Origin: Endomicrobiales bacterium | GTDB lineage: Bacteria; Elusimicrobiota; Endomicrobiia; Endomicrobiales; JALOBY01 | Length of the DNA: 64,000 nucleotides | Assembly: GCA_963796955.1 (NCBI GenBank) | Contig: CAWCNJ010000006.1 | Coordinates: 102,691-166,690, forward strand | Reading direction: 5' to 3' | In this document: positions 1 to 64,000 of the stretch, one piece after another | How positions within the stretch are numbered: position 1 is the first letter of the stretch | Layout of the letters: each line of letters opens with the position of its first letter | Translations under genes and position numbers: made by a program | The notes under the pieces: generated by a model | Seen by the model: the letters and a program-made list of their open reading frames with translations, nothing else | Database searches by the model: none | Told to the model about the DNA's origin: nothing

Positions 1-2
1 TG

Positions 3-1097
3 TTCGGCAACCCCGACATACTGCTGCTGGACGAACCGACGAACAACCTGGACGTTGAGACGGTAGAGTGGCTTGAGGACTTTTTGTATGATTTTAAGAA
101 CACCGTCATAGTAGTCTCGCATGACCGCCACTTCCTGGATAAAGTTTGCACGCATATCGCCGACATAGATTTCGGCAAGATAACGCTGTTTACCGGCAAC
201 TTCAGCTTCTGGAAAGAGGCGAGCCAGCTGGTGCTGAACCAGAAAAAAGATTATAACCGCAAGATGGAAGCGAAAGTTGATGAGCTGAAAGAATTCATTG
301 CGCGGTTTTCCGCGAACCTTTCGAAATCGCGGCAGGCGACCTCACGTCGGAACCTGCTGGAGAAGATCACCCTTGAAGATATCAAGCCTTCCAGCCGCAA
401 GTACCCTTTTGTCGGTTTCAAACCGGACCGCGAAGCGGGCGACCAGATCCTTTCGGTAACCGATCTTTCTAAAAAAGAATTGTTCAGCAACCTGTCATTT
501 ACCGTCAACAAAGGAGACAAGATAGCCCTGGTGGGCCGCAACCGCCTTGCCATCACGGCGCTGATGCAGCTGCTGGCCTGTGAAGAACAGGCGGATTCGG
601 GTGAGATCAAGTGGGGCAGTACCATAACCAAATCCTATTTCCCTAAGGATAACACGAAATATTTTGAATCGAACGACAACCTGGTGGACTGGCTGCGGCA
701 ATATTCAAAAGAAAAAGATGAAGGTTTCATTCGAGGTTATCTGGGCCGAATGCTGTTTTCCGGCGAGGAAACGCAGAAAAAGTGCAATGTGCTTTCCGGC
801 GGCGAGAAAGTGCGCTGTATGCTTTCCCGCATGATGCTGAGCGGAGCCAATTTTCTTATTTTCGACGAGCCGACGAACCACCTGGACCTTGAATCCATTA
901 CCGCCCTTAACGACGGCGTCGCCGAATTCAAAGGGACGGCACTATTCTCCTCGCACGACCATCAATTCGTTCAGACCATTGCCAACCGTATCATAGAGAT
1001 CGGGCCCGACGGTATGCTGGACAAGAACGTTACCTACGACGAATTTTTACACGACGAACGCACCAAACAGCAGCGTGCCCAACTATATGGCGAGTAA
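3..1097 (+). CDS. ABC-F family soluble ATPase (two nucleotide-binding domains, no TM segments); 5' end outside the window
   Basis: Frame 3 is open from nt 3; the ORF track starts at internal ATG 84. Translation from nt 3 shows FGNPDILLLDEPTNNLD (Walker B of NBD1), VVSHDRHFLD (H-loop) and a charged inter-domain linker. NBD2 has the LSGGEKVR signature, LIFDEPTNHLD Walker B and SSHDHQF H-loop. The NBD2 Walker A reads GRNRLAIT (degenerate). Confidence 0.85.
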   Translation, partial: FGNPDILLLDEPTNNLDVETVEWLEDFLYDFKNTVIVVSHDRHFLDKVCTHIADIDFGKITLFTGNFSFWKEASQLVLNQKKDYNRKMEAKVDELKEFIARFSANLSKSRQATSRRNLLEKITLEDIKPSSRKYPFVGFKPDREAGDQILSVTDLSKKELFSNLSFTVNKGDKIALVGRNRLAITALMQLLACEEQADSGEIKWGSTITKSYFPKDNTKYFESNDNLVDWLRQYSKEKDEGFIRGYLGRMLFSGEETQKKCNVLSGGEKVRCMLSRMMLSGANFLIFDEPTNHLDLESITALNDGVAEFKGTALFSSHDHQFVQTIANRIIEIGPDGMLDKNVTYDEFLHDERTKQQRAQLYGE

Positions 1098-1112
1098 TAG
1101 GAGGCAGCGAAG

Positions 1113-1484
1113 ATGCCGAAAGTTATTCTTGTGGCCGATGACGACGAAAATATCCGTACTTCAATAAAGGATATTTTGGAGCTGGAAGGTTACACCGTCT
1201 ATGAGGCTGATAACGGAATTAAAACGCTGGCTCTCTACGAGCAGGTGAACCCCGACCTGATGGTGCTGGATATCATGATGCCGGAAATGGACGGTGCTTC
1301 CCTTTCGTTTGAGTTGAACAGCAGGTTTTCCGCCAAGAAAGTACCGATCATTTTTATTTCGGGCATGGTCGCCAAGGATGTTAAAAAAGCGGATTCCTGG
1401 CCGGCAAACACGGTGTATCTGCCGAAGCCGTTCGCGGTCCACGAACTTTTGGCGCTGGTGAAAAAAAGTCTGGGCGAAAATTAA
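1113..1484 (+). CDS. stand-alone response-regulator receiver domain protein (CheY-like)
   Basis: 123 aa. AGGAGG (1099-1104) lies 8 nt upstream of the ATG. It has an acidic pocket VADDDE, a phospho-acceptor context MVLDIMMPEMDG, and conserved FISG and LPKPF (Lys) motifs. There is no output domain. Confidence 0.85.
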   Translation: MPKVILVADDDENIRTSIKDILELEGYTVYEADNGIKTLALYEQVNPDLMVLDIMMPEMDGASLSFELNSRFSAKKVPIIFISGMVAKDVKKADSWPANTVYLPKPFAVHELLALVKKSLGEN

Positions 1485-1548
1485 TTTTAATTTTCCGTCG
1501 GGGAAATGGAAGATCGAAAAATAGTATTCTAATTACGCTAAAAAACTC

Positions 1549-1580
1549 TTGAATTCTATTTACGTTTGTGTCATACTAAT
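1549..1580 (+). promoter_or_regulatory. candidate sigma70-like promoter for a short transcript
   Basis: TTGAAT at 1549-1554 is followed 17-20 nt later by CATACT/ACTAAT (1572-1580). Each -10 candidate matches only 4 of 6 positions. Confidence 0.3.
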
Positions 1581-1584
1581 GACA

Positions 1585-1661
1585 GATGAAAACACGATGC
1601 TTCGTCTACGAAATCGATCTTATTTAAAATCACGCTGCGAAAGCAGGCCGTGATTTTTTTT
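1585..1661 (+). ncRNA. candidate ~75-nt small RNA or leader transcript ending at an intrinsic terminator
   Basis: The interval lies between the candidate promoter (1549-1580) and the terminator (1629-1661). It contains only a 13-codon ORF (1586-1627, MKTRCFVYEIDLI) with no SD. I recognise no RNA family. Confidence 0.3.
1629..1661 (+). terminator. rho-independent terminator
   Basis: ATCACG (1629-1634) pairs with CGTGAT (1649-1654). Inner CTGC (1635-1638) pairs with GCAG (1643-1646) around a GAAA tetraloop, with a 2-nt bulge. A run of 8 T follows (1654-1661). Confidence 0.65.
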
Positions 1662-1702
1662 GTTTCATGCCGTTCATCTTAACAAAAAGGGGTGATACAG
1701 AA

Positions 1703-1768
1703 ATGGCAGCCAAGAAAAAAGTAGCCAAGAAAGCCGTAAAGAAAGTAGCAAAAAAGAAAAAGAAATAA
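1703..1768 (+). CDS. candidate 21-aa lysine-rich micro-ORF (MAAKKKVAKKAVKKVAKKKKK)
   Basis: ATG 1703 is preceded by AAGGGGTGA (1687-1695); the stop TAA is at 1766-1768. The product is a highly basic AKK-type repeat. It is too short for compositional or homology support. Confidence 0.3.
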   Translation: MAAKKKVAKKAVKKVAKKKKK

Positions 1769-1895
1769 CTTTTTCTGTTCCATGGGGGCGTTTCTATAGC
1801 CTGATGCAGCATTATAATTTTTCCGCTGCATGCCGATCGCCGTTAGACTTTTCAGGCGAATAGAAATGCCCCTCTAGTCATTGCCGCGCTAAATA

Positions 1896-1904
1896 TGCTA
1901 TAAT
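1896..1904 (+). promoter_or_regulatory. candidate extended -10 promoter element upstream of typA
   Basis: TGCTATAAT: TG at 1896-1897 and TATAAT at 1899-1904. No good -35 at proper spacing (TTGCCG at 1881-1886 is only 12 nt away). Confidence 0.35.
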
Positions 1905-1911
1905 CTTGCAA

Positions 1912-1951
1912 CCTTCACCCAGTAAGTACGGGTGGGGGATTATTTATTTTA
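1912..1951 (+). promoter_or_regulatory. 5'-leader hairpin plus U-rich tract (attenuator or 5' stabiliser) in front of typA
   Basis: CCTTCACCC (1912-1920) pairs with GGGTGGGGG (1930-1938): 9 bp including 2 G-U pairs, with a 9-nt loop. ATTATTTATTTTA follows (1939-1951). The structure sits between the -10 element and the typA SD (AGGAG 1953-1957). Confidence 0.4.
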
Positions 1952-1963
1952 TAGGAGCAACCA

Positions 1964-3769
1964 TTGAAGACCATGCAAAAGAACGAAAAGATCCGTAACA
2001 TCGCCGTTATAGCCCACGTTGACCACGGCAAAACCACCCTGGTGGATTTTATGCTTCGCCAGAGCGGTACATTTCGCGAAAATCAGGATGTTAACGACCG
2101 CGTAATGGACAATATGGATCTGGAAAAAGAGCGAGGTATCACTATTGCCGCGAAGAACTGCGCGATCTGGCATAAGGGCGTTCGCATAAATATCCTTGAT
2201 ACACCGGGCCATGCCGATTTCGGCGGAGAAGTTGAACGCAGCCTTAAAATGGTTGATGGTGTTATCCTGCTTGTTGATTCTTCCGAGGGCCCGTTGCCTC
2301 AGACGCGTTTTGTGCTGCGCAAGGCGCTGGAAGGCGGCTTGAAAGTTATAGTTGTCGTCAATAAAATAGACCGCAAAGATGCCCGCCCCAAAGAAGTGCT
2401 GGATGAAGTTTATTCTTTGTTCATGGACCTGGACGCCAAAGACGATCAGATAGAATTCCCGATCCTTTACGCTATAGGAAGGGAAGGCATCGCGCAGAAG
2501 ACTTTGGAAGAAAAAGGCGTTAACCTGCAGCCGTTGTTCGATTGTATCGTCGATGAAATTCCTGCCCCGACTTTTGACCCTGCCGAGCCCTTTCAGATGC
2601 TGGTTTGCGACCTGGATTATTCGGATTATGTTGGCCGTCTTGCGATCGGACGCGTATTTAACGGCTCCATTAAAATGGGCCAGGACCTGGTTTGCGTCGG
2701 CGAAGACAACCAGGTGGTGCCCTTGCGCGTAACAAAATTACAGGCTTACGACGGTGTAAGTATCCGGGAAGTAGAATCTGTCTCCGCCGGCGACATCACC
2801 ATTATTGCCGGGATAGAAAATGTGCGCATAGGCGATACCGTTTGTACAAAAGAATCTCCAAAGCCGCTTAAGCGCATAAAAGTTGATGAACCGACATTGT
2901 CTATGATATTCACGATAAATTCTTCGCCGCTATCGGGCAAAGAAGGCAAATTTGTTCAGTCCAAAAAGATCGGCGAACGCCTGCAACGCGAAACCTTGCA
3001 GAACGTAGCCATTGTTGTTGAGCCTATGGCTGACTCTGATAAGTTCATGGTCAAGGGCAGGGGCGAATTCCAGATGGAAATTCTGCTGGAGACCATGCGC
3101 CGGGAAGGTTTTGAACTGAGCGTAGGCCGCCCGAAAGTGATTTTCAAACAGATAAACGGCGCCAACTGCGAACCTATTGAACATCTGTTCGTTGACTGCG
3201 ATGAAACTTTCATAGGTGTAATAACCGAGAAGCTTTCTCGTCGGAAAGGCCGCATGACGAACCTTATAAACCACGGCACCGGCCGCGTACGCATGGAGTT
3301 TTCCATACCCAGCCGTGGCTTGATCGGTTATCGCAGCGAGTTTCTCACCGATACACGCGGCACCGGCATAATGAATTCATATTTAAGCGGCTATGAAGAA
3401 TTCCGCGGCGAATTCATTACCCGCCAGAACGGCTCGCTGGTCTCAGACCGCGCGGGTAATGGCGTCGCCTATGCGATATTCAACTTGGAGCCCAGAGGCA
3501 TAATGTTCGTGGTGCCCGGTGACCCTGTTTATGAAGGCATGATAGTGGGCGAGCACAACCGCGAGAACAACCTGAACGTTAACCCCACAAAAGAAAAGAA
3601 ACTCACCAACATGCGAGCGGCGGGAAGCGATGATAATGTGCTGCTTACCCCGGTACAGCCGATGTCCCTTGAACGCGCTATAATGTTCATAAAAGATGAC
3701 GAGATGGTAGAGATCACTCCCAAATCCATCCGCCTGCGCAAAATGAAGCTTTCGATACATGATCGGTAA
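1964..3769 (+). CDS. typA: translational GTPase TypA/BipA
   Basis: 601 aa. G1 is [10 protein letters not shown]3 is [15 protein letters not shown]4 is VVNKIDR. It has an EF-G-like domain order and a BipA-type C-terminus ([13 protein letters not shown]...). TTG 1964 lies 6 nt after AGGAG; an in-frame ATG at 1973 is an alternative start. Confidence 0.93.
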
Positions 3770-3770
3770 G
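3734..3770 (+). repeat. direct repeat, left copy (the functional typA 3' end)
   Basis: CTGCGCAAAATGAAGCTTTCgATACAtGAtCGGTAaG matches 4974-5010 at 33 of 37 nt. All four mismatches are at third codon positions or in the stop codon. Confidence 0.85.
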
Positions 3771-3797
3771 GGAAATAACATTGTATGTAATATGGAG

Positions 3798-3826
3798 TTG
3801 ACAACATCCAAATATACATGTAAAAT
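3798..3826 (+). promoter_or_regulatory. near-consensus promoter of ATPase gene 1, geometry implies a leaderless mRNA
   Basis: TTGACA (3798-3803), a 17-nt spacer, then TAAAAT (3821-3826). The A of ATG 3833 is the 7th nt after the -10 hexamer. There is no usable SD. Confidence 0.55.
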
Positions 3827-3832
3827 GGAAGT

Positions 3833-4972
3833 ATGTATTCCAGAATAATTAAACCACCGACGGATAAAAGCTTCTTTTTGTTCGGGCCGAGAGGCACGGG
3901 TAAGACAACGTGGGTAAAGTCTTGCTTCCCTGATGCGTTGTACATTGACCTTCTTGAGGCCGAAATGTATAACGATCTTCTGGCAAACCCGCAACGGCTT
4001 GAAAACTTTATTCCCAAAGAGTCTAAGAATTGGGTGATAATTGATGAAATACAGCGCGTGCCGGAATTGCTAAATGAAGTACACCGGCTGATCGAAAAAT
4101 ACAAGTACAAATTTATACTAACCGGATCGAGCGCACGCAAACTGAGAAAAAAAGGAAATAATCTGTTGGGAGGGCGCGCTCTCTCGTACTCAATGTATCC
4201 ATTGGCTGCCGTCGAACTTGGAAAAGATTTTGTTTTGGCAAGCTCGCTGAAATATGGGTTCTTACCAAGCGTCTATCTTGAAAAAGAACCGAAGGCGTAT
4301 CTTGAAAGTTATGTGAAGACGTATTTGGATGAGGAAATACGCCACGAAGGGTTGACTAGAAATTTAGGCGCATTCGCAAGATTTTTAGAAGCCGCCAGCT
4401 TTTCACAGGGATCAATATTAAGCGTATCCGCTATCGCTCGGGAGTGTGCGGTAGAAAGAAAAGTTGTTGAAAACTATTTTTCCATCCTTGAAGACCTTCT
4501 TATCGCCTACAAATTGCCTGTTTTTACCAAAAAAGCCAAAAGGCGTATGGTTTCTCATCCAAAATTCTATTTTTTCGACGTAGGTGTATACAGGACACTA
4601 CGGCCCATGGGACCATTAGACAGGCCGGAAGAAGTTGAAGGCATTGCACTTGAGACAGTACTGTACCAGCAATTGATCGCGGTTAACGAATCTCTGCGAT
4701 TGGGCTATTCAATTTACTACTGGCGGACGGCCAACAACATGGAAGTCGATTTTGTTTTGTATGGCGAAAAGGGAATAATGGCGTTTGAGATCAAAAGAAC
4801 CGGTAAAGTTTCGGGCTCAATGCTTTCAGGTTTAAAAGCATTTTTGAAAGACTATCCGATGGCAAAAGCATATTTTGTATATGGCGGAGATAGGTACATG
4901 AGGGATGGCAATATAGAAATAGTGCCGGTTAACGATATGATAAAAAAGCTGCCATCTGTCCTGCAGCAATAA
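3833..4972 (+). CDS. AAA ATPase of the COG1373 / AAA_14 + DUF4143 type with a C-terminal PD-(D/E)xK-like motif
   Basis: 379 aa. Walker A is GPRGTGKTT and Walker B is VIIDEIQ. Helical DUF4143-like middle region. The C-terminus carries EVDFVLYGEKGIMAFEIK (D..E.K nuclease-like motif). Confidence 0.8.
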   Translation: MYSRIIKPPTDKSFFLFGPRGTGKTTWVKSCFPDALYIDLLEAEMYNDLLANPQRLENFIPKESKNWVIIDEIQRVPELLNEVHRLIEKYKYKFILTGSSARKLRKKGNNLLGGRALSYSMYPLAAVELGKDFVLASSLKYGFLPSVYLEKEPKAYLESYVKTYLDEEIRHEGLTRNLGAFARFLEAASFSQGSILSVSAIARECAVERKVVENYFSILEDLLIAYKLPVFTKKAKRRMVSHPKFYFFDVGVYRTLRPMGPLDRPEEVEGIALETVLYQQLIAVNESLRLGYSIYYWRTANNMEVDFVLYGEKGIMAFEIKRTGKVSGSMLSGLKAFLKDYPMAKAYFVYGGDRYMRDGNIEIVPVNDMIKKLPSVLQQ

Positions 4973-4973
4973 G

Positions 4974-5010
4974 CTGCGCAAAATGAAGCTTTCCATACAC
5001 GACCGGTAGG
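4974..5010 (+). repeat. direct repeat, right copy (orphan typA 3' end, still encodes [11 protein letters not shown])
   Basis: CTGCGCAAAATGAAGCTTTCcATACAcGAcCGGTAgG begins 2 nt after the ATPase stop. It translates to the same 11 aa plus stop as the typA terminus (tcg/tcc, cat/cac, gat/gac, taa/tag). Confidence 0.85.
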
Positions 5011-5040
5011 CTTGAAAGGATTTTCCAGAATAAAAACAAA

Positions 5041-5076
5041 AAAACACACACTTGGAATAATTGGTGTGTGTTTTTT
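5041..5076 (+). terminator. rho-independent terminator (ACACAC hairpin), copy 1
   Basis: CACACAC (5045-5051) pairs with GTGTGTG (5064-5070). The stem is extended by A/T pairs, the loop is 12 nt (TTGGAATAATTG), and TTTTTT follows (5071-5076). It is homologous to 41893-41930. Confidence 0.7.
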
Positions 5077-5088
5077 GTTGCTTTTTTA

Positions 5089-5117
5089 TTGAAAATTCAG
5101 TAAGATTTTGTGTTGCC
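5089..5117 (+). promoter_or_regulatory. conserved upstream box, copy 1 (candidate regulator-binding site)
   Basis: TTGAAAATTCAGTAAGATTTTGTGTTGCC versus TTGAAAATTCAGTAATATTTGTTGTTACC at 41942-41970. The first 15 nt are identical. The box starts 61-62 nt upstream of the -35 hexamer in both copies. Confidence 0.5.
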
Positions 5118-5149
5118 AGCCTGAAAATACTGCAAAACGCATAAAAGAA

Positions 5150-5177
5150 TTGATATTTATAGTATTTAACATATAAT
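5150..5177 (+). promoter_or_regulatory. candidate promoter of giant gene A
   Basis: TTGATA (5150-5155), a 16-nt spacer, then TATAAT (5172-5177). The same hexamers and spacing occur upstream of gene B (42004-42031). Confidence 0.55.
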
Positions 5178-5189
5178 TTATAGTGACGA

Positions 5190-8100
5190 ATGAGCGTAAC
5201 ATTGCTCCGATTCACGTTTTTTTTATTTTGCATGGGACCTGCAATGCTCGGCCGCTCGATCTCGCGAATCGTACCATTCAAAAGCGCCATGGCCGCGATT
5301 ATTTTTGCGGTTATCGCGCTGTTGTTTTTTTCAATAGTTTCCAACGCGGCCCCAAACGCTCCCAGTAACCTGACGCAGTGCAGTTCCACCGGCCTTAGCC
5401 TTTCGTCGTTTACCTGGACCAATTCCACGCTTATCACCTCATCCTTCACGCTGACAACTGCGAGCGTTCACTATCGTATTCAGGTATCAACGGTCACTGA
5501 TGCAAACGGGGCGGCTGTTTGGAATAAAGGCTTATTCGTGGATGCTACCTCGGCGGCGTTGCTGCCTGCGGGCACTACCTGGTACGCCTGGACACCGGCC
5601 ATTCCAGCTTTCTATTGGTGGCGTGTCTCCTGTTTCGACGGTTCGAATGTGTATTCCTCAACAACTTCGGTTTTGCAAAGCGGTGGCCCGGCGGTGGTTG
5701 CCTGGAATACGCCCTTCGACCCGAAGTACCGGGAACCCATGCCGGGTGACGGTATCGGCGGCGGCGGCTCCAGTCTTGCCTGGGGCGACTTCGACGGCGA
5801 CGGGTATCAGGATCTTGCCATACTTGGCAACAGCAATAGCAGCGGTGACATAACCAAAGTGTTTCCCGGCAAGAGCGACGGTACATTCAACGCGGCGGTA
5901 ACCTTGCCTTCGGGGCAAACGTTCAGCTCTGGCGGTGTGGCCTGGGGAGATTTTAACAACGACGGTTTGCTTGACCTGGCCATTGCCGGCAAGAATAGTA
6001 CTACGGGTAATGGCTCAGTGCGCGTGTACCGAAATACCGGAGGCGCCTTCAGCGCCACATTTGTGTCGCCGGAAACCGTGGGATACAGCTTCTCCAATCT
6101 GGCCTGGGGCGACTATGACAATGACGGCTGCCTCAACCTGGTCGTAGCGGGGTGGACCGATAGCTATGCAATCGTGTCGCGGGTATATCACAATAATGGC
6201 AATGCCGGGTTCACCGTCGCCTACAATAATAACTTTGGAGTCGCCTCTACTGATGTCGGTTCTTGTGCCCCCTCGCTTCAGTGGCTGGATGTTGAAAATG
6301 ATGGCGATCTGGATCTCGCGATGGCCGGCAACGCGGGCGGCACCTACAGTATGTCAATATACCGCAACCAGAACAGTACCTTTGCGTTCGGCTCGGCCCC
6401 GGTCTTCGAATACGACCCTGTCTCCGCCGCCGCCTGGGGCGATTTTAACAACGACGGTTTTATGGATTTCGCGGGCGTTGACTCTAATTCCCGGGTAGCT
6501 GTTTTCCTCAACACCGGTAATTTCACCTTCAATACCGTGTCTCCCATTGTACTGACATCCACTATCAACAATTTCACGAACGTCGCCGCGGGTGACGTTG
6601 ATAATGACGGCCTCTCGGACGTATTTGTCGCCGGCAGCACCGGCACGGCATTGTATTACAATCGTAATGGAAGTTTTGTAAATCAACCCACCTTTCCATT
6701 CTGGCCGCTGTATGGTGACGAAAGTATTGCCCTTGCCGATTATAACGCCGATGGCGCCCTGGATGCCGCCTTTGCCGGCGGCGATCTTTTCAGTGCCGAC
6801 TACCTCAGGGTTTTTAACGGCAAGCAGGCGAATGCCGCGCCGGTGCCGCCAACTATTTCCACGGTGACATTTAGCTATAGCGCTACCCGAAGCACATTTA
6901 CCGTTGCCTGGGCCCCGGGATATTACGACGTAGGCCATTCTTCCAACTCGGTTTATTACAATGTGGAAGTCGCCACATACCCTACTACGCTGCAATCGGA
7001 TAATAAACGTGTCGTAAATTCAAACAAGTTCGTGGAGTCCTGGGATTTCGGCAGCCCGAACCTTGGCAGTTACATCCGTCCCGCGGTTTCCACCAACTGG
7101 GCCGGTGTTAAAGGTACCCAGATGGTTGGTTATACGATCGCACCTTCAACAAGTAATTATCTGCTGAACGCCACAACATTCTATTTCCGCGTGCAAACCA
7201 TCGATTCAGGCCTAATGCGCAGCGTCTGGTCGTCGGAATATGCCTGCATCGCCAGTTCCTATGTCGTTTTTACTAATCATGCTCCTGACGCACCCGCGAA
7301 CCTCGTCCAACTGGACGGCTCGTTTGTTTCACTCTCGTCTTTCAGCTGGACGAATTCCGGTACGATAATATCATCGTTTACGCTTACCGACCAGGATGCC
7401 GGCACTCAGGTGAAATACCATTTACAGATCACTACCGTCTCAGACTCCGGCCTTGCCACCTGGACCAGTGGTTACTTCCTGAATTATACGTCACCGTTGT
7501 TGAACCAGGGAACCACTACGTATACCTGGCCGGCATTAGCTGCGAATAAATTTTACTGGTGGCAGGTGTGGACGGAAGACGCAGGCGGTTTAGCTTCAAC
7601 ATCAACCTCAACTTCACTGTTAAGCGGCGGCCCGGCGGCGCTGGCGTATAAAACGGTGTATGATCCGAACGCAATGGATGTGCTGCCCGGCTGGGGTGTT
7701 GGTTACACTAAAACGGAACTGGCCTGGGGCGATATGGATAACGACGGCTACGCGGACCTGGCCATTGCGGGCGATGGTGAATTCAGAGTATTCAAAAACA
7801 ACAAAGACGGAACAATGGATCCCAACTCTATAGCGGTCGACCCTGCCTTGGGTGGCCTTAATACTGTTTCCGTTAAATGGGGGGATTTTAACAACGACGG
7901 TAAGCTGGACCTGGTAGAAATGGGTGGTTGGTGGTATGGGACTGGATACAATTTACGTGTGTATTATAACAACGGCGCGGGCGGCTTTGATCCAAACTAT
8001 GAAGAACCGGTACCCGATTGGGGGCTTGAAGGCGGCTGCGTGGCGCCGGGAGATTATGACAATGATGGAAATCTTGATATCGCTGTTATGGGATACGACG

Positions 8101-11100
8101 GATCGAACGCATATTTTCAGGTATACCGTAACAACGGCGACGGTACTTTTGATCCCGATTACATAGAGCCTCAACCAGGCTGGGGCACCTATGCGGGAAC
8201 ACTTGCCTGGGGCGATTATAATAATGACGGAGACCTGGATATAGCGGTACATGGCACTGATAGCTATTTGCGCATATTTAAGAACAATGGCAATGGAAGT
8301 TTTGACCCCCACCCAATAGAACTCGGTACCAGCGGTGATTGGGAGGCGCTTGCCTGGGGTGATTTTAATAATGACGGTAATCTTGACATATCTGGCCTGG
8401 ATTCTTCCGATTGGTTGTACTTATACACCAATAACGGCGATGGATCTTTTGATGACACGCGGGTAACTATAGACGGGGTAGCAGGTTCTAATAATAATAC
8501 TTTGTGCGTTGGCGACTTCGACAATGATGGATACACAGACATAGCGGGATCTTATGGTGTGGGGAATTACCCTTATGTTGATAACAGGGCGTATATTTAC
8601 CACAACAACAGCGGCGCAGGAACATTTGCAAAAAGCGAGATATTGCCCGGCTGGGGTGTTTCATTCGGCAGCCTTGCCTTTGCGGATTTTGACAACGACA
8701 ACGACCTGGATCTTGCGGTTTCCGGGCGGGAAAACAACTGCATAGATTATGCGACAGGTGGTTACAGAACATGTATCTACAAGAACAAAGAAGCCCAACT
8801 GGGCAACCCCAACACCCCGCCGACTGCGCCCACCGGCCTTACCGCGCTTTACGCCTACGACGTTAATACCTCAACGCTGACCCTGTGCTGGACGCCGGCG
8901 GCTTCTTACTACAACATAGAGCTGAGCACATTCCCTACCACGCTTTCGGGCGGCAATTTACAGCTGGCCACCACCGGCCATTACGAAATGCCCTGGAACT
9001 TCGGCAGCCCCAACACCGGCAATTACACACGCCCGCCGTCAAAAACATGGCCCGGCTTGAGCGGCACTAAAGCAGGCCAGCTCTACACCGTGCCGGATTA
9101 CGACATTGAACCCGGCGCAACCTACTATTTCCGCGCACAGGCGATAAATGCCAGCCTGATAAAGGGCCAGTGGTCTTCTGAGTTCTCAATCTGCCCCCAG
9201 GGCGCTTTTTCGCCGAACCCGCCGACAGGCATAAGCCAGTACAAAGAAAACGGTGGTGCTGTTTACCTGAGCTCTTACAGTTGGGTACAGGGTTCCGATA
9301 TCGTAGTGTCATCTTTTACGCTCACATCGCCCAACGCCGGCATGCAGGTACGCTACCGTATACAAATAACGACAGTAACGCTGCCAAATACGGCCGCAGC
9401 CGACTGGGGCCATGGGATACTGGTAGACTACACCTCCGGGTTGTTAACGCAAGGAGCTACAAACTATCACTGGCAGTTGCCGGGCAGTGTTTCAAGCCTG
9501 TGCTGGTGGCGCATAAGCTGTATAGACCAAAACGGTTATAGCTCAGAGCCTGTTCCGGTATTAAATGATGGCGGTGCTGCGATGGTGGCATATAAAACCA
9601 TTTTCGCGCCGAAGGCGCTTGACGTGATGCCCGGTTGGGGTGTCGTCTATTATAAAACAGGCCTGGCCTGGGGGGATATGAACAATGACGGCTGGCAGGA
9701 TCTGGCTGCTATAGGCAACAATAATTTTCTGTTGTTTAAAAACAAGAAAGATGGTACCTTTGACCCCATAACGGTTGATCCTGCCTGGTCCGGTGCGGCT
9801 ACCTCGGCCGCACTTAAATGGGGGGATTTCAACAACGATGGTAATTTAGACCTTGTAGCGCTGGGCTATACCGGCGCAGGAAATCTGCGGGTGTACTACA
9901 ACAACGGATCAGGCGGTTTTAGGTCCAGCTATCAGGAACCGATACCCGGTTGGGGGCTGTACAATGGTGATATAGCCCCCGGTGATTACAATAACGACGG
10001 CAACCTTGACATCGCGGTCATTGGAACAGACGGCTCGAACAACTATTTCCGCATATTCCGTAACAAAGGCGATGGGACATTCGATCCAAATCCGATAGAG
10101 CCTCAGCCTGGTTGGGGAACTTATGCGGGAGCGCTTGCCTGGGCCGATTATAACAATGATGGTGATCTTGATATAGCAGTAAAAGGTATAGATTCCGCTC
10201 TGCGTATATACAAGAACAATGGTGATGGATCGTTTTACTCTCCGATGGATCTCAGTTCGGTGGCGTATGGTGACTGGAACGCAATGGCCTGGGATGATTA
10301 CAATAACGACGGTTACCTTGATCTATTCTGCCAGGATTATAACGGCCTGGATCTTTATCAAAATAAAGGTGATGGGACGTTCAATACGTCGGGTGTGAGT
10401 GTATATAACGGGGCATCAGCAAATACATTTGCGATGTGCATCGGAGATTTTGATAATGATGGATATGCCGATATTGCCGATCTCGGTTCTATCAACGCAC
10501 ATCTTTATCATAATAACGGCGGTTCGGGAAGCTTTACCACAAGCCCGCTCAGGCCGGCCTGGGGAGTGCCAAACAACGTCAGCATTGCCTTTGCGGATTT
10601 TGATAATGACAACGATCTTGATCTGGCGGTGTCCGGGCAAGACAGCACTTCCCAAAATTTATTCTGCATCTTTAGCAATGAAGAAGCCCAGATGGGCAAC
10701 GCCAACACGGCGCCGGTGCCGCCTTCTGGCATACAATCGCAGACAGCCTACAACATAACAAAGTCGACGATGATCATAACCTGGCCGCCGGCCCAGTATG
10801 ACATCGGCAAATCTTCATGCACGCTTTCCTATCAGGTGGTTATCGCTACCTGTTCCATGACTCTGGCTGCGGATCAAAAATTAATAGCAGCACCAGGCTC
10901 GTTTATTACTACATGGGCCGCTGAGGGGGATAGCTTTGGAAACTATAACCGGCCTCCTGTAAAGATATGGGGAACCGATTCAACGCCCAGGCAGGGGTTT
11001 GGGTTATGCCTCAGTACGGCTTCTATTAAAGCTGACACCACTTATTATTACCGGGTGCAAACCATTGACTCCTGTCTTGCCCGCAGTACCTGGTCGGTGG

Positions 11101-12233
11101 AAGGCATGGTCTACATGGGTGTGGGCGCGCCCCCCGCTGCGATAACTAACCTTACCGCTCTGAAAGGTTCATCCGGCGGAGAAATTAAATTAAGCTGGAG
11201 CTCGCCCGGCGCCGACGGCACAGCAAATAATATTATTAACGGCGCCTTTAAAATACGCTATTCCACATACACAACGGGTTCTGCAAATTTCTGGACGGAT
11301 GCAGCATCCAACTGGGTAGATCAAACCAATAAATATCAGATTACAATACCTACTAATTCCATACCAGGCGTAACGCAATCAGCCACGCTTGTCGGCCTTA
11401 CACCGGGCGGAACGTATTACGTGCGCGCCTGGGCACGGGATGAAGTTGGCGTAGACAGCACCAGCTGGAACGGCAACTGGTCTGCATTGTCTAACGCAGC
11501 TACAGCCTATTCGATGTCGGCAACAACGCCGCAGGTGATAAGCGATCTTGTGGCTACCAACAATAGCGCGCTCAGCGCGATAACCTTAACCTGGACAGCT
11601 CCGGGAAGCAACGGGCAGACCGGCGACCTGAACGCCGGCTCGGCATTTAAGATAGAATACTCGACGGTAAATGTTATCAATACAAACAACTTTGCCGTTA
11701 TGCAGGCCACCATGGCAATACAGGGCGTAACAATTTCAACGGTTACAACGGCAATGAGCAGGCAGACCTATAATATAGGCGGACTTACAAACAACAAAAA
11801 GTACTGGTTCGCTATAGAGACGGAAAACTCCGGCGGTGTATGGTCAGCGTGGTATTCCTCGGCTCCCGAAGACGGTCATACTACCTACAACGTACTCGCA
11901 AGCACGGTTTGCTCATTCACCAATACCCCGCCGACCATATCCGCACTGGAACAACTGGATGGCTCACTGGTTTCCATGACCTCGTTTACATGGACCAACT
12001 CGGGAACCATTATCTCATCATTTACTATTAGCGATGCTAATTACGGCCAGCTGGTGCATTATAACATTCAAATCACTTCTGTCGTTACAAATAATGGCGT
12101 CGATTGGACTAACATTTTTGCAAGTTCACGTTCAGCGTTAATAAGCCAGGGAACCGTATCCTACACCTGGCCGGCCTTGACTCCAAACGCCTTCTACGCA
12201 TGGCGAGCAGGGCGGAGGATAGCTTCGGCCTGA
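5190..12233 (+). CDS. giant FG-GAP/VCBS + FN3-like repeat surface protein, gene A, N-terminal fragment (frame lost at 12209/12210)
   Basis: 2347-aa ORF. The likely true start is ATG 5244 (MLGRSISRIVPFKSAMAAIIFAVIALLFFSIVSNA|AP), which aligns residue for residue with gene B from ATG 42098. It is a signal-peptide-like N-terminus followed by three complete supermodules. The last 8 codons (GRRIASA*) are out of frame. Confidence 0.9.
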   Translation: MSVTLLRFTFFLFCMGPAMLGRSISRIVPFKSAMAAIIFAVIALLFFSIVSNAAPNAPSNLTQCSSTGLSLSSFTWTNSTLITSSFTLTTASVHYRIQVSTVTDANGAAVWNKGLFVDATSAALLPAGTTWYAWTPAIPAFYWWRVSCFDGSNVYSSTTSVLQSGGPAVVAWNTPFDPKYREPMPGDGIGGGGSSLAWGDFDGDGYQDLAILGNSNSSGDITKVFPGKSDGTFNAAVTLPSGQTFSSGGVAWGDFNNDGLLDLAIAGKNSTTGNGSVRVYRNTGGAFSATFVSPETVGYSFSNLAWGDYDNDGCLNLVVAGWTDSYAIVSRVYHNNGNAGFTVAYNNNFGVASTDVGSCAPSLQWLDVENDGDLDLAMAGNAGGTYSMSIYRNQNSTFAFGSAPVFEYDPVSAAAWGDFNNDGFMDFAGVDSNSRVAVFLNTGNFTFNTVSPIVLTSTINNFTNVAAGDVDNDGLSDVFVAGSTGTALYYNRNGSFVNQPTFPFWPLYGDESIALADYNADGALDAAFAGGDLFSADYLRVFNGKQANAAPVPPTISTVTFSYSATRSTFTVAWAPGYYDVGHSSNSVYYNVEVATYPTTLQSDNKRVVNSNKFVESWDFGSPNLGSYIRPAVSTNWAGVKGTQMVGYTIAPSTSNYLLNATTFYFRVQTIDSGLMRSVWSSEYACIASSYVVFTNHAPDAPANLVQLDGSFVSLSSFSWTNSGTIISSFTLTDQDAGTQVKYHLQITTVSDSGLATWTSGYFLNYTSPLLNQGTTTYTWPALAANKFYWWQVWTEDAGGLASTSTSTSLLSGGPAALAYKTVYDPNAMDVLPGWGVGYTKTELAWGDMDNDGYADLAIAGDGEFRVFKNNKDGTMDPNSIAVDPALGGLNTVSVKWGDFNNDGKLDLVEMGGWWYGTGYNLRVYYNNGAGGFDPNYEEPVPDWGLEGGCVAPGDYDNDGNLDIAVMGYDGSNAYFQVYRNNGDGTFDPDYIEPQPGWGTYAGTLAWGDYNNDGDLDIAVHGTDSYLRIFKNNGNGSFDPHPIELGTSGDWEALAWGDFNNDGNLDISGLDSSDWLYLYTNNGDGSFDDTRVTIDGVAGSNNNTLCVGDFDNDGYTDIAGSYGVGNYPYVDNRAYIYHNNSGAGTFAKSEILPGWGVSFGSLAFADFDNDNDLDLAVSGRENNCIDYATGGYRTCIYKNKEAQLGNPNTPPTAPTGLTALYAYDVNTSTLTLCWTPAASYYNIELSTFPTTLSGGNLQLATTGHYEMPWNFGSPNTGNYTRPPSKTWPGLSGTKAGQLYTVPDYDIEPGATYYFRAQAINASLIKGQWSSEFSICPQGAFSPNPPTGISQYKENGGAVYLSSYSWVQGSDIVVSSFTLTSPNAGMQVRYRIQITTVTLPNTAAADWGHGILVDYTSGLLTQGATNYHWQLPGSVSSLCWWRISCIDQNGYSSEPVPVLNDGGAAMVAYKTIFAPKALDVMPGWGVVYYKTGLAWGDMNNDGWQDLAAIGNNNFLLFKNKKDGTFDPITVDPAWSGAATSAALKWGDFNNDGNLDLVALGYTGAGNLRVYYNNGSGGFRSSYQEPIPGWGLYNGDIAPGDYNNDGNLDIAVIGTDGSNNYFRIFRNKGDGTFDPNPIEPQPGWGTYAGALAWADYNNDGDLDIAVKGIDSALRIYKNNGDGSFYSPMDLSSVAYGDWNAMAWDDYNNDGYLDLFCQDYNGLDLYQNKGDGTFNTSGVSVYNGASANTFAMCIGDFDNDGYADIADLGSINAHLYHNNGGSGSFTTSPLRPAWGVPNNVSIAFADFDNDNDLDLAVSGQDSTSQNLFCIFSNEEAQMGNANTAPVPPSGIQSQTAYNITKSTMIITWPPAQYDIGKSSCTLSYQVVIATCSMTLAADQKLIAAPGSFITTWAAEGDSFGNYNRPPVKIWGTDSTPRQGFGLCLSTASIKADTTYYYRVQTIDSCLARSTWSVEGMVYMGVGAPPAAITNLTALKGSSGGEIKLSWSSPGADGTANNIINGAFKIRYSTYTTGSANFWTDAASNWVDQTNKYQITIPTNSIPGVTQSATLVGLTPGGTYYVRAWARDEVGVDSTSWNGNWSALSNAATAYSMSATTPQVISDLVATNNSALSAITLTWTAPGSNGQTGDLNAGSAFKIEYSTVNVINTNNFAVMQATMAIQGVTISTVTTAMSRQTYNIGGLTNNKKYWFAIETENSGGVWSAWYSSAPEDGHTTYNVLASTVCSFTNTPPTISALEQLDGSLVSMTSFTWTNSGTIISSFTISDANYGQLVHYNIQITSVVTNNGVDWTNIFASSRSALISQGTVSYTWPALTPNAFYAWRAGRRIASA
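5682..6712 (+). repeat. 1,031-bp tract near-identical to 50714..51743 in gene B
   Basis: Line-by-line comparison finds one substitution (A at 6136 versus G at 51167; CLNL versus CLDL) and one T indel (6263/6264 versus 51295). Flanks diverge abruptly upstream of 5682 and gradually after 6712. Confidence 0.9.
5700..6825 (+). repeat. 7-bladed FG-GAP/VCBS beta-propeller A1
   Basis: Seven blades counted: LAWGDFDGDGYQDLAI, VAWGDFNNDGLLDLAI, LAWGDYDNDGCLNLVV, LQWLDVENDGDLDLAM, AAWGDFNNDGFMDFAG, VAAGDVDNDGLSDVFV, IALADYNADGALDAAF. Confidence 0.85.
7641..8790 (+). repeat. 7-bladed FG-GAP/VCBS beta-propeller A2
   Basis: Seven blades counted, from LAWGDMDNDGYADLAI to LAFADFDNDNDLDLAV. Ends at YKNKEAQLGNPNT. 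Confidence 0.85.
9581..10680 (+). repeat. FG-GAP/VCBS beta-propeller A3
   Basis: Runs from LAWGDMNNDGWQDLAA to IAFADFDNDNDLDLAV. Ends at FSNEEAQMGNANT. Confidence 0.8.
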
Positions 12234-15200
12234 CTTCGTCAACTTCCACAGCACTGGTCTCCGGCGGCCTGGCGGTGCTGGCATATAAAACGCCTTTCGA
12301 TTCAAGGTACGTTGAGCCCACACCCGGCTGGGGTTGCGGACATTATGGATCGGCGCTTGCCTGGGGAGACCTTAACGATGACGGCTATCAGGACCTTGCA
12401 GTAAGCGGCATCATTGGTACGACGCCCTATACCCGTATATATAAAAATAATAAAGACGGCACTTTTAGTGCATATTCCACCCTGCCCGGCGGTGTAGATG
12501 CCGGTTGTCCGGAACTACAGTTCAGCGACTTTAATAACGACGGAAAAATGGACCTTTTGGTTGCAGGCTGGCCAGGCAGCGATCCCGGTATAGAAAGAAT
12601 TTATCTCGGTAACGGCGACGGAACGCTCAACCCGGCATACGTTGATGCAATGCCGGGGTTTGGACGGTATTGGGTCTCGGCTAAACTGGGCGATTATGAC
12701 AATGACGGTAACCTGGACATAGCAATAATGGGCGCCGATGATGCAGGGCCGGGGGTTTCAACCTTCAGGATATACCGTAATAACGGTAACGGTGCCTTTA
12801 GTCCAAATTATATAGAACCTGAAACGGGCTGGGGTCTTTGCACGCAGGCGCCCGGCTGGAATTATGTCGGCGGCCGTCTGCTCTGGGGCGACTACGATAA
12901 TGACGGCGATCTTGACCTGGCCGTTTGCGGCGATGATGTTAACGATAATCAGTTAATGCGCGTATACCATAACAGCGGCAGCGGCAATCATTTTGGCCCG
13001 GCGCACGAGTTGCAGGTAAGCGATATAAACGATATCAGCTGGATAGATTATGATAACAACGGTTATCTGGATATAGCCGCCTTTTCTCAGGCAGCCCAAA
13101 AAACCCGGATATACCGCAATAACGGCAATGGCTCATTCAATACTACGCCGCTTGAGATCTTCCCGGGCATATCAATGCAGAATGTGGCGATCGCAGTCGG
13201 CGATTATGACAATGACGGCAATTCCGATCTGTTCCTTACCGGTAACACCAATACGCAGGGTGATATAGCAGGCGTTTACCGTAACCGCGGTGACGGAACA
13301 TTCGATCAGTCCATCGTCTCGCCGCTGCCGCTATGGGGCATAAACGGCTGTGGGTCGATCGCGTTGTCCGACTACAACAATGACGGCGGCCTGGATATGG
13401 CCGTTGACGGCTTCGGCTCAGGCGGCGATCTGAGCCTGCGCGTCTTCAAAAACATGGAAGCACAGCTGGGCAACGCAAACACCGCGCCCGTGCCGCCGGG
13501 TACGGCAAACATCAACTTTAATTACAGCGCGTCAAAGAGCACATTTACAATAACATGGCAGCCTTCGCAATATGACATAGGCCATTCGTCTAATTCTGTC
13601 TTCTTTAACGTGGAAGCCTCAACTTCGCCGACTACGCTTTCCACGGACAAAACGCGCATAACAGCCCCCGATCATTTTGTGGAACCCTGGAACTTCGGCA
13701 GCTCCAACCTGGGCAATTTCGTGCGCCCCGCGGTTTCCACTTCTTGGGCCGGAGTGACTGGCACATCAATGCATGGCTTTACCCTGGCGCCCTCGACAAA
13801 CACTTGGTTGTTGAACACCACAACATTCTATTTCCGTATCCAAACAATAGATTCCGGCCTTATGCGCAGCACCTGGTCCGCCGAGTTTTCTTGCTTTGCA
13901 TCTTCAACGTCGAACTTGGCGCCCAATGCTCCAACGAACCTTGCGCAGCTGGATGGGACGCATGTTTCGCTCTCATCCTTCGGCTGGACGAACTCGGGTA
14001 CTATAATTTCATCGTTCACCCTAACCGACCCAGACGACGGCCAGCAGGTGCGCTTTAACCTGCAGATAACTTCTGTTACCACTAACGGCGCGGCAGATTG
14101 GACAAGCATATTCGCCAGCACGCGCTCCGCCCTGCTCAACCAGGGAACCACAACCTATAGTTGGCCGACGCTTAACCCGAATGCTTTCTACTGGTGGCGT
14201 GCCTGGACGGAAGATAGTTATGGTTTAACGTCGGCTACGTCAGCTGCGCTTGGAGTTAATGGAAGCAGTGGCACGGCTGTCCTTGCGTACGATACATTCT
14301 TCGATCCTCATACGGTCCGGCTGGACCCGTCCGCCGGGACCGGATTGTGGGGTGGCAACATAATCAGCGGCGATTTTGATAATGACGGGTATCAGGATAT
14401 CGCCACATGCGGAGCCAATGCTGTGGCATCTGCGGGGCATCTTGATGTCTTATTCTACGATCACGTCTCCGGCACATTCGGCAGCCCCGTAATTCAGGGC
14501 AATATGTGGGGCCATATTCAGACCGCGGATTTCAATAATGACGGATCGCTCGACATTGTGGCTATCGTTGAAGATTTCAATGACTATTCCAACAGGGTAT
14601 ACACGATAAATAATCTCGGCGGGCGCGTGTTTGGTACGCCAACGGATATAAGCCCCGGGTTGTCGCCATCTATCACAAATGCCACCGTTGCCTGTGGAGA
14701 TTACGATAATGACGGCAGTCCTGATATCGCGGTTGCCGGCACTATAGGAGGCGGGGCTCACATGTACGCTTTGCATAATAACGGCAATGGCTCCTTCGAC
14801 CCGACGCCCAGAGACATTCTATATCCCGGCAATGGCACGAGTGCTATTGGCGGATTAGCGTGGGGCGATTACAACAACGACGGCTATTTGGACCTACTGG
14901 CGACCGATAACGGTTACAACTATTGTGTTTTCAAAAACAACAGCAATTGCACGTTCAACTACGTTTCCCTGAGCGCAGGCGCAGATCATTATGGGGCATG
15001 GGCAGATTATGACAATGACGGTAACATAGACATAGTAATCTCGGGCGCTGTTGTGAGGAACAAAGGCGATGGCTCTGCGAATCCCTTCGATCCATCGCTC
15101 GTAGTTATTGATCCCAATTGTTCTTTATATGCCGGAGATCTGGCCGTAGGCGATCTGAACAACGATGGCAACATAGATATGGCGATTTTTGGCGAATATA

Positions 15201-18200
15201 ATTATCAGGCCAGCGATTGCCGCATGCAGGCATATTTAAACAAAGGCAATGGTAGTTTCGACCCTCAACAACATGCGTTTATGCCTGGTTTAGGCTTATA
15301 CGATGGCGGCATCACACTTGCAGATTTTGACGGGGATGGCGACCTGGATATGGCGGCGTGCGGCATGGATTCCAGTGGCAATCTCTTTTGTGGTCTCTTC
15401 ACTTCAAAATATACACAGATGTTCAGCGCCAACACCGCGCCCGTGCCGCCCGCAATATCCAGTATGACGTTCGTCTACAGCGGCTACACGACGGCAAAAA
15501 GCACATTTACCATAACCTGGCACCCGGCACAATACGATGTGGGCCATTCTTCCAACTCTGTTTACTTCAATGTTGAGGCGTCAACGTTCCCGACCACGCT
15601 TTCCACCGATAGGCTGCGCCTGGCCACCACGGGCCACTATCAGGAGGCTTGGAACTTCGGCACACCCAACATGGGTAACTTCATTCGCCCATCGGTATCC
15701 ACCAGCTGGGCCGGCGTAACCGGCACGCAGATGGTGGGCTACTTGTTCCAGCCATCAACCAGCGCATTTACGTTTAACACAACGTATTACTTCCGAGTAC
15801 AGACCATAGACAGTAGTCTTGCGCGCAGCACCTGGTCTGTGGAACAATCATACTATTGCGGCGACACCACGCCGCCCGCCGCTTTAACCAACCTTGCGGC
15901 GATAACCGGTTTCGGCCCTGGCACAATAAATCTTACATGGACCTCGCCGGGCGATGACGGCATAAGCGGCAACATAGTGGGTGGCGCTTACAAGATACGT
16001 TATTCCACTTACACGCCGTCATCATGGAATGACGCGGCTTCAAACTGGACTGATTATCTAAATAAATACCAGATAACGATCGCCACAAATTCTACGCCCG
16101 GCGTAACGCAGTCGTACTTGTTAACGGGCCTGACGGGCGGTGTCACCTATTACGTCCGCGCCTGGACGCGCGACGAAGTGGGTGTAGACAGCACCAGCTG
16201 GAACGGCAACTGGTCGGCGCTGTCGAATGGTGCGACATGCTGGGCGCAAATAAACCATGCGCCGAACGCCCCGACGAATCTAGCGCAACTTGATAGTTCA
16301 CTGGTAAATCTTTCATCCTTCAGCTGGACGAACTCGGGCACTATAATTTCGTCGTTTACGATAACCGACCCCGACGCCGGCCAGCAGGTGAAATATCATA
16401 TTCAGATAACAACTGTTTCCAGCAGCGGCCTTGCCACGTGGACGAGCGGTTACTTCCTGAACTACACTTCGTCGCTGTTGAACCAGGGAACAACAACTTA
16501 CACATGGTCCGCGCTTACGGCCGGCAACTTCTACTGGTGGAGGGTGTGGACTGAAGATGCAGGCGGCCTTACGTCGTCAACCTCAACATTGCTTGGTGTT
16601 AGCGGCAGCGGCGGCCCGGCGGTGTTGGCGTATAAAACTATGTTCGATCCTGTAGCGCTACAGCCGGATCCTGGGTTTAGTCCTAACGGCCAGGTTGATG
16701 TTAGCTCTGTGTGGGGCGATTTCGATAATGACGGATATCAGGACATTGCTGTAACAGGTAACAATTACACCGGGGAGGTTTTGTTCTATGACCATACCTC
16801 CGGCACATTCCCAGCTAAAACACAGATCGGGCAGTTAAGCGGACGCATACAGGCTGTAGATTACAATAACGATGGATCGCTTGATCTGGTGTTTGCGGGT
16901 TATGATAACAGCGTTTATGAGCAAAGATGCCGCGTTATTAAGAACCTTGGCGGCAAGGCATTCGCGGCGCCGGCTGATGTTGTGTCGGGCCTTACGGTAG
17001 GTAATTTTATGATCGCCGCGGCAGATTACGATAACGACGGGTATGCCGATATCGCACTTTGCGGCGGCGGAACTGGTAACGCTTTGTTTGTTTATACCAT
17101 TCACAACAATGGCGATGCTACATTTGGCAACGTCGTGTTGTTAGACACCGGTGGTAACAGCTATTACGGTTATGTGCCAGTTGCCTGGGGCGACATTAAT
17201 AACGATGGCTACCTGGATCTGCTGGCGAACATGAGTAGTACCAGGGAACTATGCGTTTACAAAAATAATTGCAACGGTACGCTGAACCATACGCCGATAG
17301 TGCCCGTGCCGGCCATGTCATATAACAGCCAGGTTGCATTTGCGGATTTCAACAATGACGGCAACCTTGATATTGTGTTGACTGGTCAACCCGGGATTAA
17401 TTTTATTAAGAACACCGGCAGCGGAAATAATCCGTTTGATCCTTCATATACCACAGTGGCAGGCAATGCCACCGGCGGCTATTTTGGGATTGGCGACCTT
17501 AACAATGATGGGTACCCCGATGTAATGCTTGAAGGCGAGAATAACTATCATAGTGACGACTTAAATTTCATGGCCTATTTAAATAAAAGCGGTAATTTCG
17601 ATCAGGATTACGTTGAAGTTGTCCCGGGCGGCGGTGTGGACAGAGGTAGTATAACTTTCGCAGATTTTGACGCTGACGGCGATCTGGATGTTCTCAGGCA
17701 GGGTATGGACGCAAACAGTGTAACCTCGCTAAGTGTATTTAAATCTAAGTACGCCGATATGAATGGCGCAAATATTGCGCCAGTGCCGCCCTCCGGCCTT
17801 GCCTGCCAGCCGGTTTACGCAACAACGGGTTCAACCGTAACGGTAACCTGGCCTGTTGCGCAGTATGATGCCGGCATCTCTTCGTGCGCGTTGTCTTTTC
17901 AGGTTGTTATATCCTCCGTTCCAATGACGTTGGATACCTCTAAAAAACTTGTAACAGCGCCAGGAGCATTTCTAAACAGCTGGACCTCGGAAGGCGATGG
18001 CTACGGAAGTTTTAACCGGCCAGCTGTAAAAGCCTGGGGCCTGGAACCAGCCGTTAAGTTTGGTTACCAGATGCGTATTAGCACAACGCAAATTGCTGTG
18101 GCAACAACCTATTATTACCGCGTGCAAACTATAGATTCCAGCCTGGCACGAAGCACCTGGTCTGCTGAAAGTATCATATACTTTGTGGCCAACAGTTCGC

Positions 18201-21200
18201 CGGCGGCTATTACCAATCTTTCTGCGTTAACAGGCAATTCAGCCGGTGAGATAAGCTTAAGCTGGGCATCTCCCGGAGCAGATGGAGCCATGAACGATAT
18301 TTACGGCGGGGCGTTCAAGATACGTTATTCCACCTATACCACGGCCTCCGCCGGTTTCTGGTTGGACGCGGCCTCTAACTGGACGGACCAGGCCAACAAG
18401 TATCAGGTGACCATTAACACTAATACTACGCCAGGCGCAATCCAATACTATACACTTGTTGGACTGTTGCCGGGTGTGACATATTATGTGCGTACCTGGA
18501 CGCGCGATGAAGTCGGCGTAGACAGCACCAGCTGGAACGGTAACTGGTCTACTCTATCTAATGGCGCGACGGCCTGGGCTATGACAACAACAATGCCTGC
18601 CGGTATTACCGACCTTGTGGCCACAAACAATAGTGCGCTCAGCACCGTTTTGCTAACATGGACGGCCCCGGGCGGTAACGGCCAGACGGCAGGCCTTCTA
18701 AGCGGTTCTGCTTTTAAGATAGCGTATTCCACCGTAAATGTGATATCCGCTGATAACTTTAACGTCTTGCCTTCGACCATGGCAATACAAACCATAACTA
18801 TCTCAACGGTTGCCGCGGCCATGAGCCCGCAAAGCTATAATGTTGGCGGCCTTGTAAACAACACCAAATATTGGTTTGCCATAAAGACCATGAACTCGGT
18901 CGGAAATTGGTCTGTCTGGCAGTCGTCGGCAGATGTTGCCGCCGATAACACACTTGCCAGCACGGTGTGTTCTTACGCTAATGTTGCCCCTACTATATCC
19001 AGCCTGCAAACGTTAAACGGTTCGTTCATTCCCATCAACTGGACAAACGCCGGCACCGTAATTTCATCGTTTACCATAAGCGATGCTAATGTTGGCCAGC
19101 TGGTAAGGTACAACGTCCAGATAACATCGCTCACGACGAATGGGGCGGCGGACTGGTCAGGTATATTTGTCAGCACCCGCTCAGCTTTAGTCAACCAGGG
19201 CGTTGAAACCTTTACCTGGCCCGCTCTTAATTCCAATGCCACCTTCTACTGGTGGCGCGCCTGGGCGGAAGACATAAATGGGGCAGTATCTTCCACCACA
19301 ACGGTTTCAGTTAGCGGCGACAAGGCCTTGGTGGCGAACAGGTCTATGTTTGATCCTGGTTACATCGCCCTTGACGCCGGCACACCGGCACCGGATTATG
19401 GAAAAACAGTCACTTTTGGTGATTTTAACGGCGACGGGTACCAGGACATAGCGACAGCGGGCTATCGCGATGCCGGCGGGTATACAGACATTACAAGAGT
19501 ATTTCTAAATAACGGCACGGGTGACGGTACTTTTAACGCGTCGTATATTACGCCGCCGCTACAAGCAGGCAATACCAGAAATATAATGAGATGGGGCGAC
19601 TTCAATAATGACGGTAATCTGGACCTGGTGCTTGGCGGATTCAACAAGCGCCTTGCTATTTGCCAGAACAACGGGGCCGGCGACTTTAACAACCCGCCGA
19701 TCTACCTTGATCCTGATGCCAGTTTCTGGTGTTGCAACGGTGCAGGTGCCGTTGGTGATGTGGATAATGACGGCCAGCTGGACATAGTGGTAAGTGGAAA
19801 TACCAATACTTCCGTCCTGATGCGTATATACCGCAATAATGGCGACGGCACATTTACGCAAAGCGAGCCTCAGGCCGGGTGGGGTACCAATACAGGCGCA
19901 TTGTCGTTGGTGGATGTTGATAATAACGGCAGTTTGGATATCGCGATGGGTGGTATTGACACCAACAGCGCTCCAGCATTCCGCATTTACAGGAATAACG
20001 GCAATGGAACCTATACATCTTACATTACGCCGGAAACTATCGATACGCCGTTTACAAGCATTTATACTGCCTGGGCAGATTTTGACAACGATGGCTTGCT
20101 GGATTGCGCTTTGGAAGGCGATGGCGTAGTGCGGCAGTACCATAATAACGGCAACAACACTTTTACCAGGTCGTCAATAACAAGCGATGTGTATTATAAC
20201 GGCGCTATTGATGCCGCTGATCTTAACAGCGATGGTTTTGTTGATGTTATCGTTACCGGCCGTGACGCCGGCTTTATAAGAGACCTGAAGACCTATCTAA
20301 ACAATGGTAACGGAACATTTGCCGCAGGCGATAGTATTCTGCCCGGTTGGGGCGTAGGCGGCACAAATTATTATGATAACGGCAGTATGGAAGCTGCCGA
20401 TACGAACAACGACGGTTTTCCCGACCTGGCAGCATATGGAGAAGACACCGCTCATACCGTATCATTGCGCGTATTTACCAACAAAGAAGCTGCTTTAGGC
20501 AATACGAACACGGCTCCCGTGCCGCCTGGAATTTCCAATATGACGTTTACCTACAGCGCCTCAAGAAGCACATTTACCGTAACGTGGCAGCCGTCTCGGT
20601 ATGATGTGGGCCATTCCTCCAACTCGGTTTATTATAATGTGGAAGTTTCCACTTATCCCACAACACTGCGATCAGACAAAAAGCGCATCGTAAATTCAAA
20701 CAAGTTCGTAGAAACCTGGGATTTTGGCAGCCCGAATCTGGGTAGTTTCATCCGCCCGTCTGTTTCCACCAGCTGGGCAGGCGTTAGCGGTACATCGATG
20801 GTGGGTTATACGATCGCACCCTCAACAAACAATTACCTGTTGAACGCCACCACCTTCTATTTCCGCATTCAGACAATAGATTCCGGATTAATGCGCAGTA
20901 CCTGGTCGGCGGAGTTCTCATGCCTTGCTTCAACGAACATTGCACCTGCTGGTCCTGCAGGCATAACGGATCTTTATGCAGCAAACAACGCCGGCATCAG
21001 CGGCATTTCGCTGACTTGGACAGCCTCCGGCGACGCTGGCCAAAGCGGCAACCTTACCAGCGGCTCGGCTTTCAAGATAGAATATTCGACAGTAGGAATA
21101 ATTACCACCGGCAATTTCGATACGCCGCCTGCAAACCTTGCCGTGACAACGATCAATATCTCTACAACGACAACGGCACAAAGCCGCCAGAGCTGGAGCC

Positions 21201-24200
21201 TGCCCGGGCTGCTTAATAACACCACCTACTGGTTCGCGATTAAGACAGAAAACAGCGAAGGCCAGTGGTCAACGTGGCAGTCATCAGCTGATGTGGCGGC
21301 TTACAATTTATTCTCAAGCACTGTTTGCCTCTATTCGAATGTTGCACCCGATGCGCCCGCAAATCTTGTTCAGATAGATGGCACACTGGGCAATGTATCT
21401 TCATTTACCTGGACAAGTTCCGGCAACATTGTTTCGTCGTTCACGATAACCGATCCAAATGGCGGCCAGCAGGTGCGCTACCACATACAGGTTTCAACGG
21501 TTTCGGATTTTGTGTCTGGCCTTGCCACGTGGACTAGCGGCTACTTCCTTAACTACACATCGTCATATTTGAACCAGGGAACAACGACATATGCATGGCC
21601 TGCCCTTACAGCCGGTAAATTCTACTGGTGGCGCGCGTGGGTGGAAGATGCTTATGGCCTTGCATCATCCACTTCTTCGGTGCTCTTAAGCGGCGGCACC
21701 GCGGCATTCGCTTACAAGACCTCATTTGATCCGCAGGGCAGCAATCCAATACCATGGACGGCGAACGCGTCAGCCAATGGCCAATTTACCTTTGGAGATT
21801 ATAACAACGACGGTTACCCTGACCTTGCAATATGGGGCGACGACCCTACGGCGAAACTGCACGTTTACAACAATTTGGGCGGTGGATCTTTTAACGCGAC
21901 ACCGGTGCAGCCAGCTTCCGGCTTTGGCGTCGATCACACTTCAAATGACGCTTGCAGCTGGGGAGATTTCAACAACGATGGTTACCTGGACCTTGCGGTT
22001 TCGGGCTGGGGCAGTGGGTCAGCATACACCTGTGAAGTTTTCAAAAATAACGGAAGCGGGGGTTTTGCAGCGACACCGATATTGCCAATAACCGGCTGGG
22101 GCGTTGCGTATAGCCCATCTGTCGCCTGGGGCGATATTAATAATGACGGCAATCTGGATCTTGCTGTTATGGGTGGTTATAATGCTGTCAACTTCCTTCG
22201 TATCTTCAAGAACAAAGGAGATGGAACTTTTGACACGAATTATATTGAGCCAACCCCCGGCTGGTCGCCAAAATCGGGTTATATAAACGGAAGCCTTACT
22301 TTTGCCGACATCAACAACGATGGAGCCATGGACCTTATTGTGGGCGTAGATGCTCCGGGCACGGAAGGAAGGGTTTACCTGAACAAGGGAGACGGCACCT
22401 TTAACCCGGCTTACGTATCGATAGACGCTGCCAAGACGGTCTGCGGTGATCTTGACAATGATGGATGGATAGATCTGGCTATGTCGGAATACAATAATAT
22501 CAGGATCTACACCAACAACCACAGTGGCGGTTTTACCACAAGCACTTTGCCAAACTCAAACTATAATGACGGGATCCTTGCCTGCGGCGATTTTGACGGT
22601 GATGGTTTCCTGGATTTAGCGGCGGCGGGGCAGGTTCTTAACAATAATGCCAATTCTGCTTCATTGAAGATAATACGCAATAACGGCGCTGGAAGCTATG
22701 CGGCGGCTGTGGATGTTTTCCCGGGCTGGGGCCTGTTTAGCTCCTGCATAGGTGCCATCGATTACGAAAACGATGGAGACCTGGATATAGCCGTTTGCGG
22801 CACCGACAGGAACAACAGCAGCAATGTTTTCAGGATATTAAAAAACACACAAGCGCAGATGTCCAACGCCAATGTGGCGCCCACTCCGCCCGCAGGCATA
22901 ACGGCTTTGTCTTCTTACGACCTTAATATCGCGTCCATAACCCTATGCTGGACGCCCGCGCAATATGATGTAAGCCATTCGTCTAACTCCATTTATTATA
23001 ACGTGGAGATGTCCACATTCCCTACAACGCTTTCCGGTGATAATCTGCGCCTGGCAACCAACGGCCGCTACACTTTGCCCTGGGACTTTGGCAACCAAAC
23101 CCTTGGCTCATACGTCCGCCCGCCGGTAAAACAGTGGCCGGGTTCGTCTCAGCCAACACACGGAACTGCCTTTAATGTTTCACTTGCCGCTTTAGGCGCG
23201 AACCCTACATATTATTACCGCGTTCAGACCATTGACAGCGGCCTTATGCGCAGCACCTGGTCGGCGGAATACCAAGTTTGTATTCCCGCGCCCTCTGCCC
23301 CCAATGCGCCCACAGGTTTAACGCAGTATATTGTCGGTGGCTCCACGCTTGTAACGTTTGGCTGGGCTGGCAAGACGGGCGATGTTGTAGCTTCGTCATT
23401 TACCATAACTGACCCTAACGGAAGCACGCAGGTTAAATACCATATTCAGATAACCTCCGTAACGCCGCAAAATTCGCCTCTTTGGAGCCAGGGTTTGTTC
23501 GTGGATTATACTTCCGGCTGGCTTACTCAGGGCTCAACAACCTATTCCTGGCCGGCACCGCCCAATGGCGGCAGGTACTGGTGGCGTGTATACGCGATAA
23601 ACCAGAGCAGCGTGGCATCCTCCGCCGCGACACTGCTTCTCGATGGTTCGAACCCAGTAATATCTTTAAAAACGGACATAGACCCGATAGGCGCCGACAT
23701 TGTGCCCGGCCTTGGGGTTACAGACGGTTCTTTAGAGCTTGGTGATTTTGATAACAACGGAACGCTTGACCTTGCGGTTATCGGTTGGAACGGCACCGGC
23801 CAGATATGCCGCGTATATAAAAATAACGGGGACGGGACATTTAACCAGACACCGGTTTCACCGATCACAGGCTTTGGCGCCGAACGCGGCCAGGCCGCCT
23901 GGGGAGATTTCAACAATGACGGCTATTTGGATCTCGCCGTTTGCGGCAATGGCTCCACCCGGTCGTGTTATGTTTTCCGCAACAAAGGGAACAGCACGTT
24001 TGACTCTACACCCATACAGCCACAAACAGGCTTCACAGCAAGATGGGCCGCTATAGCCTGGGGCGATTTCAATGGCGACGGTTACCTTGACCTTGCCGTA
24101 ACCGGCAGGGATGACTCGAACAATTACAAGTTCTATACATTTAATAATTTTGGCAACGGCAGCTTTAATCAAACGCCTGTAGAGCCCGATCCAGGCTGGG

Positions 24201-27200
24201 GCGTTGGCAACTACCAATCAGGCCTGGCCTGCGCGGATTACGATAACAATGGCACCCTGGACCTTGCAATTACGGGACTGGCTCAAAATGGTAGCGGTTA
24301 TGCGCGAATTTACAAGGGTTATGGCAATGGAACATTCAATCCTGCGTTCGTAAATCCCGACGTAAACAGCGATACGTTCCTTGGCACGAACGCATTCGCA
24401 GATTATAACAATGACGGTAATCTGGATCTGGCGATAGCTGCCGGCACATTCAGGATAGATACAAACAAAGGCGACGGCACTTTTAACGCTACTCCAGTTA
24501 TGCCTGAAGGCAGCGGCGGTTACCAACGTGCCGCTACCAATGGTTATATGGCAAGCCTTGCCTGGGGCGACCTTAACAATGACGGTAAGCCTGACTTGGT
24601 AATGAACGGCGCGACTATTGGCGGCACAAACACCTCACGCACATACACTAACAACGGGAACGGCACATTTACCGCGGCTGATATTTCTCCGGGTTGGGGT
24701 GTTAATGGCGCTGTGGCCATCGGAGATATTGACAACGACGGCGACGAAGATATTATTGCAGAGGGCACTCAGGCTTCTAACAGCGCAATATACTTGCGTG
24801 CCTTCCGTAACAGAAACAACGATATGGGCAATGTTAACGTTGCACCCAGCGCCCCAAGCGGTATGTTGTCGCAGGTTTCGTATTCTGTAACATCATCCAC
24901 CATAATTATCACCTGGCCGCCATCTCAATACGACAGCGGCATGTCTTCCTGCTCGCTTTCTTATCAGGTAGCTGTTGCCACGATGTCTATGACGCTGGCC
25001 TCGAACCAGACGTTGATACAATCCCCCACATCATTCATGACCCCATGGGCCAGTGAAGGCGACAGCTACGGCACATTCAACCGCCCGCCGGTAAAGGTGT
25101 GGGGAACAGATGTTACGCCTAAACATGGCTACCAGCTGAACTTAAGCACCAACTCAATAAAAGCCAACACCACCTATTATTACCGCGTGCAGACAATAGA
25201 CAGCAGCCTTGCAAGAAGCAACTGGTCAACGGAATTTACGTATTTCACGGGCACACCGCCCTCTGGCGTAACAGACCTGTATGCAACCGCCGGCGGAATC
25301 GGCACTGGTGCCGTAATGCTAACATGGACGGCCCCCGGCGATGCCGGCCAAATTGGTAACCTAGCCACTGGCTCAGCGTTCAAGATCGAGTATTCATCGG
25401 TTGGCATTATCAATTCCAGCACGTTTACTTCGCCGCCGGCGAGCCTTGCCGTTAAGAGCATTACTATATCCACTAACACCACCGCCATGAGCCCGCAAAG
25501 CTACAACGTTACGGGACTTATCGGCAGTACCACCTATTGGTTCACCCTGGAAACAGAAAACGCCGAGGGCGTGTGGTCTGTCTGGCAGTCATCGGCAGAT
25601 GTCGCCGCCTACAACGACTTTGCCTGGGCTTATACAAATTATGTAAATCTCGCCCCGAATGCGCCGTTCAACCTTGCGCAGATAGACGGCAGCCTCGGCA
25701 ATATCTCGTCGTTTACGTGGACGAATTCCGGCAACATTGTTTCGTCGTTTACTATAACCGACCCCAATGTTGGCGATCAGGTGCGGTTTGATATTCAGAT
25801 CACCTCGGTAACAACAAATGAAGCCGCCGATTGGACGAGATTGTTCGTTAGCACTCGTTCAGCGCTGATGAACCAGGGAACCACAACCTACACCTGGCCA
25901 ACGCTCAATCCCAACGCCTTCTACTGGTGGCGCGTCTGGGCGGAAGATAGTTTTGGCTTAACGTCGGCTACATCTGCCGCGCTTGGTGTTATTGGCAGCA
26001 CGGGCCCTGCGGTAGTTGCATACAAAACGCCGTTTAATGCGGCTTACCTAGAGCCTACTCCCGGCTGGGGATTTGGGTGGTGGACAGCACTTGCCTGGGG
26101 CGACTTGAATGGCGATGGTTACCAAGACCTTGCAGTGATCGGTACGGATGTTAGTTATACACGCACTCTGAGAGTGTATTTAAACAATGGCGATGGCACC
26201 GGATCCATGAATCCATCTTACATAGTACCCGAGGCTGGTGTTGGCTTGGCCCTGGGAGATTTAGCGTGGGGTGATTTTAATAATGATGGAAATATGGACC
26301 TTGCGGTTACCGGATTTAACGGCAGTGACCCCGGCCTGCTAAGAGTTTATGTTAACAACGGCTCCGGTGGCTTTAGTGCCAGCCACGTTGATCCCATCCC
26401 TGGCTGGGGCAGATACGGGAGCGCTGTTGCCTGGGGCGACTATGATAATGACGGCAACCTTGACCTGGCGATGATGGGTTCCGACGGCGGCCCTGTCAGC
26501 GACGGTGTATTTAGAATATTCCGCAACAAAGGCGATGGAACATTTGACCCTAACTTTATTGAGCCGCAAACAGGCTGGGGTATGTCAAGTGGCCGTATGT
26601 GCTGGGCAGATTACAACAACGACGGCGATCTGGATATATCTTTATGCGGCAATAACACAAGCGGTGCGACTGAGGTGCGTGTATATAGAAACAATGGCAA
26701 TGGCACATTTAACCCGACGCCAGCCTTTGTAAAGAGCGGTATTGGTGACATAGCCTGGGGCGATTACAGTAATGGCGGTTTCCTGGACATGTGTGTTTAT
26801 GATATGGCCGCTGGCATACAGATTTATTCAAACACTGGTAGCGGTTCTCTTAGCGGAACACCAACAAATATCTGTTCCGACGGCGGCGGCATGTGGAGCA
26901 TAAAGCTAGCTGCTGCTGATTATGATAACGACGGCAACATTGATGTGGCGGCTTCAGGGCAAATTGGCAGCCTTAACATGGGCAACGTAAGATTCCTTCA
27001 TAACAACGGAAATTCCACATTCTCAGGTTCACGTTCAACGCCCCTGCCTGGTTTGGGAATTAACGGTACTCTCGCGCTATCAGATAATAATAACGACGGC
27101 GATGTTGATATAGCCGCAGCCGGTGTAAGTCAAGCCGGCGACAGATGTTTCCTTGGCATTTTCCAAAACATGGAAGCCCAGATGGGCAATGCCAATACAC

Positions 27201-30200
27201 CGCCCATGCCGCCCTCTGCCAGCATAAACTTTAATTACAGCGGCTTTGCAACGCAGAAGAGTACCTTCACCATAACCTGGCAGCCAAGCCAGTACGATGT
27301 GGGCCACTCGTCTAACTCTATTTACTTTAATGTTGAAGCCTCCACATTCCCGACGACACTTGGCAGCGGCGACAAACGCATAGCCACCACCGGCCGTTTT
27401 GCACAATCCTGGAACTTCGGCAGCCCCAACCTTGGCAGCTTCATACGCCCGGCTATCTCCACCAGCTGGGCCGGCGCAACAGGCACAAGCATTGTGGGCT
27501 ATACTTTCGCGCCCTCAACCAGCGCGTTCGTATATAACACCACATACTATTTCCGAATTCAGACAATTGATTCCGGCTTAATGCGCAGCACCTGGTCTGC
27601 CGAATGTAAATGCCAATCCGCCGTGCCGCCAGCCGTTGTAACAGACCTTTATGCTACCGCCGGCGGCATAGGTTCTGGCGCGGTAATGCTTACCTGGACA
27701 GCCCCCGGCGATGCCGGACAGACCGGAAACCTTACAGCAGGCTCGGCGTTTAAGATAGAATACTCCACTGTTGGCATTATCAATTCAAGCACATTCACTT
27801 CGCCGCCGGCAAATCTTGCGGTGAAGACGGTAACGATCTCAACCAACACCACCGCCATGAGCCTGCAAAGCTACAACATAACGGGCCTAATTGGCAGCAC
27901 CACCTACTGGTTCGCCTTGGAAACTGAAAATGCCGAGGGTGGCTGGTCCATCTGGCAATCATCAGCCGATGTTGCCGCCTACAACCTGTACGCCAGCACC
28001 TGCACGGCGTTTATACCGCCCGCCATGATATATCGTTCCGTTGGGCCCGGCAGCACAACTGCATTAGTTACGGGCGCGGGAAATGGGCTTGTTATTTCCG
28101 GCAGTACCGCGACATTCGATAGCGGCCTTCCAAATAAAGTAGGCGTAGGTGATGCCATACAGTACGATGCTAACAACGATGGTACTGTTGATGCTATTCT
28201 CTTTATTTCAAGCAGAACGTCGGCGACAAGTTATACTGTGCAAAGCGCTGATGGCAAAACTGCACCAACTGCTACATCGGTAAAAACCAACACCTGGTCG
28301 GTATTTAGATCGTACACATCTTTGCATAATGTGCTTCAGTCACTGACGGTAAACAGCGGCATTAGCGGCCTGGTAAGCGGTAGCGTTAACCCGGGCATAA
28401 ACCTGGTGTCAAATAATGTGCAGCTGAATATCGCCTGTTACGGTGATGCGGCCGACACCACCAAGGTAGCTTTTAGCGGAATGTGGGTAACAAGCCCATC
28501 GAATAAGATCAGGATATTTACACCAGTTTCCAGCGGCGAGGCCGGCGTCAGTCAGCGCCATACAGGTATATGGGATACGGGCAAATATTACATTGAGAGT
28601 GGCAATGGGCATATCCTCTTGTTAGAAGTTAACTATATAGTAGTTGATGGTTTGCAAGTACATCTTAACTCAACTAGCAGTTCCGATACACGAGCAATAG
28701 GAATGAGTACACCCGCAGGCGCTTGCGATATCACTGTTGAGAACTGTATAGTAAGAGGTTCTACGAGTACCAGTAATACATATGACTACTTCGGTGGCAT
28801 TGTTGATGGAGGCGGAAGCGGAACTGGCGTGATAAAGATAGTAAACAATATAGTATATGATTTCGCTGCGGGTGGCGGGGGGATTACTCACGTTGGCATT
28901 GCAGGGGTTGATGGCGGTGTCTGGTACTACGTTTATAATAATACGGTATATAATTGTAAGGATGGTTTATTTTTTGGCGGTAACGACACTCTTAAAAATA
29001 ACATCTCGTATGGAAACTCAGAGTCAAATTACAACAATGCCGGTGTTGGCAATAATAATAACCTTTCCGGCCCTACGCTGGCGGATGCACCAGGTACAAA
29101 CCCCCTTAACAGCGCTCCCGTGCAATTTGTTGATGCCAACCGCTACGACTTGCGCCTTAGTGTAAGCGAAAGCTCCGCTACCGATAAGGGCGCTAACCTT
29201 TCGTCCGACGCCAATTTGCCATTCTCCACCGATGTTCTCGGCAACGCCCGCCCATACGGCGCGGCATGGGACGTTGGCGCATTTGAAAATTATCAAAATG
29301 TTCTCGGCGTGCCGCAGACTCTTACGGTTACCAATGTATATTATAGTTCTGTAACAGTTACATGGAACCTTATCAACGGCGCGACAGGCTATACGCTGAT
29401 CGCCTCTACATCGTCCAATATTCCGGTTACCGTATCCGCTTCAACCACCACGACCGGTGTAAATGCAACATCCGCGACGGTATACTCTCCCGCATTAAGC
29501 CTAGCAACCACCTATTATTTCTTCGTTCAGTCCACCGGCAACGCACTCGCAAGCGCCTGGTCGCTGCCGGTCTCAACAGTAACCTTGTCTGGCGACATCA
29601 CACCGCCAGCCGCGATAACCAATCTTGCGGCAGTCACCGGTTTTGGCCCCGGCACCATTAACCTTTCCTGGACCTCACCCGGTGATGACGGCATAACTGG
29701 CAATATTACCGGCGGCGCGTATAAGATACGTTACTCCACCTATACCCCAACATCGTGGAATGATGCCGATACCAGCTGGGCTGACTACGTCAATAAATAT
29801 CAGATAACGATAGCCACAAATTCTGTTCCAGGTGTAACGCAGTCTTATCCGCTTACCGGACTTACCGCTGGCGTAACCTATTACATTCGCGCCTGGACGC
29901 GTGACGAAGTGGGCGTAGACAGCACCAGCTGGAACGGCAACTGGTCGGCGCTGTCAAACGGCGCCACAAGCTGGGCGCAGATGGATACGGCGCCAAACAC
30001 CCCAATCAACCTTGTGCAGATAGACGGCACGCTGGGCAATATCTCTTCATTTACGTGGACAAACTCCGGCGTAATAACGTCGTCGTTCACACTGAGCGAC
30101 CCAGATAGCGGCCAGCAGATTAAATATCATATCCAAATAACCACTGTTTCCAGCAACGGTCTTGCCACGTGGACCAGCGGCTATTTCCTGAATTATACCT

Positions 30201-33200
30201 CGCCGTTATTGAATCAGGGCACAACCACTTACACCTGGCCCGCGATGACAGCCGGGAACTTCTACTGGTGGCGCGTCTGGGCGGAAGACAGTTATGGTTT
30301 AACATCTGCGACAACAACTGCCTTGATGAGCGGCGGTCCGGCAGTCTTTGCTTACAAAACCGCGTATGACGCAAAATATATAGAGGTTAACCCGGGCTGG
30401 GGAGTTGGGGGCAACGCCCATGGATCTTCAATTAAGTGGGGCGATATAGAAAATGACGGTTACCAGGATCTGATGGTGGCGGGCGAAAATCAGATTGGAG
30501 GCGAAGAGTTCTGCATTTATGATAACGCCAAAAATGGTTCCTTTAATGCTTCACCAATACATCCTAAACCGGGTTTCGGGGTGTCATGGTCGCCTTCCTG
30601 CGCTTGGGGCGACGTTAACAACGACGGCATTCAGGATGTGGCGGTTATAGGCGCCTCCGCTGATGATGTTTCTGGTTATACATTCAGGGTCTTTGCGAGC
30701 AATGGGAACGGCACGTTTGGCGCCGCCCAGGAGCCTACTGCCAACTGGGGCGAAGAAAATGCGGGCATAGCTTTGGGTGATTTTGACAACGATGGCTGCC
30801 TTGATGTTGTTGTTAGCGGCGCGGACGATGCTAAGGTGTCGGCCAATTTTAGAATTTATCGCAATAACGGCGACGGCACTTTCGGCCCTAACTTTATAAG
30901 GCCGGATATACCGCTTGAAAGCTCGGGTGATGAAAACGGCGGCGGCGACACATTGGCGTGCGGCGACTACAATAATGACGGTCTTATGGATATAGCGATT
31001 TCCTGGCCGACAGGCCTTGTACGAGTCTATAAAAACAATGGCGATCTTTCATTTGCCCATTTGACCAATGATATTTGTTCGTTCTTTGATTCCAATATTG
31101 CCTGGGGGGATTACAACAATGATGGATACCTTGACCTGTTTGTAGCAGGCCATGGTTTTACCGGCGTATTTCACAATAAAGGCGATGGCACGTTCGACTC
31201 TTCCGTAAATATTGCCGGTAATAATACTTTTACAGGAATTTCAGGCCAGGCGCCACTGTCACTTTGTGTCGGAGATTATGACAACGATGGCAATCTAGAC
31301 CTTGCCGCCGCCGGCCTTGACTATGCTGCCGGTACTGCGCGGAAATTGTATTTGTTCCACAACAACGGCCATGGCGCGTTTGACAGCGGCCCCGTTGAGA
31401 CGATGCCTGGCTGGGGTGTTGTAGATTGTTCGCTTGCCTTCGCGGATTACAACAACGATGGCGGCCTTGACCTGGCTGTTTCCGGGGCAGACAACAATAA
31501 TATAGCCCGCTGCTGCGTCTTTAATAACATGGAAGCCCAGATGGGCAATGCCAATACGCCGCCCATGCCGCCCTCTGCCAGCATAAACTTTAATTACAGC
31601 GGCTTTGCAACGCAGAAGAGTACCTTCACCATAACCTGGCAGCCAAGCCAGTACGATGTGGGCCACTCGTCTAACTCTATTTACTTTAATGTTGAAGCCT
31701 CCACATTCCCGACGACACTTGGCAGCGGCGACAAACGCATAGCCACCACCGGCCGTTTTGCACAACCCTGGAACTTCGGCAGCCCCAACCTTGGCAGCTT
31801 CATACGCCCGGCTATCTCCACCAGCTGGGCCAGCGCGCCCGGCACCTCAATGGTCGGTTATACGTTTGCGCCCTCCACCAGCGCCTTCTTGATGAACACA
31901 ACATGTTATTTCCGTATTCAGACGATAGATTCCGGCCTTGCGCGCAGTACCTGGTCAACGGAGAGTTCGGTGTATGTGTGTGGTTCTCCTACGGTGCCTG
32001 TGCTTGTTTCGCCGTTAGACAATTATGCTACAAACCAAATGACCGTTACATTCAATTGGGCTGACTCAACGGACACGATCTCAAATTCCAATTACACACT
32101 CAGGCTATCATCGTCTCCCGATTTCTCAGGAGTAACCTATTCATCTAATACCGTAAATATGTATGCCTCAATGGCCTTGACTACCAGTAAATGGTATTGG
32201 AGCGTTCGGGCGGGTAACCCGGTGGGCGCCTACAGCGCGTGGTCGTCAACGTGGTCGGTGGTGGTAGACACCCTAGCGCCGAGCGTGCCGATACTAACAT
32301 CGCCACTAGATAATTTCACAACCAACCAGATGGTGCTGACATTTGGCTGGAGCAGCGCGACCGATAACCTGACCGGTGTGAATGATTACACGCTGAGGCT
32401 TTCTACTGCGCCGGATTTCACGGGCGTAACGTATTCATCGATAACAGCGAACATTGTAGCCCAAATGTCGCTGACAACTGGCCATTGGTTCTGGGCAGTG
32501 CGTTCATTAGATAACGTAGGAAATTATTCAGCCTGGGCCTCGACATACACGCTGATTGTTGACACAACACCGCCGACGGTGCCTATCCTTACCGGCCCTC
32601 TGGACGGCTCAACGACCAATCAGACGGTGTTGACGTTCAACTGGGGCATATCCACGGATGACATAACAGGCCTGGCTAACTACACGCTTACCTTATCAAC
32701 AGCAGCTGATTTCAGTGGGGTAATATATTCGTCAATTACGACGAACACATCAGCCGCGATGACTATCCAGAGCTCCGATAAATGGTATTGGACGGTGCGT
32801 TCAGTCGATAATGCTGTAAATTATTCAGCATGGGCGAGCACGTGGTCGGTGGTCGTTGATACGCATGCTCCGACGGTACCGATACTTATAACGCCGCTTG
32901 ATAACTTCACAACGAACCAAATGACGCCTGCATTCGCCTGGCAAGGTTCAACGGATACGCTTTCAGGCATAGCGAATTATACGTTGCGCTTGTCGACCGC
33001 GCCAGATTTTAGCGGTACTATATACAGCTCAACAACAGCCAACACCCTTGCCAGCAGGGCGTTAGTTTCGTGCCGGTGGTACTGGTCGGTTCGAGCCGCA
33101 AACAATTCCGGCAACTACAGCGCCTGGTCGTCAACGTGGTCGGTGGTCATAGATACCGTATCCTCAAGCATACCGGTACTAACGGCGCCGTTAGATAACT

Positions 33201-36200
33201 ATACTACGAACCAAATGACGCTGACGTTTAACTGGAATATATCGATGGACAATCTGTCCGGCGTGAACGGCTATACGCTGCAGCTTTCAACGGCTCCCGA
33301 TTTCACCGGCGTGACGTATTCGTCGATAACAGCGAACAATTCAGCCGTAATGGCGTTGACAACGAACAAATGGTATTGGACGGTGCGTTCGCAAGACAAT
33401 GCGGCGAACTATTCAGCGTGGGCTTCAACGTGGTCGGTGGTCGTGGACACGATAGCGCCGACAATGCCGATACTAACGACGCCGCTGGACAACTTCACCA
33501 CGAACCAGATGACACTGGCGTTTAACTGGGGAAGCGCGACGGACAACCTTTCCGGTGTGTCCGGCTATACGCTGAGGTTGTCGACAGCAGCCGATTTCAG
33601 TGGGGTGATAATGTTGTCGGTAACCGATAACACCGCTGCCACAATGAACCTGACTTCTAACAAATGGTACTGGACGGTCCGTTCAGGCGACAACGCGGGC
33701 AACTACAGCACGTGGGCATCCACGTATTCTCTGGTGGTGGACACGGTAGCATCAACCGTGCCGCTGCTGCTTTCGCCGTTGGATAACTTTGCGACGAACC
33801 AAATGACGCTGTCGTTCAGCTGGAGCAGCGCAACGGACAATTTAACGGGTGTGAATGATTATACGGTGCAGTTGTCTACAGCGGCGGATTTCACCGGTGT
33901 AACCTATTCTTCAATCACAGCGAACACGGCAGCTCAAATGGCGCTGACCTCCGACCGGTGGTACTGGACAGTACGCTCACTGGACAACGCGGCCAACTAT
34001 TCAGCCTGGGCCTCGACATGGTCGCTGGTAATAGACACAACACCGCCAACGGTGCCTATCCTTACCAACCCGCTGGATGGTTCGACAACCAACCAGACGG
34101 TTTTAACGTTTAACTGGGGTGCCTCGACGGATGACATAACAGGCCTTGCCGGCTACACCCTGCGGTTATCAACAGCGCCTGATTTCAGTGGGGTGATATA
34201 TTCGTCAGTTACCGGAAACACCGCAGCAAGAATGACTATTCAGAGCTCCGACAAATGGTATTGGTCGGTGCGGTCAGTTGATAATGCTGAGAACTATTCA
34301 GCGTGGACGAGCACGTGGTCGGTGGTGGTAGACACGCGTGCGCCGACCGTGCCGCTGCTGCTTTCACCATTGGACAACTTCACCACAAACCAGATGACAC
34401 TGGCGTTCAATTGGCAGGGCTCAACGGACACGGTTTCAGGTATTACGAACTATACGCTGCGGTTATCGACGGCCCCCGACTTCAGTGGTACGACGTATAG
34501 CTCAACAACGGCCATCACCGCAGCCATCATGAACTTAACGACTAACAAATGGTACTGGTCGGTACGCGCCTTAAATAATTCGGGCAACTATTCCAACTGG
34601 TCGTCAACATGGGCGGTGATTATGGATACTGTAGTGCCGAGCGTGCCGATATTGACCTCGCCGCTGAATAATTTCACAACGAACCAAATGACGCTGGCGT
34701 TCAACTGGAACAGCGCGACCGACAATCTGACAGGTGTGAACGATTACACACTGCGGCTTTCTACCGCGCCAGATTTCACTGGTGTAACATATTCATCAAT
34801 AACAGCGAACACCGCAGCCCAGATGGCAATGACCTCCGGCCGGTGGTACTGGACGGTGCGTTCGCTGGATAACGCGGCTAACTACAGCGCCTGGGCATCT
34901 ACGTATACGCTGGTGGTGGACACAACACCTCCGACGGTGCCGGCCCTCACTGGCCCTCTGGATGGCTCAACGACCAACCAGACTATGGTAACATTCGGCT
35001 GGAATTCTTCAACAGATGACTTAACCGGTGTGGCATGCTATACCTTGCGATTCTCGACAGCGCCTGACTTTAGCGGGGCGATATATTCATCAGCCACGAC
35101 AAATACTATTGCTGCAATGACAATACCTGCTTGTGCAAAGTGGTACTGGACAGTGCGTTCCAGTGACAATGCCGGGAATTATTCGGCGTGGGCTAGTACG
35201 TGGACGGTACTCGTCGATACACGTGCCCCGACCGTGCCGCTGCTGCTGTCGCCGCTGGACAATTACACCACGAACCAGATGGCGCTGACGTTCAGCTGGC
35301 AGGGCTCAACGGATACGCTTTCGGGTGTTGCGGATTATACGCTGCGAATATCTACCGCGCTGGATTTTAGCGGTACAGTATACAGTTCAACAACGGGCAA
35401 TACTCTGGCCGGCATGACACAGGTTTCAAACAAATGGTATTGGTCGGTGCGTGCCGCAAACAATTCCGGTAACTACAGCGCCTGGTCGTCAACGTGGTCG
35501 GTAGTGATCGATTCCACGCCATCAAGCGTACCGGTGCTGACGGCGCCGTTGGATAATTATACAACGAATCAAATAACGCTGGCGTTCAGCTGGAACAGTG
35601 CGACCGACAATATATCCGGCGTGTCCGGTTATACGCTACGGTTATCTACTGCCTCAGATCTCAGCGGGGTGGTGTATTCATCGGTGACGGCAAACAATGC
35701 GGCTGTCATGATGTTGTCGACGAACAGATGGTACTGGACGGTGCGCTCGGTGGACAATGCAGCGAACTATTCTGCCTGGGCGTCAACGTGGTCGGTGATC
35801 ATTGACACCGTTGTGCCTAACGCGCTGAACGACCTTGCAGCCGCCCCGGGTTTTGCGCTGGGCAGCATAGCTCTGCACTGGACTTCGCCGGGTGATGACG
35901 GCCCAAGCGGCGCTATTATCGGTGGTTACTACAAAGTGCGGTATTCTACGTATACCACCGCCTCGGGAGCTTTCTGGACGGATGCGGCGGCGAACTGGGT
36001 GGACCCGGTCAACAAATATCAGATAACGATCGCAACTAATACGAATGTCGGCGATACACAATCGTACACCTTGAGCGGTTTAACGCAGGGCGTTACCTAT
36101 TATATTCGTGCCTGGACGCGAGACGAAGTTGGCGTTGACAGCACGACTTGGACCGGCAATTGGTCGGCGTTGTCGAACGGGGCGACATGCTGGGCGGCCT

Positions 36201-38653
36201 GCGTGGGGATACCGCAGAATTTAACGGTGAGCAGGGTGTACCAGAGTTCCATAGCGGTTACCTGGGATATGATAGCCAACGCGACCGGATATACGCTGGC
36301 AGCATCGACGTCGCCTAACAATCCTGTTACTGTCTACGCCTCCACAACCACACTGGGTGTTAATGCGATCAGCGCAATTGTTCTGAACCCCGCGTTACAG
36401 CCGGCAACGACGTATTACCTGTTCGTAAAGGCAAACGGCAATGGCGGGGAAAGCGGGTGGTCCACATCTGTATCGACAGTAACGCCGGATTATCTGCCGG
36501 GTGCTATAACAAACCTTTCGGCGCTGACAGGACAAGGCGCCGGCTCGATAGATCTGAGCTGGACAGCGCCGGGGACGGATGGTTACAACGGAAACATCGT
36601 CGGCGGCGTGTACAAGATACGCTATTCAACCTATACAACGGCAGCCGGGACATTCTGGACGGACGCTGCAGGGAACTGGACTGACCCGGTGAATAAATAT
36701 CAAATCACTATTAACACGAACACGGCGCCCGGCGAAGCGCAATCGTACCTGTTGTCGGGTCTCGGCCAGGGTGTGACCTACTACATTCGCGCCTGGACGC
36801 GTGATGAGGTTGGGATAGACAGTACGACCTGGAACGGCAATTGGTCGGCGGTGTCGAATGGCGCGACCTGCTGGGCTATGCGGGTAAAGACCCTGCCGCC
36901 GCCACCGGTAACTGACCTGACAGCCGTTAATGGTTTAAACGAGGGAAATGTGCTTCTTACCTGGACGGCGCCCTCGGCCTCTACATCCGCGCCGGTCACG
37001 GTGTCGTTGTATGAAGTCAGGGCCGCCACGTTCAGCGTCGGCGCCCTTACCGACGATACAACGGCCTGGTGGAACGCAGCGCCCTTCATCCATACGTTCC
37101 CGGAGCCCGGAACGCCCGCGAACCCCGATGCCATCACTCTTACCGGCCTGGCGGTAAGCACCTCGTGGTATTTCGCTATTGAGAGCGTGGGTCTAGCCGG
37201 GACCGTTTCGTTGATAGACGCAAATTCTTCGACGCACAACAGCCAGGCGTTCGTATTCACCACTGATGTGCAACCGGTACCTCCTACAGGGCTGACGGTG
37301 GTTGCCAGTACTTCGCCTATTGTTGTTCTAAAATGGGACGATATGAGAAGCTTCCAGGGATATCTGGACTTCGACCGTTATCAAATATGGCGTTCGTTAA
37401 CTTTTGCGCCGCAATCGTCGTTCGCTTCCATAGGCACCAGTACGAATACGGTCTTTATCGACGAAGCTGTCAGCGCCGGCGCCACGTATTATTATTTCAT
37501 AGTAGGGGTCGACAGCGCGCCGCAAGTGCTGGTCAGCAGCCCTTCGGCGGTTGTAACCGCGGTGGTAACGGTGCCGCGTAAGAAGACCGATATAACGCAG
37601 CCCCTGCCCCCTTCCGGCATACAGATAGCCGTTGTTGACGCGCATCCCGTTATTTCCTGGGATATGCCTCAATATAATACCGACGGCACGCAGTGTGTAG
37701 ACCAGGCCTCAAGCGTTATTTATCGCACGACTGGTCTGGACGATCCGTGGGATAACGTTGCCGCCATACCCTATGCCGGCGGTGTCGGCTGCCAGTGGAC
37801 GGATACCGCGATCGACCTGAGTAACTCGGCTGTCTATTATTACAAGGTGCAATGCGTCGATACCAGCGGGAACGCCAGCGCCGCTTCCATGTATTGCGAC
37901 ACCAGCCGCGACCTTAACCTGATCGTAGAATCGTCTGATAAACAGGTGAATCTTGTTATGCCTCAAAGTGAAGCAGGCCTGTTGTACAGGCGCGGTCCGA
38001 ACAAGGAAAATATCGATATCGTCGTGGATCAGGAAACAATGCCGGCGGATCCTGCCATTCTCCTGCAATTCGAATTTAAGGCCGTTACCGCCGGCACACG
38101 TCAAAAGATAAGCAGTTTTATGTTCGATAAGCCGCTTAACAAGGTCGTGTGGCAATTCTCGCAAAACCCTGTGTTCGGCTCAGGCAAACGCGTTAACTTA
38201 AGCGCTGCTCCCGTAAATATCGCGCAGGACATTTCCATGTTCTGGCACAGCGGCGTTGAATGGATAAAACTTAACAAATTAACGAATACGAATTCCATGC
38301 AAGTGTCGGTCAGACATCTGGGCAAATTCATGATCAAGCGTTCAATCGCCGCCACCAGTTTCTCAATGACAAAAGTTTTTCCGACGATATTTACCCCTAA
38401 CGGTGATCACCGCAACGATTATGTGGTATTCCAGTATGAAAACCCGAAAGATGACGCCGTTAGAGGAAAAATATATACTCCGGAAGGGGCTTTTGTAAGC
38501 AACCTGGTTAAATCCGATGATAACTCCTCGCTGATCTGGGACGGCACCAGAGACGGCGGCAAGGTAGCGGAGCCTGGTGCGTACGTCTATCAGATAGAGG
38601 TGATAGGCTCCGACGCGAAGGTGATCAACGGGGTAATAATATTGGCGAAATAA
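12200..38653 (+). CDS. giant FG-GAP/VCBS + FN3-like repeat surface protein, gene A, main fragment (8817 aa) with type-B T9SS-like C-terminal domain
   Basis: Uninterrupted 26.4-kb ORF. It holds eight 7-bladed FG-GAP propellers (DxDxDG motifs such as WGDYDNDGNLD), many FN3-like modules, a beta-helix insert, 13 tandem 98-aa modules and a C-terminal FTPNGDHRND...WDG...GAYVYQIEV domain. ATG 12200 is probably not a real start; it is a continuation of the ORF from 5190. Confidence 0.92.
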   Translation: MASRAEDSFGLTSSTSTALVSGGLAVLAYKTPFDSRYVEPTPGWGCGHYGSALAWGDLNDDGYQDLAVSGIIGTTPYTRIYKNNKDGTFSAYSTLPGGVDAGCPELQFSDFNNDGKMDLLVAGWPGSDPGIERIYLGNGDGTLNPAYVDAMPGFGRYWVSAKLGDYDNDGNLDIAIMGADDAGPGVSTFRIYRNNGNGAFSPNYIEPETGWGLCTQAPGWNYVGGRLLWGDYDNDGDLDLAVCGDDVNDNQLMRVYHNSGSGNHFGPAHELQVSDINDISWIDYDNNGYLDIAAFSQAAQKTRIYRNNGNGSFNTTPLEIFPGISMQNVAIAVGDYDNDGNSDLFLTGNTNTQGDIAGVYRNRGDGTFDQSIVSPLPLWGINGCGSIALSDYNNDGGLDMAVDGFGSGGDLSLRVFKNMEAQLGNANTAPVPPGTANINFNYSASKSTFTITWQPSQYDIGHSSNSVFFNVEASTSPTTLSTDKTRITAPDHFVEPWNFGSSNLGNFVRPAVSTSWAGVTGTSMHGFTLAPSTNTWLLNTTTFYFRIQTIDSGLMRSTWSAEFSCFASSTSNLAPNAPTNLAQLDGTHVSLSSFGWTNSGTIISSFTLTDPDDGQQVRFNLQITSVTTNGAADWTSIFASTRSALLNQGTTTYSWPTLNPNAFYWWRAWTEDSYGLTSATSAALGVNGSSGTAVLAYDTFFDPHTVRLDPSAGTGLWGGNIISGDFDNDGYQDIATCGANAVASAGHLDVLFYDHVSGTFGSPVIQGNMWGHIQTADFNNDGSLDIVAIVEDFNDYSNRVYTINNLGGRVFGTPTDISPGLSPSITNATVACGDYDNDGSPDIAVAGTIGGGAHMYALHNNGNGSFDPTPRDILYPGNGTSAIGGLAWGDYNNDGYLDLLATDNGYNYCVFKNNSNCTFNYVSLSAGADHYGAWADYDNDGNIDIVISGAVVRNKGDGSANPFDPSLVVIDPNCSLYAGDLAVGDLNNDGNIDMAIFGEYNYQASDCRMQAYLNKGNGSFDPQQHAFMPGLGLYDGGITLADFDGDGDLDMAACGMDSSGNLFCGLFTSKYTQMFSANTAPVPPAISSMTFVYSGYTTAKSTFTITWHPAQYDVGHSSNSVYFNVEASTFPTTLSTDRLRLATTGHYQEAWNFGTPNMGNFIRPSVSTSWAGVTGTQMVGYLFQPSTSAFTFNTTYYFRVQTIDSSLARSTWSVEQSYYCGDTTPPAALTNLAAITGFGPGTINLTWTSPGDDGISGNIVGGAYKIRYSTYTPSSWNDAASNWTDYLNKYQITIATNSTPGVTQSYLLTGLTGGVTYYVRAWTRDEVGVDSTSWNGNWSALSNGATCWAQINHAPNAPTNLAQLDSSLVNLSSFSWTNSGTIISSFTITDPDAGQQVKYHIQITTVSSSGLATWTSGYFLNYTSSLLNQGTTTYTWSALTAGNFYWWRVWTEDAGGLTSSTSTLLGVSGSGGPAVLAYKTMFDPVALQPDPGFSPNGQVDVSSVWGDFDNDGYQDIAVTGNNYTGEVLFYDHTSGTFPAKTQIGQLSGRIQAVDYNNDGSLDLVFAGYDNSVYEQRCRVIKNLGGKAFAAPADVVSGLTVGNFMIAAADYDNDGYADIALCGGGTGNALFVYTIHNNGDATFGNVVLLDTGGNSYYGYVPVAWGDINNDGYLDLLANMSSTRELCVYKNNCNGTLNHTPIVPVPAMSYNSQVAFADFNNDGNLDIVLTGQPGINFIKNTGSGNNPFDPSYTTVAGNATGGYFGIGDLNNDGYPDVMLEGENNYHSDDLNFMAYLNKSGNFDQDYVEVVPGGGVDRGSITFADFDADGDLDVLRQGMDANSVTSLSVFKSKYADMNGANIAPVPPSGLACQPVYATTGSTVTVTWPVAQYDAGISSCALSFQVVISSVPMTLDTSKKLVTAPGAFLNSWTSEGDGYGSFNRPAVKAWGLEPAVKFGYQMRISTTQIAVATTYYYRVQTIDSSLARSTWSAESIIYFVANSSPAAITNLSALTGNSAGEISLSWASPGADGAMNDIYGGAFKIRYSTYTTASAGFWLDAASNWTDQANKYQVTINTNTTPGAIQYYTLVGLLPGVTYYVRTWTRDEVGVDSTSWNGNWSTLSNGATAWAMTTTMPAGITDLVATNNSALSTVLLTWTAPGGNGQTAGLLSGSAFKIAYSTVNVISADNFNVLPSTMAIQTITISTVAAAMSPQSYNVGGLVNNTKYWFAIKTMNSVGNWSVWQSSADVAADNTLASTVCSYANVAPTISSLQTLNGSFIPINWTNAGTVISSFTISDANVGQLVRYNVQITSLTTNGAADWSGIFVSTRSALVNQGVETFTWPALNSNATFYWWRAWAEDINGAVSSTTTVSVSGDKALVANRSMFDPGYIALDAGTPAPDYGKTVTFGDFNGDGYQDIATAGYRDAGGYTDITRVFLNNGTGDGTFNASYITPPLQAGNTRNIMRWGDFNNDGNLDLVLGGFNKRLAICQNNGAGDFNNPPIYLDPDASFWCCNGAGAVGDVDNDGQLDIVVSGNTNTSVLMRIYRNNGDGTFTQSEPQAGWGTNTGALSLVDVDNNGSLDIAMGGIDTNSAPAFRIYRNNGNGTYTSYITPETIDTPFTSIYTAWADFDNDGLLDCALEGDGVVRQYHNNGNNTFTRSSITSDVYYNGAIDAADLNSDGFVDVIVTGRDAGFIRDLKTYLNNGNGTFAAGDSILPGWGVGGTNYYDNGSMEAADTNNDGFPDLAAYGEDTAHTVSLRVFTNKEAALGNTNTAPVPPGISNMTFTYSASRSTFTVTWQPSRYDVGHSSNSVYYNVEVSTYPTTLRSDKKRIVNSNKFVETWDFGSPNLGSFIRPSVSTSWAGVSGTSMVGYTIAPSTNNYLLNATTFYFRIQTIDSGLMRSTWSAEFSCLASTNIAPAGPAGITDLYAANNAGISGISLTWTASGDAGQSGNLTSGSAFKIEYSTVGIITTGNFDTPPANLAVTTINISTTTTAQSRQSWSLPGLLNNTTYWFAIKTENSEGQWSTWQSSADVAAYNLFSSTVCLYSNVAPDAPANLVQIDGTLGNVSSFTWTSSGNIVSSFTITDPNGGQQVRYHIQVSTVSDFVSGLATWTSGYFLNYTSSYLNQGTTTYAWPALTAGKFYWWRAWVEDAYGLASSTSSVLLSGGTAAFAYKTSFDPQGSNPIPWTANASANGQFTFGDYNNDGYPDLAIWGDDPTAKLHVYNNLGGGSFNATPVQPASGFGVDHTSNDACSWGDFNNDGYLDLAVSGWGSGSAYTCEVFKNNGSGGFAATPILPITGWGVAYSPSVAWGDINNDGNLDLAVMGGYNAVNFLRIFKNKGDGTFDTNYIEPTPGWSPKSGYINGSLTFADINNDGAMDLIVGVDAPGTEGRVYLNKGDGTFNPAYVSIDAAKTVCGDLDNDGWIDLAMSEYNNIRIYTNNHSGGFTTSTLPNSNYNDGILACGDFDGDGFLDLAAAGQVLNNNANSASLKIIRNNGAGSYAAAVDVFPGWGLFSSCIGAIDYENDGDLDIAVCGTDRNNSSNVFRILKNTQAQMSNANVAPTPPAGITALSSYDLNIASITLCWTPAQYDVSHSSNSIYYNVEMSTFPTTLSGDNLRLATNGRYTLPWDFGNQTLGSYVRPPVKQWPGSSQPTHGTAFNVSLAALGANPTYYYRVQTIDSGLMRSTWSAEYQVCIPAPSAPNAPTGLTQYIVGGSTLVTFGWAGKTGDVVASSFTITDPNGSTQVKYHIQITSVTPQNSPLWSQGLFVDYTSGWLTQGSTTYSWPAPPNGGRYWWRVYAINQSSVASSAATLLLDGSNPVISLKTDIDPIGADIVPGLGVTDGSLELGDFDNNGTLDLAVIGWNGTGQICRVYKNNGDGTFNQTPVSPITGFGAERGQAAWGDFNNDGYLDLAVCGNGSTRSCYVFRNKGNSTFDSTPIQPQTGFTARWAAIAWGDFNGDGYLDLAVTGRDDSNNYKFYTFNNFGNGSFNQTPVEPDPGWGVGNYQSGLACADYDNNGTLDLAITGLAQNGSGYARIYKGYGNGTFNPAFVNPDVNSDTFLGTNAFADYNNDGNLDLAIAAGTFRIDTNKGDGTFNATPVMPEGSGGYQRAATNGYMASLAWGDLNNDGKPDLVMNGATIGGTNTSRTYTNNGNGTFTAADISPGWGVNGAVAIGDIDNDGDEDIIAEGTQASNSAIYLRAFRNRNNDMGNVNVAPSAPSGMLSQVSYSVTSSTIIITWPPSQYDSGMSSCSLSYQVAVATMSMTLASNQTLIQSPTSFMTPWASEGDSYGTFNRPPVKVWGTDVTPKHGYQLNLSTNSIKANTTYYYRVQTIDSSLARSNWSTEFTYFTGTPPSGVTDLYATAGGIGTGAVMLTWTAPGDAGQIGNLATGSAFKIEYSSVGIINSSTFTSPPASLAVKSITISTNTTAMSPQSYNVTGLIGSTTYWFTLETENAEGVWSVWQSSADVAAYNDFAWAYTNYVNLAPNAPFNLAQIDGSLGNISSFTWTNSGNIVSSFTITDPNVGDQVRFDIQITSVTTNEAADWTRLFVSTRSALMNQGTTTYTWPTLNPNAFYWWRVWAEDSFGLTSATSAALGVIGSTGPAVVAYKTPFNAAYLEPTPGWGFGWWTALAWGDLNGDGYQDLAVIGTDVSYTRTLRVYLNNGDGTGSMNPSYIVPEAGVGLALGDLAWGDFNNDGNMDLAVTGFNGSDPGLLRVYVNNGSGGFSASHVDPIPGWGRYGSAVAWGDYDNDGNLDLAMMGSDGGPVSDGVFRIFRNKGDGTFDPNFIEPQTGWGMSSGRMCWADYNNDGDLDISLCGNNTSGATEVRVYRNNGNGTFNPTPAFVKSGIGDIAWGDYSNGGFLDMCVYDMAAGIQIYSNTGSGSLSGTPTNICSDGGGMWSIKLAAADYDNDGNIDVAASGQIGSLNMGNVRFLHNNGNSTFSGSRSTPLPGLGINGTLALSDNNNDGDVDIAAAGVSQAGDRCFLGIFQNMEAQMGNANTPPMPPSASINFNYSGFATQKSTFTITWQPSQYDVGHSSNSIYFNVEASTFPTTLGSGDKRIATTGRFAQSWNFGSPNLGSFIRPAISTSWAGATGTSIVGYTFAPSTSAFVYNTTYYFRIQTIDSGLMRSTWSAECKCQSAVPPAVVTDLYATAGGIGSGAVMLTWTAPGDAGQTGNLTAGSAFKIEYSTVGIINSSTFTSPPANLAVKTVTISTNTTAMSLQSYNITGLIGSTTYWFALETENAEGGWSIWQSSADVAAYNLYASTCTAFIPPAMIYRSVGPGSTTALVTGAGNGLVISGSTATFDSGLPNKVGVGDAIQYDANNDGTVDAILFISSRTSATSYTVQSADGKTAPTATSVKTNTWSVFRSYTSLHNVLQSLTVNSGISGLVSGSVNPGINLVSNNVQLNIACYGDAADTTKVAFSGMWVTSPSNKIRIFTPVSSGEAGVSQRHTGIWDTGKYYIESGNGHILLLEVNYIVVDGLQVHLNSTSSSDTRAIGMSTPAGACDITVENCIVRGSTSTSNTYDYFGGIVDGGGSGTGVIKIVNNIVYDFAAGGGGITHVGIAGVDGGVWYYVYNNTVYNCKDGLFFGGNDTLKNNISYGNSESNYNNAGVGNNNNLSGPTLADAPGTNPLNSAPVQFVDANRYDLRLSVSESSATDKGANLSSDANLPFSTDVLGNARPYGAAWDVGAFENYQNVLGVPQTLTVTNVYYSSVTVTWNLINGATGYTLIASTSSNIPVTVSASTTTTGVNATSATVYSPALSLATTYYFFVQSTGNALASAWSLPVSTVTLSGDITPPAAITNLAAVTGFGPGTINLSWTSPGDDGITGNITGGAYKIRYSTYTPTSWNDADTSWADYVNKYQITIATNSVPGVTQSYPLTGLTAGVTYYIRAWTRDEVGVDSTSWNGNWSALSNGATSWAQMDTAPNTPINLVQIDGTLGNISSFTWTNSGVITSSFTLSDPDSGQQIKYHIQITTVSSNGLATWTSGYFLNYTSPLLNQGTTTYTWPAMTAGNFYWWRVWAEDSYGLTSATTTALMSGGPAVFAYKTAYDAKYIEVNPGWGVGGNAHGSSIKWGDIENDGYQDLMVAGENQIGGEEFCIYDNAKNGSFNASPIHPKPGFGVSWSPSCAWGDVNNDGIQDVAVIGASADDVSGYTFRVFASNGNGTFGAAQEPTANWGEENAGIALGDFDNDGCLDVVVSGADDAKVSANFRIYRNNGDGTFGPNFIRPDIPLESSGDENGGGDTLACGDYNNDGLMDIAISWPTGLVRVYKNNGDLSFAHLTNDICSFFDSNIAWGDYNNDGYLDLFVAGHGFTGVFHNKGDGTFDSSVNIAGNNTFTGISGQAPLSLCVGDYDNDGNLDLAAAGLDYAAGTARKLYLFHNNGHGAFDSGPVETMPGWGVVDCSLAFADYNNDGGLDLAVSGADNNNIARCCVFNNMEAQMGNANTPPMPPSASINFNYSGFATQKSTFTITWQPSQYDVGHSSNSIYFNVEASTFPTTLGSGDKRIATTGRFAQPWNFGSPNLGSFIRPAISTSWASAPGTSMVGYTFAPSTSAFLMNTTCYFRIQTIDSGLARSTWSTESSVYVCGSPTVPVLVSPLDNYATNQMTVTFNWADSTDTISNSNYTLRLSSSPDFSGVTYSSNTVNMYASMALTTSKWYWSVRAGNPVGAYSAWSSTWSVVVDTLAPSVPILTSPLDNFTTNQMVLTFGWSSATDNLTGVNDYTLRLSTAPDFTGVTYSSITANIVAQMSLTTGHWFWAVRSLDNVGNYSAWASTYTLIVDTTPPTVPILTGPLDGSTTNQTVLTFNWGISTDDITGLANYTLTLSTAADFSGVIYSSITTNTSAAMTIQSSDKWYWTVRSVDNAVNYSAWASTWSVVVDTHAPTVPILITPLDNFTTNQMTPAFAWQGSTDTLSGIANYTLRLSTAPDFSGTIYSSTTANTLASRALVSCRWYWSVRAANNSGNYSAWSSTWSVVIDTVSSSIPVLTAPLDNYTTNQMTLTFNWNISMDNLSGVNGYTLQLSTAPDFTGVTYSSITANNSAVMALTTNKWYWTVRSQDNAANYSAWASTWSVVVDTIAPTMPILTTPLDNFTTNQMTLAFNWGSATDNLSGVSGYTLRLSTAADFSGVIMLSVTDNTAATMNLTSNKWYWTVRSGDNAGNYSTWASTYSLVVDTVASTVPLLLSPLDNFATNQMTLSFSWSSATDNLTGVNDYTVQLSTAADFTGVTYSSITANTAAQMALTSDRWYWTVRSLDNAANYSAWASTWSLVIDTTPPTVPILTNPLDGSTTNQTVLTFNWGASTDDITGLAGYTLRLSTAPDFSGVIYSSVTGNTAARMTIQSSDKWYWSVRSVDNAENYSAWTSTWSVVVDTRAPTVPLLLSPLDNFTTNQMTLAFNWQGSTDTVSGITNYTLRLSTAPDFSGTTYSSTTAITAAIMNLTTNKWYWSVRALNNSGNYSNWSSTWAVIMDTVVPSVPILTSPLNNFTTNQMTLAFNWNSATDNLTGVNDYTLRLSTAPDFTGVTYSSITANTAAQMAMTSGRWYWTVRSLDNAANYSAWASTYTLVVDTTPPTVPALTGPLDGSTTNQTMVTFGWNSSTDDLTGVACYTLRFSTAPDFSGAIYSSATTNTIAAMTIPACAKWYWTVRSSDNAGNYSAWASTWTVLVDTRAPTVPLLLSPLDNYTTNQMALTFSWQGSTDTLSGVADYTLRISTALDFSGTVYSSTTGNTLAGMTQVSNKWYWSVRAANNSGNYSAWSSTWSVVIDSTPSSVPVLTAPLDNYTTNQITLAFSWNSATDNISGVSGYTLRLSTASDLSGVVYSSVTANNAAVMMLSTNRWYWTVRSVDNAANYSAWASTWSVIIDTVVPNALNDLAAAPGFALGSIALHWTSPGDDGPSGAIIGGYYKVRYSTYTTASGAFWTDAAANWVDPVNKYQITIATNTNVGDTQSYTLSGLTQGVTYYIRAWTRDEVGVDSTTWTGNWSALSNGATCWAACVGIPQNLTVSRVYQSSIAVTWDMIANATGYTLAASTSPNNPVTVYASTTTLGVNAISAIVLNPALQPATTYYLFVKANGNGGESGWSTSVSTVTPDYLPGAITNLSALTGQGAGSIDLSWTAPGTDGYNGNIVGGVYKIRYSTYTTAAGTFWTDAAGNWTDPVNKYQITINTNTAPGEAQSYLLSGLGQGVTYYIRAWTRDEVGIDSTTWNGNWSAVSNGATCWAMRVKTLPPPPVTDLTAVNGLNEGNVLLTWTAPSASTSAPVTVSLYEVRAATFSVGALTDDTTAWWNAAPFIHTFPEPGTPANPDAITLTGLAVSTSWYFAIESVGLAGTVSLIDANSSTHNSQAFVFTTDVQPVPPTGLTVVASTSPIVVLKWDDMRSFQGYLDFDRYQIWRSLTFAPQSSFASIGTSTNTVFIDEAVSAGATYYYFIVGVDSAPQVLVSSPSAVVTAVVTVPRKKTDITQPLPPSGIQIAVVDAHPVISWDMPQYNTDGTQCVDQASSVIYRTTGLDDPWDNVAAIPYAGGVGCQWTDTAIDLSNSAVYYYKVQCVDTSGNASAASMYCDTSRDLNLIVESSDKQVNLVMPQSEAGLLYRRGPNKENIDIVVDQETMPADPAILLQFEFKAVTAGTRQKISSFMFDKPLNKVVWQFSQNPVFGSGKRVNLSAAPVNIAQDISMFWHSGVEWIKLNKLTNTNSMQVSVRHLGKFMIKRSIAATSFSMTKVFPTIFTPNGDHRNDYVVFQYENPKDDAVRGKIYTPEGAFVSNLVKSDDNSSLIWDGTRDGGKVAEPGAYVYQIEVIGSDAKVINGVIILAK
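12209..12210 (+). other. frameshift site 1 (one T missing) joining ORF 5190..12233 to ORF 12200..38653
   Basis: The observed sequence is gca ggg cgg agg. Inserting T gives gca tgg gcg gag gat agc = AWAEDSFGLTS, matching the module consensus FYWWRAWAEDS(F/Y)GLTS seen near 14180-14230 and 25915-25965. Confidence 0.85.
12270..13455 (+). repeat. 7-bladed FG-GAP/VCBS beta-propeller A4
   Basis: Seven blades counted, from LAWGDLNDDGYQDLAV to IALSDYNNDGGLDMAV. Ends at FKNMEAQLGNANT. Confidence 0.85.
13456..13912 (+). repeat. 'QYD' FN3-like module (exemplar; one follows every propeller)
   Basis: EAQLGNANTAPVPP..FNYSASKSTFTITWQPSQYDIGHSSNSVFFNVEASTSPTTL..WNFGSSNLGNFVRPAVSTSWAGVTGT..TTFYFRIQTIDSGLMRSTWSAE. 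It has FN3-like W/Y/YFR.Q..D landmarks with a ~45-aa insertion. Confidence 0.6.
14277..15410 (+). repeat. FG-GAP/VCBS beta-propeller A5
   Basis: Runs from IISGDFDNDGYQDIAT to ITLADFDGDGDLDMAA. Ends at FTSKYTQMFSANT. Confidence 0.8.
15862..16248 (+). repeat. FN3 module type D (exemplar)
   Basis: PPAALTNLAAITGFGPGTINLTWTSPGDDG..GGAYKIRYSTYT..NKYQITIATNSTPGVTQSYLLTGLTGGVTYYVRAWTRDEVGVDSTSWNGNWSALS. Similar copies occur near 11110, 18190, 29590, 35815, 36490, 46090, 49580, 54600, 59700 and 62490. Confidence 0.75.
16250..16617 (+). repeat. 'WWR' beta-sandwich module (exemplar; one precedes every propeller)
   Basis: NHAPNAPTNLAQLDSSLVNLSSFSWTNSGTIISSFTITDPDAGQQVKYHIQITTVSS..LNQGTTTYTWSALTAGNFYWWRVWTEDAGGLTSSTS. 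Approximate starts of the other copies in gene A: 5340, 7270, 9200, 11910, 13915, 18970, 21340, 23280, 25650, 29980. In gene B: 42200, 44090, 46870, 50360, 52680, 55390, 57780, 60490, 62880. Confidence 0.6.
16618..17750 (+). repeat. FG-GAP/VCBS beta-propeller A6
   Basis: Runs from SVWGDFDNDGYQDIAV to ITFADFDADGDLDVLR. Ends at FKSKYADMNGANI. Confidence 0.8.
18581..18972 (+). repeat. FN3-like module type E (exemplar)
   Basis: PAGITDLVATNNSALSTVLLTWTAPGGNGQTAGLLSGSAFKIAYSTVNVIS..SPQSYNVGGLVNNTKYWFAIKTMNSVGNWSVWQSSADVAA. Similar copies occur near 11500, 20930, 25250, 27620, 46480, 49970, 52300, 55000, 57390 and 60100. Confidence 0.7.
19321..20485 (+). repeat. FG-GAP/VCBS beta-propeller A7
   Basis: Runs from VTFGDFNGDGYQDIAT to MEAADTNNDGFPDLAA. 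Ends at FTNKEAALGNTNT. Confidence 0.8.
21700..22850 (+). repeat. FG-GAP/VCBS beta-propeller A8
   Basis: Runs from FTFGDYNNDGYPDLAI to IGAIDYENDGDLDIAV. Ends at LKNTQAQMSNANV. Confidence 0.8.
23651..24815 (+). repeat. FG-GAP/VCBS beta-propeller A9
   Basis: Runs from LELGDFDNNGTLDLAV to VAIGDIDNDGDEDIIA. Ends at FRNRNNDMGNVNV. Confidence 0.8.
26005..27170 (+). repeat. FG-GAP/VCBS beta-propeller A10
   Basis: Runs from LAWGDLNGDGYQDLAV to LALSDNNNDGDVDIAA. Ends at FQNMEAQMGNANT. Confidence 0.8.
27167..27472 (+). repeat. 306-bp intragenic near-identical repeat, copy 1 (partner 31526..31831)
   Basis: 304 of 306 nt are identical by line comparison; the mismatches are at 27198 (a/g) and 27407 (t/c). 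It covers the propeller/QYD junction MEAQMGNANTPPMPPSASINFNYSGFATQKSTFTITWQPSQYDVGHSSNSIYFNVEAS... Confidence 0.9.
28008..29292 (+). other. right-handed parallel beta-helix (pectate-lyase-fold) insert domain in gene A
   Basis: The only copy in the window. PbH1-like turns: ITVENCIVRGS, IKIVNNIVYDF, YVYNNTVYNC, DTLKNNISYGN. The hallmark C-terminal cap is FVDANRYDLRLSVSESSATDKGANL..DVLGNARPYGAAWDVGAFEN. The N-terminal part is IYRSVGPGSTTALVTGAGNGLVISGSTATFDSGLP..VGDAIQYD. Confidence 0.7.
30338..31528 (+). repeat. FG-GAP/VCBS beta-propeller A11
   Basis: Runs from IKWGDIENDGYQDLMV to LAFADYNNDGGLDLAV. Ends at FNNMEAQMGNANT. Confidence 0.8.
31526..31831 (+). repeat. 306-bp intragenic near-identical repeat, copy 2 (partner 27167..27472)
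   Basis: See copy 1. The offset between copies is 4,359 nt. Confidence 0.9.
31984..35811 (+). repeat. tandem array of 13 copies of a ~98-aa (294-nt) Ig/FN3-like module
   Basis: The unit consensus is PTVPILTxPLDNFTTNQMTLxFNWxSATDNLxGVxxYTLRLSTAPDFxGVxYSSxTANTxAxMxLTxxKWYWTVRSxDNAxNYSAWASTWSxVVDT. Thirteen units were counted in the translation with no spacers. Sub-types recur in the order A-B-C(-D). Confidence 0.9.
38359..38650 (+). other. C-terminal sorting domain resembling the T9SS type-B / gliding-motility CHU_C domain
   Basis: FSMTKVFPTIFTPNGDHRNDYVVFQYENP..RGKIYTPEGAFVSNLV..LIWDGTRDGGKVAEPGAYVYQIEVIGSDAKVINGVIILAK*. It matches the remembered pattern FTPNGDG.ND ... I..R.G..V ... WDG...G ... 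G.Y.Y ... G.I.L at the extreme C-terminus. Confidence 0.6.
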
Positions 38654-38656
38654 ATT

Positions 38657-40354
38657 ATGAAAAACACTATACAGCGCACCATTATCACGGGATTTCTACT
38701 TTGCGGGGCGGCTGCCGCCCACGCTGAATTCAACGAACTGGGCAGCAGCGCACGCTCTGCCGGCATGGGGGACTGCTATGTGGCTATCGCCGACGACGCG
38801 TATGCCACGTTCTATAACCCTGCGGGCCTTGGGCGGCTGCACCACAAAGAGATCGCGACCACCTCAAGCCGGCTGCTGATGGGTTTGAGCGACCTTAATA
38901 CGATCGATGAGAACATCATAAGCGCGGTGTACGGGACGCAGCTGTACGGCGGCATCGGCCTGGGCATCCATACGTTCGACGTTTCCGGGTTGTACAAGGA
39001 AAGCACCTCAATGCTCTCGTATGGAAAGCTCGTCGGTAAAGAAGTGTACCTCGGCGCCTCTATGAAATTCATGTCGAAAGACTACGTGCCTAATCTCTAC
39101 ACTGAAAACGCCATAGACTTTTCAGGCGAATCGTTCGGGCGCGACCCCGTGTTCGCCAACGGGTATTCCAAAGCTTTCATGTCCTACGATCTGGGCAGCT
39201 ATTACCAGTACAGCAAAAGGTTGGCCCTGGCCCTGGTGGCGAAGGATATAACCAGCCCCGATACCGGCCTTGCCGCCGCAAACCCGCTGCCCATGACGAC
39301 AACCCTGGGCCTGTGCTACCAGGACGAAGGCCTGTTAATACCGCTTGAAATACAGACCAGAAGCGACGCGATAACATACGCGGCCGGCTTTGAAAGATGG
39401 CTATTCTCCGACCAGCTGGCGCTGCGCGCGGGCCTGCAGGAAGGCAGCGGCAATCTGTCGGTGGTGTCGTGCGGCGTGTCATACAGCTATAACAATATCA
39501 TCCGTTTTGATTACGGTTTTTCCATGCCCTTGTCGGGTATAACGAACACCAGCGGCTCGCACCGGCTGAGCCTGGTGGTATCGATCGGCAAACCGAAAAC
39601 GAACACTTTTGAGCTTGCGAAACAGCCGCGCGATTATATAGACGCGGTCACCGCCTTCGACAAAGGCCAGTACTTTACCGCCTACGATATGTTCGAGACA
39701 CTGATAAAATCCCTGGAGACCAGCCGGCAGTTAAAGGACCACGCCATCGCGTATGTCAAAGAGATCCTTTCCCGGATGCAGGCGAACATCAAGGCGAACG
39801 CGGCGCCCTCGGAAGTAGCCTACGCCAAGGGCCTTATGGCGTACAGCGTGCCGGATTACGAGGATGCTTTGAACGAACTGCAGGTGTTCGCGGGCATTAT
39901 CCCCGGCAACACGGAAGTGAACTATTATATCGAGCTGCTGAAAAAGATGCTGGGTAAAGGATCGGCAAAGCCGCAGGAAAACCAGTCCGGTGAGAACGGC
40001 GGGGGCAAGGGCGGCAAAGGGTCTGACCAGAAAGACGAATTCCCCGGGCTCGACGATAAAGCGCCGGACCCGATGCTGTCGAACATGTCGCGGGACGAAT
40101 ATATCAATTACAAACTGCGCAACGCGGTAACGGATTTCAACCAGGGGTATTACGACCTGTCGGCGAAAGACTGTTTATACGCCCTGCGCGCGGACCCGAA
40201 CAAGGACCTGAGCTACGTGCGGCTTGGCTCGGCGTATTACGCGATGGGTATGCGCCAGTACGCGGTTAAAGCCTGGCAGAAGGCCCTGCAGCTGAACCCG
40301 GGCAACGCGGACCTCAGGGAATTTATGCAGGAAAAAAATATACCGGTGAAATAA
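38657..40354 (+). CDS. outer-membrane beta-barrel protein (PorV/PorQ/FadL-like N-terminal motif) fused to a C-terminal TPR domain
   Basis: 565 aa. The ATG lies 3 nt after the gene A stop. The signal peptide is MKNTIQRTIITGFLLCGAAAAHA|EF. The opening motif is GSSARSAGMGDCYVAIADDAYATFYNPAGLG. An alternating beta-strand pattern runs to ~aa 310 (HRLSLVVSIG). A G/K-rich linker follows (ENGGGKGGKGSDQKDE). TPR-like helices end the protein (YVRLGSAYYAMGMRQYAVKAWQKALQLNPGNADL). Confidence 0.7.
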   Translation: MKNTIQRTIITGFLLCGAAAAHAEFNELGSSARSAGMGDCYVAIADDAYATFYNPAGLGRLHHKEIATTSSRLLMGLSDLNTIDENIISAVYGTQLYGGIGLGIHTFDVSGLYKESTSMLSYGKLVGKEVYLGASMKFMSKDYVPNLYTENAIDFSGESFGRDPVFANGYSKAFMSYDLGSYYQYSKRLALALVAKDITSPDTGLAAANPLPMTTTLGLCYQDEGLLIPLEIQTRSDAITYAAGFERWLFSDQLALRAGLQEGSGNLSVVSCGVSYSYNNIIRFDYGFSMPLSGITNTSGSHRLSLVVSIGKPKTNTFELAKQPRDYIDAVTAFDKGQYFTAYDMFETLIKSLETSRQLKDHAIAYVKEILSRMQANIKANAAPSEVAYAKGLMAYSVPDYEDALNELQVFAGIIPGNTEVNYYIELLKKMLGKGSAKPQENQSGENGGGKGGKGSDQKDEFPGLDDKAPDPMLSNMSRDEYINYKLRNAVTDFNQGYYDLSAKDCLYALRADPNKDLSYVRLGSAYYAMGMRQYAVKAWQKALQLNPGNADLREFMQEKNIPVK

Positions 40355-40362
40355 GGCCGTTC

Positions 40363-40380
40363 CATGCAAACATGGTTGCA
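40363..40380 (+). terminator. weak hairpin after the OMP-TPR gene
   Basis: ATGCAA (40363-40368) pairs with TTGCAT (40375-40380) around a 6-nt loop. Only a short T-rich tail follows. Confidence 0.25.
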
Positions 40381-40474
40381 TTTAGTATCCTTTTAAATTA
40401 ATTTTGGATTGATATATTGTACATGTCAGTTAAATGTTGGCTTGATATTGTTGTCAAAATAGCTTAAACTTGAC

Positions 40475-40503
40475 TTGACTATGTTAACATTAGTGTGTAT
40501 AAT
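40475..40503 (+). promoter_or_regulatory. near-consensus promoter of ATPase gene 2, geometry implies a leaderless mRNA
   Basis: TTGACT (40475-40480), a 17-nt spacer, then TATAAT (40498-40503). The A of ATG 40510 is the 7th nt after the -10 hexamer, the same geometry as at 3798-3833. Confidence 0.55.
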
Positions 40504-40509
40504 TGTGGT

Positions 40510-41832
40510 ATGGAAAGACACATAGATAGGCTTCTGTCTGAATGGAAAAATGACGATCATAGAAAAGTTTTGCTTTTGCGCGGCGCCAGGCAAGTTGGTA
40601 AAACGTATTCTGTAAGGGCGTTAGGGAAAACTTTTCCGCATTACCTTGAAGTAAACTTTGAGGAAGAAAAACCGGTTAAGGAATTTTTTAAGGGTTCCCT
40701 GAACCCGGAGATGCTTTGTCAGAAACTTTCTGCGTATTTTAAGAAACCTGTAATCCAGGGTAAAACACTCCTCTTTTTCGATGAGATCCAATCCTGCCCG
40801 GAAGCCTTAAGTTCGCTGAGATACTTTTATGAAAAGATGCCTCGTCTTCACTTGATAGCAACCGGCTCATTGCTGGAATTTGCTCTTTCGCAAATACCGG
40901 CACAGGGAGTGGGAAGGATCACTTCATTATATCTCTATCCGATGTCATTTGATGAGTTTTTGATCGCTTTGGATGAACGTAAGCTTACTGAAATAAAAAC
41001 CGGATCCAGTTATAAGTCTCCCCTTGATACCGCGTTCCATGAGAAACTGATCGATTATCTAAAGATTTTTTTTATTATCGGTGGAATGCCTGAGGTAGTA
41101 AAAGAATACGTCGAACGAAAAGATCTGTTAGCATGCCAAAAAAAAATAAATGATTTGATCGAAACGTTTAAAGACGATTTTGCAAAATATAAGAACCGGT
41201 CGCCTTCGCAGAGAATAAATGAGGTTTTCAGCTCGATAGTATATCAGTCCGGAAATAAATTTAAGTATTCAAACGTCGATTCCCATTCTTCGCATATCGC
41301 CATTAAAGATGCTTTAGACATGATCGTTATGGCGGGGCTGGCAATTAAAGTATTCCATACTTCCGCGCAGGGCTTGCCTTTGGGCGCGGGTATCGACAGC
41401 AGAAAGTTCAAAGTTATTCTTTTTGATTTTGGACTTTATCAAAAATTGCTCGGGTTAGACATCTCGTCGATAATTGCGGATAATAATTTTACGGCGCTCA
41501 ATAAAGGAAGCCTTGCGGAATTATTTGTCGGGCTTGAAATTATTAAAAATAATCCATCATCTTTACGAAGTGATTTGTATTATTGGCACAGGGAAAAAAG
41601 AGCAAGCAACGCAGAAGTTGATTATGTTATACAGAAAGGGAATGATATTTTACCGGTTGAGGTAAAATCCGGCTATTCGGGACAAATGCAGAGCCTGAGA
41701 TTATTCATGCAGGAGCACAACTCTAAAATGGGCATAAGAGTGTCGTTGGAAAATTTCGCAAAATTTGAGAAAATAGAAGTATATCCCATGTATGCGGTGA
41801 AAAACATTTTGCAAGGGAATAGGGGGGAGTAA
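40510..41832 (+). CDS. AAA ATPase of the COG1373 / AAA_14 + DUF4143 type with a C-terminal PD-(D/E)xK-like motif (second, divergent copy)
   Basis: 440 aa from ATG 40510 (MERHIDRLL...). The ORF-track start at 40495 is a GTG inside the -10 region. Walker A is GARQVGKTY and Walker B is LFFDEIQ. The C-terminus carries AEVDYVIQKGNDILPVEVKSG. The gene is AT-rich: the sample line 40501-40560 has 22/60 G+C by hand count. Confidence 0.8.
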   Translation: MERHIDRLLSEWKNDDHRKVLLLRGARQVGKTYSVRALGKTFPHYLEVNFEEEKPVKEFFKGSLNPEMLCQKLSAYFKKPVIQGKTLLFFDEIQSCPEALSSLRYFYEKMPRLHLIATGSLLEFALSQIPAQGVGRITSLYLYPMSFDEFLIALDERKLTEIKTGSSYKSPLDTAFHEKLIDYLKIFFIIGGMPEVVKEYVERKDLLACQKKINDLIETFKDDFAKYKNRSPSQRINEVFSSIVYQSGNKFKYSNVDSHSSHIAIKDALDMIVMAGLAIKVFHTSAQGLPLGAGIDSRKFKVILFDFGLYQKLLGLDISSIIADNNFTALNKGSLAELFVGLEIIKNNPSSLRSDLYYWHREKRASNAEVDYVIQKGNDILPVEVKSGYSGQMQSLRLFMQEHNSKMGIRVSLENFAKFEKIEVYPMYAVKNILQGNRGE

Positions 41833-41892
41833 TACCCAAGTAACCTTGAGTACTAAAACGATGGCCGCGTTACGTATGATGGTGCATTGTTT

Positions 41893-41930
41893 AAAAACAC
41901 ACACTTAGATTAATTGGTGTGTGTTATTTA
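41893..41930 (+). terminator. rho-independent terminator (ACACAC hairpin), copy 2
   Basis: CACACAC (41898-41904) pairs with GTGTGTG (41917-41923) around a 12-nt loop (TTAGATTAATTG). TTATTTATT follows. It is homologous to 5041-5076. Confidence 0.6.
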
Positions 41931-41941
41931 TTGCTTTATCG

Positions 41942-41970
41942 TTGAAAATTCAGTAATATTTGTTGTTACC
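41942..41970 (+). promoter_or_regulatory. conserved upstream box, copy 2
   Basis: TTGAAAATTCAGTAATATTTGTTGTTACC; see 5089-5117. Confidence 0.5.
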
Positions 41971-42003
41971 TGCCATACAGACGCCCTTAAACGTCTAAAT
42001 GTA

Positions 42004-42031
42004 TTGATATTCATACGATTCATCTTATAAT
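42004..42031 (+). promoter_or_regulatory. candidate promoter of giant gene B
   Basis: TTGATA (42004-42009), a 16-nt spacer, then TATAAT (42026-42031). It is followed by the conserved ATAATTTATAGTGA. Confidence 0.55.
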
Positions 42032-42067
42032 TTATAGTGAAGAAGTTACTGTATACCTTTTTTACTC

Positions 42068-45000
42068 ATGTATCACTATTTTCGCATGGAGAACGTCATG
42101 GTCGTTCGATTGTGTTTGCGAACAGTTAACTCTAAAAGCGCTACACTCGCGATAATTTTCGCGGTTGCTGCGCTATTATTTTTGCCCTCCGTTTCAATGG
42201 CTACCAGCGCGCCGACCAATGTAATGCAGCGTGTCAGCGGTTCTGTTACTCTTTCATCGTTCTCATGGACCAGCTCGTCTCTCATAGTCTCTTCGTTCAC
42301 TCTTCCCGGCAGCAGCTCATACTGCATTCAGGCAACCTCCGCCACCGTTAACGACCAACCGGACTGGACAAAGTTATTGTGGGGCACCAAGCGTTCCAGC
42401 GTACTGAACGCCGGCACGACCTGGTATAACTGGCCCGCCCTTACTTCTCCCGGCATTTACTGGTGGCGCATCTGGGCGGAAAGCGCCGGTGTGGCTTCCT
42501 CGACGATCACCGTGCTCTCCGCAGGCGGCCCGGCGGCATTCGCCTACAAGACTGATGTGGACCCGCGGGGCATCGATGTTTCGTCGGGTCTCGGTGTTGA
42601 TTTTGGGGAAGGCAATGGGGTTTTTGGCGGCCTGGCGCTTGGCGATTATGATAATAACGGCACGCTGGATCTTGCCGTGGCCGGTTACACAGGGTCTCAG
42701 ACCATATGCCGCGTTTATAAAGGCAATGGCGATGGAACATTTAACCAGGCGTTCGTTGAGCCGATCACCGGCTGGGGCTCCGATAACGGATCCATCAATT
42801 GGGGCGACTACAATAACGATGGTTCCCTTGACCTGCTGGTGAACGGTAATGGTTCTGATGGCCCGGTACATTTGTACGTTTTTAAAAACAACGGCGACGG
42901 TACGTTCAATTCAACGCCGATAGAGCCGAAACCTGGCTGGGGACTTCACTATGGAAATGCACAATGGGGAGATTATAACAACGACGGTTATCTGGACATA
43001 GTAACAGAGGGCCAGGATTATCCGGCATACCAAAATCGTTTCTATTTGTTCACGAATCTGGGCAATGGAAGCTTCAACCCTGTACCCATAGATCCCGATC
43101 CCAGTGACGCCTCAGGATATTCCACTGCAGGTTTTTTCGATTACAATAATGATGGTTACCTTGATATCTGCATGACCGGGACAGGAAGTTGGGACAACCG
43201 CATTTACAAGAACAACGGTGACGGTACCTTTACCAATTCAGGCAACGATGTGCCCTGGCCGTACGGCGGCGGGTATACCTACGGCGATTACGATAACGAC
43301 GGCAATGTGGATGTGTGCCTGCCCGACGGCATATGGCAGAACAACGGTAATGGCACGTTTTCCGGGGGCGTTCAGTTTGGTGGAAATGAGGGTACACCGG
43401 CTTTAGCAGACATGAATAATGATGGTAAATTGGATGTAGTCGTTGTCGGAAGTTATCAAGGCAACTTCTTAAAGCTGATCGCTAATAATGGCGGCAGCAA
43501 TTTTACGGCGACAGACCTGAGCCCCGCGACCACCGGGCAGAATTTTTCCTACATAGTTTTGGGAGATCTTGACGGTGACGGGGATGCCGACATAGTTGTA
43601 GCCGGCCAGAAGAATGATGGTTCGAACGCCAGGTTCCTGAGCGTATACAAGAATAAGAATTACGAAATGGGCAACACTAATACCGCGCCGCAGCCGCCCG
43701 CCGGTCTTACCGCCCTGTTTAGCTACAACGTTAACAGCGCCAGTATAACGCTGTGCTGGACGCCCGCCCAGTATGATGTGGGCCATTCCTCGTACTCGAT
43801 CTATTACAACGTGGAAATGGCGACCGCGCCCACAACGCTTACCGGCAGCAATATGAGGGTGTCCGGGGCTAACGGCTACAAAATACCCTGGGATTACCCT
43901 TCTGATCAAGGTAATTATATCCGCCCTGCGGTAAAACAGCGGGCAGGCCTTTCCCAAATTACACAGGGATCAAGTTATCAGGTTCCGTATGGCAATTTGC
44001 AGGCGAACGCCACCTATTACTTCCGCGTACAAACTATTGATGCCGGCTTGATGCGCAGTACCTGGTCTGCGGAAAGATCTATTTGTGCTGCGGCGCCGCT
44101 CCCGCCGAACACACCATCCGGGCTTATGCAATGCCTTGTGGGGGGTGCAACGGTATCGTCATACGGCTGGGTCGGCAAGGCGGGTGACGTTATATTTTCA
44201 TCGTTCACGCTTACGGACCCCAACGGCAGTAGCCCGGTTAAATACCGCATTCAAATAACCTCGGTTACCGCCGCCGGCATTGCCCCGGTCTGGAACCAGG
44301 GCATTGCGGTAGACTACACGTCCGGCTGGCTGCCGCAGGGGGCGACCACCTATTACTGGCCTGGCTTGCCGGTCGGATTGTACTGGTGGCAAGTGTATTG
44401 CATAAACGGAAGCAGCGTTGCATCGTCCGTAGCAACCACTCTTGCCGACGGCAACAACCCGGTGCTATCCTACAAGACGAATTTCGACCCTACCGGAATT
44501 GATCTGGTGCCCGGCCTGGGTGTTAACAGCGGTTTTGTCTCTCTCGGTGATTTCGATAACAACGGCACGCTTGATATGGCGGTTATTGGTTATACCGGCT
44601 CAAGCTACATTAGCAAGGTTTATAAAAACAACGGAGACGGGAGTTTTAACCAGATCGCAGTAGCGCCGAGCAACAGCGTGGGCGTTAATGGTTCCGCCGC
44701 CTGGGGTGATTATAATAACGACGGCGACCTGGACCTTGCGGTAAGTGGTTACGATGGCGGCTCTCCACGCCTGCGCATTTACAAAAATAGCGGTCTCGGA
44801 ACATTTAATTCTTCGCTGGACCTGATATCTGGCGGCGGTTTGGGTAGCAGCGGTGACCAAGGGGTTATTGCCTGGGGCGATTTCAACAATGACGGTTATC
44901 TTGACCTTGCAGGCGCAGGAACGGATGGTAGTGCGGAGCGTTTTTATGTGTTCATGAATAATGGCAATGGAAGTTTTAACACAACCCCTGTGCAGCCTGA

Positions 45001-48000
45001 TCCCGGCTGGGGTGTAGACAACTGGTGGGGCGGGATATGTACCGTTGATTGCAACAACGACGGTAACCTGGATATAGCCGTCGCAGGTACCAGTGACGGC
45101 TTCGCGGGCTATGCCAGAATATACAAAGGCAACGGCAACGGGAAATTTAATTCAGCTTTTACCACACCGGACGCGGGTTACAATGGGGGCGACCAGGGGT
45201 ATGCCTCAATGACGTTTGGGGATTATAACCTTGACGGCAACCTGGACGCAGCGGTAGGCGGTGTTGCGGGTTTCAGGGTGGATAAGGGCAATGGCGATGC
45301 GACCTTTACCGATACAACCCTTCAGCCTGACGGCGCCGGCTGGTTTGGCAGCGCCGACGGCGGTGCGGTAATCGCCTGGGCCGATATCAACAACGATGGT
45401 AAGCCCGATATGGTAATTGGCGGGCTTCAGAATGGCAACGGCGGTAAGTTCAGGCTGGAACTGAACAATGGCAATGGCACGTTCACGTCCAGCGATATCC
45501 AGCCCGGCTGGAACAGTTTCTGCAATGTTGCTCTTGGCGACCTGGACAACGACGGCGATGCGGACGCTGTCGTGTCGAATCAAAATGGTAATGACAGCGG
45601 CCACTACTATTTGAAAGCCTTCTTTAACAAAACCCATGAAATGGGTATCGCTACCAATGCGCCCGTCCCGCCGGGAAGTCTTACCTACCAGTCTTCATAC
45701 GCGATAACCGGTTCCACGGTAATGATAACCTGGCCGGCAGCGCAGTACGACGCAACCGCATCGTCGCGCACGCTTTCTTTCCAGGTGGAAATATCAACGG
45801 CTCAAACGACGCTTGCATCGAACAAAAAATTGATATCAGCGCCCTCGTCAGCCGGTGCATTCATAAATACCTGGGCGTCTGAAGGCGATGATTATGGAAC
45901 GTTTTACCGTCCTGCGGCAAAGGTCTGGGGTACGGATCCCTCGCCGAAATTCGGCATTCAGTTGAATTTAAGCACTGCCACCATCCAGGGCGGAACATCG
46001 TACTATTACCGCATACAAACCATTGATGGCAGTCTTTTGCGCAGTACCTGGTCGGTGGAAGGCACACTGTATATGCCCATGGGCACGGCGCCGGCTGCTA
46101 TCACCAACCTTACCGCATTGAAAGGCAACTCCGGTGGCGAGCTGAAACTAAACTGGACCTCCCCCGGCGCGGACGGAACCGCGAACAACATATACGGTGG
46201 TGTCTTTAAAATACGCTATTCCACCTACACCATCGCATCGGCCGGTTTCTGGACGGATGCGGCATCTAACTGGACGGACCCGTTAAACAAATATCAGATA
46301 ACGATACCTACCAACTCCACGCCGAGCACAACACAGTCAACGACGCTTGTAGGGCTTACCCCAGGCGGGACCTATTACGTCCGTGCCTGGGTGAGGGATG
46401 AGGTAGGCGTAGACAGTACCAGCTGGAACGGTAACTGGTCGGCGTTGTCTAATGCCGCGACCGCGTATGCGATGACGGCGACAACCCCGCAGGTGATAAG
46501 CGACCTGGTAGCCACGAACAATGCGGCTCTGGGCGCCGTTAATCTTGCCTGGACGGCACCCGGCGGTAACGGGCAGACCGGCGACCTGAACGCAGGTTCC
46601 GCCTTCAAAATTAAATATTCGACGGTGAACGTTATCACGACCGATAATTTTACGACCATGCAGTCTACTATGGCTATCCAGAGTATAACTATTTCAACGG
46701 TTGCTACTGCCATGAGCAGGCAGAGCTACAACGTAGGGGGGCTTACCAACGGCAAAAAATACTGGTTCGCGATCGAAACAGAAAATTCCCAGGCCGCCTG
46801 GTCGACATGGTACTCTTCAGCCACAGGGGACGGTCATACCACCTACAGCATACTGGCAAGCACGATCTGTTCGTACACTAACCATGCGCCGACAATATCC
46901 AGCCTGGAACAGCTGAACGGTTCAATGGTTTCAATGACTTCGTTTACCTGGATAAATTCCGGCGCTATCATTTCATCGTTCACTATCATCGATACCGACC
47001 TGGGCCAGCAGGTGCGGTTCAATATCCAGATAACGTCAATAACAACTAACGATGCTGCCGATTGGACCAGTATATTCGCCAGCACGCGCTCAGCTTTGAC
47101 CAGCCAGGGCACGTTGAACTATACCTGGCCGGCGTTGAACCCGAATGTGTACTACTGGTGGCGCGCCTGGGCGGAAGATCAATTTGGCTTAACATCAGCT
47201 ACCTCCACCGCGCTGGTAAGCGACGGTGCAGCGGTAATTGCCTATAAAACACCGTATGATCCGCATTTTATAGAACCTACCCCCGGCTGGGGAGTAGGAT
47301 ATTGGGGCGGCGGTACTGCCTGGGGCGACTTTAACGGTGACGGTAATCAGGACATCGCAGTTACCGGCTGCGGCTTTTGGGGCGGGAACGATTACCTCAG
47401 GGTTTATTTGAACAATGGTGACGGCACATTCAGTTCCTCGTATATAGAGCCGCAGATCGGCGTGGGTTTCCGCAGCGGCGCAGTGGCCTGGGGGGATTTT
47501 GATAACGATGGTGATCTGGATCTGGCGGCAACCGGCTCTGTCGACGGTGATGTTACCGGTATACTGAGAGTATACCGGAACAACGGCAATGGAGCTTCAT
47601 TTAGTACAACCTATACGGATGCGCCCGGTTGGGGCGGGTTCTACAGCTCAGTTGCCTGGGGCGATTATGATAACGACGGCAACCTTGATGTAGCTGTAAC
47701 GGGGACGTTGGATGGGACGGCAGCTAACGGAAGATTCAGGATATACCATAACACCGGCAACGGGACTTTTGACACGAATTACCTGCAACCCACGGCCAAT
47801 TGGGGCGTGACTTACAGTAACACAACTCCACGTATTGGCTGGGCGGATTATGAAAATGACGGAGACCTGGACATTGCTGTCTGCGGCACTGATATCAGCA
47901 GCACGAATGTTTTGCGTGTATACAAAAACAACGGCGACGGAACGTTCGCCTCCTCCCCTGCTCTCCTGGTCAATGATGTTATTGATTTTACCTGGAGCGA

Positions 48001-51000
48001 CTATGATAACGACGGTTATCTAGACATTATAGGCGTAACCGCAACCGGCAGGGACGTGAGGGTTTTTCCCAATAACCGGAACGGCACTTTAAACGCGTCC
48101 CCGGTGATGATTCTTCCCGGTCTCAATGTAGATTTTTATGCGCTTTGTGCAGGGGATTATGATAATGATGGCAATGTAGATGTGGTAGTTACGGGCCATG
48201 ATTTGACCAGCGATAACGGTTGTCTCAGGCAATACCGCAGCCTGGGTAACGGAACCTTTGATCAGAAGCCTACAAACCTTCTTCCCGGATGGGGGCCGCG
48301 TGTTTCAGGTTCCCTTGCGTTGTCGGACTACAATAACGATGGCGCTCTTGATATTGCGGTTACGGGTTGTTACGATACGGGGTGGACACCCACCTGGTTC
48401 CGCATCTTCCAAAATATGGAAGCCCAACTTGGCAACGCCAACACCGCCCCGGTGCCGCCAACTATTTCCACCGCGACGTTTAGCTATAGCGCCACCAGAA
48501 GCACATTTACTGTTGCCTGGGCACCGGGATATTACGACGTAGGCCATTCCTCCAACTCGGTTTATTACAATGTGGAAGTCGCCACATATCCTACCACGCT
48601 GCAATCGGACAATAAACGCATCGTAAATTCAAACAAGTTTGTCCAGACTTGGGATTTCGGCAGCCCCAACCTTGGCAGTTACATTCGCCCCGCGGTTTCC
48701 ACCAGCTGGGCCGGTGTTAAAGGCACCCAGATGGTTGGTTATACGATCGCCCCTTCAACAAACAATTATTTGCTTAACGCCACCACCTTCTATTTCCGTG
48801 TGCAAACCATAGATTCAGGACTTATGCGCAGCACCTGGTCTGCTGAATATTCCTGCCTCGCCTCATCGTTTGTTGCTTCACCATCGGCAGGTATTATGAT
48901 CGTAGCAGGGGCAACGGCCAGCAACCGGAACGACTCTGCGGGGACAGCCCTGACTGCCATGTTTGCCCAAGGCGTTCCGGCGGGAGATCTTCTGGTCGCC
49001 GCTGTAGCATATGAAGGTAACGGTGCAATTACCGTTGCTGACGGTAAAGGTCAGACCTGGCAGCCGGCGGTCACGAGATATGATTCCGGTAATACTACAA
49101 CGTGGGCCATATATTACATCTACAACACGCAGGCGCTGTCTTCTACCGCTGAGAAAACCGTAACACTGACGACGGTGTCTGGAACAACGTACCGGTATAT
49201 GGTGATAACTGAGTTTTCTGGGGCTCAGGCGAGTTCTGACCCGCTTGATAAAACTACTTCCGGCAACCGGTCTTTTTCTACAGGGGCGAACGGAATATTC
49301 ACCGATGCCTCGCCTACCCCGTCGGTCAACGGTGAACTGTTATTTTGCAGTCTTATGCAGGATTCTAACACCCATGTACCGCAAACAGCCGGGACAGATT
49401 TTACGATGGTAACGAACGGTATTGTACCCAATGATAGTATCAGTTCCAACTATCATTTGCATACTGAATACTATGTACAGCCGACCGCTGCCGCTCATCT
49501 GGGAACGTATACCTGTTCAGGTTCAGACGCCGATACGTACGCTATAGCGATGGCTACGTTCAAGCCTGCAACAGCCGGCGATACTACTCCCCCTGCGGCG
49601 ATAACGAACATTTCAGCCGTTACCGGTCTCTCGGGCGGCAGTATAAATCTAACTTGGACTGCGCCCGGGGATGACGGCATTTCCGGCGCCATTTCCGGCG
49701 GCGCTTTCAAGATCCGCTACTCGTCCTATACCCCCACCTCTTGGACGGATGCCGCTTCCAACTGGACTGACTACCTGAATAAATACCAGATCACCTTGTC
49801 CACCAATGCCACACCGGGCGCCTGGCAGGCACGTACTCTTACGGGCTTAACCGAAGGTGTTACCTATTACATCCGCGCCTGGAGCCGCGACGAAGTTGGT
49901 GTAGACAGCACCAGCTGGAACGGCAACTGGTCGACGTTATCGAACGGGGCGACAGCCTGGGCAACGGTTTCGCCCAAGCCGTCCTGCATAACGGACCTTG
50001 TTGCGACAACTAACGTTGCCGCGAACGGCATAACCCTTACCTGGACCGCTCCCGGCGATAACGGTCAAACCGGCAGTCTTACGGCCGGCTCCGTATTCAA
50101 AATAGAGTACTCTACGGTGAACGTTATCAACGGCGCAGATTTTGCATTATTGCCCTCCACCATGGTGATCCAGAGCGTGACGATATCTACAACAACAACT
50201 GCCATGAGCCGGCAGAGCTATACCCTTCCTTCGTTGAGCAATAACACAAAATACTGGTGCGCCATAAAGACCTGCAATGCCGAAGGGGGATGGTCGGTGT
50301 GGCAATCATCCGCAGATGTCGCGGCGTATAACATGCTTGCCGCCACGGTCTGTGTAAACGGGCCGAATAGCCCCCCGAACGCGCCGGCGAACCTGGTGCA
50401 ATACGACGGCTCTTTTGTAAATCTCTCGTCGTTCACCTGGACGAATTCAAGCACGATCATCTCATCGTTCACGCTTACCGACCCTGACGCAGGCCAGCAG
50501 GTGAAATACCGTTTACAGATCACCACTGTTTCCAGTAACGGCCTTGCCATCTGGACGAACGGGTATTTTATAGACTATACCTCGCCGCTTTTGAATCAGG
50601 GCACCACCACTTATTACTGGCCCACGCTGACGGCCGGTAAGTTCTACTGGTGGCGCGTCTGGGCGATAGATGCGGCAAATGCAACATCTTCCACTTCGAC
50701 CGTGCTCAGCTCGGGTGGCCCGGCGGTGGTTGCCTGGAATACGCCCTTCGACCCGAAGTACCGGGAACCCATGCCGGGTGACGGTATCGGCGGCGGCGGC
50801 TCCAGTCTTGCCTGGGGCGACTTCGACGGCGACGGGTATCAGGATCTTGCCATACTTGGCAACAGCAATAGCAGCGGTGACATAACCAAAGTGTTTCCCG
50901 GCAAGAGCGACGGTACATTCAACGCGGCGGTAACCTTGCCTTCGGGGCAAACGTTCAGCTCTGGCGGTGTGGCCTGGGGAGATTTTAACAACGACGGTTT

Positions 51001-51529
51001 GCTTGACCTGGCCATTGCCGGCAAGAATAGTACTACGGGTAATGGCTCAGTGCGCGTGTACCGAAATACCGGAGGCGCCTTCAGCGCCACATTTGTGTCG
51101 CCGGAAACCGTGGGATACAGCTTCTCCAATCTGGCCTGGGGCGACTATGACAATGACGGCTGCCTCGACCTGGTCGTAGCGGGGTGGACCGATAGCTATG
51201 CAATCGTGTCGCGGGTATATCACAATAATGGCAATGCCGGGTTCACCGTCGCCTACAATAATAACTTTGGAGTCGCCTCTACTGATGTCGGTTCTGTGCC
51301 CCCTCGCTTCAGTGGCTGGATGTTGAAAATGATGGCGATCTGGATCTCGCGATGGCCGGCAACGCGGGCGGCACCTACAGTATGTCAATATACCGCAACC
51401 AGAACAGTACCTTTGCGTTCGGCTCGGCCCCGGTCTTCGAATACGACCCTGTCTCCGCCGCCGCCTGGGGCGATTTTAACAACGACGGTTTTATGGATTT
51501 CGCGGGCGTTGACTCTAATTCCCGGGTAG
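42068..51529 (+). CDS. giant FG-GAP/VCBS + FN3-like repeat surface protein, gene B, N-terminal fragment (frame lost at 51295/51296)
   Basis: 3153-aa ORF. The likely true start is ATG 42098, with GGAGA 5 nt upstream (MVVRLCLRTVNSKSATLAIIFAVAALLFLPSVSMA|TS). It has three complete supermodules, a unique 235-aa insert and part of a fourth propeller. The last ~78 codons (VPPRFSGWMLKMM...) are out of frame. Confidence 0.9.
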   Translation: MYHYFRMENVMVVRLCLRTVNSKSATLAIIFAVAALLFLPSVSMATSAPTNVMQRVSGSVTLSSFSWTSSSLIVSSFTLPGSSSYCIQATSATVNDQPDWTKLLWGTKRSSVLNAGTTWYNWPALTSPGIYWWRIWAESAGVASSTITVLSAGGPAAFAYKTDVDPRGIDVSSGLGVDFGEGNGVFGGLALGDYDNNGTLDLAVAGYTGSQTICRVYKGNGDGTFNQAFVEPITGWGSDNGSINWGDYNNDGSLDLLVNGNGSDGPVHLYVFKNNGDGTFNSTPIEPKPGWGLHYGNAQWGDYNNDGYLDIVTEGQDYPAYQNRFYLFTNLGNGSFNPVPIDPDPSDASGYSTAGFFDYNNDGYLDICMTGTGSWDNRIYKNNGDGTFTNSGNDVPWPYGGGYTYGDYDNDGNVDVCLPDGIWQNNGNGTFSGGVQFGGNEGTPALADMNNDGKLDVVVVGSYQGNFLKLIANNGGSNFTATDLSPATTGQNFSYIVLGDLDGDGDADIVVAGQKNDGSNARFLSVYKNKNYEMGNTNTAPQPPAGLTALFSYNVNSASITLCWTPAQYDVGHSSYSIYYNVEMATAPTTLTGSNMRVSGANGYKIPWDYPSDQGNYIRPAVKQRAGLSQITQGSSYQVPYGNLQANATYYFRVQTIDAGLMRSTWSAERSICAAAPLPPNTPSGLMQCLVGGATVSSYGWVGKAGDVIFSSFTLTDPNGSSPVKYRIQITSVTAAGIAPVWNQGIAVDYTSGWLPQGATTYYWPGLPVGLYWWQVYCINGSSVASSVATTLADGNNPVLSYKTNFDPTGIDLVPGLGVNSGFVSLGDFDNNGTLDMAVIGYTGSSYISKVYKNNGDGSFNQIAVAPSNSVGVNGSAAWGDYNNDGDLDLAVSGYDGGSPRLRIYKNSGLGTFNSSLDLISGGGLGSSGDQGVIAWGDFNNDGYLDLAGAGTDGSAERFYVFMNNGNGSFNTTPVQPDPGWGVDNWWGGICTVDCNNDGNLDIAVAGTSDGFAGYARIYKGNGNGKFNSAFTTPDAGYNGGDQGYASMTFGDYNLDGNLDAAVGGVAGFRVDKGNGDATFTDTTLQPDGAGWFGSADGGAVIAWADINNDGKPDMVIGGLQNGNGGKFRLELNNGNGTFTSSDIQPGWNSFCNVALGDLDNDGDADAVVSNQNGNDSGHYYLKAFFNKTHEMGIATNAPVPPGSLTYQSSYAITGSTVMITWPAAQYDATASSRTLSFQVEISTAQTTLASNKKLISAPSSAGAFINTWASEGDDYGTFYRPAAKVWGTDPSPKFGIQLNLSTATIQGGTSYYYRIQTIDGSLLRSTWSVEGTLYMPMGTAPAAITNLTALKGNSGGELKLNWTSPGADGTANNIYGGVFKIRYSTYTIASAGFWTDAASNWTDPLNKYQITIPTNSTPSTTQSTTLVGLTPGGTYYVRAWVRDEVGVDSTSWNGNWSALSNAATAYAMTATTPQVISDLVATNNAALGAVNLAWTAPGGNGQTGDLNAGSAFKIKYSTVNVITTDNFTTMQSTMAIQSITISTVATAMSRQSYNVGGLTNGKKYWFAIETENSQAAWSTWYSSATGDGHTTYSILASTICSYTNHAPTISSLEQLNGSMVSMTSFTWINSGAIISSFTIIDTDLGQQVRFNIQITSITTNDAADWTSIFASTRSALTSQGTLNYTWPALNPNVYYWWRAWAEDQFGLTSATSTALVSDGAAVIAYKTPYDPHFIEPTPGWGVGYWGGGTAWGDFNGDGNQDIAVTGCGFWGGNDYLRVYLNNGDGTFSSSYIEPQIGVGFRSGAVAWGDFDNDGDLDLAATGSVDGDVTGILRVYRNNGNGASFSTTYTDAPGWGGFYSSVAWGDYDNDGNLDVAVTGTLDGTAANGRFRIYHNTGNGTFDTNYLQPTANWGVTYSNTTPRIGWADYENDGDLDIAVCGTDISSTNVLRVYKNNGDGTFASSPALLVNDVIDFTWSDYDNDGYLDIIGVTATGRDVRVFPNNRNGTLNASPVMILPGLNVDFYALCAGDYDNDGNVDVVVTGHDLTSDNGCLRQYRSLGNGTFDQKPTNLLPGWGPRVSGSLALSDYNNDGALDIAVTGCYDTGWTPTWFRIFQNMEAQLGNANTAPVPPTISTATFSYSATRSTFTVAWAPGYYDVGHSSNSVYYNVEVATYPTTLQSDNKRIVNSNKFVQTWDFGSPNLGSYIRPAVSTSWAGVKGTQMVGYTIAPSTNNYLLNATTFYFRVQTIDSGLMRSTWSAEYSCLASSFVASPSAGIMIVAGATASNRNDSAGTALTAMFAQGVPAGDLLVAAVAYEGNGAITVADGKGQTWQPAVTRYDSGNTTTWAIYYIYNTQALSSTAEKTVTLTTVSGTTYRYMVITEFSGAQASSDPLDKTTSGNRSFSTGANGIFTDASPTPSVNGELLFCSLMQDSNTHVPQTAGTDFTMVTNGIVPNDSISSNYHLHTEYYVQPTAAAHLGTYTCSGSDADTYAIAMATFKPATAGDTTPPAAITNISAVTGLSGGSINLTWTAPGDDGISGAISGGAFKIRYSSYTPTSWTDAASNWTDYLNKYQITLSTNATPGAWQARTLTGLTEGVTYYIRAWSRDEVGVDSTSWNGNWSTLSNGATAWATVSPKPSCITDLVATTNVAANGITLTWTAPGDNGQTGSLTAGSVFKIEYSTVNVINGADFALLPSTMVIQSVTISTTTTAMSRQSYTLPSLSNNTKYWCAIKTCNAEGGWSVWQSSADVAAYNMLAATVCVNGPNSPPNAPANLVQYDGSFVNLSSFTWTNSSTIISSFTLTDPDAGQQVKYRLQITTVSSNGLAIWTNGYFIDYTSPLLNQGTTTYYWPTLTAGKFYWWRVWAIDAANATSSTSTVLSSGGPAVVAWNTPFDPKYREPMPGDGIGGGGSSLAWGDFDGDGYQDLAILGNSNSSGDITKVFPGKSDGTFNAAVTLPSGQTFSSGGVAWGDFNNDGLLDLAIAGKNSTTGNGSVRVYRNTGGAFSATFVSPETVGYSFSNLAWGDYDNDGCLDLVVAGWTDSYAIVSRVYHNNGNAGFTVAYNNNFGVASTDVGSVPPRFSGWMLKMMAIWISRWPATRAAPTVCQYTATRTVPLRSARPRSSNTTLSPPPPGAILTTTVLWISRALTLIPG
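42530..43660 (+). repeat. FG-GAP/VCBS beta-propeller B1
   Basis: Runs from LALGDYDNNGTLDLAV to IVLGDLDGDGDADIVV. Ends at YKNKNYEMGNTNT. Confidence 0.8.
44455..45635 (+). repeat. FG-GAP/VCBS beta-propeller B2
   Basis: Runs from VSLGDFDNNGTLDMAV to VALGDLDNDGDADAVV. Ends at FNKTHEMGIATNA. Confidence 0.8.
47227..48415 (+). repeat. FG-GAP/VCBS beta-propeller B3
   Basis: Runs from TAWGDFNGDGNQDIAV to LALSDYNNDGALDIAV. Ends at FQNMEAQLGNANT. Confidence 0.8.
48868..49580 (+). other. unique ~235-aa insert domain of unknown function in gene B
   Basis: FVASPSAGIMIVAGATASNRNDSAGTALTAMFAQGVPAGDLLVAAVAYEGNGAITVADGKGQTWQPAV...YAIAMATFKPATAG. It has no FG-GAP or FN3 landmarks and no second copy in the window. 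It lies between a QYD module and an FN3-D module. Confidence 0.6.
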
Positions 51530-51743
51530 CTGTTTTCCTCAACACCGGTAATTTCACCTTCAATACCGTGTCTCCCATTGTACTGACATCCACTATCAAC
51601 AATTTCACGAACGTCGCCGCGGGTGACGTTGATAATGACGGCCTCTCGGACGTATTTGTCGCCGGCAGCACCGGCACGGCATTGTATTACAATCGTAATG
51701 GAAGTTTTGTAAATCAACCCACCTTTCCATTCTGGCCGCTGTA
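50714..51743 (+). repeat. 1,030-bp tract near-identical to 5682..6712 in gene A
   Basis: See 5682..6712. This copy carries the 1-nt deletion that breaks gene B. Confidence 0.9.
51295..51296 (+). other. frameshift site 2 (one T missing relative to the gene A copy)
   Basis: Gene A reads ggt tct tgt gcc ccc tcg ctt cag tgg ctg gat (6258-6290). Gene B reads ggt tct gtg ccc cct cgc ttc. Restoring the T gives GSCAPSLQWLDVENDGDLDLAMAG and runs straight into ORF 51352..61947. Confidence 0.9.
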
Positions 51744-54700
51744 CGCAGACGAAAGCATTGCCCTTGCCGATTATAACGCCGACGGCGCTTTGGATGCCGC
51801 CTTTGCCGGCGGCGATCTTCTCGGTGCCGACTACTTCAGGGTTTTTAACGGCAAGCAGACGAATACCGCGCCGGTCCCTCCCAGCCCCAGCGTTACGCTT
51901 ACCTATAGCGGGGCGGCGGTCAACCGCAGTACCTTTACCGTTACCTGGCCGCCCTCTCAGTATGATACGGGCAATTCTTCCAACTCGCTCTATTACCAGG
52001 TTGAGGTTTCCACTTTCCCGACCGCGCTTTCCGGCGATGCCCTGCGCATAACGACGGGAGGGAGGTACCAGAATCCGTGGAATTTCGGCACGCCCGGCCT
52101 GGGTGGTTTTGTGCGTCCGGCGGTTTCCACTAGCTGGGCCGGCGTAACGGGCAGCCAGATGCAGGGGTTCATGTTCAGCCCCTCAACGGCGACGCTGGCG
52201 GCGAGTACCAGTTTCTACTTCCGCGTGCAGACGATAGACGCGGGCCTTAAGCGCAGTACCTGGTCGGCGGAGTATATGTGCGTTATTGCCACCTACGCGC
52301 CGTCCGGCGTTACCGACCTGACTGCTACTACTAATATCGGCATAAATGGAATATCACTGGCCTGGACGGCGCCGGGCGACCACGCGCTTTCCGGGAATCT
52401 TACCAGCGGCTCGCAGTTCAAGATAGAGTACTCATCCGTCGGAATAATCAATACGGCAAATTTCGACTCTCCGCCCGCGAACCTCGCGGCAACCGCTATC
52501 TACATCTCCACCGTTACTACGGCGCGCAGCCGCCAGAGTTGGAGCGTGCCGAACCTGCAGAACAATACGGTCTACTGGTTCGCCGTTAAAACCGAGAATA
52601 GCGCGGGCCTGTGGTCGGTGTGGCAGTCGTCCGCGGACGTGGCAACATACAACCTGCAAGCCAGCACCCGCTGTGTTGCTGTTAACCATGCCCCGAACGC
52701 GCCGGCGAACCTGGTGCAATACGATGGCTCTTTTGTAAGCCTCTCGTCGTTCACCTGGACGAATTCAAGCACGATCATTTCATCCTTCACTCTTACCGAC
52801 CCGGATGCAGGCCAGCAGGTGAAATACTGTTTGCAGATCACCACCGTTTCCAGCGCCGGTCTTGCCACTTGGACGAGCGGCTATTTTTGGAATTATACTT
52901 CCCCGCTTTTGAACCAGGGCACAACCACGTATTACTGGCCCACACTGACGGCCGGTAAGTTCTACTGGTGGCGCGTCTGGGCGATAGACGCGGCAAATGC
53001 GACATCTTCCACTTCTACCGCCCTCAGTTCGGGCGGGGCCGCAGTATTAACCTATAAAACCGATTTCGACCCTAATGGAATACGCATTGTACCCGGCCTC
53101 GGTTTATACGGAAATGACGTTTATAGCCAGCTTGCCCTTGGTGACTTTGACAACAACGGCACCCTTGACCTTGCTGTTACTGGTGAGGATATTAATTCGC
53201 TTTTTGATTTTAGAGTATACTCAGGCAATGGCGATGGAACATTCAACTTCTTGCCTGCACTGCGTAATGATGGTACCTATTTCGCATCGTTGGCATGGGG
53301 TGATTACAATAATGACGGCGATCTGGATATCGCGCTCAGTGCGGGTAACATAGAAAACACCATAGGACTGTATGTTTACCGTAACAAGGGAAACGGCACA
53401 TTTGATACTACGCCGCTGCAGCCTGCCGGAGCCGGTGTCGGTATAGGCGGCGGGCTTGCCTGGGGAGATTTTAACAACGACGGCTTTTTAGATCTTGCTG
53501 CCTCCGGGTGGATAAATGCAACGACTGAAAAATTCTACATTTACAAAAACAATTGCAACGGCAGCTTCAATACAACCCCCGTTCAGCCTGACAGCGCAAT
53601 GCTATTTGGCGGCTACGAAGGTTCGCCCATCAGCTGCGCGGACTTTAACAATGACGGTCTTTTGGATATAAGTGTGTGTGCGGATTATTGGCAGTCCAGG
53701 CTTTACAAGAATGACGGTGACGGCACATTTACGATAACGAACGTCGGCGTTACGGATGTACCGTACGGCCAGGCCTACGCGTTTGGCGATTATGATAATG
53801 ACGGCAGCCTGGACATCGCATCTCCCGGCGGAGTATATCAGAACAACGGTGCCGGATCATTTTCAATGGGGCCAGCCCTTCCGTCTAATGGCGACTATTA
53901 CTGCCCTTCAAGCTGGGCGGATTTTAATAATGATGGTAAGCTGGATCTTGTTGAAAGCGGCGGGTTCGATTATGAATATTTGATCGAGCTGACAAACAAC
54001 GGCAGTAGTGGTTTTTCCGGGACTGAAATAATGCCTGGTTTCGGGCTCGGCGATGCGTCATTAGCTGTCGGGGATGTGGATAACGATGGCGATACCGATA
54101 TTATTGCCAGTGGCGGTAACGGCGCTGCCAATTTGCTTTTGTTCAAGAATAAAAACAGTGAGATGGGCAATGCCAACATCGCTCCAGTGCCGCCGTCAGG
54201 CTTGTCATACCAGTCTTCATATTTCATATCAAATTCAACCGTCATTATAACCTGGCCTGCCGCCCAATATGATACCGGCATGTCATCGCGCACATTGTCC
54301 TTTCAGGTGGTTATCGCTTCCGCCCCCATGATGCTTGCCTCTAACCAGTCGCTGATAACATCGCCGGGGGCTTTTATAACCACCTGGGCGGCCGAGGCAG
54401 ACGGTTTCGGCACCTTTAACCGCCCCGTGGCAAAGATCTGGGGCTCGGATATATCGCCCAAGTTCGGTTATCAGCTGAATTTAACCACAGCATCTATTAC
54501 CGGCGACACGTCGTACTACTACCGCGTGCAGACGATAGACGGAGACCTCAAGCGCAGTACCTGGTCTGCGGAAAGTAAGTTGTATATACCCATGGGGCCT
54601 GCGCCGGCAGCCATTACGAACCTTACAGCGCTTACCGGCGCTTCCGGCGGAGAAATAAAGCTGAGCTGGACGTTCCCTGGCGCGGACGGCACAGCGAACA

Positions 54701-57700
54701 ACCTAGTCGGCGGCGTATTTAAGATACGCTACTCATCCTACACTACCGGGTCAGCCGGGTTCTGGACCGATGCGGCCTCTAACTGGGTCGATCAGGTCAA
54801 TAAATATCAGGTAACCATAGCAACGAATGCCACATTGAGCAAAACGCAATCAGCCACGCTGGTCGGTTTAACTCCCGGCGTAACGTATTATGCCCGCGCC
54901 TGGACCCGCGACGAGGTTGGCGTTGACAGTACCAGCTGGAACGGTAACTGGTCGGCGTTGTCTAACGGCGCGACCGCCTGGGCGATGACGGCAACATCAC
55001 CGCAGGTAGTAAGCGACCTGGTGGCTACGAACAACAGCGCGATAGGCGCCGTTAAGCTTACCTGGACGGCCCCCGGCGGCAACGGGCAGACCGGCGACCT
55101 GAACGCAGGTTCCGCCTTTAAGATAGAATATTCGACGGTCAATGTCATCACCACCAATAACTTTACCGCAATGCAGTCCACCATGGCTATCCAGAGCATA
55201 ACTATTTCCACGGTTACCAGGGCCATGACCACGCAAACCTATAACGTCGGCGGTCTGACGAACAATAAGCAATACTGGTTTGCGATCGAGACGGAAAACT
55301 CCCAGGGCAACTGGTCTACATGGTATTCCTCCGCCACGGGAGACACACACACTACCTACAATATACTCGCAAGCACCGTTTGTTCCTTCGCCAATCATCA
55401 GCCCGCTATATCCAATCTGGAACAGTTGAATGGCTCACTGGTCTCCATGACTTCGTTTACCTGGACGAACTCCGGCACGCTTATGTCGTCTTTCACGATC
55501 AGCGATGCTGATTACGGCCAGCAGGTGCGGTTTGTTGTACAAATAACTTCCGCCACTAACAACGCCGGCGCCGCTAACTGGGCAACGCTATTCCAAACCG
55601 CCCGCTCAGGCCTGATTCCTCAGGGAACAACGACGTATATTTGGCCCGCATTGAACCCGAACGCATTCTACTGGTGGCGGGCGTGGGCGGAAGATTCGTA
55701 CGGGTTATCCTCCACCACATCAACGGCGCTCGTCAGCGGCGGCTCGGCCGTGCTCGCCTACAAAACACCGTTCAATCCGGCTTTTATAGAGCCGCAGCCC
55801 GGCTGGGGAATTGGTTGGCATGGCCCGGCCGTTTCATGGGGAGATTTCAACGGTGACGGTTATCAAGACCTTGCCATCGGCGGTAACGATAGCAACAATC
55901 AGTATATGAGGGTGTACATGAACAACGGCGCGGGGGGCTTTAATTCTTATGTGGAGCCGCAGCCCGGCCACGGTGTGCGTCTGGGGGAGATGCAGTGGGG
56001 AGACTTTAATAACGACGGAAAACTGGACCTGGCCGTTACCGGTTACGATGGTGATCCAGGACTTTGCCGGGTTTATATAAACGCAGGCAACGGCACATTC
56101 AGTGCAAGTTATGTGGACGCAACCTCGGGCTGGGGAAGGTATTACGGCAACCTTGCCATGGGAGATTATAACAACGACGGCAACCTGGACCTGGCCGTTA
56201 TCGGTACCGCCGACATAAACCCGCTGCGCGTTTTCAGGATATACCGTAATAAAGGCGACGGCACCTTTGATACCAATTTTGTCTCGCCGCAATCAGGCTG
56301 GGGTATCAGCGGTGATGACAGTAACAGCACGGATTATACCCGTGTGGCCTGGGGTGACTTTGAGAACGACGGCGACCTGGATATAGCCACTTGCGGTATT
56401 GATACCAACAACACGCAGGTTATGCGCGTTTACAAAAATAACGGGGACGGTTCCTTTAATTCGACTGCGGCTTTGATAACGAACACCGTCTATGATCTGG
56501 CCTGGGGCGATTACGATAACGACGGCTTTCTGGATGTTATTGCCGCATCGGCAACGACCATCTGCGCCTTCCGAAATAACGGCAACGGCACATTGAACGC
56601 AACGCCGGTAAATATACTGGGGAATCTTAACATTGCCAACACCAGGATATCCCTGGGAGATTATGATAACGACGGCAATATCGATATAGCTGCTACCGGC
56701 CAGGATATCGCGTCGGGTCAAGGTATGCTGCGGTTTTACCACAGCCTCGGCAACGGTAACTTCGATCAGTCCCCTGTGAATATACTGCCAGGGTGGGGAA
56801 TGTACCAATGCGGGGCGATGGCGCTGGCGGATTATGACAATGACGGAGGTATTGATATCGCTGTAGCCGGCCAGGGAAGCGGAACGGCCACCGATTGTTA
56901 TCTGCGCGTCTTCAATGATATGCAGGCACAGCTCGGGAACGCAAATACTGCGCCGACGGCGCCGGCCATATCCAGTATGACCTTCAGCTACAGTGCGCCA
57001 CAGAGCACTTTCACTATAACCTGGCTGCCCGGCCAGTACGATGTAAGCCATTCATCCAATTCAGTTTATTATGAGCTGGCAGTTTCAACATTTTCCACAA
57101 GCCTTTCTGCCGACAGTAAACGGCTTACGACTGGCGGCTGCTACCAGTCTCCCTGGAATTTCGGAACCCCGAACCTGGGCAGTTTCATCCGTCCCGCTGT
57201 CTCCACCAACTGGGCAGGCGTTAAGGGCACCCAGATGGTTGGCTATACCATTACGCCCTCAACAAATGATTATCTGCTGAACGCCACAACGTTCTATTTC
57301 CGAGTTCAGACCATAGACTCGGGACTAACGCGCAGCGCCTGGTCTTCGGAATATACCTGTCTTGCGTCGTCTTACGTCGCCCTTCCGGGAACGCCCGCCG
57401 GGATAACCGACTTGACCGCGGCAAACAATTCTTCCATCAGCGGGATCTCACTGGTCTGGACCGCCACCGGCGATAGCGGTCAGAGCGGTAATCTTACCAG
57501 CGGTTCTGTGTTTAAAGTTGAATATTCCACGGTAGGGATATTGACCACCGGCAATTTTGATTCGCCGCCGGCCGGTCTTGCGGTAACGACGGTAAATATC
57601 TCAACGACCGCGACCGCTATGAGCCGGCAAAGCTACAACCTGCCCGGATTGCTTACCAACACGACGTATTGGTTCGCTATCAAGACCGAGAACGGCGAAG

Positions 57701-60700
57701 GCCAGTGGTCCACCTGGCAGTCTTCCTCGGACGCGGCGGCCTACAATCTTCGAGCCAGTACGGTATGTAAGTACACAAATTCCGCCCCTCTGGCGCCCTC
57801 AGGCCTGGTACAGTACGACGGTTCAATGGTAAGCCTTTCGTCGTTCACCTGGACGAACTCTAGCACGATCATCTCATCCTTCACGCTTACCGACCCGGAT
57901 GCAGGCCAGCAGGTGAAATACTGTTTGCAGATCACCACCGTTTCCAGCGCCGGTCTTGCCACTTGGACGAGCGGCTATTTTTGGAATTATACTTCCCCGC
58001 TTTTGAACCAGGGCACGACCACCTATTACTGGCCCGCGCTTACAGCAGGTAATTACTACTGGTGGCGCGTTTGGGCGATAGATGCGTTCGGCGCGACCTC
58101 CTCAACCACCACGGCACTGATGAGCGGCGGCGCGCCGGTGTTTGCCTACAAAACGCACTTTGATCCCGTTGCCAGAAATATAATCAACGGTTTAAGTGTG
58201 GCCAATGCATTTGCCGCTCTTGGCGATTTTGACGGTAACGGCACGCTGGATCTGGCGATCACCGGCAATACGGGTTCCGGCTTTGTCAGCAGGGTTTATA
58301 AAAATAACGGTGACGGGAGTTTTAACCAGGCGCCGGTATCCATACCGGTCATCCCCCTCGGCAGCGGCTTGTCCGACGGAGCGGTAGCCTGGGGCGATTT
58401 TGACAACGATGGGGATCTGGATATCGCAATTAACGGCACGCTCAATCCCGGCAACAGGTTGTTTGTTTTCCGCGGTAACGGTAATGGAACATTCAACCCG
58501 TCGCCGATATACCCAAACCCAGGGTGGGGCGATACCGGAATGATCACCTGGGCTGATTTCAACAATGACGGCTACCTGGACCTTGCTGCTTCGGGATACG
58601 ACGGATCGGCAGGCCACAATTATATATTCCTGAACAACCGCCTTGGCGATTTTAATCACACTCCCGTGGAGCCTGATGCCACCTGGGGGCCGGCTAGCTT
58701 TGACAACTGGGTTTCCGCCGCCGATTTTAACAATGACGGTAATCTTGATCTTGCTGTCGTCGGCACCGATGCAGGATACAACGGGCATGCAAGGATATAT
58801 AAAGGTAATGGCAATGGTACCTTTAACGCTTCCTATGTATCGCTTGATGCCAACAACGATCAGGGCTATTCTTCCATCACCTTCGGTGACTATAACCTTG
58901 ACGGCAACCTGGATGTCGAGGTGGGTGGTAACGATCTGTTCGCGGTGAACACGAATAACGGTAACGGTACTTTCGGAACGGCTGTAACGCCTGAAGGCGG
59001 GGCCGGCGGCGGGCAGTTCGGTAACAATTTTGGCGGTGTATTTGCTGCCTGGGCTGATATTAACAACGACGGTAAACCCGATATGGTGGTCAGCGGGTAT
59101 CGGGAAACGAATTCGGGCATGGTTCGTCTTGAGCTGAACAACGGTAATGGAACATTCACTCCCACTGAGATCCAGCCGGCATTGCAAAGTTTCTGTCAGG
59201 TAGCACTTGGTGACCTGGATAACGACGGCGATGTCGACGCGGTAATGTTGGGTTCTTCTCCAAATTATTATCTTGCGGCCTTCTTCAACAAGAACAGTGA
59301 TATGGGGAATGCGAATACCATCCCTGTGCCGCCCGCAGGCTTGTCGTATCAGTCTTCGTATAACATAACGAATTCAACGGTTGTCGTTACCTGGCCTGCG
59401 GCGCAGTATGACGCAGGTATGTCTTCCCGCACCCTTTCTTTCCAGGTCGTCATTGCATCCGTGCCCATGACGCTCGCAACCGACCAGACGAAGATAGCAT
59501 CGCCGGGCGCGTTTTTAACTACCTGGGTCTCTCAGGGCGACGGATTCGGGGCGTTTAACCGGCCGAACTTCAGCTACCGGTTGAACCTGAGCACCGCGGG
59601 AATTACCGCAGATACCTCCTATTACTACCGTGTACAGACGATAGACGGCAGCCTTGCGCGCAGCACCTGGTCTGCGGAAAGTAAGTTGTATATGCCTATG
59701 GGCCTGGCGCCTGCTGCCATTACCAACCTTACCGCATTGAAAGGCAATTCCGGCGGCGAACTGAAACTAAGCTGGACCTCTCCGGGCGCGGACGGCACCG
59801 CGAACAACATATACGGCGGCGTCTTTAAAATACGCTATTCCACCTACACCATCGCATCAGCCGGCTTCTGGACGGACGCGGCAACCAACTGGACGGATCC
59901 GGTAAACAAATATCAGATAACGATACCCACAAATTCTGTGCCGAGCGTAACGCAGTCGGCAACCCTTGTCGGGCTTACTCCCGGCGGGACGTATTACATC
60001 TGCGCCTGGACGAGGGATGAAGTGGGTGTGGACAGTACCAGCTGGAACGGTAACTGGTCGGCGTTGTCCAACGGCGCAACTGCCTGGGCTATGACGGCAA
60101 CTGCGCCGCAGGTGGTAAGCGACCTGGTGGCTGTCAACAATGCCGCATTGGGCGTCATCAATCTTACCTGGACTGCTCCGGGCGGTAACGGACAAACGGG
60201 CGACCTGAACGCAGGTTCCGCCTTCAAGATAGAATATTCGACGGTGAACGTTATAACTACCAATAATTTTACCGTCATGCAGTCCACTATGGCTATCCAG
60301 AGCATAACTATTTCAACGGTAACTACTGCCATGAGCAGGCAAAGCTATAACGTAGGAGGGCTTACCAGCGGCAAACAATACTGGTTCGCGATCGAAACGG
60401 AAAATTCCCAAGCCGCCTGGTCTACGTGGTACTCTTCAGCTACAGGGGACGGTCATACCACCTACAACATACTGGCAAGCACGATCTGTTCATACACCAA
60501 CCATGCGCCAACCATATCCAGTCTGGAACAGTTGAACGGTTCGATGGTGTCAATGTCTTCGTTTACCTGGACGAATGCCGCTACGATCATTTCGTTGTTC
60601 ACTATCAGGGATACCGACCTGGGCCAGCAGGAGAAATATCATATACAAATATCTACGGTTATAAGTGCGTCGGGTCTTGCCACCTGGACGAGCGGGTATT

Positions 60701-61947
60701 TTGTCAATTATACGTCGACGCTGATAACCCAGGGTACCACGGCATATTATTGGCCCGTGCTGACGGCCGGCAATTTCTATTGGTGGCGCGCCTGGGTGGA
60801 AGACCAGTATGGCCTATCGTCGGCTACTTCAACGGCGCTGGTAAGCGGCGGTGCTGCGGTACTGGCGTATAAAACAGTGTTCAATCCGATATACACTGAA
60901 CCGCAGCCGGGGTATGGGTATGGTGTAAGTTTCGGCTCATCGCTCTCCATGGGTGATTTTGACGGCGATGGGTATCAGGATATCGCGGCCTGCGGCATAC
61001 GGCAGGATGGATATTACACCGCCGTGTATTTGAACAATAGTTTCGGTGATGGAACATTCAGTGCAAACTATATTGAGCCACAGCCAGGGCTGGGCGGGGT
61101 AAGCAACGGCGATGTCGCCTGGGGTGACTTCAATAATGACGGCAAACTTGACCTTGCGGTCACGGGCTACAACGGCGATCCGGGTATACTCAGGGTGTAT
61201 ATCAATGCGGGGAATAATTCATTCTCCGGATACGTTGAGCCGACTCCCGGCTGGGGCCGTTATTGGAGCGCCGTCGCCTGGGGTGATTATAATAACGACG
61301 GTAACCTTGATCTTGCGATGTACGGCGGCGATGACAGCAGCTCCGCAGACGGTATATGCAGGATATACCGCAATAAGGGCGACGGGTCGTTCGATCCGAA
61401 CTATTATGTGCCGACGGCCGGCTGGGGCATGAGTTACAATAATACCAATATCGGACGTATCGCCTGGGCGGATTATGACAACGACGGCGATCTGGATATC
61501 GCTTTCAGCGGCGACGATAACAGCGGTGTGCATGCGCAACGCGTGTACCGCAACAACGGCGACGGCACTTTCTCGGCCGCGCCGGTGTTTACATTAAGCT
61601 GGAATGCAGATGATATAGCTTGGGGCGACTACAATAACGACGGCTTTTTGGACCTCATGGCTACGTCCGGCAATACGGTGGTGGTATATCCCAATAACGG
61701 CAATGGTACCATCAACTCGACGCCGGTCACCTTAGTCACAAATACGCTAAGCGCATGCCATCTGGTGCTGGGCGATTATGATAACGACGGTAATACCGAT
61801 GCCGGCGTGATCGGCCAGTCTAATGGCGCCGGTGTTCTGAAATTCTATCATAACCATGGCAACGGTACGTTTGATGCCACAGATGTTACGCCGCTGCCGG
61901 GATGGGGCATTTACGGCAAGGGTAACATAAGGCTCTGGGGATGTTAA
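51352..61947 (+). CDS. giant FG-GAP/VCBS + FN3-like repeat surface protein, gene B, middle fragment (3531 aa)
   Basis: It continues propeller B4 mid-blade (MAGNAGGTYSMSIYRNQ...), so ATG 51352 is not a genuine start. It contains four further supermodules and terminates inside blade 7 of propeller B8 (GKGNIRLWGC*). Confidence 0.9.
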   Translation: MAGNAGGTYSMSIYRNQNSTFAFGSAPVFEYDPVSAAAWGDFNNDGFMDFAGVDSNSRVAVFLNTGNFTFNTVSPIVLTSTINNFTNVAAGDVDNDGLSDVFVAGSTGTALYYNRNGSFVNQPTFPFWPLYADESIALADYNADGALDAAFAGGDLLGADYFRVFNGKQTNTAPVPPSPSVTLTYSGAAVNRSTFTVTWPPSQYDTGNSSNSLYYQVEVSTFPTALSGDALRITTGGRYQNPWNFGTPGLGGFVRPAVSTSWAGVTGSQMQGFMFSPSTATLAASTSFYFRVQTIDAGLKRSTWSAEYMCVIATYAPSGVTDLTATTNIGINGISLAWTAPGDHALSGNLTSGSQFKIEYSSVGIINTANFDSPPANLAATAIYISTVTTARSRQSWSVPNLQNNTVYWFAVKTENSAGLWSVWQSSADVATYNLQASTRCVAVNHAPNAPANLVQYDGSFVSLSSFTWTNSSTIISSFTLTDPDAGQQVKYCLQITTVSSAGLATWTSGYFWNYTSPLLNQGTTTYYWPTLTAGKFYWWRVWAIDAANATSSTSTALSSGGAAVLTYKTDFDPNGIRIVPGLGLYGNDVYSQLALGDFDNNGTLDLAVTGEDINSLFDFRVYSGNGDGTFNFLPALRNDGTYFASLAWGDYNNDGDLDIALSAGNIENTIGLYVYRNKGNGTFDTTPLQPAGAGVGIGGGLAWGDFNNDGFLDLAASGWINATTEKFYIYKNNCNGSFNTTPVQPDSAMLFGGYEGSPISCADFNNDGLLDISVCADYWQSRLYKNDGDGTFTITNVGVTDVPYGQAYAFGDYDNDGSLDIASPGGVYQNNGAGSFSMGPALPSNGDYYCPSSWADFNNDGKLDLVESGGFDYEYLIELTNNGSSGFSGTEIMPGFGLGDASLAVGDVDNDGDTDIIASGGNGAANLLLFKNKNSEMGNANIAPVPPSGLSYQSSYFISNSTVIITWPAAQYDTGMSSRTLSFQVVIASAPMMLASNQSLITSPGAFITTWAAEADGFGTFNRPVAKIWGSDISPKFGYQLNLTTASITGDTSYYYRVQTIDGDLKRSTWSAESKLYIPMGPAPAAITNLTALTGASGGEIKLSWTFPGADGTANNLVGGVFKIRYSSYTTGSAGFWTDAASNWVDQVNKYQVTIATNATLSKTQSATLVGLTPGVTYYARAWTRDEVGVDSTSWNGNWSALSNGATAWAMTATSPQVVSDLVATNNSAIGAVKLTWTAPGGNGQTGDLNAGSAFKIEYSTVNVITTNNFTAMQSTMAIQSITISTVTRAMTTQTYNVGGLTNNKQYWFAIETENSQGNWSTWYSSATGDTHTTYNILASTVCSFANHQPAISNLEQLNGSLVSMTSFTWTNSGTLMSSFTISDADYGQQVRFVVQITSATNNAGAANWATLFQTARSGLIPQGTTTYIWPALNPNAFYWWRAWAEDSYGLSSTTSTALVSGGSAVLAYKTPFNPAFIEPQPGWGIGWHGPAVSWGDFNGDGYQDLAIGGNDSNNQYMRVYMNNGAGGFNSYVEPQPGHGVRLGEMQWGDFNNDGKLDLAVTGYDGDPGLCRVYINAGNGTFSASYVDATSGWGRYYGNLAMGDYNNDGNLDLAVIGTADINPLRVFRIYRNKGDGTFDTNFVSPQSGWGISGDDSNSTDYTRVAWGDFENDGDLDIATCGIDTNNTQVMRVYKNNGDGSFNSTAALITNTVYDLAWGDYDNDGFLDVIAASATTICAFRNNGNGTLNATPVNILGNLNIANTRISLGDYDNDGNIDIAATGQDIASGQGMLRFYHSLGNGNFDQSPVNILPGWGMYQCGAMALADYDNDGGIDIAVAGQGSGTATDCYLRVFNDMQAQLGNANTAPTAPAISSMTFSYSAPQSTFTITWLPGQYDVSHSSNSVYYELAVSTFSTSLSADSKRLTTGGCYQSPWNFGTPNLGSFIRPAVSTNWAGVKGTQMVGYTITPSTNDYLLNATTFYFRVQTIDSGLTRSAWSSEYTCLASSYVALPGTPAGITDLTAANNSSISGISLVWTATGDSGQSGNLTSGSVFKVEYSTVGILTTGNFDSPPAGLAVTTVNISTTATAMSRQSYNLPGLLTNTTYWFAIKTENGEGQWSTWQSSSDAAAYNLRASTVCKYTNSAPLAPSGLVQYDGSMVSLSSFTWTNSSTIISSFTLTDPDAGQQVKYCLQITTVSSAGLATWTSGYFWNYTSPLLNQGTTTYYWPALTAGNYYWWRVWAIDAFGATSSTTTALMSGGAPVFAYKTHFDPVARNIINGLSVANAFAALGDFDGNGTLDLAITGNTGSGFVSRVYKNNGDGSFNQAPVSIPVIPLGSGLSDGAVAWGDFDNDGDLDIAINGTLNPGNRLFVFRGNGNGTFNPSPIYPNPGWGDTGMITWADFNNDGYLDLAASGYDGSAGHNYIFLNNRLGDFNHTPVEPDATWGPASFDNWVSAADFNNDGNLDLAVVGTDAGYNGHARIYKGNGNGTFNASYVSLDANNDQGYSSITFGDYNLDGNLDVEVGGNDLFAVNTNNGNGTFGTAVTPEGGAGGGQFGNNFGGVFAAWADINNDGKPDMVVSGYRETNSGMVRLELNNGNGTFTPTEIQPALQSFCQVALGDLDNDGDVDAVMLGSSPNYYLAAFFNKNSDMGNANTIPVPPAGLSYQSSYNITNSTVVVTWPAAQYDAGMSSRTLSFQVVIASVPMTLATDQTKIASPGAFLTTWVSQGDGFGAFNRPNFSYRLNLSTAGITADTSYYYRVQTIDGSLARSTWSAESKLYMPMGLAPAAITNLTALKGNSGGELKLSWTSPGADGTANNIYGGVFKIRYSTYTIASAGFWTDAATNWTDPVNKYQITIPTNSVPSVTQSATLVGLTPGGTYYICAWTRDEVGVDSTSWNGNWSALSNGATAWAMTATAPQVVSDLVAVNNAALGVINLTWTAPGGNGQTGDLNAGSAFKIEYSTVNVITTNNFTVMQSTMAIQSITISTVTTAMSRQSYNVGGLTSGKQYWFAIETENSQAAWSTWYSSATGDGHTTYNILASTICSYTNHAPTISSLEQLNGSMVSMSSFTWTNAATIISLFTIRDTDLGQQEKYHIQISTVISASGLATWTSGYFVNYTSTLITQGTTAYYWPVLTAGNFYWWRAWVEDQYGLSSATSTALVSGGAAVLAYKTVFNPIYTEPQPGYGYGVSFGSSLSMGDFDGDGYQDIAACGIRQDGYYTAVYLNNSFGDGTFSANYIEPQPGLGGVSNGDVAWGDFNNDGKLDLAVTGYNGDPGILRVYINAGNNSFSGYVEPTPGWGRYWSAVAWGDYNNDGNLDLAMYGGDDSSSADGICRIYRNKGDGSFDPNYYVPTAGWGMSYNNTNIGRIAWADYDNDGDLDIAFSGDDNSGVHAQRVYRNNGDGTFSAAPVFTLSWNADDIAWGDYNNDGFLDLMATSGNTVVVYPNNGNGTINSTPVTLVTNTLSACHLVLGDYDNDGNTDAGVIGQSNGAGVLKFYHNHGNGTFDATDVTPLPGWGIYGKGNIRLWGC
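53041..54155 (+). repeat. 7-bladed FG-GAP/VCBS beta-propeller B5
   Basis: Seven blades counted, from LALGDFDNNGTLDLAV to LAVGDVDNDGDTDIIA. Ends at FKNKNSEMGNANI. Confidence 0.85.
55744..56920 (+). repeat. FG-GAP/VCBS beta-propeller B6
   Basis: Runs from VSWGDFNGDGYQDLAI to MALADYDNDGGIDIAV. Ends at FNDMQAQLGNANT. Confidence 0.8.
58131..59295 (+). repeat. FG-GAP/VCBS beta-propeller B7
   Basis: Runs from AALGDFDGNGTLDLAI to VALGDLDNDGDVDAVM. Ends at FNKNSDMGNANT. Confidence 0.8.
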
Positions 61948-62025
61948 TAATGACGGTGTTTTGGATGTTGCCGTAACAGGGGGCGATGCAGGCAATAATC
62001 CCTATTTCCGCGTTTTCCAGAATAT
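60852..62025 (+). repeat. FG-GAP/VCBS beta-propeller B8 (contains frameshift 3)
   Basis: Runs from LSMGDFDGDGYQDIAA through the frameshift to GDVNNDGVLDVAV. Ends at FQNMEAQLGAGNT. Confidence 0.8.
61927..61930 (+). other. frameshift site 3 (one extra A)
   Basis: The observed sequence is ggt aac ata agg ctc tgg gga tgt taa. Removing one A (ataagg to atagg) gives GNIGSGDVNNDGVLDVAV. GWGIYGKGNIGSGDVNNDG then aligns without gaps to GWGINGCGSIALSDYNNDG of propeller A4. Confidence 0.8.
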
Positions 62026-64000
62026 GGAAGCTCAGCTGGGCGCCGGCAACACAGCGCCTGTGCCGCCTGCTATTTCCAATGTTAATTTCAACTACAGCGC
62101 TTCACGCAGCACGTTTACCATAACCTGGAATCCTGCGCAATATGACGTAAGCCACTCATCCTGCTCGCTCTATTTCAACGTGGAAGCTTCTACTTCGCCG
62201 ACGACGCTTTCCGCGAACAAAATGGGAATGACCGTACCCAACAGCCATTTTGTGCAGACTTGGAATTTCGGCAGTCCAAATCAGGGCAGCTATATCCGGC
62301 CCTCAGTTTCCACCAACTGGGCCGGTGTTGCCGGCACGTCGATGGTCGGCTATACTCTGGCTCCCGCGACGAATACCTGGCTGTTGAACGCTACCACGTT
62401 TTATTTCCGCGTCCAAACCATCGATTCTGGCCTGATGCGCAGCACCTGGTCGGCGGAGTTTTCCTGCTTTGCCTCTACCGGGGCGGCCGATATCACGCCG
62501 CCGGCGGCGATAACGAACATCGCCGCAGTTACCGGTTTTACAGCCGGAACGATAAATTTAGCCTGGACCGCTCCCGGTGATGACGGCATAACCGGCAGCA
62601 TAGTCGGGGGTGCCTTCAAGATCAGATATTCCACTTTCACGCCTGCATCGTGGAGCGATGCGGCCGCGAACTGGACGGATTTCACCAATAAATACCAACT
62701 CACGATCGCGACGGATGCGGTGCCCAGCGTTACGCAGTCGTATACCCTCACCGGTTTAACGGGTGGCGTAACGTACTATATTCGCGCCTGGACGCGCGAT
62801 GAGGTTGGCGTAGACAGCACCAGCTGGAACGGCAACTGGTCGGCGTTGTCTAACGGCGCTACCAGCTGGGCGCAGATAAACCACGCGCCCAACGCCCCGG
62901 CGAACCTTGCGCAGCTGGACGCTTCGCTGGCAAATCTCTCATCCTTCACCTGGACGAATTCAGGCACGATAATTTCTTCATTTACGCTCACCGACCCCGA
63001 CGCCGGCACACAGGTGCGGTTCAATCTGCAAATAACTTCCGTTACAACCGGCGGCGCGGCCGATTGGTCAAGATTGTTCGTCAGCACCCGTTCCGCATTA
63101 TTAAATCAGGGGACTACAACGTTTATCTGGCCGACGTTGAACCCGAACGCCTTCTACTGGTGGCGCGTATGGACGGAAGACAGCGGCGGTCTTACCTCTT
63201 CGACCTCTACTGCCCTGATGAACGGCGGACCGGCTGTTCTTGCTTACAAAACGCCGTTTGACCCGAGGTTCGTTGAGCCTACACCGGGCTGGGGATGCGG
63301 GCATTACGGCTCGGCGCTGGCTTGGGGAGATCTTAACGGCGACGGCAATCAAGAACTTGCGGTAGCGGGTATCATAGGCACAACACCGCAAACACACATA
63401 TACATGAACAATGGCGATGGCACATTCAACCCGTCGTATAACACCCTTCCATCGGGCGTAGAGATCGGCTGTCCGGACCTGCAATTTAGTGATTTTAATA
63501 ACGATGGAAAAATGGACCTGCTTGCCGCCGGCTGGCCCAGCGCCGACCCCGGTATCGTAAGAATATATCTTGGCAATGGCGATGGCACATTAAATCCCAC
63601 GTATGTTGACGCGATGCCCGGTTATGGCAGGTATTGGATATCGGCCCGCCTCGGCGATTATGATAACGACGGTAACCTGGATATCGCGATAACCGGTTCT
63701 GATGATGCCGGGCCGCAGACCTCTACCTTCAGGATATATCACAACAAAGGAGACGGGACATTTGACGCTAATTTCATAGAGCCAAACCCCGGTTGGGGAG
63801 TTTCAAATCAGGGACCAGGTTGGGATCCTGTTGGTGGTCGTCTGCTCTGGGGCGACTACGATAATGACGGCGACCTGGACATCGCCTTATGCGGCCAGGA
63901 CATTAACAACAACCAGCTGATGCGCATCTACCGCAACAGCGGTACGGGTACGTTTTTTAGCGCAACGCCAATTATGCAGGTCAGCGATATAAACGATATT
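61931..64000 (+). CDS. giant FG-GAP/VCBS + FN3-like repeat surface protein, gene B, third fragment; 3' end outside the window
   Basis: Frame 2 is open from 61931 to the window edge, exactly 690 codons: GSGDVNNDGVLDVAVTGGDAGNNPYFRVFQNMEAQLGAGNTAPVPP... followed by QYD, FN3-D and WWR modules and the first four blades of propeller B9. It is not listed in the ORF track because it has no ATG start or stop. Confidence 0.85.
63230..64000 (+). repeat. FG-GAP/VCBS beta-propeller B9 (truncated by window end)
   Basis: LAWGDLNGDGNQELAV, LQFSDFNNDGKMDLLA, ARLGDYDNDGNLDIAI, LLWGDYDNDGDLDIAL. It is colinear with propeller A4 (12270-13040). Confidence 0.8.

Follow-up and report, generated by a model that had tools for sequence, protein, structure and literature searches.

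An old, block-grown array of thirteen FN3-like domains in a giant, probably surface-anchored protein on an Elusimicrobiota-like contig

The 64,000-nt stretch of DNA analyzed here (the window) carries a 26-kb open reading frame (ORF), in which a run of mutually similar modules of ~98 aa lies not far from the C-terminus of the encoded protein. How did this array arise, does its length still change, and what does it do for the protein that carries it? A preliminary description, made from the sequence by eye, had counted 13 tandem units at 31984-35811 and regarded them as a plausible length-variable spacer. By anchoring the unit boundaries on the W-x-V-x-V-D-T motif we arrived at the same count and at coordinates that differ by at most 5 nt: the array comprises exactly 13 contiguous units of 98-99 aa each (98/98/99/98/98/98/98/99/98/98/99/98/98 aa in units 1-13) at 31979-35809 of the plus strand, which corresponds to aa 6594-7870 of the ORF 12200..38653. 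A profile HMM built from the units and used to scan the window in six frames returned exactly 13 matches (E-value 1e-45 to 1e-51 each) and no further units outside the array. The linkers between the units are short and proline-rich (V-D-T-x-P-P-x-V-P). The sub-type motifs quoted in the preliminary description were all found in the units named there, and the units fall into four types (A: 2, 7, 10; B: 3, 8, 11; C: 4, 9, 12; D: 5, 13), arranged in the order c-ABCD-d-ABC-ABCD:

31979..35809, + strand: the array, 13 contiguous FN3-like units (HMM match for each unit, predicted fold)
31979..32272, + strand: unit 1, degenerate C-like, 63-67% aa identity to units 4, 9 and 12
32273..32566, + strand: unit 2, type A
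32567..32863, + strand: unit 3, type B, 99 aa
32864..33157, + strand: unit 4, type C
33158..33451, + strand: unit 5, type D
33452..33745, + strand: unit 6, divergent A/D-like singleton
33746..34039, + strand: unit 7, type A
34040..34336, + strand: unit 8, type B, 99 aa, forms the closest pair with unit 3
34337..34630, + strand: unit 9, type C
34631..34924, + strand: unit 10, type A, used for structure prediction (pLDDT 96.3)
34925..35221, + strand: unit 11, type B, 99 aa, long branch
35222..35515, + strand: unit 12, type C, mosaic
35516..35809, + strand: unit 13, type D

The same description held that the array had grown by duplication of blocks of several units rather than of single units, and proposed a tree of the units and a tandem-repeat search as checks. 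In neighbor-joining (NJ) trees calculated from the codon alignment of the units (300 bootstraps), units cluster by their position in the block, with {3,8,11} supported at 100%, {4,9,12} at 96%, {5,13} at 90% and {2,7,10} at 84%. Mean aa identity is highest between units separated by 8 (75.7%), 5 (70.0%) and 3 (68.9%) positions and amounts to 57-64% at all other lags, including 61.7% at lag 1; similarity at lags above one thus exceeds that between neighbors, which together with clustering by block position characterizes a higher-order (multi-domain) repeat. Units of the same type are never adjacent, and the probability that every A is followed by B and then by C by chance, with type counts fixed, is 420/14,414,400 = 2.9e-5. 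Type clustering, the lag peaks and the order of types all bear out growth by multi-unit blocks. Units 3 and 8, the best pair anywhere in the array, are 82% identical at the nt level (88% aa), slightly below the "about 85%" estimated by eye. Tandem Repeats Finder (TRF) gives nothing on the array, since neighboring units share no more than 56-71% identity at the nt level (55-68% aa).

All 13 units are closer to one another (minimum 55% aa identity) than to any of 662 units from outside (maximum 50%). Their amplification thus took place in this lineage and combined duplication of multi-unit blocks with intra-unit recombination. Starting from one ancestral unit, amplification first gave rise to types A to D; later, unequal recombination copied blocks of 3-5 units, and at least one of its breakpoints fell inside a unit. 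This was not clean block copying: the first ~137 nt of unit 12 are nearest to unit 9 and the remainder to unit 4, with a significant breakpoint (max-chi2 permutation P = 0.001). The duplications are old: dS between units of the same type ranges from 0.74 to 2.8 or is saturated, and exact repeats within the array do not exceed 32 nt. Self-matches of 88% or more over 150 nt or more were not detected inside it. Each copy has been held by purifying selection (same-type dN/dS 0.07-0.21). Since the copies are old and each of them is under purifying selection, the array is now a stalk that is stable and diversified, not a fast-changing one. Thus, of the suggested length-variable spacer, the stalk or spacer part is plausible, as it agrees with an FN3-like fold and with short linkers rich in proline, while length variability at present is not supported, given the dS values, the 32-nt limit on exact repeats and the low identity of neighbors. 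We found no orthologous array in the searched protein databases or contig collections; the sole relative, L082, is represented by a 3.8-kb contig ending before the array.

The fold of one unit, whose prediction had also been proposed, was modeled for unit 10 with AlphaFold2 from an alignment of 133 sequences, which yielded a confident eight-stranded structure (pLDDT 96.3, pTM 0.86). Foldseek searches of the PDB with this model identified FN3 domains (TM 0.7-0.78, probability 1.00), with matches that include the bacterial Fn3-like modules 3pdd and 3mpc, the exoHep N-domain 6lja and the adhesin SiiE 2yn5. The unit is therefore predicted to be an FN3-like beta-sandwich. A model of two consecutive units reached a pLDDT of only 43 and lends no support to rod geometry. 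At the sequence level no curated Pfam model covers the module family well. The fn3 model (PF00041, gathering cut-off 25 bits) matches neither units 1-3 at E<=0.1 nor unit 10 at E<=0.01, and the nearest curated model, Ig_Rha78A_N (PF25788), scores 18.8 bits on units 1-3 against a cut-off of 27.4. SusE (PF14292, cut-off 25.2 bits) does reach 29.6 bits on a three-unit fragment, in one stretch covering profile positions 25-81 of 106, which we read as a generic beta-sandwich resemblance. Among the 133 family members the weak Pfam matches are to Ig_Rha78A_N (80, best E-value 5e-10), Big_13 (42), SusE (32) and fn3 (18, at E<=0.01). The family numbers ~9,500 cluster representatives, among which giant proteins are frequent, and its members have 1 to 25 contiguous units; the residues conserved throughout it are the usual Trp and Tyr of the FN3 core and Asp and Asn in loops.

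The protein that carries the array combines FG-GAP propeller clusters alternating with beta-sandwich domains, the array itself, FN3 domains and a C-terminal sorting-type domain, in this order. About 11 FG-GAP/FG-GAP_3 clusters lie N-terminal to the array, which ends ~950 residues from the C-terminus. The features that surround it are:

5190..12233, + strand: upstream ORF, 2347 aa, same repeat architecture, apparent N-terminal signal sequence (judged by eye)
12200..38653, + strand: host ORF, 8817 aa (profile matches along the ORF)
31526..31956, + strand: beta-sandwich "X" domain just upstream of the array, shares 92.6% nt identity with 27167-27597
35810..37100, + strand: FN3-rich region just downstream of the array, three Pfam fn3 stretches (E-value 1.4e-19)
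38381..38638, + strand: CHU_C / T9SS type-B-like sorting domain, borderline (profile scores)
38657..40354, + strand: PorV/PorQ-family-like beta-barrel gene with C-terminal TPR, starts 4 nt after the giant ORF

The location of the array just before a C-terminal FN3 and sorting region, as proposed earlier, is supported by the fn3 matches and by the CHU_C score of the terminal domain (31.4 bits, cut-off 27); the score of TIGR04131 is 25.5 bits with a cut-off of 35. The barrel gene stays below threshold with both models, at 61.8 bits for PorV_fam (cut-off 90) and at 18.5 bits for PorP_SprF (cut-off 22.3). The adjacency of cargo and partner is kept in L082, in which the partner is 71% and the C-terminal region 67% identical. 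The upstream ORF probably constitutes the genuine 5' portion of this gene, split off by a 1-nt frame disruption near 12207-12215, and joining the two would give a protein of ~11,150 aa. Because of this disruption at ~12.2 kb the array-containing ORF has no signal peptide as assembled. The disruption may reflect a recent pseudogene or an indel error in the assembly.

Duplication of several domains at a time is reported as the common mode of growth for domain repeats, and duplication of single domains as less common (Bjorklund, Ekman & Elofsson 2006, PMC1553488). In those repeats, as here (lags 3, 5 and 8), internal similarity peaks at a lag of more than one domain, a consequence of copying several domains at once. 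Block growth of the array is thus real, but ordinary for such arrays, and higher-order periodicity is already described for domain repeats. In titin and nebulin a regular super-repeat of 7 or 11 domains is matched to a partner filament. The array differs from these in being part of a bacterial surface protein, in its irregular block pattern and in carrying a recombination mosaic. Among its own relatives, tandem units in giant proteins with higher-order periodicity are common: P0012 has 14 units with period 5 and identities up to 100%, P0030 has 25 units with period 2, P0026 has period 4 and P0126 period 3. These sister arrays share the ~98-aa module and the motifs P-L-N/D-x-x-T-N-Q, F-x-W, Y-Y-W-R-V, D-N-A-x-N-Y and V-D-T, but their units are at most 50% identical to those of the window, their periods and ages differ, and several are much younger, with near-identical units.

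Two other giant surface proteins are comparable to the host protein. SiiE of Salmonella (53 BIg domains, PDB 2yn5) matches the unit at a Foldseek TM of 0.65-0.72, although it belongs to a different sequence family (17-18% identity to the unit). Both are giant surface proteins, in the case of SiiE an adhesin, with long runs of ~100-aa beta-sandwich domains. SiiE is a type 1 secretion substrate, whereas the protein described here ends in a type-B-like T9SS domain. In this respect it is like the SprB/SprF pair of Flavobacterium, in which a huge repetitive surface protein with a CHU_C/type-B-like end is followed by a gene for a PorV/PorP-like barrel (PMC9143113). Unlike in that pair, the scores here are borderline, the partner resembles PorV/PorQ, has a TPR tail and is no clear PorP/SprF, and the contig appears to belong to Elusimicrobiota, not Bacteroidota. 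Its TypA/BipA gene is closest to Elusimicrobiota, with 80% identity of BipA to an Elusimicrobiota MAG and with other Elusimicrobia among the next-best matches at 73-74%. We found no paper reporting T9SS in Elusimicrobia.

Taken as a whole, the evidence makes it fairly probable that the array is an old, lineage-specific, block-grown FN3-like rod in a C-terminally anchored giant protein. A stalk is plausible in a protein whose C-terminal domain is T9SS type-B-like and whose neighboring gene encodes a PorV/PorP-like partner; proteins with type B CTDs anchor via PorP-like proteins (PMC9143113). The sorting domain and the adjacent barrel would hold the C-terminus at the outer membrane, and the 13 domains would act as a semi-rigid rod near the cell, roughly 45-50 nm long, that projects the distal part, with its ~11 propeller clusters, away from the cell. 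FG-GAP propellers play a role in integrins and related proteins, and by analogy the clusters distal to the array would be adhesive. With 13 contiguous FN3-like domains the array corresponds to what is called a fibrillar-adhesin stalk, and short proline-rich linkers are known to favor extended rods (PMC8201768). The conserved positions D31, D80, N84 and D97 might cluster at the domain junctions and bind Ca2+, which may stiffen the rod in a manner comparable to SiiE, a suggestion drawn solely from conserved Asp/Asn.

Stalks of the Periscope and fibrillar type (SasG, Rib, Sgo_0707; Whelan et al. 2021, PMC8201768) share with the array folded tandem domains, proline-rich linkers, the surface-protein context and a position between anchor and putative adhesive part, which makes a rod-like projection device likely here too, by analogy of layout. 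The same likeness could mean that the array expands and contracts between strains via near-identical repeats and so tunes the projection of the adhesive part, and the span of unit numbers in the family and the near-identical units of some sister arrays (up to 100% in P0012, 99% in P0030, 90% on average in P0128) point in this direction. However, the repeats of Periscope proteins share at least 80% identity (82-100% for neighboring SHIRT domains) and their number varies among strains, and the Periscope screen required both such identity and observed strain variation (PMC8201768). Adjacent units of the array, at 55-68%, fall below that level, even the best pair reaches only 82% nt, TRF detects nothing, and the exact-repeat lengths and same-type dS given above indicate old duplications; hence we consider present-day length variation of this kind quite improbable. 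Higher-order periodicity alone does not imply it, because age (dS) and the length of exact repeats must be checked. A different reading, which we regard as unlikely, is that the units are ligand-binding modules (e.g. for glycans), that types A-D differ in specificity and that A-B-C is a functional cassette. It could draw on weak similarities to carbohydrate-active contexts (SusE, Ig_Rha78A_N, the DUF4962/exoHep N-domain and the Fn3 of CbhA), and dN/dS of ~0.1 together with diagnostic residues fixed in each type, mostly in loops (12/20), would also fit units that bind ligands beyond mere spacing. Yet at 10-19% identity these are generic matches of the FN3/Ig fold, the conserved residues are those ordinary for FN3 domains, no binding motif is identifiable in the units, and the putative adhesive modules, the FG-GAP propellers, sit elsewhere in the protein.

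Selection for the A-B-C(-D) order itself, as a structural super-repeat whose three or four types have distinct roles, is compatible with the type-specific residues, the purifying selection on all copies and the separation of units of the same type, but we hold it very doubtful. Roles that can be imagined for such an order are type-specific contacts with a periodic partner, be it a surface layer, a polysaccharide or a neighboring copy of the protein, or keeping near-identical domains apart to avoid inter-domain misfolding; if true, this would be a bacterial analog of the titin and nebulin super-repeats. It is extremely improbable that the number and order of units result from misassembly or that the array belongs to a decaying, functionless pseudogene. 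The window does contain two giant genes, each with a 1-nt frame disruption, which share a 1,163-nt segment at 98.8% identity, so that some trouble exists either in the assembly or at the locus. The array itself, however, has none of the repeats that mislead assemblers, its 3.8-kb frame is fully open within the 26-kb ORF, every unit is recognized with high significance, and dN/dS is far below 1. The unit count is thus unlikely to be an assembly artefact.

On the reading we favor, that of an anchored, old and block-grown stalk, the array is a textbook case of block duplication with later recombination and divergence, found in a giant surface protein from a lineage that is uncultured. With a dedicated model for the ~98-aa module, giant metagenomic adhesins would be annotated better, which is a modest practical gain. 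More broadly interesting, though beside the array itself, are the hints that an Elusimicrobiota-like contig encodes a type-B-like T9SS cargo together with its partner.

The array lies in an ORF of 8817 aa (12200..38653, + strand), of which residues 6594-7870 (nt 31979-35809) can be cut, by anchoring on the recurring motif W-x-V-x-V-D-T, into 13 contiguous units of 98, 98, 99, 98, 98, 98, 98, 99, 98, 98, 99, 98 and 98 aa. A profile HMM built from these units and run against the six-frame translation of the whole window retrieved exactly the same 13, each with an E-value of 1e-45 to 1e-51, and no further copies in the array ORF or in the neighbouring giant genes; the count in the preliminary description is therefore borne out by both procedures. 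Tandem Repeats Finder, a program of the kind recommended there as a check, reported no array in 28-40 kb, because adjoining units are too diverged (only 56-71% nt identity), and motif anchoring and the HMM were used instead. Pairwise identities and NJ trees (300 bootstraps, codon alignment) assign most of the units to four types.

Types of array units, with bootstrap support and within-type nucleotide identity
Type A: units 2, 7 and 10; bootstrap 84%; 74-78% identity
Type B: units 3, 8 and 11; bootstrap 100%; 69-82% identity
Type C: units 4, 9 and 12; bootstrap 96%; 72-78% identity
Type D: units 5 and 13; bootstrap 90%; 77% identity

Unit 1 is degenerate and C-like and unit 6 is divergent and A/D-like, and with these two in lower case the order of the array reads c-ABCD-d-ABC-ABCD. 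Units eight positions apart (lag 8) share 75.7% aa identity on average; the means at lags 5 and 3 are 70.0% and 68.9%, and that of neighbours is 61.7%. The chance of three complete A-B-C runs, given the type counts, is P = 2.9e-5. The higher-order pattern is real: the A-B-C(-D) periodicity first read by eye is reproduced both by the clustering of units by type and by the identity peaks at lags 3, 5 and 8. The sub-type motifs listed at that time are correct, and the identity of units 3 and 8, then estimated at about 85%, is 82% at the nucleotide level (88% aa).

The units of the window are at least 55% identical to each other in aa sequence and at most 50% identical to 662 full-length units of other proteins, which argues that the whole array descends from one unit amplified in this lineage, or was homogenised in it. 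Synonymous sites are saturated in comparisons between types, and same-type pairs have dS of 0.74-2.8 and dN/dS of 0.07-0.21; these values indicate that the block duplications are old and that every copy has since been held by purifying selection. A clean three-block phylogeny can be ruled out, since within-type topologies conflict (the closest pairs in the NJ trees are 2+10, 3+8 and 4+12) and nearest-neighbour and max-chi2 tests reveal a mosaic. In a sliding window nearest neighbours switch along the units; the first ~137 nt of unit 12 are nearest to unit 9 and the remainder to unit 4 (max-chi2 permutation P = 0.001), this being the only breakpoint among nine tests to survive correction, while the others are marginal (P = 0.02-0.6). 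Conflicting topologies and mosaicism of this kind would be expected if unequal crossing-over or gene conversion had its breakpoints within units. Directly 5' of the array, a beta-sandwich domain (31526-31956) is 92.6% identical in nucleotide sequence to a copy 4.4 kb upstream (27167-27597), a duplication that must be far younger than any within the 13 units.

The array units match curated domain models poorly: SusE gave 29.6 bits along part of the profile, Ig_Rha78A_N 18.8 bits (under its cut-off) and the OmpL47 barrel an E-value of 0.016, and a PDB sequence search with the unit profile returned only a contactin-2 FN3 domain at E 0.72. In the suggested structure prediction of one unit, AlphaFold2, given an alignment of 133 diverse units, modelled unit 10 as a confident beta-sandwich (pLDDT 96.3, pTM 0.86) that Foldseek placed among FN3 domains (TM 0.7-0.78), with matches including bacterial Fn3-like modules, the exoHep N-domain and BIg domains from the adhesin SiiE. 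Searched exhaustively with a profile, 1.84 billion cluster representatives yielded 9,508 proteins at E<=1e-3 (3,233 of them at E<=1e-10, 553 at E<=1e-30). Many of these proteins are thousands of residues long, with up to 36 matched stretches each and a longest contiguous run of 25 units. When 133 family members were scanned singly, 80 matched Ig_Rha78A_N, 42 Big_13, 32 SusE and 18 fn3. The predicted fold and these matches point to an FN3-like domain family, abundant in metagenomic giant proteins, which no curated model fits well. Near-invariant positions in the 133-unit alignment are P3, P11, W26, D31, G35, Y39, F49, W74, D80, N84 and D97.

We infer that the array is a cell-proximal stalk. FN3-like domains have their N- and C-termini at opposite poles and a length of ~3.5-4 nm, so the 13 units would span ~45-50 nm between a C-terminal anchor and the distal propellers. 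Short proline-rich linkers connect the units, and linkers of this type favour extended arrays (PMC8201768). FN3 topology should place the four near-invariant Asp/Asn residues at the N-terminal pole of a unit and the C-terminus of the one before it, and one might guess that the junctions are stiffened by Ca2+, as in SiiE. A two-unit construct, modelled by AlphaFold2 from 12 aligned rows of window pairs, yielded no usable inter-domain geometry (pLDDT 43), and the extended arrangement is a proposal.

N-terminally of the array the giant protein carries FG-GAP repeats in clusters, with beta-sandwich domains after each cluster. Between propeller modules, within 28700-31978, we noticed by eye a single segment resembling a right-handed beta-helix, around ~29165-29287, where 'choice-of-anchor Q' also matches (31.4 bits, cut-off 25). 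The ORF before it (5190..12233) shares this repeat architecture and has, as judged by eye, a signal-like N-terminal sequence that 12200..38653 lacks; a 1-nt frame disruption near 12207-12215 (junction 12190-12233) separates it from the 8817-aa ORF, into which it runs. The upstream frame ends in ...FYAWRAGRRIASA* and the downstream frame resumes with ...AEDSFGLTS, fitting the internal repeat consensus FYWWRAWAEDSFGLTS; the junction thus reads F-Y-A-W-R-A, frame shift, A-E-D-S-F-G-L, where sister repeats have F-Y-W-W-R-A-W-A-E-D-S-F-G-L. Since the repeat sequence carries on across the junction, the two ORFs are probably one gene of ~33.5 kb (~11,150 aa) in which one base is missing, and this may reflect either an error in sequencing or a genuine frameshift.

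A second giant FG-GAP gene (42068-61947; ORFs of 3153 and 3531 aa with a 178-nt overlap) is likewise split by a 1-nt deletion, at ~51295 (GGTTCTTGTG -> GGTTC-TGTG). The deletion falls inside a 1,163-nt segment (50714-51875) that is 98.8% identical to 5682-6844 in the 5' portion of the first giant gene, as would result from recent gene conversion between the paralogues or from a chimeric assembly. Repeats of the giant-gene families go on past the stop at 61947 (e.g. 62259-62486, 62486-62785, 62937-63236 and 63437-63736), hence this gene is likely longer than its ORFs and probably continues, after a further frame disruption, beyond the end of the window (61948-64000).

Directly after the array follow Pfam fn3 domains (E 1.4e-19), and the protein ends (38381-38638) in a CHU_C / T9SS type-B-like domain (31.4 bits, cut-off 27; TIGR04131 reached only 25.5 bits against a cut-off of 35), so the array does stand just before a C-terminal region of FN3 domains and a putative sorting domain, as had been described. 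Four nt past the stop of the giant ORF begins a partner gene (38657-40354, + strand), whose product combines a PorV/PorQ-family-like barrel (61.8 bits, under the cut-off of 90) with a TPR tail and weakly resembles PorP/SprF; PorP-like partners are thought to anchor proteins with type B CTDs (PMC9143113). The C-terminal region had no match in genome_contigs and matched in metagenome_contigs solely a 3.8-kb contig without the array, in which the cargo-partner pair is kept (40-1314 and 1562-3217; 67% and 71% identical, respectively). An AAA_14 + DUF4143 ATPase gene flanks the first giant gene and its partner on each side (3833-4972, 40495-41832), and G+C drops to 0.415 at 40-42 kb, compared with ~0.52 elsewhere. 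TypA/BipA (1964-3769) is 80% identical to that of an Elusimicrobiota MAG, with other Elusimicrobia among the next-best matches (73-74%); the closest BipA locus shows no synteny and no giant gene downstream. Our literature search for T9SS in Elusimicrobia found no relevant report, and a T9SS-like cargo encoded with its partner in a phylum other than Bacteroidota would merit separate attention.

The suggestion that the array is a length-variable spacer fits the family over evolutionary time, in which unit numbers range widely, but is improbable for this array at present. Units are at most 82% identical in nt sequence, exact repeats reach no more than 32 nt, and self-matches of at least 88% over at least 150 nt are absent from the array, though present elsewhere in the window. 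Adjacent units are well under the at least 80% tandem identity used as a criterion for Periscope proteins (PMC8201768). This sequence evidence is against current length variability. An orthologous array for comparing unit numbers was not found in the collections searched: a word-indexed protein search gave 11 matches (best 38% identity), none with such an array, no close relative came up in the exhaustive profile search, and exact look-up of a neighbouring window protein returned no record.

Near-identical units do occur in sister arrays of the same family, namely in P0012 (2858 aa; 14 units, some of them 100% identical), P0030 (3283 aa; 25 units, 99%) and P0128 (90% mean). The higher-order repeats of P0012 and of P0030, which has a strict period of 2 (84% vs 40% identity), are much younger than those of the window array. 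Another array-bearing gene (P0001, locus L001, 10001-11707) is broken up into adjacent ORFs of 1953, 568, 400 and 940 aa beside an IS110-family transposase. Clear periods above 1, most frequently 2, are seen in roughly a dozen of the 49 family arrays with 8 or more units; the period is 3 in P0126 and P0033, 4 in P0026 and 5 in P0012 and P0034. A function for the A-B-C order as such seems to us very improbable, and our observations do not require it. Duplication of multi-domain blocks is commonly observed in domain-repeat expansion (PMC1553488) and is not itself new; given the periods of the sister arrays, the block-duplicated array is a well-documented instance of this known mode of expansion.

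Follow-up and report, generated by a model that had tools for sequence, protein, structure and literature searches.

A 565-aa barrel protein encoded directly behind a giant surface protein (gene A) in this 64,000-nucleotide window is probably the outer-membrane carrier of the gene A product, with its helical/TPR tail probably in the periplasm. TypA places this uncultivated bacterium in the Elusimicrobiota. Pairing of a type B sorting-domain protein with an outer-membrane carrier is already known; the Elusimicrobiota host and the fused tail are undescribed. T9SS has been described as Bacteroidota-specific, and our literature search found no paper connecting it with Elusimicrobiota, nor any on fusion of such a barrel to a TPR tail, in line with the earlier note.

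The ORF of gene A, a giant adhesin, spans 12200–38653, its true start probably being 5190. The sorting domain claimed at its C terminus is confirmed as CHU_C/type-B-like, resembling the Bacteroidota 'type B'. Only three bases, as close as had been claimed, separate the gene A stop from the start of the barrel protein, which opens with the anticipated signal peptide. A hatch containing NPA and a barrel of 14 strands with the FadL/PorV fold come next. Two helical modules follow, with the G/K-rich linker between them.

The barrel is a member of the PorV/PorQ/PorP group. What defines it is the position of its gene just 3' of one encoding a type-B-like CTD, seen in 10/10 related loci with DNA. Among Bacteroidota, this placement is the hallmark by which PorP/SprF carriers, rather than PorV or PorQ, are recognised. 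On the favoured interpretation the protein is the cognate carrier or anchor of the adhesin, its tail a putative periplasmic coupler replacing the SprF C-tail or PorE.

The tail is no isolated case, since it reaches at least 100 aa in 73 of 90 sampled relatives, Pfam TPR_2 matches 37 and Pfam LysM 19 of the 90, and in one Endomicrobiales genome the TPR portion is encoded by its own, overlapping gene.

The giant surface-protein gene of the window, gene A, spans 5190..38653 on the forward strand (+), as delimited by its ORFs and FG-GAP_3 matches, and encodes a putative cargo built of FG-GAP_3 and fn3-like repeats. The gene comprises two ORFs, 5190-12233 and 12200-38653 (+). The second alone encodes 8,817 aa, likewise of FG-GAP_3 and fn3-like repeats, and the joined product would be ~11,150 aa long. 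The frame is broken near 12207-12212, inside the repeat motif FYWWRAWAEDSFGLTS, where the sequence reads GCA GGG CGG for GCA TGG GCG. The split looks like a 1-base deletion and could mark either a genuine pseudogene or an assembly error. At 5190 the predicted product starts with a segment (…MAAIIFAVIALLFFSIVSNA/AP) resembling a signal peptide.

[quoted passage not shown] The domain scores 30.0 bits against Pfam CHU_C (PF13585; gathering score 27, E 5.7e-7), which passes the threshold, and it reaches the last residue of the protein. NCBIfam TIGR04131 gave 26.2 bits, below its cutoff of 35, and the NCBIfam scan returned no match of the type A CTD model TIGR04183 on the cargo. The custom CTD profile recovered the domain at E 6e-49. 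Because the CHU_C score exceeds the Pfam threshold, we class the CTD as type-B-like, as an earlier note had done by reading the sequence; the same profile result speaks against a non-sorting Ig domain. The C-terminal motifs that the note had picked out are all there. IFTPNGDxxND, GKIYxxxGAxV, WDG, PGAYVYQIEV and INGVxxLAK run through the domain, and the product ends ...FTPNGDHRNDYVVFQYENPKDDAVRGKIYTPEGAFVSNLVKSDDNSSLIWDGTRDGGKVAEPGAYVYQIEVIGSDAKVINGVIILAK*, with a final ILAK before the stop.

The TAA stop of gene A (38651-38653) is followed by ATT and then by the ATG (38657) of gene B, just as had been read, so that stop and 3-base spacer occupy 38651..38656 (+). The two genes share a frame. 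A fusion of A and B by stop-codon read-through was considered for this reason and rejected, since gene B starts with a signal peptide of its own and its relatives differ in spacer and frame. The custom CTD profile, trained on eight related sequences with loci L005, L009, L010 and L011 left out, places the domain at the extreme C terminus of the gene directly upstream of the barrel gene in 10 of the 10 loci with DNA. Among these are the untrained ones (L005, 2e-49; L010, 2e-46; L009, 6e-24; L011, 4e-6). Since the domain is found upstream of the barrel at every one of these loci, the arrangement of CTD gene and barrel gene is evidently not due to chance. The CTDs of the window and of seven other loci align, with the motifs IFTPNGDxxND, GKIYDxxGAxV, WDG, PGxYxYQIEVTG and a terminal xVxLAK/R in common, and the cargos across the ten loci range from 133 to >8,800 aa. 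Translational coupling, which the earlier note proposed, has the 3-base spacer of the window on its side, but spacers elsewhere run from a 4-base overlap to ~250 bases (the largest at L005). Adjacency is therefore conserved and tight translational coupling is not.

The genes around the related barrels differ from locus to locus. L001 has a 733-aa CHU_C protein, a barrel-TPR protein of 739 aa and a giant gene; L010 a 1,201-aa fn3/CHU_C protein and a barrel-TPR protein of 529 aa. At L007, from Elusimicrobiota, a 2,648-aa LamG protein overlaps a 549-aa barrel-TPR protein by 4 bases, and at L009 a protein of >3,414 aa overlaps one of 593 aa by 1 base. L011 encodes a 2,237-aa protein, a 530-aa barrel-TPR protein and a FliG-like gene (8504-9943), and the ENA contig ERZ1426827 a giant protein of >6,349 aa, a 122-aa protein, a 551-aa barrel-TPR protein and again a FliG-like gene. 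L008 has a 133-aa CHU_C protein (4407-4808) and a barrel of 509 aa. Two loci carry a pair of CHU_C proteins: in L004, from an Endomicrobiales metagenome-assembled genome, proteins of 627 and 196 aa (5295-5885) precede a 476-aa barrel and an overlapping 386-aa ten-TPR protein (7359-8519), and in L006, proteins of 650 and 143 aa (2251-2682) precede a 526-aa barrel-TPR protein and an overlapping sCache/TPR protein (4268-5368). Searches with narrow patterns based on A2, an alignment of gene B relatives, gave one genome-contig match to the barrel, L004, and one metagenome-contig match, L005.

In L004, L006, L008 and the ENA locus a small protein of 122-196 aa is encoded after the large cargo and ahead of the barrel gene; there is none in the window. 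Three of the four (133-196 aa) are little more than a CTD, while the fourth, of 122 aa and from the ENA locus, is without a Pfam match. These small proteins are reminiscent of the proposal that P. gingivalis PG1035 acts as a 'cap' for PorP.

Gene B (38657-40354) encodes a 565-aa protein that opens with a predicted signal peptide, MKNTIQRTIITGFLLCGAAAAHA (aa 1-23; 38657..38725, +), with cleavage expected after AHA. The mature protein would start with EF. This cleavage site was judged by eye and from the alignment of relatives, in which a hydrophobic N terminus stops just before a conserved (D/E)F(E/D)xxG. There follow a hatch (aa 24-60), in which YNPAG is nearly invariant, and a 14-strand outer-membrane beta-barrel, together at 38726..39592 (+) and supported by AlphaFold2, NF033709, Foldseek and a PDB profile search. 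Both the signal peptide and the opening motif ARSAGMGDCYVAIADDAYATFYNPAGLG (aa 32-59) had been noticed before, and both are present. Two AlphaFold2 models were obtained, the first from 8 sequences (mean pLDDT 68.5) and the second from 28 (mean pLDDT 82); in each, the N-terminal hatch is present and 14 strands fall within aa 64-310.

The best curated sequence model for gene B is the PorV/PorQ family, NF033709, which it matches with 61.8 bits (cutoff 90, E 7.8e-17), aa 23-309 aligning to positions 4-325 of the 326 in the model. Because of this match, together with the Foldseek and PDB profile results, the barrel is best classed, by profile and predicted fold, in the PorV/PorQ/PorP branch of the FadL fold and not as a plain FadL. 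A FadL/TodX-type transporter of hydrophobic small molecules, lying beside an Ig-like CTD with no sorting role, would have the same fold class, with 14 strands and the NPA motif in an N-terminal hatch, and this motif is a hallmark of the FadL family. In a Foldseek search of the PDB with the gene B model, FadL, CymD and TodX are indeed among the top matches by E-value, level with PorV (2e-11 to 5e-11). PorV (8gl6_F, E 4e-11) nevertheless has the highest target-normalized TM-score (0.60) and the lowest rmsd (4.4 Å) among the FadL-type matches. Sequence profiles separate the families more sharply. Pfam Toluene_X (PF03349), the FadL model, gave 12.5 bits (cutoff 29.7) and an E-value of 0.05. A profile of 25 barrel-only sequences run against all PDB sequences had PorV as its sole significant match (E 3.4e-7), CymD coming next at E 0.25, and FadL did not match in this search. 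FadL-type channels, moreover, have neither a cargo linkage nor a periplasmic tail, whereas the synteny of CTD and barrel is kept across relatives at 25-74% identity and the CTD passes CHU_C. We rejected the plain transporter on profile scores and synteny, and consider it extremely improbable.

The same matches raise the question of whether the barrel is truly orthologous to PorV or PorQ, which would make it a general type A shuttle or attachment-complex component that happens to lie beside the cargo gene. PorV of F. johnsoniae (PDB 6H3I/8GL6 chain F) shares 14 strands and an NPA(G)-bearing N-terminal hatch with the gene B product. The equivalog models, however, match only in the N-terminal hatch and fall far short of their cutoffs (PorV NF033710, 28.5 bits against 250; PorQ NF033711, 14.3 bits against 220). 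PorV is a general type A CTD shuttle that is not encoded beside its cargos and lacks a periplasmic domain, and type B cargo is PorV-independent (PMC9143113). Here the barrel is linked one-to-one with a type-B-like CTD at all ten loci, the pattern of PorP/SprF, and the cargo lacks a match to the type A model. Equivalog scores and cargo linkage led us to reject orthology with PorV or PorQ, which we hold to be very unlikely. Because a cognate carrier gene lies directly downstream of its type B cargo gene, gene B is by context an analogue of PorP/SprF. The PorV/PorQ-like barrel of the earlier note thus stands as to the branch, but not as to PorV or PorQ themselves. The PorP/SprF models are themselves missed by gene B: Pfam PorP_SprF (PF11751) gave 17.3 bits, below its cutoff of 22.3, and TIGR03519 did not match at E<=1. 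The barrel is below every curated cutoff tried, with significant E-values and with a fold and context that fit PorP/SprF. Gene B probably works like a PorP/SprF carrier and is best described as a member of the PorV/PorQ/PorP superfamily, not as a certified PorP, PorV or PorQ.

Two helical modules follow the barrel. Module 1 (aa 325-431; 39629..39952, +) consists of six TPR-like helices predicted at pLDDT 85-94 and supported by alignment A2, in which A342, Y343, F346, I370, Y389, A390, G392, Y396, E420 and Y424 are invariant. It has no significant match in Pfam and is kept in all close relatives, including those that lack module 2. Module 2 (aa 472-559; 40070..40336, +) is a TPR domain by Pfam, NCBIfam and its AlphaFold2 helices, of which there are five, with a short N-terminal turn. 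Residues 519-550 match Pfam TPR_2 with 27.1 bits (cutoff 27) and TPR_1 with 26.9 bits, just below its cutoff of 27.8, and aa 475-553 match PilW- and MamA-type TPR models of NCBIfam. Between the modules lies a G/K-rich low-complexity linker (aa 433-470; 39953..40066, +) that is predicted to be disordered, with pLDDT below 50 at aa 435-457. The order of barrel, G/K linker and helices given in the earlier note is thus correct in that a helical/TPR tail follows the barrel, but in the AlphaFold2 models the linker separates module 1 from module 2. Since a barrel with an even number of strands has a periplasmic C terminus, the modelled tail would lie in the periplasm. It contains no Cys-X-Cys motif, and the NCBIfam scan detected no homology to PorE or PorW.

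Fused tails are the rule among the relatives of gene B. An exhaustive profile search through 1.84 billion cluster representatives found 628 matches with E-values below 1e-30 and 3,145 with E-values below 1e-10, and architectures were counted in 90 sampled top matches of this search. Nearly all of these relatives (89/90) match NF033709, and, unlike gene B itself, many also match the PorP/SprF models (TIGR03519 at E<=1e-3 in 58/90, PF11751 in 33/90). A tail of at least 100 aa follows the barrel in 73/90 (median 194). Pfam TPR_2 occurs in 37/90, and LysM, a peptidoglycan-binding domain, in 19/90 by Pfam (PF01476) and 22/90 by the NCBIfam LysM-protein model, matches being counted wherever they fall in the protein. 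The barrel-tail fusion, which had been put forward as undescribed, appears from these sequences to be the usual architecture of a large and mostly metagenomic family, not a rarity, and it is true that we found no paper describing it. Annotation of the family is inconsistent: members are called 'tetratricopeptide repeat protein', 'hypothetical' or 'PorP/SprF', and one relative, P0047, is named 'type IX secretion system membrane protein PorP/SprF [Elusimicrobiota bacterium]' by NCBI. Another, P0073 (1,175 aa), runs on, by eye, into a C-terminal region that looks to be of histidine-kinase type.

The tail also occurs in what look like split versions, namely the ten-TPR protein of L004 and the sCache/TPR protein of L006. 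In L004 the TPR has a gene of its own that overlaps the 3' end of the barrel gene, and elsewhere it is fused to the barrel, which argues that barrel and TPR function together. Two distant relatives, L011 and the ENA locus, have a FliG-like gene (FliG_N/M/C; 479 and 497 aa) directly downstream of the barrel-TPR gene. Both proteins are presumably longer than a typical FliG. This neighbour could be there by chance or could be a motor-related partner.

The published systems offer a close parallel to this gene pair. Type B CTD genes are commonly followed directly by porP/sprF-like genes, whose products serve as the cognate shuttles (PMC12618676; also PMC9143113). PorP binds to PG1035, a type B protein, and to PorE, and SprF binds to SprB (PMC9143113). 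A type B CTD is further characterized by secretion that requires T9SS (the SprA/Sov translocon and GldKLMN) and five motifs, A-E (PMC12618676), and a PorP/SprF protein by binding its cognate CTD and being needed to secrete and anchor that cargo. In SprF-SprB and Fjoh_3951-Fjoh_3952 of F. johnsoniae and in PorP-PG1035 of P. gingivalis the same 14-strand FadL-family barrel is found directly downstream of a giant repetitive protein with a CTD of CHU_C/TIGR04131 type, one barrel per cargo, as at the locus of the window. The parallel may extend to the tail, because the periplasmic C terminus of these carriers serves coupling and, by analogy, that of gene B can be read in the same way. In SprF the periplasmic C-tail is disulfide-bonded to GldK through a Cys-X-Cys and so links the carrier with the moving track; it is dispensable for carrier function (PMC12635249). 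PorE (PG1058), which binds both PorP and peptidoglycan, is a periplasmic outer-membrane lipoprotein that contains TPR, beta-propeller, CRD and OmpA_C-like domains, and six porP-like genes of F. johnsoniae adjoin porE-like genes (PMC9143113). Gene B is like PorE in having a TPR, predicted to be periplasmic, tied to a PorP-like barrel, in the peptidoglycan-binding LysM module of its relatives and in the TPR of L004, which is likewise a separate adjacent gene. It differs in that the module is fused to the barrel and is without propeller, CRD and OmpA_C; the resemblance is one of functional analogy only. It differs from SprF in having a 250-aa helical/TPR tail in place of the short Cys-X-Cys tail, and from both PorP and SprF in its phylum, which is Elusimicrobiota and not Bacteroidota. 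By this analogy, the published roles of the SprF C-tail and PorE point at least as strongly to periplasmic coupling or anchoring as to cargo docking by the TPR.

These comparisons lead us to the reading that we favour, with a probability of about 65%: gene B encodes an outer-membrane protein dedicated to carrying and anchoring the giant adhesin-like product of gene A, the Elusimicrobiota counterpart of PorP/SprF, in which the tail takes the place of the SprF C-tail or of PorE as coupling scaffold. The cargo would be exported by Sec by means of the signal peptide at 5190, and its type-B-like CTD would be recognized by the 14-strand barrel of FadL/PorV fold. The barrel would pick up the cargo at the outer membrane and retain it on the surface through non-covalent binding of the CTD; we infer both this binding and the anchoring. 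The two helical/TPR modules, hanging into the periplasm below an even-stranded barrel with a periplasmic C terminus, would form a built-in scaffold that links the carrier either to partners in the periplasm or to the wall. The equivalent job in Bacteroidota falls to the short SprF Cys-X-Cys C-tail with its disulfide to GldK and to PorE as the separate TPR/OmpA-like lipoprotein bound to PorP. A coupling role for the tail of gene B would follow from this analogy.

The pair might instead form an export and anchoring module that is independent of type IX secretion (T9SS), in a phylum without SprA/PorKLMN. The barrel-TPR protein, together with BAM or another pore, would then be the secretion partner, and the periplasmic TPR would capture the CTD as receptor or chaperone, along the lines of the docking role suggested in the earlier note. 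TPR domains are common periplasmic substrate-docking modules, and the tail is both large and family-wide. The surroundings also fit such a module. No SprA/Sov, PorK/L/M/N, PorE or PorU gene was found in the 64-kb window and no T9SS core gene was seen in the 11 neighbourhoods examined, a difference from the PorP/SprF systems. The literature, moreover, treats T9SS as restricted to Bacteroidota (PMC12618676, PMC7463736, PMC10515386), whereas the window is from Elusimicrobiota. Each neighbourhood, however, spans only ~10 kb per side of its locus. A plugged 14-strand barrel would also be too narrow for a multidomain protein of ~11,000 aa, to judge from the FadL/PorV fold, and many relatives have LysM instead of or beside TPR, a better fit to anchoring at the wall than to docking of cargo. 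On balance we think T9SS-independent export unlikely. A broader proposal, which we offer tentatively and with no greater confidence, is that Elusimicrobiota sort or anchor many giant surface proteins by an ancestral or minimal system of CTD plus carrier that lacks SprA/PorKLMN. The fused TPR/LysM tail would there provide the docking and wall coupling of PorE, PorK and the SprF tail.

On the favoured reading, as a dedicated carrier and anchor, the locus offers a testable route by which a huge Elusimicrobiota protein could be targeted to the cell surface and held there. Few bacteria are as rich in huge proteins as Elusimicrobiota, and these proteins are essentially uncharacterized (PMC11573180; bioRxiv 10.1101/2023.11.21.568195). 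What is already known is the pairing of a type B CTD with a PorP-like carrier; what is new about the pair, which here serves giant proteins, is the Elusimicrobiota host and the family-wide fused TPR or LysM tail. Our literature search found no work that links Elusimicrobia/Elusimicrobiota with T9SS and none that describes PorP-TPR fusions. The locus would extend the pair beyond Bacteroidota, which bears on the origin of T9SS carriers. Moreover, the fused TPR/LysM tails and the split version in Endomicrobiales amount to natural 'Rosetta-stone' evidence for PorP-like carriers acting together with a scaffold in the periplasm, and so support the PorP-PorE and SprF-GldK models, which derive from two Bacteroidota species.

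The assignment of the window to Elusimicrobiota comes from TypA (1973-3766), whose closest named relatives, at 74-82% identity, are all from Elusimicrobia/Elusimicrobiota. A second giant paralogue (42068-51529, 51352-61947 and past 64000) has the same FG-GAP/fn3 architecture and a signal-peptide-like N terminus of its own. It shows changes of frame near 51.4 kb and 61.94 kb, and leaves the window before its C terminus or any partner barrel. Each giant gene is preceded by a gene for an AAA_14/DUF4143 ATPase (3833-4972 and 40495-41832). We considered whether the two DUF4143 ATPases belong to a duplicated module and rejected this, as they are 28% identical over partial alignments. The second (40495-41832) lies in a trough of GC content, 41.5% against ~52% around it, which points to its having been inserted later, behind the barrel gene and ahead of the following giant gene.

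What the first reader, a model, noticed from the sequence alone, without database searches (positions are those of the whole stretch)
42068..64000. Gene B is a second, paralogous giant gene (at least 7,300 codons) with a shuffled module order
Gene B shares four things with gene A: the N-terminal signal region, which is colinear residue for residue from ATG 42098 versus 5244; the upstream control region; the supermodule grammar; and many modules. The order of homologous modules differs, however. The QYD module at ~48440-48870 matches the gene A module at ~6830-7260 at roughly nine of ten nucleotides by eye. Their neighbouring propellers are not each other's best matches. Separately, propeller B9 (63230 onward) is colinear with A4 (12270 onward), although the preceding modules at 62040-63230 resemble those that follow A4 (13456-14290). 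This indicates block duplication and recombination between two giant paralogs. The C-terminus of gene B, and any CTD or partner gene, lies beyond the window.
Basis: partly seen in the sequence, partly recalled or inferred. Interest (0 to 1): 0.7.

Follow-up and report, generated by a model that had tools for sequence, protein, structure and literature searches.

The report
Second giant mosaic adhesin-like gene
Gene B is a real second copy of a giant secreted beta-propeller/fibronectin-domain surface protein gene in an uncultivated Elusimicrobiota bacterium; it has swapped pieces with its neighbour gene A (one 1-kb piece very recently), but as deposited it is broken by two one-base frame shifts.

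Summary
Gene B (42098 to the window end) has gene A's grammar: signal peptide, then repeats of [WWR fn3-like domain, 7-bladed FG-GAP propeller, QYD fn3-like domain, 0-2 fn3 domains]. The upstream region is shared, and the 90% QYD match (48444-48862 vs 6835-7253) and the B9/A4 pairing are real.

First, B is not one ORF as deposited. It changes frame at about 51294 and at 61936-61939. It reads as 7,300 codons without a stop only after two one-base corrections. Gene A needs one correction too.

Second, the strongest evidence for recombination is a tract of 1,031 nt (A 5682-6712 = B 50714-51743). It differs by one substitution and one indel, and that indel is B's first frame shift. Flanking sequence is only about 40-50% identical.

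Module trees put A and B modules in well-supported cross-gene pairs that are not colinear. No single register explains the best matches. Identical runs of 207 nt and 131 nt lie inside more diverged module pairs, so gene conversion has recurred.

Gene A ends in a CHU_C (T9SS type-B-like) domain followed by a PorV/PorQ-like barrel gene. A 99% identical twin of that barrel gene lies on the same 191-kb contig. It is probably gene B's partner.

This is a new member of a known kind, and moderately interesting.

The parts
41893..42044 (+). Upstream region shared with gene A (5040-5190): terminator-like hairpin (about 41892-41930), then a promoter-like site (TTGATA 42004-42009, TATAAT 42026-42031)
   Evidence: 78% identity over 152 nt. 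14-bp stem in both copies. The promoter-like site matches 11 of 12 positions and lies 67 nt before the conserved ATG in both genes.
42098..51301 (+). Gene B, segment 1 (frame 2). The conserved start is ATG 42098. The deposited ORF is 42068-51529.
   Evidence: ORF list and frame scan. Start aligned with A 5244. FG-GAP_3 E=5e-126 and fn3. The source calls 42068-51529 as a separate 3,153-aa protein.
42098..42199 (+). Signal-peptide-like N-terminus (MVVRLCLRTVNSKSATLAIIFAVAALLFLPSVSMA)
   Evidence: Read directly from the sequence. Aligns with gene A's N-terminus. No signal-peptide predictor was run.
51290..51296 (+). Frame shift 1 of gene B. One T is missing (GGTTC-TGTG) compared with the otherwise identical copy in gene A (GGTTCTTGTG at 6258-6267).
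   Evidence: Alignment of the identical tract. Homology continues in frame 1.
51304..61938 (+). Gene B, segment 2 (frame 1). Open from 51286; the deposited ORF is 51352-61947.
   Evidence: FG-GAP_3 E=1.4e-172 and fn3.
61936..61939 (+). Frame shift 2 of gene B, at TGGGG (one extra base, or two missing). The blade motif ...IRLW(G)DVNNDG continues in frame 2.
   Evidence: Sequence and translations.
61940..64000 (+). Gene B, segment 3 (frame 2), open to the end of the window. Holds QYD8, FN11, WWR9 and the first 4 blades of propeller B9.
42554..43678 (+). Propeller B1, preceded by WWR1 (42200-42553) and followed by QYD1 (43679-44086)
   Evidence: 7 DxDxDG blades. Module HMM hits. In clade P-I with A9, B2, B5, B7, bootstrap 100.
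44480..45655 (+). Propeller B2, preceded by WWR2 (44102-44479) and followed by QYD2 (45656-46069), FN1 (46085-46471) and FN2 (46478-46870)
   Evidence: WWR2 pairs with AWWR9, bootstrap 100.
47252..48439 (+). Propeller B3, preceded by WWR3 (46880-47251)
   Evidence: In clade P-II with A4, A10, B6, B8, B9, bootstrap 90.
48440..48862 (+). It is 90% nt and 92% aa identical to AQYD1 (6831-7253).
   Evidence: blastn 89.98% over 419 nt. dS 0.41, dN/dS 0.09. Bootstrap 99. The QYD fold is fn3-like.
48863..49579 (+). X1, a 239-aa domain found only in gene B, followed by FN3 (49580-49963), FN4 (49976-50353) and WWR4 (50366-50743)
   Evidence: No match in gene A. No Pfam or NCBIfam hit. Homologous to free-standing proteins of 233-257 aa. 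The model has pLDDT 65.7 and no significant fold match.
50714..51743 (+). Recent gene-conversion tract. It is 1,031 nt in gene A's coordinates and equals A 5682-6712 except for 1 substitution (51167 G vs 6135 A) and the 1-nt deletion. It covers the last 30 nt of WWR4 and most of propeller B4 (50744-51861).
   Evidence: Exact runs of 453, 128 and 449 nt. Windowed identity and mismatch list. APROP1/BPROP4 98% aa.
51862..53061 (+). QYD4 (51862-52284), FN5 (52291-52674), WWR5 (52684-53061)
   Evidence: WWR5 holds a 131-nt run identical to WWR7 (52792 vs 57886).
53062..54174 (+). Propeller B5, followed by QYD5 (54175-54585), FN6 (54601-54984), FN7 (54991-55383), WWR6 (55393-55767)
55768..56943 (+). 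Propeller B6, followed by QYD6 (56944-57366), FN8 (57388-57768), WWR7 (57778-58155)
58156..59313 (+). Propeller B7, followed by QYD7 (59314-59691), FN9 (59707-60090), FN10 (60097-60489), WWR8 (60499-60876)
   Evidence: Part of the roughly 3.2-kb block present three times in B at 68-70% nt identity.
60877..62044 (+). Propeller B8 (frame shift 2 lies in its last blade), followed by QYD8 (62045-62473), FN11 (62489-62872), WWR9 (62879-63253)
63254..64000 (+). Propeller B9, cut by the window end. Closest to APROP4 (12293-13477).
   Evidence: 76% aa, bootstrap 100. blastn at 70.9%.
5244..38653 (+). Gene A, the paralog used for comparison: 11,136 codons after one frame correction at 12210-12214, 11 propellers, CHU_C domain at the C-terminus
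   Evidence: CHU_C 29.9 bits, above Pfam's cut-off of 27.
38657..40354 (+). Gene A's partner: a PorV/PorQ-like outer-membrane barrel plus TPR, 565 aa. A 99% identical twin (P0006) lies elsewhere on the same contig.
   Evidence: NF033709 E=7.8e-17 (61.8 bits, below the cut-off of 90). PorP_SprF E=0.0037. Twin.
40510..41832 (+). AAA_14/DUF4143 ATPase gene directly upstream of gene B. A 28% identical relative at 3833-4972 sits upstream of gene A.

Best explanation
Gene B is a genuine second giant gene. It is paralogous to gene A and lies about 3.4 kb downstream of it on the chromosome of an uncultivated Elusimicrobiota bacterium.

Both genes encode a Sec-exported 'beads on a string' protein. It is built of seven-bladed FG-GAP (integrin-alpha-like, DxDxDG calcium-loop) propellers, spaced by two to four fn3-type beta-sandwich domains (the WWR, QYD and FNa/FNb modules). 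The most likely function is a very long cell-surface adhesin or fibre. Gene A ends in a CHU_C (T9SS type-B-like) sorting domain and is followed by a PorV/PorQ/PorP-like outer-membrane barrel. By analogy with SprB/SprF and PG1035/PorP, that barrel would anchor the protein. Gene B very probably ends the same way beyond the window.

The two genes are not a plain duplicate pair. They share the grammar, but their modules are related in a mosaic way. This came from old duplications of blocks of several modules, for example a roughly 3.2-kb block present three times in B. It also came from repeated gene conversion between and within the genes. The latest such event copied about 1 kb between propeller A1 and propeller B4.

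The two frame shifts in B and the one in A are single-base length changes at short base runs. Most likely they are consensus errors of the assembly or very recent mutations. They are not signs of long-standing pseudogenes or of separate genes.

Shown: paralogy, grammar, mosaic pairing, conversion tracts, frame shifts. Inferred: surface-adhesin role, T9SS-like export and anchoring, the cause of the frame shifts, the 3' end of B.
For: DOMAINS
- FG-GAP_3, FG-GAP and fn3 hits.
- 61 DxDxDG motifs in 9 clusters of about 7, spaced about 54 aa apart.
- The QYD model matches fn3 structures: Foldseek probability about 1.0 but E only about 3e-3, none at or below 0.001, target TM up to 0.6.

SHARED GRAMMAR
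- Module HMMs find 8 QYD, 11 FN and 9 WWR modules in B, and 11, 12 and 11 in A.

SPECIFIC, NON-COLINEAR PAIRING
- Identity matrices and NJ bootstraps.
- Register test.

GENE CONVERSION
- The 1,031-nt tract has 1 substitution and 1 indel. About 25 of the 41 positions just 5' of it mismatch.
- Exact runs of 453, 449, 207 and 131 nt.
- QYD A1/B3 is 90% identical and the match ends exactly at the module borders.

BLOCK DUPLICATION
- Three copies of about 3.2 kb in B at 68-70% identity.

PURIFYING SELECTION
- dN/dS 0.05-0.23 for 16 module pairs, and 0.38 for the near-identical APROP1/BPROP4 pair.

FRAMES
- After three one-base corrections, 18,436 codons carry no stop.
- Homology continues across each shift.

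SECRETION CONTEXT
- CHU_C above Pfam's cut-off. PorV/PorQ-family and PorP_SprF hits in the downstream gene.
- Twin partner gene on the same contig.
- Type-B CTD proteins bind PorP-like proteins (PMC9143113).

TAXON
- TypA/BipA is 74-82% identical to Elusimicrobiota proteins.
- Elusimicrobiota are reported to be enriched in proteins over 5,000 aa (PMC11573180).
Against: - As deposited, gene B is three ORFs and gene A is two. The source annotation calls them separately. No independent reads could be examined, so real inactivation cannot be excluded.
- The only independent sequence, Logan contig L001, differs from the window by a TGA plus a 1-nt deletion at codon 57 of gene B. That could be a true null variant.
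- The 3' end of B, its CTD and its partner were not seen. The contig could not be retrieved.
- CTD and partner assignments are weak. TIGR04131 scores 24.5 bits against a cut-off of 35. PorV_fam scores 61.8 against 90. PorP_SprF is below its cut-off.
- The host is not in the phyla where T9SS is established.
- Most module pairings are old (dS above 1). For those, differential duplication and loss cannot be told apart from recombination.
Confidence: 0.72

Rival explanations
1. Gene B (and perhaps gene A) is a recently inactivated pseudogene. The frame shifts are real. B survives only as decaying DNA, or as a silent donor of modules for conversion into an expressed copy.
For: Two frame shifts in B and one in A in the deposited sequence. 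The source annotation splits the genes. The Logan contig carries a further stop and indel near the 5' end of B. The shift at 51294 lies inside the freshly converted tract.
Against: There is no in-frame stop in 18,436 codons after three one-base corrections, and the frames stay open for 26.5 kb, 10.6 kb and more than 2 kb after the shifts. So any inactivation must be very recent. All three events are one-base length changes at short base runs, which is the typical form of consensus error. B keeps its own promoter-like site, start codon and signal peptide.
Confidence: 0.2
2. The near-identical 1-kb tract is an artefact of assembly or polishing (reads from one paralog used to correct the other), not a biological conversion event.
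For: The contig is a 191-kb metagenome assembly that spans exact repeats of 453 and 449 nt and carries indels at short base runs. This fits long-read data, where polishing can mis-assign reads. That last step is inference.
Against: The two copies are not identical (one substitution and one indel). The 5' edge is sharp, whereas identity decays stepwise on the 3' side (about 90% for 6713-6848, then about 70%). That pattern is expected of nested conversion tracts. Other, older tracts (207 nt and 131 nt identical runs, and the 90% QYD pair) show the same process at different ages.
Confidence: 0.08
3. A and B come from a plain tandem duplication of a whole gene followed only by divergence and by gain or loss of modules, with no exchange between them.
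For: Long gapped blastp alignments (2,292 columns at 50% and 3,383 at 46%). The order of QYD subtypes and the numbers of FN domains in B supermodules 1-6 match those in A supermodules 2-7 (my reading of the module lists and clades). Identity peaks at registers k = 1 mod 3.
Against: Divergence alone cannot place a 99.8% identical kilobase inside genes whose N-termini are 45% identical. Adjacent modules have discordant, well-supported partners: AP1 pairs with BP4 but AQ1 pairs with BQ3. No register reaches the best-pair identities.
Confidence: 0.03
4. The three open frames of 'gene B' are three separate genes that are translated independently.
For: They are listed as separate ORFs with possible start codons, and the source calls the first one separately.
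Against: Each break falls in the middle of a propeller blade, and the homologous sequence continues in the next frame. Only the first frame has a promoter-like site and a signal peptide.
Confidence: 0.02

Closest known systems
SprB/SprF of Flavobacterium johnsoniae and PG1035/PorP of Porphyromonas gingivalis (T9SS type-B CTD cargo with a PorP-like anchor; PMC9143113)
   Same: A very large repetitive surface protein with a Sec signal. Gene A has a CHU_C / type-B-like C-terminal domain and an outer-membrane barrel gene of the PorV/PorQ/PorP kind immediately downstream.
   Different: The host is Elusimicrobiota, not Bacteroidota. The CTD and barrel hits are weak or below the curated cut-offs. The barrel carries an extra TPR domain. 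The repeat content is FG-GAP propellers plus fn3, which as far as I recall is not what SprB is built from; I did not compare the sequences. Gene B's own CTD and partner were not seen.
Giant FG-GAP propeller / fn3 proteins of uncultivated bacteria (for example P0127 6,515 aa, P0131 3,660 aa, P0144 1,957 aa; Elusimicrobiota loci L002, L003, L047)
   Same: The same building blocks and partly the same grammar: propeller, then a QYD-like module, then fn3 domains. P0144 carries '...AYDTGYSS...YYWRIQTIDAGLKESAWS'. 14,675 representative proteins match at E<=1e-10.
   Different: At most 40-47% identity to B. I did not look for the WWR module systematically in these proteins. Nothing is known about paralog pairs or conversion in them.
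Bacterial 'huge proteins' and giant genes (over 5,000 aa; Elusimicrobiota, Omnitrophota, Planctomycetota: PMC11573180; bioRxiv 10.1101/2023.11.21.568195)
   Same: Length class: A has 11,136 codons and B at least 7,300. The phylum is reported to be enriched in such proteins.
   Different: The terms FG-GAP, VCBS, paralog, frameshift, type IX and recombination do not occur in the text of the Omnitrophota giant-gene preprint.
Concerted evolution and segmental gene conversion among repeat-rich surface protein genes (for example pilE/pilS, vlsE, MgPa/MgPar, tprK; from general knowledge)
   Same: Patchy tracts of identity between paralogous surface-protein sequences, with sharp borders and different ages.
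   Different: Both copies look expressible, since each has a promoter-like site, a start codon and a signal peptide. There is no sign of silent cassettes, no dedicated recombination site was seen, and there are no population data on variation.

Membership tests
FG-GAP / VCBS beta-propeller repeat proteins | Significant matches to FG-GAP repeat models | tested here: met
   PF13517 E=5e-126, 1e-172 and 5e-29 for the three pieces. PF01839 is also above its cut-off.
FG-GAP / VCBS beta-propeller repeat proteins | Blades grouped in sevens, each with a DxDxDG calcium-loop motif | tested here: met
   9 clusters of 7 motifs spaced about 54 aa apart. One cluster has 8, and the last has 4 because it is cut by the window end. 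Calcium binding itself was not tested.
T9SS type-B CTD cargo with PorP/SprF-like partner | N-terminal Sec signal peptide | tested here: met
   Basic n-region, hydrophobic core and SMA/SNA cleavage-like site in both genes, by inspection of the sequence only. No predictor was run.
T9SS type-B CTD cargo with PorP/SprF-like partner | C-terminal type-B sorting domain (CHU_C / TIGR04131) in gene B | not testable with these tools
   The 3' end of gene B lies outside the window and the contig could not be fetched. In gene A, CHU_C scores 29.9 bits (cut-off 27) but TIGR04131 scores 24.5 (cut-off 35).
T9SS type-B CTD cargo with PorP/SprF-like partner | PorP/SprF-like barrel gene directly downstream | tested here: inconclusive
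   For gene A, the 38657-40354 product matches PorV_fam over residues 23-309 (E=7.8e-17, but 61.8 bits against a cut-off of 90) and PorP_SprF at E=0.0037. For gene B, a 99% identical twin is on the same contig but its position is unknown.
T9SS type-B CTD cargo with PorP/SprF-like partner | Host belongs to Bacteroidota or the FCB group and carries the core T9SS genes | tested here: not met
   The best named TypA hits are Elusimicrobiota. Core T9SS genes could not be searched because only the window is available. So I say it works like this system, and I do not file it as a member.
Bacterial giant genes / huge proteins (over 5,000 aa) | A single reading frame of more than 5,000 codons | tested here: inconclusive
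   As deposited, B's longest ORF is 3,531 aa (open frame of 3,553 codons). It reaches at least 7,300 codons only after two one-base corrections. Gene A's second ORF alone is 8,817 aa.
Gene-conversion antigenic-variation systems (expression site plus silent cassettes) | Segmental conversion tracts between paralogous copies | tested here: met
   The 1,031-nt tract, the 207-nt and 131-nt identical runs, and the 90% QYD module.
Gene-conversion antigenic-variation systems (expression site plus silent cassettes) | Donor copies are silent (no promoter or start) and variation is seen within a population | tested here: not met
   Both genes have a promoter-like site, a start codon and a signal peptide. 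Population variation cannot be tested here.

The most novel reading that the evidence does not exclude
Two (possibly more) neighbouring giant genes form a self-diversifying adhesin system in a phylum not known to have a T9SS. Module-sized gene conversion between the expressed paralogs would continually reassort the propellers that presumably bind ligands. One-base slips at short base runs would switch individual copies off and on. Export and anchoring would use a CHU_C domain plus a PorV-like/TPR barrel pair, a type-B-like sorting route outside the FCB group.
Probability: 0.12. Interest if true: 0.7.

Novelty: new member of a known kind. Interest (0 to 1): 0.42.

Why it matters
The locus gives a dated, base-level record of how giant repetitive genes evolve. 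It combines an old, partly colinear scaffold, block duplications, and conversion tracts of several ages between two neighbouring genes of more than 20 kb each.

It is also a warning for annotation. Each gene is split into two or three 'proteins' by one-base frame changes, so giant proteins from such assemblies are under-counted.

If the CHU_C domain and PorV-like partner are functional, the locus also points to a type-B-like sorting and anchoring route in Elusimicrobiota.

Tried and rejected
EXTENDING THE CONTIG TO FIND THE 3' END OF B (all failed)
- Exact look-ups of the partner, TypA and P0006 found no record.
- The AAA_14 protein returned only a 2.5-kb Logan contig.
- Scans of genome contigs and metagenome contigs with the last 686 aa of B returned only relatives at 44% identity or less.
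- The search for homologous proteins listed nothing longer than about 1,200 aa for that query, and so not B's last ORF.
- The representative search returned the contig's own first pieces of A and B, but not B's last ORF.

DOMAIN X1
No Pfam, NCBIfam or PDB sequence match. The AlphaFold model is only moderate (pLDDT 65.7) and Foldseek found nothing significant. Its fold is left unassigned.

TOOLS THAT FAILED

OTHER NEGATIVE RESULTS
- A literature search for giant genes with FG-GAP found nothing. The Omnitrophota giant-gene preprint does not mention FG-GAP, paralogs, frameshifts or recombination.
- No Rfam family and no tRNA in the window.

REJECTED READINGS
- Programmed frameshifting or phase variation. 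I saw no slippery motif at the three sites, the base runs are only 2-5 nt long, and the shift at 51294 is a plain deletion relative to the identical copy in gene A.
- Reading the Q8-W9-P9 versus P4-Q4-W5 order as a proven permutation. B's modules after P9 are unseen.

Full report
LAYOUT
The + strand of the window carries these genes in order:
- an ABC-F fragment
- typA/bipA (1973-3769)
- an AAA_14/DUF4143 ATPase gene (3833-4972)
- giant gene A
- a 565-aa gene for a PorV/PorQ-like barrel plus TPR (38657-40354)
- a second AAA_14/DUF4143 gene (40510-41832), only 28% identical to the first
- giant gene B, which runs off the end of the window

TypA is 74-82% identical to proteins named Elusimicrobia or Elusimicrobiota. 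The closest full-length relatives of B in the genome collection are also Elusimicrobiota. The source contig is 191,110 bp and is held by NCBI and ENA.

IS GENE B ONE GENE?
Not as deposited. A scan for stop-free stretches shows frame 2 open 42041-51526, frame 1 open 51286-61944, and frame 2 open 61931-64000. The ORF list therefore shows 42068-51529 (3,153 aa) and 51352-61947 (3,531 aa). The source annotation calls 42068-51529 as a protein of its own.

Both breaks fall inside a propeller blade, and the blade sequence goes on in the next frame. At the first break, the nearly identical copy in gene A reads GGTTCTTGTG where B reads GGTTC-TGTG. So B lacks one T there. The second break lies at TGGGG (61936-61939). 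Gene A has the same kind of break at GGG 12210-12212.

After three one-base corrections, A reads 11,136 codons and B reads 7,300 codons with no stop. The frames stay open for 26.5 kb, 10.6 kb and 2 kb after the shifts. So the shifts are either assembly errors or very recent mutations. I could not examine reads.

The only independent sequence is a 2.5-kb Logan contig from run ERR11718638. It matches 40255-42733 with 2 substitutions and 1 indel. The indel and one substitution (TGG to TGA) fall in codons 57-58 of gene B. Indel-level disagreement between assemblies of this population is therefore common. That fits error, but it does not prove error.

WHAT THE PROTEIN IS
- Pfam finds FG-GAP_3, FG-GAP and fn3.
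- A DxDxDG motif scan finds 61 blades in B. They fall in nine clusters of about seven, spaced about 54 aa apart. A has eleven such clusters.
- The linkers have a fixed grammar. After each propeller comes a QYD module (about 140 aa), then 0-2 fn3 domains of two subtypes, then a WWR module (about 125 aa), then the next propeller.
- A model of the QYD module built from its 19 paralogs (pLDDT 74) matches fn3 domains in the PDB (Foldseek probability about 1.0 but E only about 3e-3, none at or below 0.001; target TM up to 0.6). WWR gives weak Ig_Rha78A_N hits.
- Both genes start with a typical signal peptide.
- Gene A ends in a CHU_C domain: 29.9 bits against a cut-off of 27, but TIGR04131 scores 24.5 against 35.
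- The gene after A matches the PorV/PorQ family over its whole barrel (E=7.8e-17, below the curated cut-off) and PorP_SprF weakly.

Type-B CTD proteins are known to bind PorP-like barrels for surface anchorage. SprB binds SprF, and PG1035 binds PorP (PMC9143113). I therefore read A and B as very long secreted surface fibres or adhesins that work like such pairs. I do not file them as T9SS members, because the host phylum and the weak scores do not meet that test.

- QYD match: confirmed. 48444-48862 vs 6835-7253 is 89.98% identical over 419 nt, 92% aa, bootstrap 99.
- Neighbouring propellers: they are indeed unrelated, at 43%.
- B9 vs A4: 76% aa, bootstrap 100.
- QYD8 vs QYD4: 76% aa, bootstrap 83. 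WWR9 vs WWR5/WWR10: 79/78% aa, bootstrap 78.
- Upstream region: 78% identical over 152 nt. It contains a 14-bp hairpin with a U-rich tail and a TTGATA-16-TATAAT site. In both genes the site ends 67 nt before the conserved ATG, 42098 in B and 5244 in A. This supports those two ATGs as the true starts.
- N-termini: 45% identical over 199 aa with 13 gap positions.

The best A-B match is not the QYD module. It is B 50714-52275 vs A 5682-7241.

Within that match, A 5682-6712 and B 50714-51743 differ by one substitution and one indel over 1,031 nt. The exact runs are 453, 128 and 449 nt long. The 5' edge is abrupt, with 25 mismatches in the 41 nt before it. On the 3' side, identity falls in steps, to about 90% (6713-6848) and then to about 70%. 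Propellers A1 and B4 are therefore 98% identical, while every other A-B propeller pair is 29-76% identical.

This is a very recent gene conversion. B's first frame shift sits inside the tract.

Two further identical runs show the same process within each gene:
- 207 nt in QYD10/QYD11 of A, a pair that is 89.5% identical overall
- 131 nt in WWR5/WWR7 of B, a pair that is 82.8% identical overall

Under uniform divergence, runs of these lengths would have probabilities of about 1e-10 (0.895^207 and 0.828^131, my arithmetic).

IS THE ORDER SHUFFLED?
Partly. NJ trees with 200 bootstraps give strong cross-gene groups:
- propellers {A9, B1, B2, B5, B7}, bootstrap 100
- propellers {A4, A10, B3, B6, B8, B9}, bootstrap 90
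- QYD {A3, A6, A9, B2, B5, B7}, bootstrap 100
- QYD {A2, A8, B1}, bootstrap 100
- WWR {A9, B2}, bootstrap 100

Sorted along B, the reciprocal best A partners jump between A9, A3-4, A1, A6, A10 and A4-5. Adjacent modules also disagree. Propeller A1 pairs with B4, but the next module, QYD A1, pairs with QYD B3.

No register B_i~A_(i+k) reaches the best-pair identities. The register means are at most 56%, against best-pair means of 58, 69 and 71%.

Yet there is an older, partly colinear layer:
- blastp gives gapped alignments of 2,292 and 3,383 columns at 50% and 46%.
- The QYD subtype order and FN-domain counts of B1-B6 match those of A2-A7 (my reading of the module lists and clades).
- Identity peaks at registers k = 1 mod 3.
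- B also contains three copies of a block of about 3.2 kb at 68-70% nt identity.

The history is therefore scaffold duplication, then block duplications, then repeated conversion. Synonymous divergence ranges from 0.03 (A1/B4) through 0.3-0.6 (several pairs) to above 2. dN/dS is 0.05-0.23 for every pair except the near-identical A1/B4 pair, which is 0.38. The modules have evolved under purifying selection.

It cannot be read as a permutation, because B's modules after P9 are outside the window.

BEYOND THE WINDOW
The partner protein of gene A has a twin on the same contig that is 561/565 identical. This suggests that B, or a third copy, also ends with such a partner, and that the 3' ends of the loci are much more alike than the 5' ends. 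All attempts to fetch the rest of the contig failed.

HOW UNUSUAL IS IT?
- The building blocks are common. 14,675 representative proteins match the last 686 aa of B at E<=1e-10, many of them several thousand residues long, and some have the propeller, QYD-like, fn3 order.
- Outside its own contig, nothing is more than about 47% identical.
- Elusimicrobiota are already reported to be enriched in proteins over 5,000 aa (PMC11573180).
- Concerted evolution of repeat-rich surface genes is well known.

I rate this a new member of a known kind. Its value is as an unusually clear example of ongoing exchange between two neighbouring giant genes, and as a warning that one-base frame errors hide giant genes.

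Noticed in passing
window 12205-12220: Gene A also changes frame (frame 3 to frame 2) at GGG 12210-12212, in the middle of a WWR module. It is deposited as two ORFs (2,347 aa and 8,817 aa) but reads 11,136 codons after one correction.
   Followed up: yes
same contig, outside the window (protein P0006): A second copy of the PorV-like/TPR partner gene, 561/565 identical to 38657-40354, lies on the same 191,110-bp contig. Its position is unknown.
   Followed up: partly
window 48863-49579: A 239-aa domain (X1) present only in gene B. Its only relatives found are free-standing proteins of 233-257 aa without any Pfam domain (P0394-P0399, 33-45% identity). The predicted beta-rich fold has no significant PDB match.
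   Followed up: yes
window 3833-4972 and 40510-41832: Each giant gene is preceded by an AAA_14/DUF4143 ATPase gene, but the two are only 28% identical. The second lies in a GC-poor stretch (41.5% against about 52%).
   Followed up: partly
L001 2014-2015 = window 42268-42270: An independent Logan contig (run ERR11718638) has TGA plus a 1-nt deletion where the window has TGGACC. This would truncate gene B at codon 57. It is either a null variant in the population or an error in one of the assemblies.
   Followed up: partly
window 27200-27406 vs 31559-31765; 52792-52922 vs 57886-58016: Identical runs of 207 nt (QYD10/QYD11 of gene A) and 131 nt (WWR5/WWR7 of gene B) inside module pairs that are 89.5% and 82.8% identical overall. 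These look like small conversion tracts within each gene.
   Followed up: partly
window 31976-35803: Gene A holds a run of tandem repeats, judged from blastn self-match offsets that are near multiples of about 294 nt (about 98 aa). It gives SusE and Ig_Rha78A_N hits and has no counterpart in the visible part of gene B.
   Followed up: partly
window 28004-29593: A 530-aa insert found only in gene A, with a choice-of-anchor Q domain hit (29.8 bits against a cut-off of 25).
   Followed up: no
genes A and B, supermodule level: Mean identity of B_i vs A_(i+k) peaks at k = -2, +1, +4 and +7. This suggests a higher-order repeat of three supermodules in gene A, on top of a two-supermodule repeat in gene B.
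   Followed up: partly
window 58192-59187 (-), 56293-57051 (-), 55834-56292 (-): Long antisense ORFs (152-331 aa) lie inside gene B. They are probably by-products of the composition of the repeats. I did not examine them.
   Followed up: no

Follow-up and report, generated by a model that had tools for sequence, protein, structure and literature searches.

A Near-Identical 1-kb Propeller Tract in Two Giant Genes as a Probable Case of Recent Gene Conversion

Introduction

Duplicated genes of bacteria can undergo ectopic gene conversion, a subject reportedly reviewed by Santoyo and Romero in 2005 (cited in PMC8256042). Surface-protein paralogs can also be the substrate of such a process, as in the cassette-type antigenic variation by gene conversion at pilE/pilS of Neisseria and vlsE of Borrelia. 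For the tuf genes of Salmonella, conversion is described as going in either direction up to the bounds of homology (Paulsson et al., 2017, PMC5485169). Among modular PKS clusters, 93% of those surveyed have domain-spanning regions of 0.3–1.4 kb with high identity, which are attributed to gene conversion (PMC8256042). For giant proteins, West-Roberts et al. (2023; bioRxiv 10.1101/2023.11.21.568195) name repeats as a recognised cause of assembly fragmentation; neither recombination nor frameshifts came up in a term search of their text. Here we describe two giant modular genes that share a near-identical tract of about 1 kb. Both copies of the tract lie within one stretch of 64,000 nt, which is the whole DNA that was analysed and is called the window in the following. 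An original prediction had interpreted the tract as a recent gene conversion or, alternatively, as an assembly chimera.

Two Giant Paralogous Genes Share a Near-Identical Tract

Both giant genes are located on the plus strand, as are all further features for which coordinates are given. Once the base that is lacking between 12209 and 12210 is put back, gene A (5190–38653) forms one giant ORF of 11,154 aa. Behind a hydrophobic N-terminal anchor or signal, at least 11 FG-GAP propellers alternate with fn3/Ig-like modules, and the C-terminus is CHU_C-like. Gene B (42068–64000) comprises at least 7,800 aa and runs off the window; its remaining 1217 aa are found as P0242 within the same contig of 191 kb. 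The two genes are paralogs in the same orientation, with an amino acid identity of 46% between their N-termini. In their architecture they resemble the giant proteins of West-Roberts et al. (2023), which have >10,000 codons with beta-propeller and fibronectin-like repeats, and the N-terminal anchor and presumed adhesion role may be common features as well. The focus of that study, however, is on Omnitrophota Archaeovorins and proteins of the dockerin type, whose domain sets are different, whereas the genes reported here are FG-GAP/fn3 arrays from an Elusimicrobiota-like genome.

Three frame breaks occur across the two genes, namely at 12209/12210, at 51295, and near 61931–61940, so that in this repetitive region imperfections must be present either in the genes themselves or in the consensus. 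The deletion of a T at 51295 shifts the frame of gene B, so that the upstream ORF (42068–51529) stops 78 codons further on at 51527–51529; beyond the frameshift, the gene continues as the ORF 51352–61947. This loss may be a genuine frame break or a consensus error. The resulting frameshift did not feature in the original prediction. The assembly and annotation of giant genes from a MAG is fragile at this locus: the ORFs as reported are pieces of two genes that are much larger.

A self-BLASTN of the window ranked 5682–6844 versus 50714–51875 first among the non-self HSPs, at 98.8% over 1163 bp with 13 mismatches and 1 gap; the runner-up in the whole window reached 92.6% over 432 bp. Twelve of the 13 substitutions fall within the last 132 of the 1163 bp (binomial P = 5e-11). 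With base-by-base alignment, the near-identical tract was delimited to 5682–6712 in gene A (1031 bp) and to 50714–51743 in gene B (1030 bp). The two copies are 99.8% identical over 1031 bp and 45 kb apart, which confirms the predicted existence of such a pair. The predicted count of differences, one substitution and one T indel, also held, but the substitution had been assigned to position 6136 of copy A, and the alignment places it at 6135. Here, copy A carries an A (AAC, Asn), while copy B carries a G at 51167 (GAC, Asp). At the indel, copy A reads TT (6263–6264), whereas copy B has just one T (51295). The frameshift on which the intactness of gene B depends is thus one of no more than two differences. 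The two differences split the tract into exact runs of 453, 128, and 449 bp. The sole substitution is non-synonymous. In an alignment of 40 propellers, at least 90% have Asp in this column, so that the Asn allele of copy A is the derived one.

The Tract Encodes a Predicted FG-GAP Propeller

Copy A corresponds to residues 165–508 of gene A, which cover blades 1–6 of the first FG-GAP propeller together with the beginning of its blade 7, and copy B to residues 2883–3226 of the frame-corrected gene B, where it belongs to the fourth propeller. The encoded domain matches the Pfam families FG-GAP_3 and FG-GAP and displays seven GDxDxDG-like motifs at a spacing of ~54 aa, which are loops of the Ca-binding DxDxDG type. 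An AF2 model of the propeller (pLDDT 87.3, pTM 0.89, 27 strands) had CRTAC1, the Psathyrella lectin PVL, and integrin alpha subunits as its best Foldseek PDB matches. On the basis of the Pfam matches, the motifs, and the model, the tract domain is assigned to the seven-bladed beta-propellers of the FG-GAP/integrin-alpha type. Both giant proteins would then carry the same putative ligand-binding propeller.

In an identity matrix of 20 propellers, the pair A165–B2883 stands out with 98% identity at the protein level, whereas the next pair reaches 76% and the remaining pairs of both genes range from 31 to 76%. The tract propeller scores slightly higher against modules of gene B than against modules of gene A, and a close relative was found in neither gene. 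In both genes the tract is in frame, homologous to the other 18 propellers, and placed in a normal module slot. The regular module spacing shows that the tract replaces a propeller rather than adding one.

Tract Edges and Further Patches of High Identity

The 5′ edge of the tract is abrupt. Upstream of 5682 the nucleotide identity is ~60%, and identity of ~100% starts at the codon for the first G in GGPAVVAWNTPFDP, which is also where the conserved motif GGPAVV at the propeller start begins, in agreement with the predicted sharp boundary at a domain junction. The modules in front of this junction had been regarded as clearly different sub-types. They are Ig-like modules that are old but homologous to each other (~50% amino acid and ~60% nucleotide identity). 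On the other side, the 3′ end of the tract sits within blade 7, away from any module junction. A gradual decay of identity had been described from here on, but the decrease is stepwise: from ~100% it falls to 91% over 132 bp, and at about 6845 the collinear identity between A and B drops to ~65–70%. The 132-bp flank (6713–6844 in gene A, aligned to 51744–51875 in gene B) encodes the rest of blade 7 and the propeller end. Its 12 substitutions comprise six synonymous and six non-synonymous changes, and most simply it would represent the unconverted remnant of an older homology block. The contrast is also evident at synonymous sites, since the tract shows 0 differences at 243 synonymous sites, compared to a pS of 0.20 in the adjoining flank and of 0.31–0.40 in other patches.

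The next module of gene A (6835–7253; pS 0.31) is 90% identical to the non-collinear segment 48444–48862 of gene B, which points to an older mosaic exchange. A second near-identical patch exists within gene A, where 27167–27472 differs from 31526–31831 at 2 positions in 306 bp; its 5′ edge is sharp and coincides with a propeller/linker junction, and lower identity follows. Smaller patches with a two-tier identity are present elsewhere in both giant genes, with their edges on module junctions. In this respect the locus is comparable to PKS modules, where giant modular genes likewise contain patches of mixed age and regions of 0.3–1.4 kb with >80% identity, which connect paralogous modules of one locus and often comprise entire domains (Nivina et al., 2021, PMC8256042).

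Gene Conversion as the Probable Origin of the Tract

We consider it probable, at roughly 60%, that the tract is real and goes back to a very recent, putatively non-reciprocal ectopic gene conversion between paralogous propeller modules of genes A and B, in one direction or the other, as judged from the sequence. This part of the original prediction is supported by the near-identical core within an older block, by the replacement of a propeller, and by the similar smaller patches. As is characteristic of ectopic conversion, the near-identity is nested in paralog homology of lower identity and includes the synonymous sites. The order of events might have been as follows: An older exchange or duplication would first have put the propeller subtype into both genes, whereby the ~91% stretch 6713–6844 would be a remnant of this event and the neighboring 90% patch would be of similar age. 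Inside the older block, a conversion tract of the RecA type may subsequently have begun, with one end at 6712 within blade 7, and may have run on the other side up to 5682, the 5′ limit of usable homology. The 5′ edge would be sharp and located on the domain junction because the upstream Ig-like modules are only ~60% identical, so that usable homology ends there. After the conversion, copy A would have gained the GAC>AAC change at the conserved Asp, and copy B would have lost the T with its frame being broken, unless this is a consensus error. One point against the conversion reading is that the putative prior identity of ~91% is low for efficient recombination that is RecA-dependent in an MMR-proficient cell.

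That paralogous repeats undergo gene conversion is well established, and the tract, as an ordinary case, opens no new question. The tract resembles Salmonella tufA/tufB (Paulsson et al., 2017) in that a contiguous run of identity is found on the same chromosome, with a homogenisation that would be non-reciprocal and an extent bounded by homology; the sharp 5′ edge, at which nucleotide homology stops, fits this pattern. It differs from tufA/tufB in that only a single module is affected within very long genes composed of many modules, that the putative prior divergence of ~9% is much higher, that one copy is frameshifted, and that the event is reconstructed from a single assembly instead of being observed. 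With pilE/pilS and vlsE the locus would have in common the non-reciprocal transfer of a segment between paralogs that code for surface proteins. In contrast to those systems, the window contains no silent cassette array, dedicated recombination signal, or recombinase gene, the partners are parts of full-length genes, and there is no sign of a programmed high-frequency process. Nothing in the sequence would point to a dedicated programmed mechanism.

If real, the tract would be a clean case of giant modular genes for surface proteins exchanging an entire domain, here in a phylum that is uncultivated, and it would illustrate how giant genes remain mosaic and how identical binding modules reach different giant proteins. 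The new 1-kb direct repeat could also delete or fuse the intervening 45 kb. As a speculation to which we attach low odds, the tract may have arisen most recently from a frequent, junction-delimited module exchange that keeps reshuffling or homogenising the ~20 propeller/Ig supermodules. Such a process would parallel the module conversion of PKS genes while acting on giant adhesins, and the repeat might mediate reversible 45-kb deletion/fusion variants (an A–B chimera) within the population.

Alternative Explanations

Since the contig is metagenome-derived and includes ~55 kb of modular repeats in its 191 kb, it has to be considered that a diverged paralog of, for example, ~90% identity was overwritten in assembly or consensus building, either by mis-threading or by a multi-mapping polish. 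The two residual differences would in this case be consensus errors or strain variants. The exact runs of 453 and 449 bp are indeed difficult to phase if inserts are short. A 1-nt deletion that breaks the frame makes up one of the two differences, and the giant genes harbor two further frame breaks, which raises doubts about the consensus quality. However, a Logan contig from a different pipeline (L001, run ERR11718638) argues against such an artefact. It is 100% identical to 3590–5711 of the window, and its end lies precisely k−1 = 30 nt inside the tract. With k=31, a graph must break at 5711 if the first 31-mer of the tract has two left contexts in the reads, that is, if the junction between the gene B flank and the tract is present there. 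The end of this contig proves the sharing of the first 31 nt only and not of the whole kilobase. For the fragments predicted at k=31 (the B variant of the tract up to the stop at 51529 as well as the ends at the stops at 12233 and 61947) no record was found, but the partial product of the Logan contig, used as a positive control, was likewise absent from the protein collection, so that these negatives carry no weight. Furthermore, a copy-and-paste error would usually result in 100% identity and not in one private change per copy, of which the one in copy A affects a conserved Asp. Mis-threading of ~90% identical paralogs needs shared k-mers at both ends and leaves the true path orphaned. Moreover, all seven non-giant genes of the window (~7.4 kb in total) are intact, and similar smaller patches exist elsewhere in the giant genes. 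Taken together, we regard an artefact as unlikely.

It could also be that the module was copied by an illegitimate, microhomology-mediated replacement at the GGPAV junction or by unequal crossing-over with subsequent deletion. Such a route would require no closely similar resident propeller beforehand. It would account for a 5′ edge that coincides with a domain junction and is preceded by no nucleotide homology, and for further patches that likewise end at module junctions. It is also favored by the fact that the close pre-existing target of a conversion has to be assumed rather than seen, because every other propeller of the locus has at most 44% protein identity to the tract propeller. On the other hand, the collinear 132 bp at 91%, with both synonymous and non-synonymous changes, are most simply taken as an older shared block, the 3′ end lies inside blade 7 where there is no junction, and the order and spacing of the modules are intact. 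On balance, a copy by such a route appears improbable.

Very little speaks for a scenario in which a third paralog, situated unseen at another chromosomal site, supplied the tract to both A and B, which then never exchanged sequence with each other; this, too, would count as gene conversion. Gene B does extend past the window on a 191-kb contig, and the locus is a mosaic with several donor–recipient relationships; yet two events with the same end points (5682 and 6712) would be required, and P0242, the only other piece of the contig that was seen, has a propeller of subtype C432 with just 39–40% identity to the tract propeller. Finally, that old duplicates were held identical by purifying selection can practically be dismissed: the tract may well encode a structured, probably ligand-binding domain, but 0 differences at 243 synonymous sites next to a flank with a pS of 0.20 are not explicable by selection, the lone substitution is non-synonymous at a conserved Asp, and one copy contains a frameshift.

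Several types of elements and events were also rejected. A recent duplication of a cassette composed of an ATPase gene plus a giant gene does not apply, as the identity between the two ATPases of the AAA_14/DUF4143 type amounts to only 28%. No inverted repeats were found, and the antisense ORF had no family match. A Pfam scan of plus-strand genes and of 14 minus-strand ORFs with a length of at least 150 aa and no other assignment yielded no transposase, reverse transcriptase, or recombinase ORFs in the 64-kb window, nor any other match of relevance. A mobile element (IS, MITE, intron, or intein) was rejected, since terminal repeats and a mobility gene are lacking and the tract is in frame in a regular slot. 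The repeat pairs of diversity-generating retroelements typically have ~100–150 bp and differ mainly at template adenines. The repeat reported here measures 1 kb with a single substitution, and there is no reverse transcriptase among the scanned ORFs, so that this type was rejected, too. GRINS are defined by a length of >500 bp, >80% identity within the locus, and mean absolute GC and TA skews of >0.15 (PMC8256042). The tract, with 1031 bp and 99.8%, lies above the length and identity limits, but its skews, computed in 150-nt windows with a step of 30, are below 0.15 (mean |GC skew| 0.084–0.087, mean |TA skew| 0.088–0.089) and no higher than the gene-wide means (|GC| 0.105, |TA| 0.085), and it is therefore not a GRINS. 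Besides these low skews, the locus differs from PKS/GRINS systems by its adhesin-type propeller/fn3/Ig domains instead of enzymatic ones and by its different phylum.

Relatives of the Tract and Its Neighborhood

The best relative of the tract protein among 5.8 billion proteins was 46% identical, and the best match within the GTDB representative genomes was 40% identical. Two wobble-degenerate DNA patterns gave 0 matches in JGI metagenomes. A chimeric flank query retrieved only another fragment of the same contig and a JGI fragment with 48% identity. In the closest relative of the BipA neighborhood that was retrieved (83% amino acid identity), giant genes are absent downstream of BipA. A BipA relative with 89% identity also exists on a contig of 3.8 kb.

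A Near-Identical Propeller Tract in Two Giant Paralogous Genes

Self-comparison of the window revealed that positions 5682–6844 in gene A and 50714–51875 in gene B are 98.8% identical over 1163 bp. This places the pair far ahead of all other repeats, the second-best reaching 92.6% over 432 bp and the majority of module pairs lying at 70–86%. The original prediction that 5682–6712 and 50714–51743 differ by one substitution and one T indel was confirmed with small corrections: base-by-base alignment yielded a sole substitution, which is located at 6135 (A, versus G at 51167) and not at 6136, and a sole indel (TT at 6263–6264 in gene A, a single T at 51295 in gene B), the exact runs common to both copies being 453, 128, and 449 bp long. 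The upstream boundary proved as sharp as predicted, since the two genes can be aligned at only ~60% identity 5' of position 5682 and the identity starts at the first Gly codon of GGPAVVAWNTPFDP. The downstream decay, which had been described as gradual, is instead stepwise: the flank 6713–6844 contains 12 substitutions (91% identity), and from ~6845 the collinear identity falls to ~65–70%. Thus, 12 of the 13 substitutions fall in the final 132 of the 1163 bp (P = 5e-11). Gene A positions 6835–7253 match a non-collinear site of gene B (48444–48862) at 90%.

The tract encodes residues 165–508 of gene A, within its first propeller, and residues 2883–3226 of gene B, within its fourth, and spans blades 1–6 plus the start of blade 7. 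The AlphaFold model of this domain is all-beta and confident (pLDDT 87.3, pTM 0.89), with CRTAC1, the Psathyrella PVL lectin, and integrin alpha propellers as top PDB matches.

Architecture and Frame Breaks of Genes A and B

In both genes, FG-GAP propellers alternate with modules of the fn3 and Ig-like types, their hydrophobic N-termini are homologous (46% amino acid identity), and a GG[PA]AV..YKT.FDP-like motif opens the propeller modules in both. The ORFs 5190–12233 and 12200–38653 constitute a single gene (gene A), in which, judged by the paralogous junction at ~63170, one base is missing between 12209 and 12210 (GCA/GGG compared to GTATGG at the junction). Restoring it gives an uninterrupted ORF of 11,154 aa; its absence may reflect either a genuine deletion that pseudogenises the gene or an error in the consensus. 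Likewise, the ORFs 42068–51529 and 51352–61947 are parts of gene B, divided where its copy of the tract lacks a T. A third frame break lies near 61931–61940 in gene B (GNIRLWGC followed by a stop, versus ..GDVNNDGVLD in the +1 frame), beyond which the frame stays open to the window end. Outside the window, gene B is continued by a 1217-aa protein on record for the same contig (191,110 bp), and therefore comprises at least ~7,800 aa.

The C-terminal end of gene A (37850–38650) resembles a CHU_C domain, whereby the score of 24.8 bits is just below the Pfam cut-off of 27 bits. Such a domain denotes type IX secretion type-B sorting, a signal that, if real, would not be expected in an Elusimicrobiota-like genome. 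An AAA_14/DUF4143 ATPase gene is located immediately 5' of each giant gene (3833–4972 and 40495–41832); the two ATPases are only 28% identical and thus do not reflect a recent cassette duplication.

Origin of the Tract

We consider a recent copy-over by gene conversion the best explanation of the tract, with a probability of roughly 60%. In support of this reading, which had already been proposed, there is no difference at 243 synonymous sites, the identity has a nested two-tier structure, and the regular propeller spacing in both genes shows that the tract replaces a module and adds none. The substitution at 6135/51167 is non-synonymous, with Asn in copy A at a position that is Asp in 90% or more of 40 aligned propellers. 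Copy A thus appears to carry one derived point change and copy B one derived deletion, each copy having acquired a single private change after the exchange event.

The alternative that the identity is an assembly artefact seems improbable to us, even though the contig is metagenomic, the exact shared runs exceed typical read lengths, and the 55 kb of giant-gene sequence contain three frame breaks, one within the tract. A private change in each copy speaks against copy-paste, mis-threading would hardly yield the nested two-tier structure, and every non-giant gene in the window is intact. An independent datum comes from a Logan assembly contig of run ERR11718638 (2122 bp), which matches 3590–5711 at 100% and stops exactly 30 nt past the tract start. 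With the B junction supplying a second predecessor of the 31-mer 5682–5712, a k=31 graph unitig must end there; the contig end is thus evidence from the raw data for the 5' junction, though not proof of the whole-kilobase identity. Mere conservation was rejected as the cause, since none of the 243 synonymous sites differs, compared to a pS of 0.20 in the adjoining 132 bp; pS is 0.31 and 0.40 in other high-identity patches. Among the 20 propellers in the locus, the tract pair shows 98% protein identity, the runner-up pair 76%, and the tract propeller at most 44% to any other. There is no sign of a mobile element, DGR, or dedicated recombinase: inverted repeats are absent, and the unassigned ORFs scanned in the window (150 aa or longer) gave no Pfam matches. 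GRINS was dismissed, as the nucleotide skews of 0.08–0.09 are below the defining 0.15.

For gene conversion, a two-stage history would be simplest. An older exchange would have brought this propeller subtype into both genes, leaving the 91% stretch 6713–6844 as its remnant, and the neighbouring 90% patch would be of similar age; the recent conversion tract would then have arisen nested within this older block. Its 3' end lies inside blade 7, and its 5' end coincides with the point where nucleotide homology ceases, in agreement with the behaviour of the Salmonella tuf genes, for which an experimental study describes that the bounds of homology limit how far conversion proceeds (PMC5485169). In assembly-line PKS genes, domain-spanning conversion between modules represents the nearest analogue described (PMC8256042). 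The tract would be a further case of a familiar process, here in an uncommon pair of giant genes. Beyond the original prediction, the analysis chiefly adds the tract-internal frameshift, the stepwise mosaic, and the recognition of the ORFs as fragments of two giant paralogs. Searches of 5.8 billion proteins, GTDB representative genomes, and JGI metagenomes brought up neither an ortholog nor another assembly of the locus, so that the non-reciprocity, direction, and timing of the exchange are what we infer.

Smaller patches of like architecture suggest that module exchange is recurrent in these genes. Within gene A, 27167–27472 and 31526–31831 show 2 differences in 306 bp (dS 0.015), with a sharp 5' edge exactly at the propeller-end/linker junction (..FQ/NMEAQMG..) followed by lower identity, as in the main tract. 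Within gene B, 52792–52922 and 57886–58016 match exactly over 131 bp, and the Ig-like module pair 50373–50715 and 52691–53033 is 90% identical, its 3' end coinciding with the 5' boundary of the tract.

Observations on the Upstream Region

Judging by its BipA/TypA relatives, the window stems from an uncultured Elusimicrobiota-like bacterium. Of the relatives retrieved by BipA, the closest (83%) lacks the giant genes at this position. The left end of the Logan contig (3590) lies inside the BipA gene, where there is no window-internal repeat of at least 31 nt; the cause may be strain variation, a coverage gap, or a conserved 31-mer that another organism shares. A short ORF at 1113–1485 (MPKVILVADDDENIRTS...; ~125 aa), which is intact and receiver-domain-like, lies between the genes for ABC-F and BipA; its length is below the 150-aa minimum of the ORF list.
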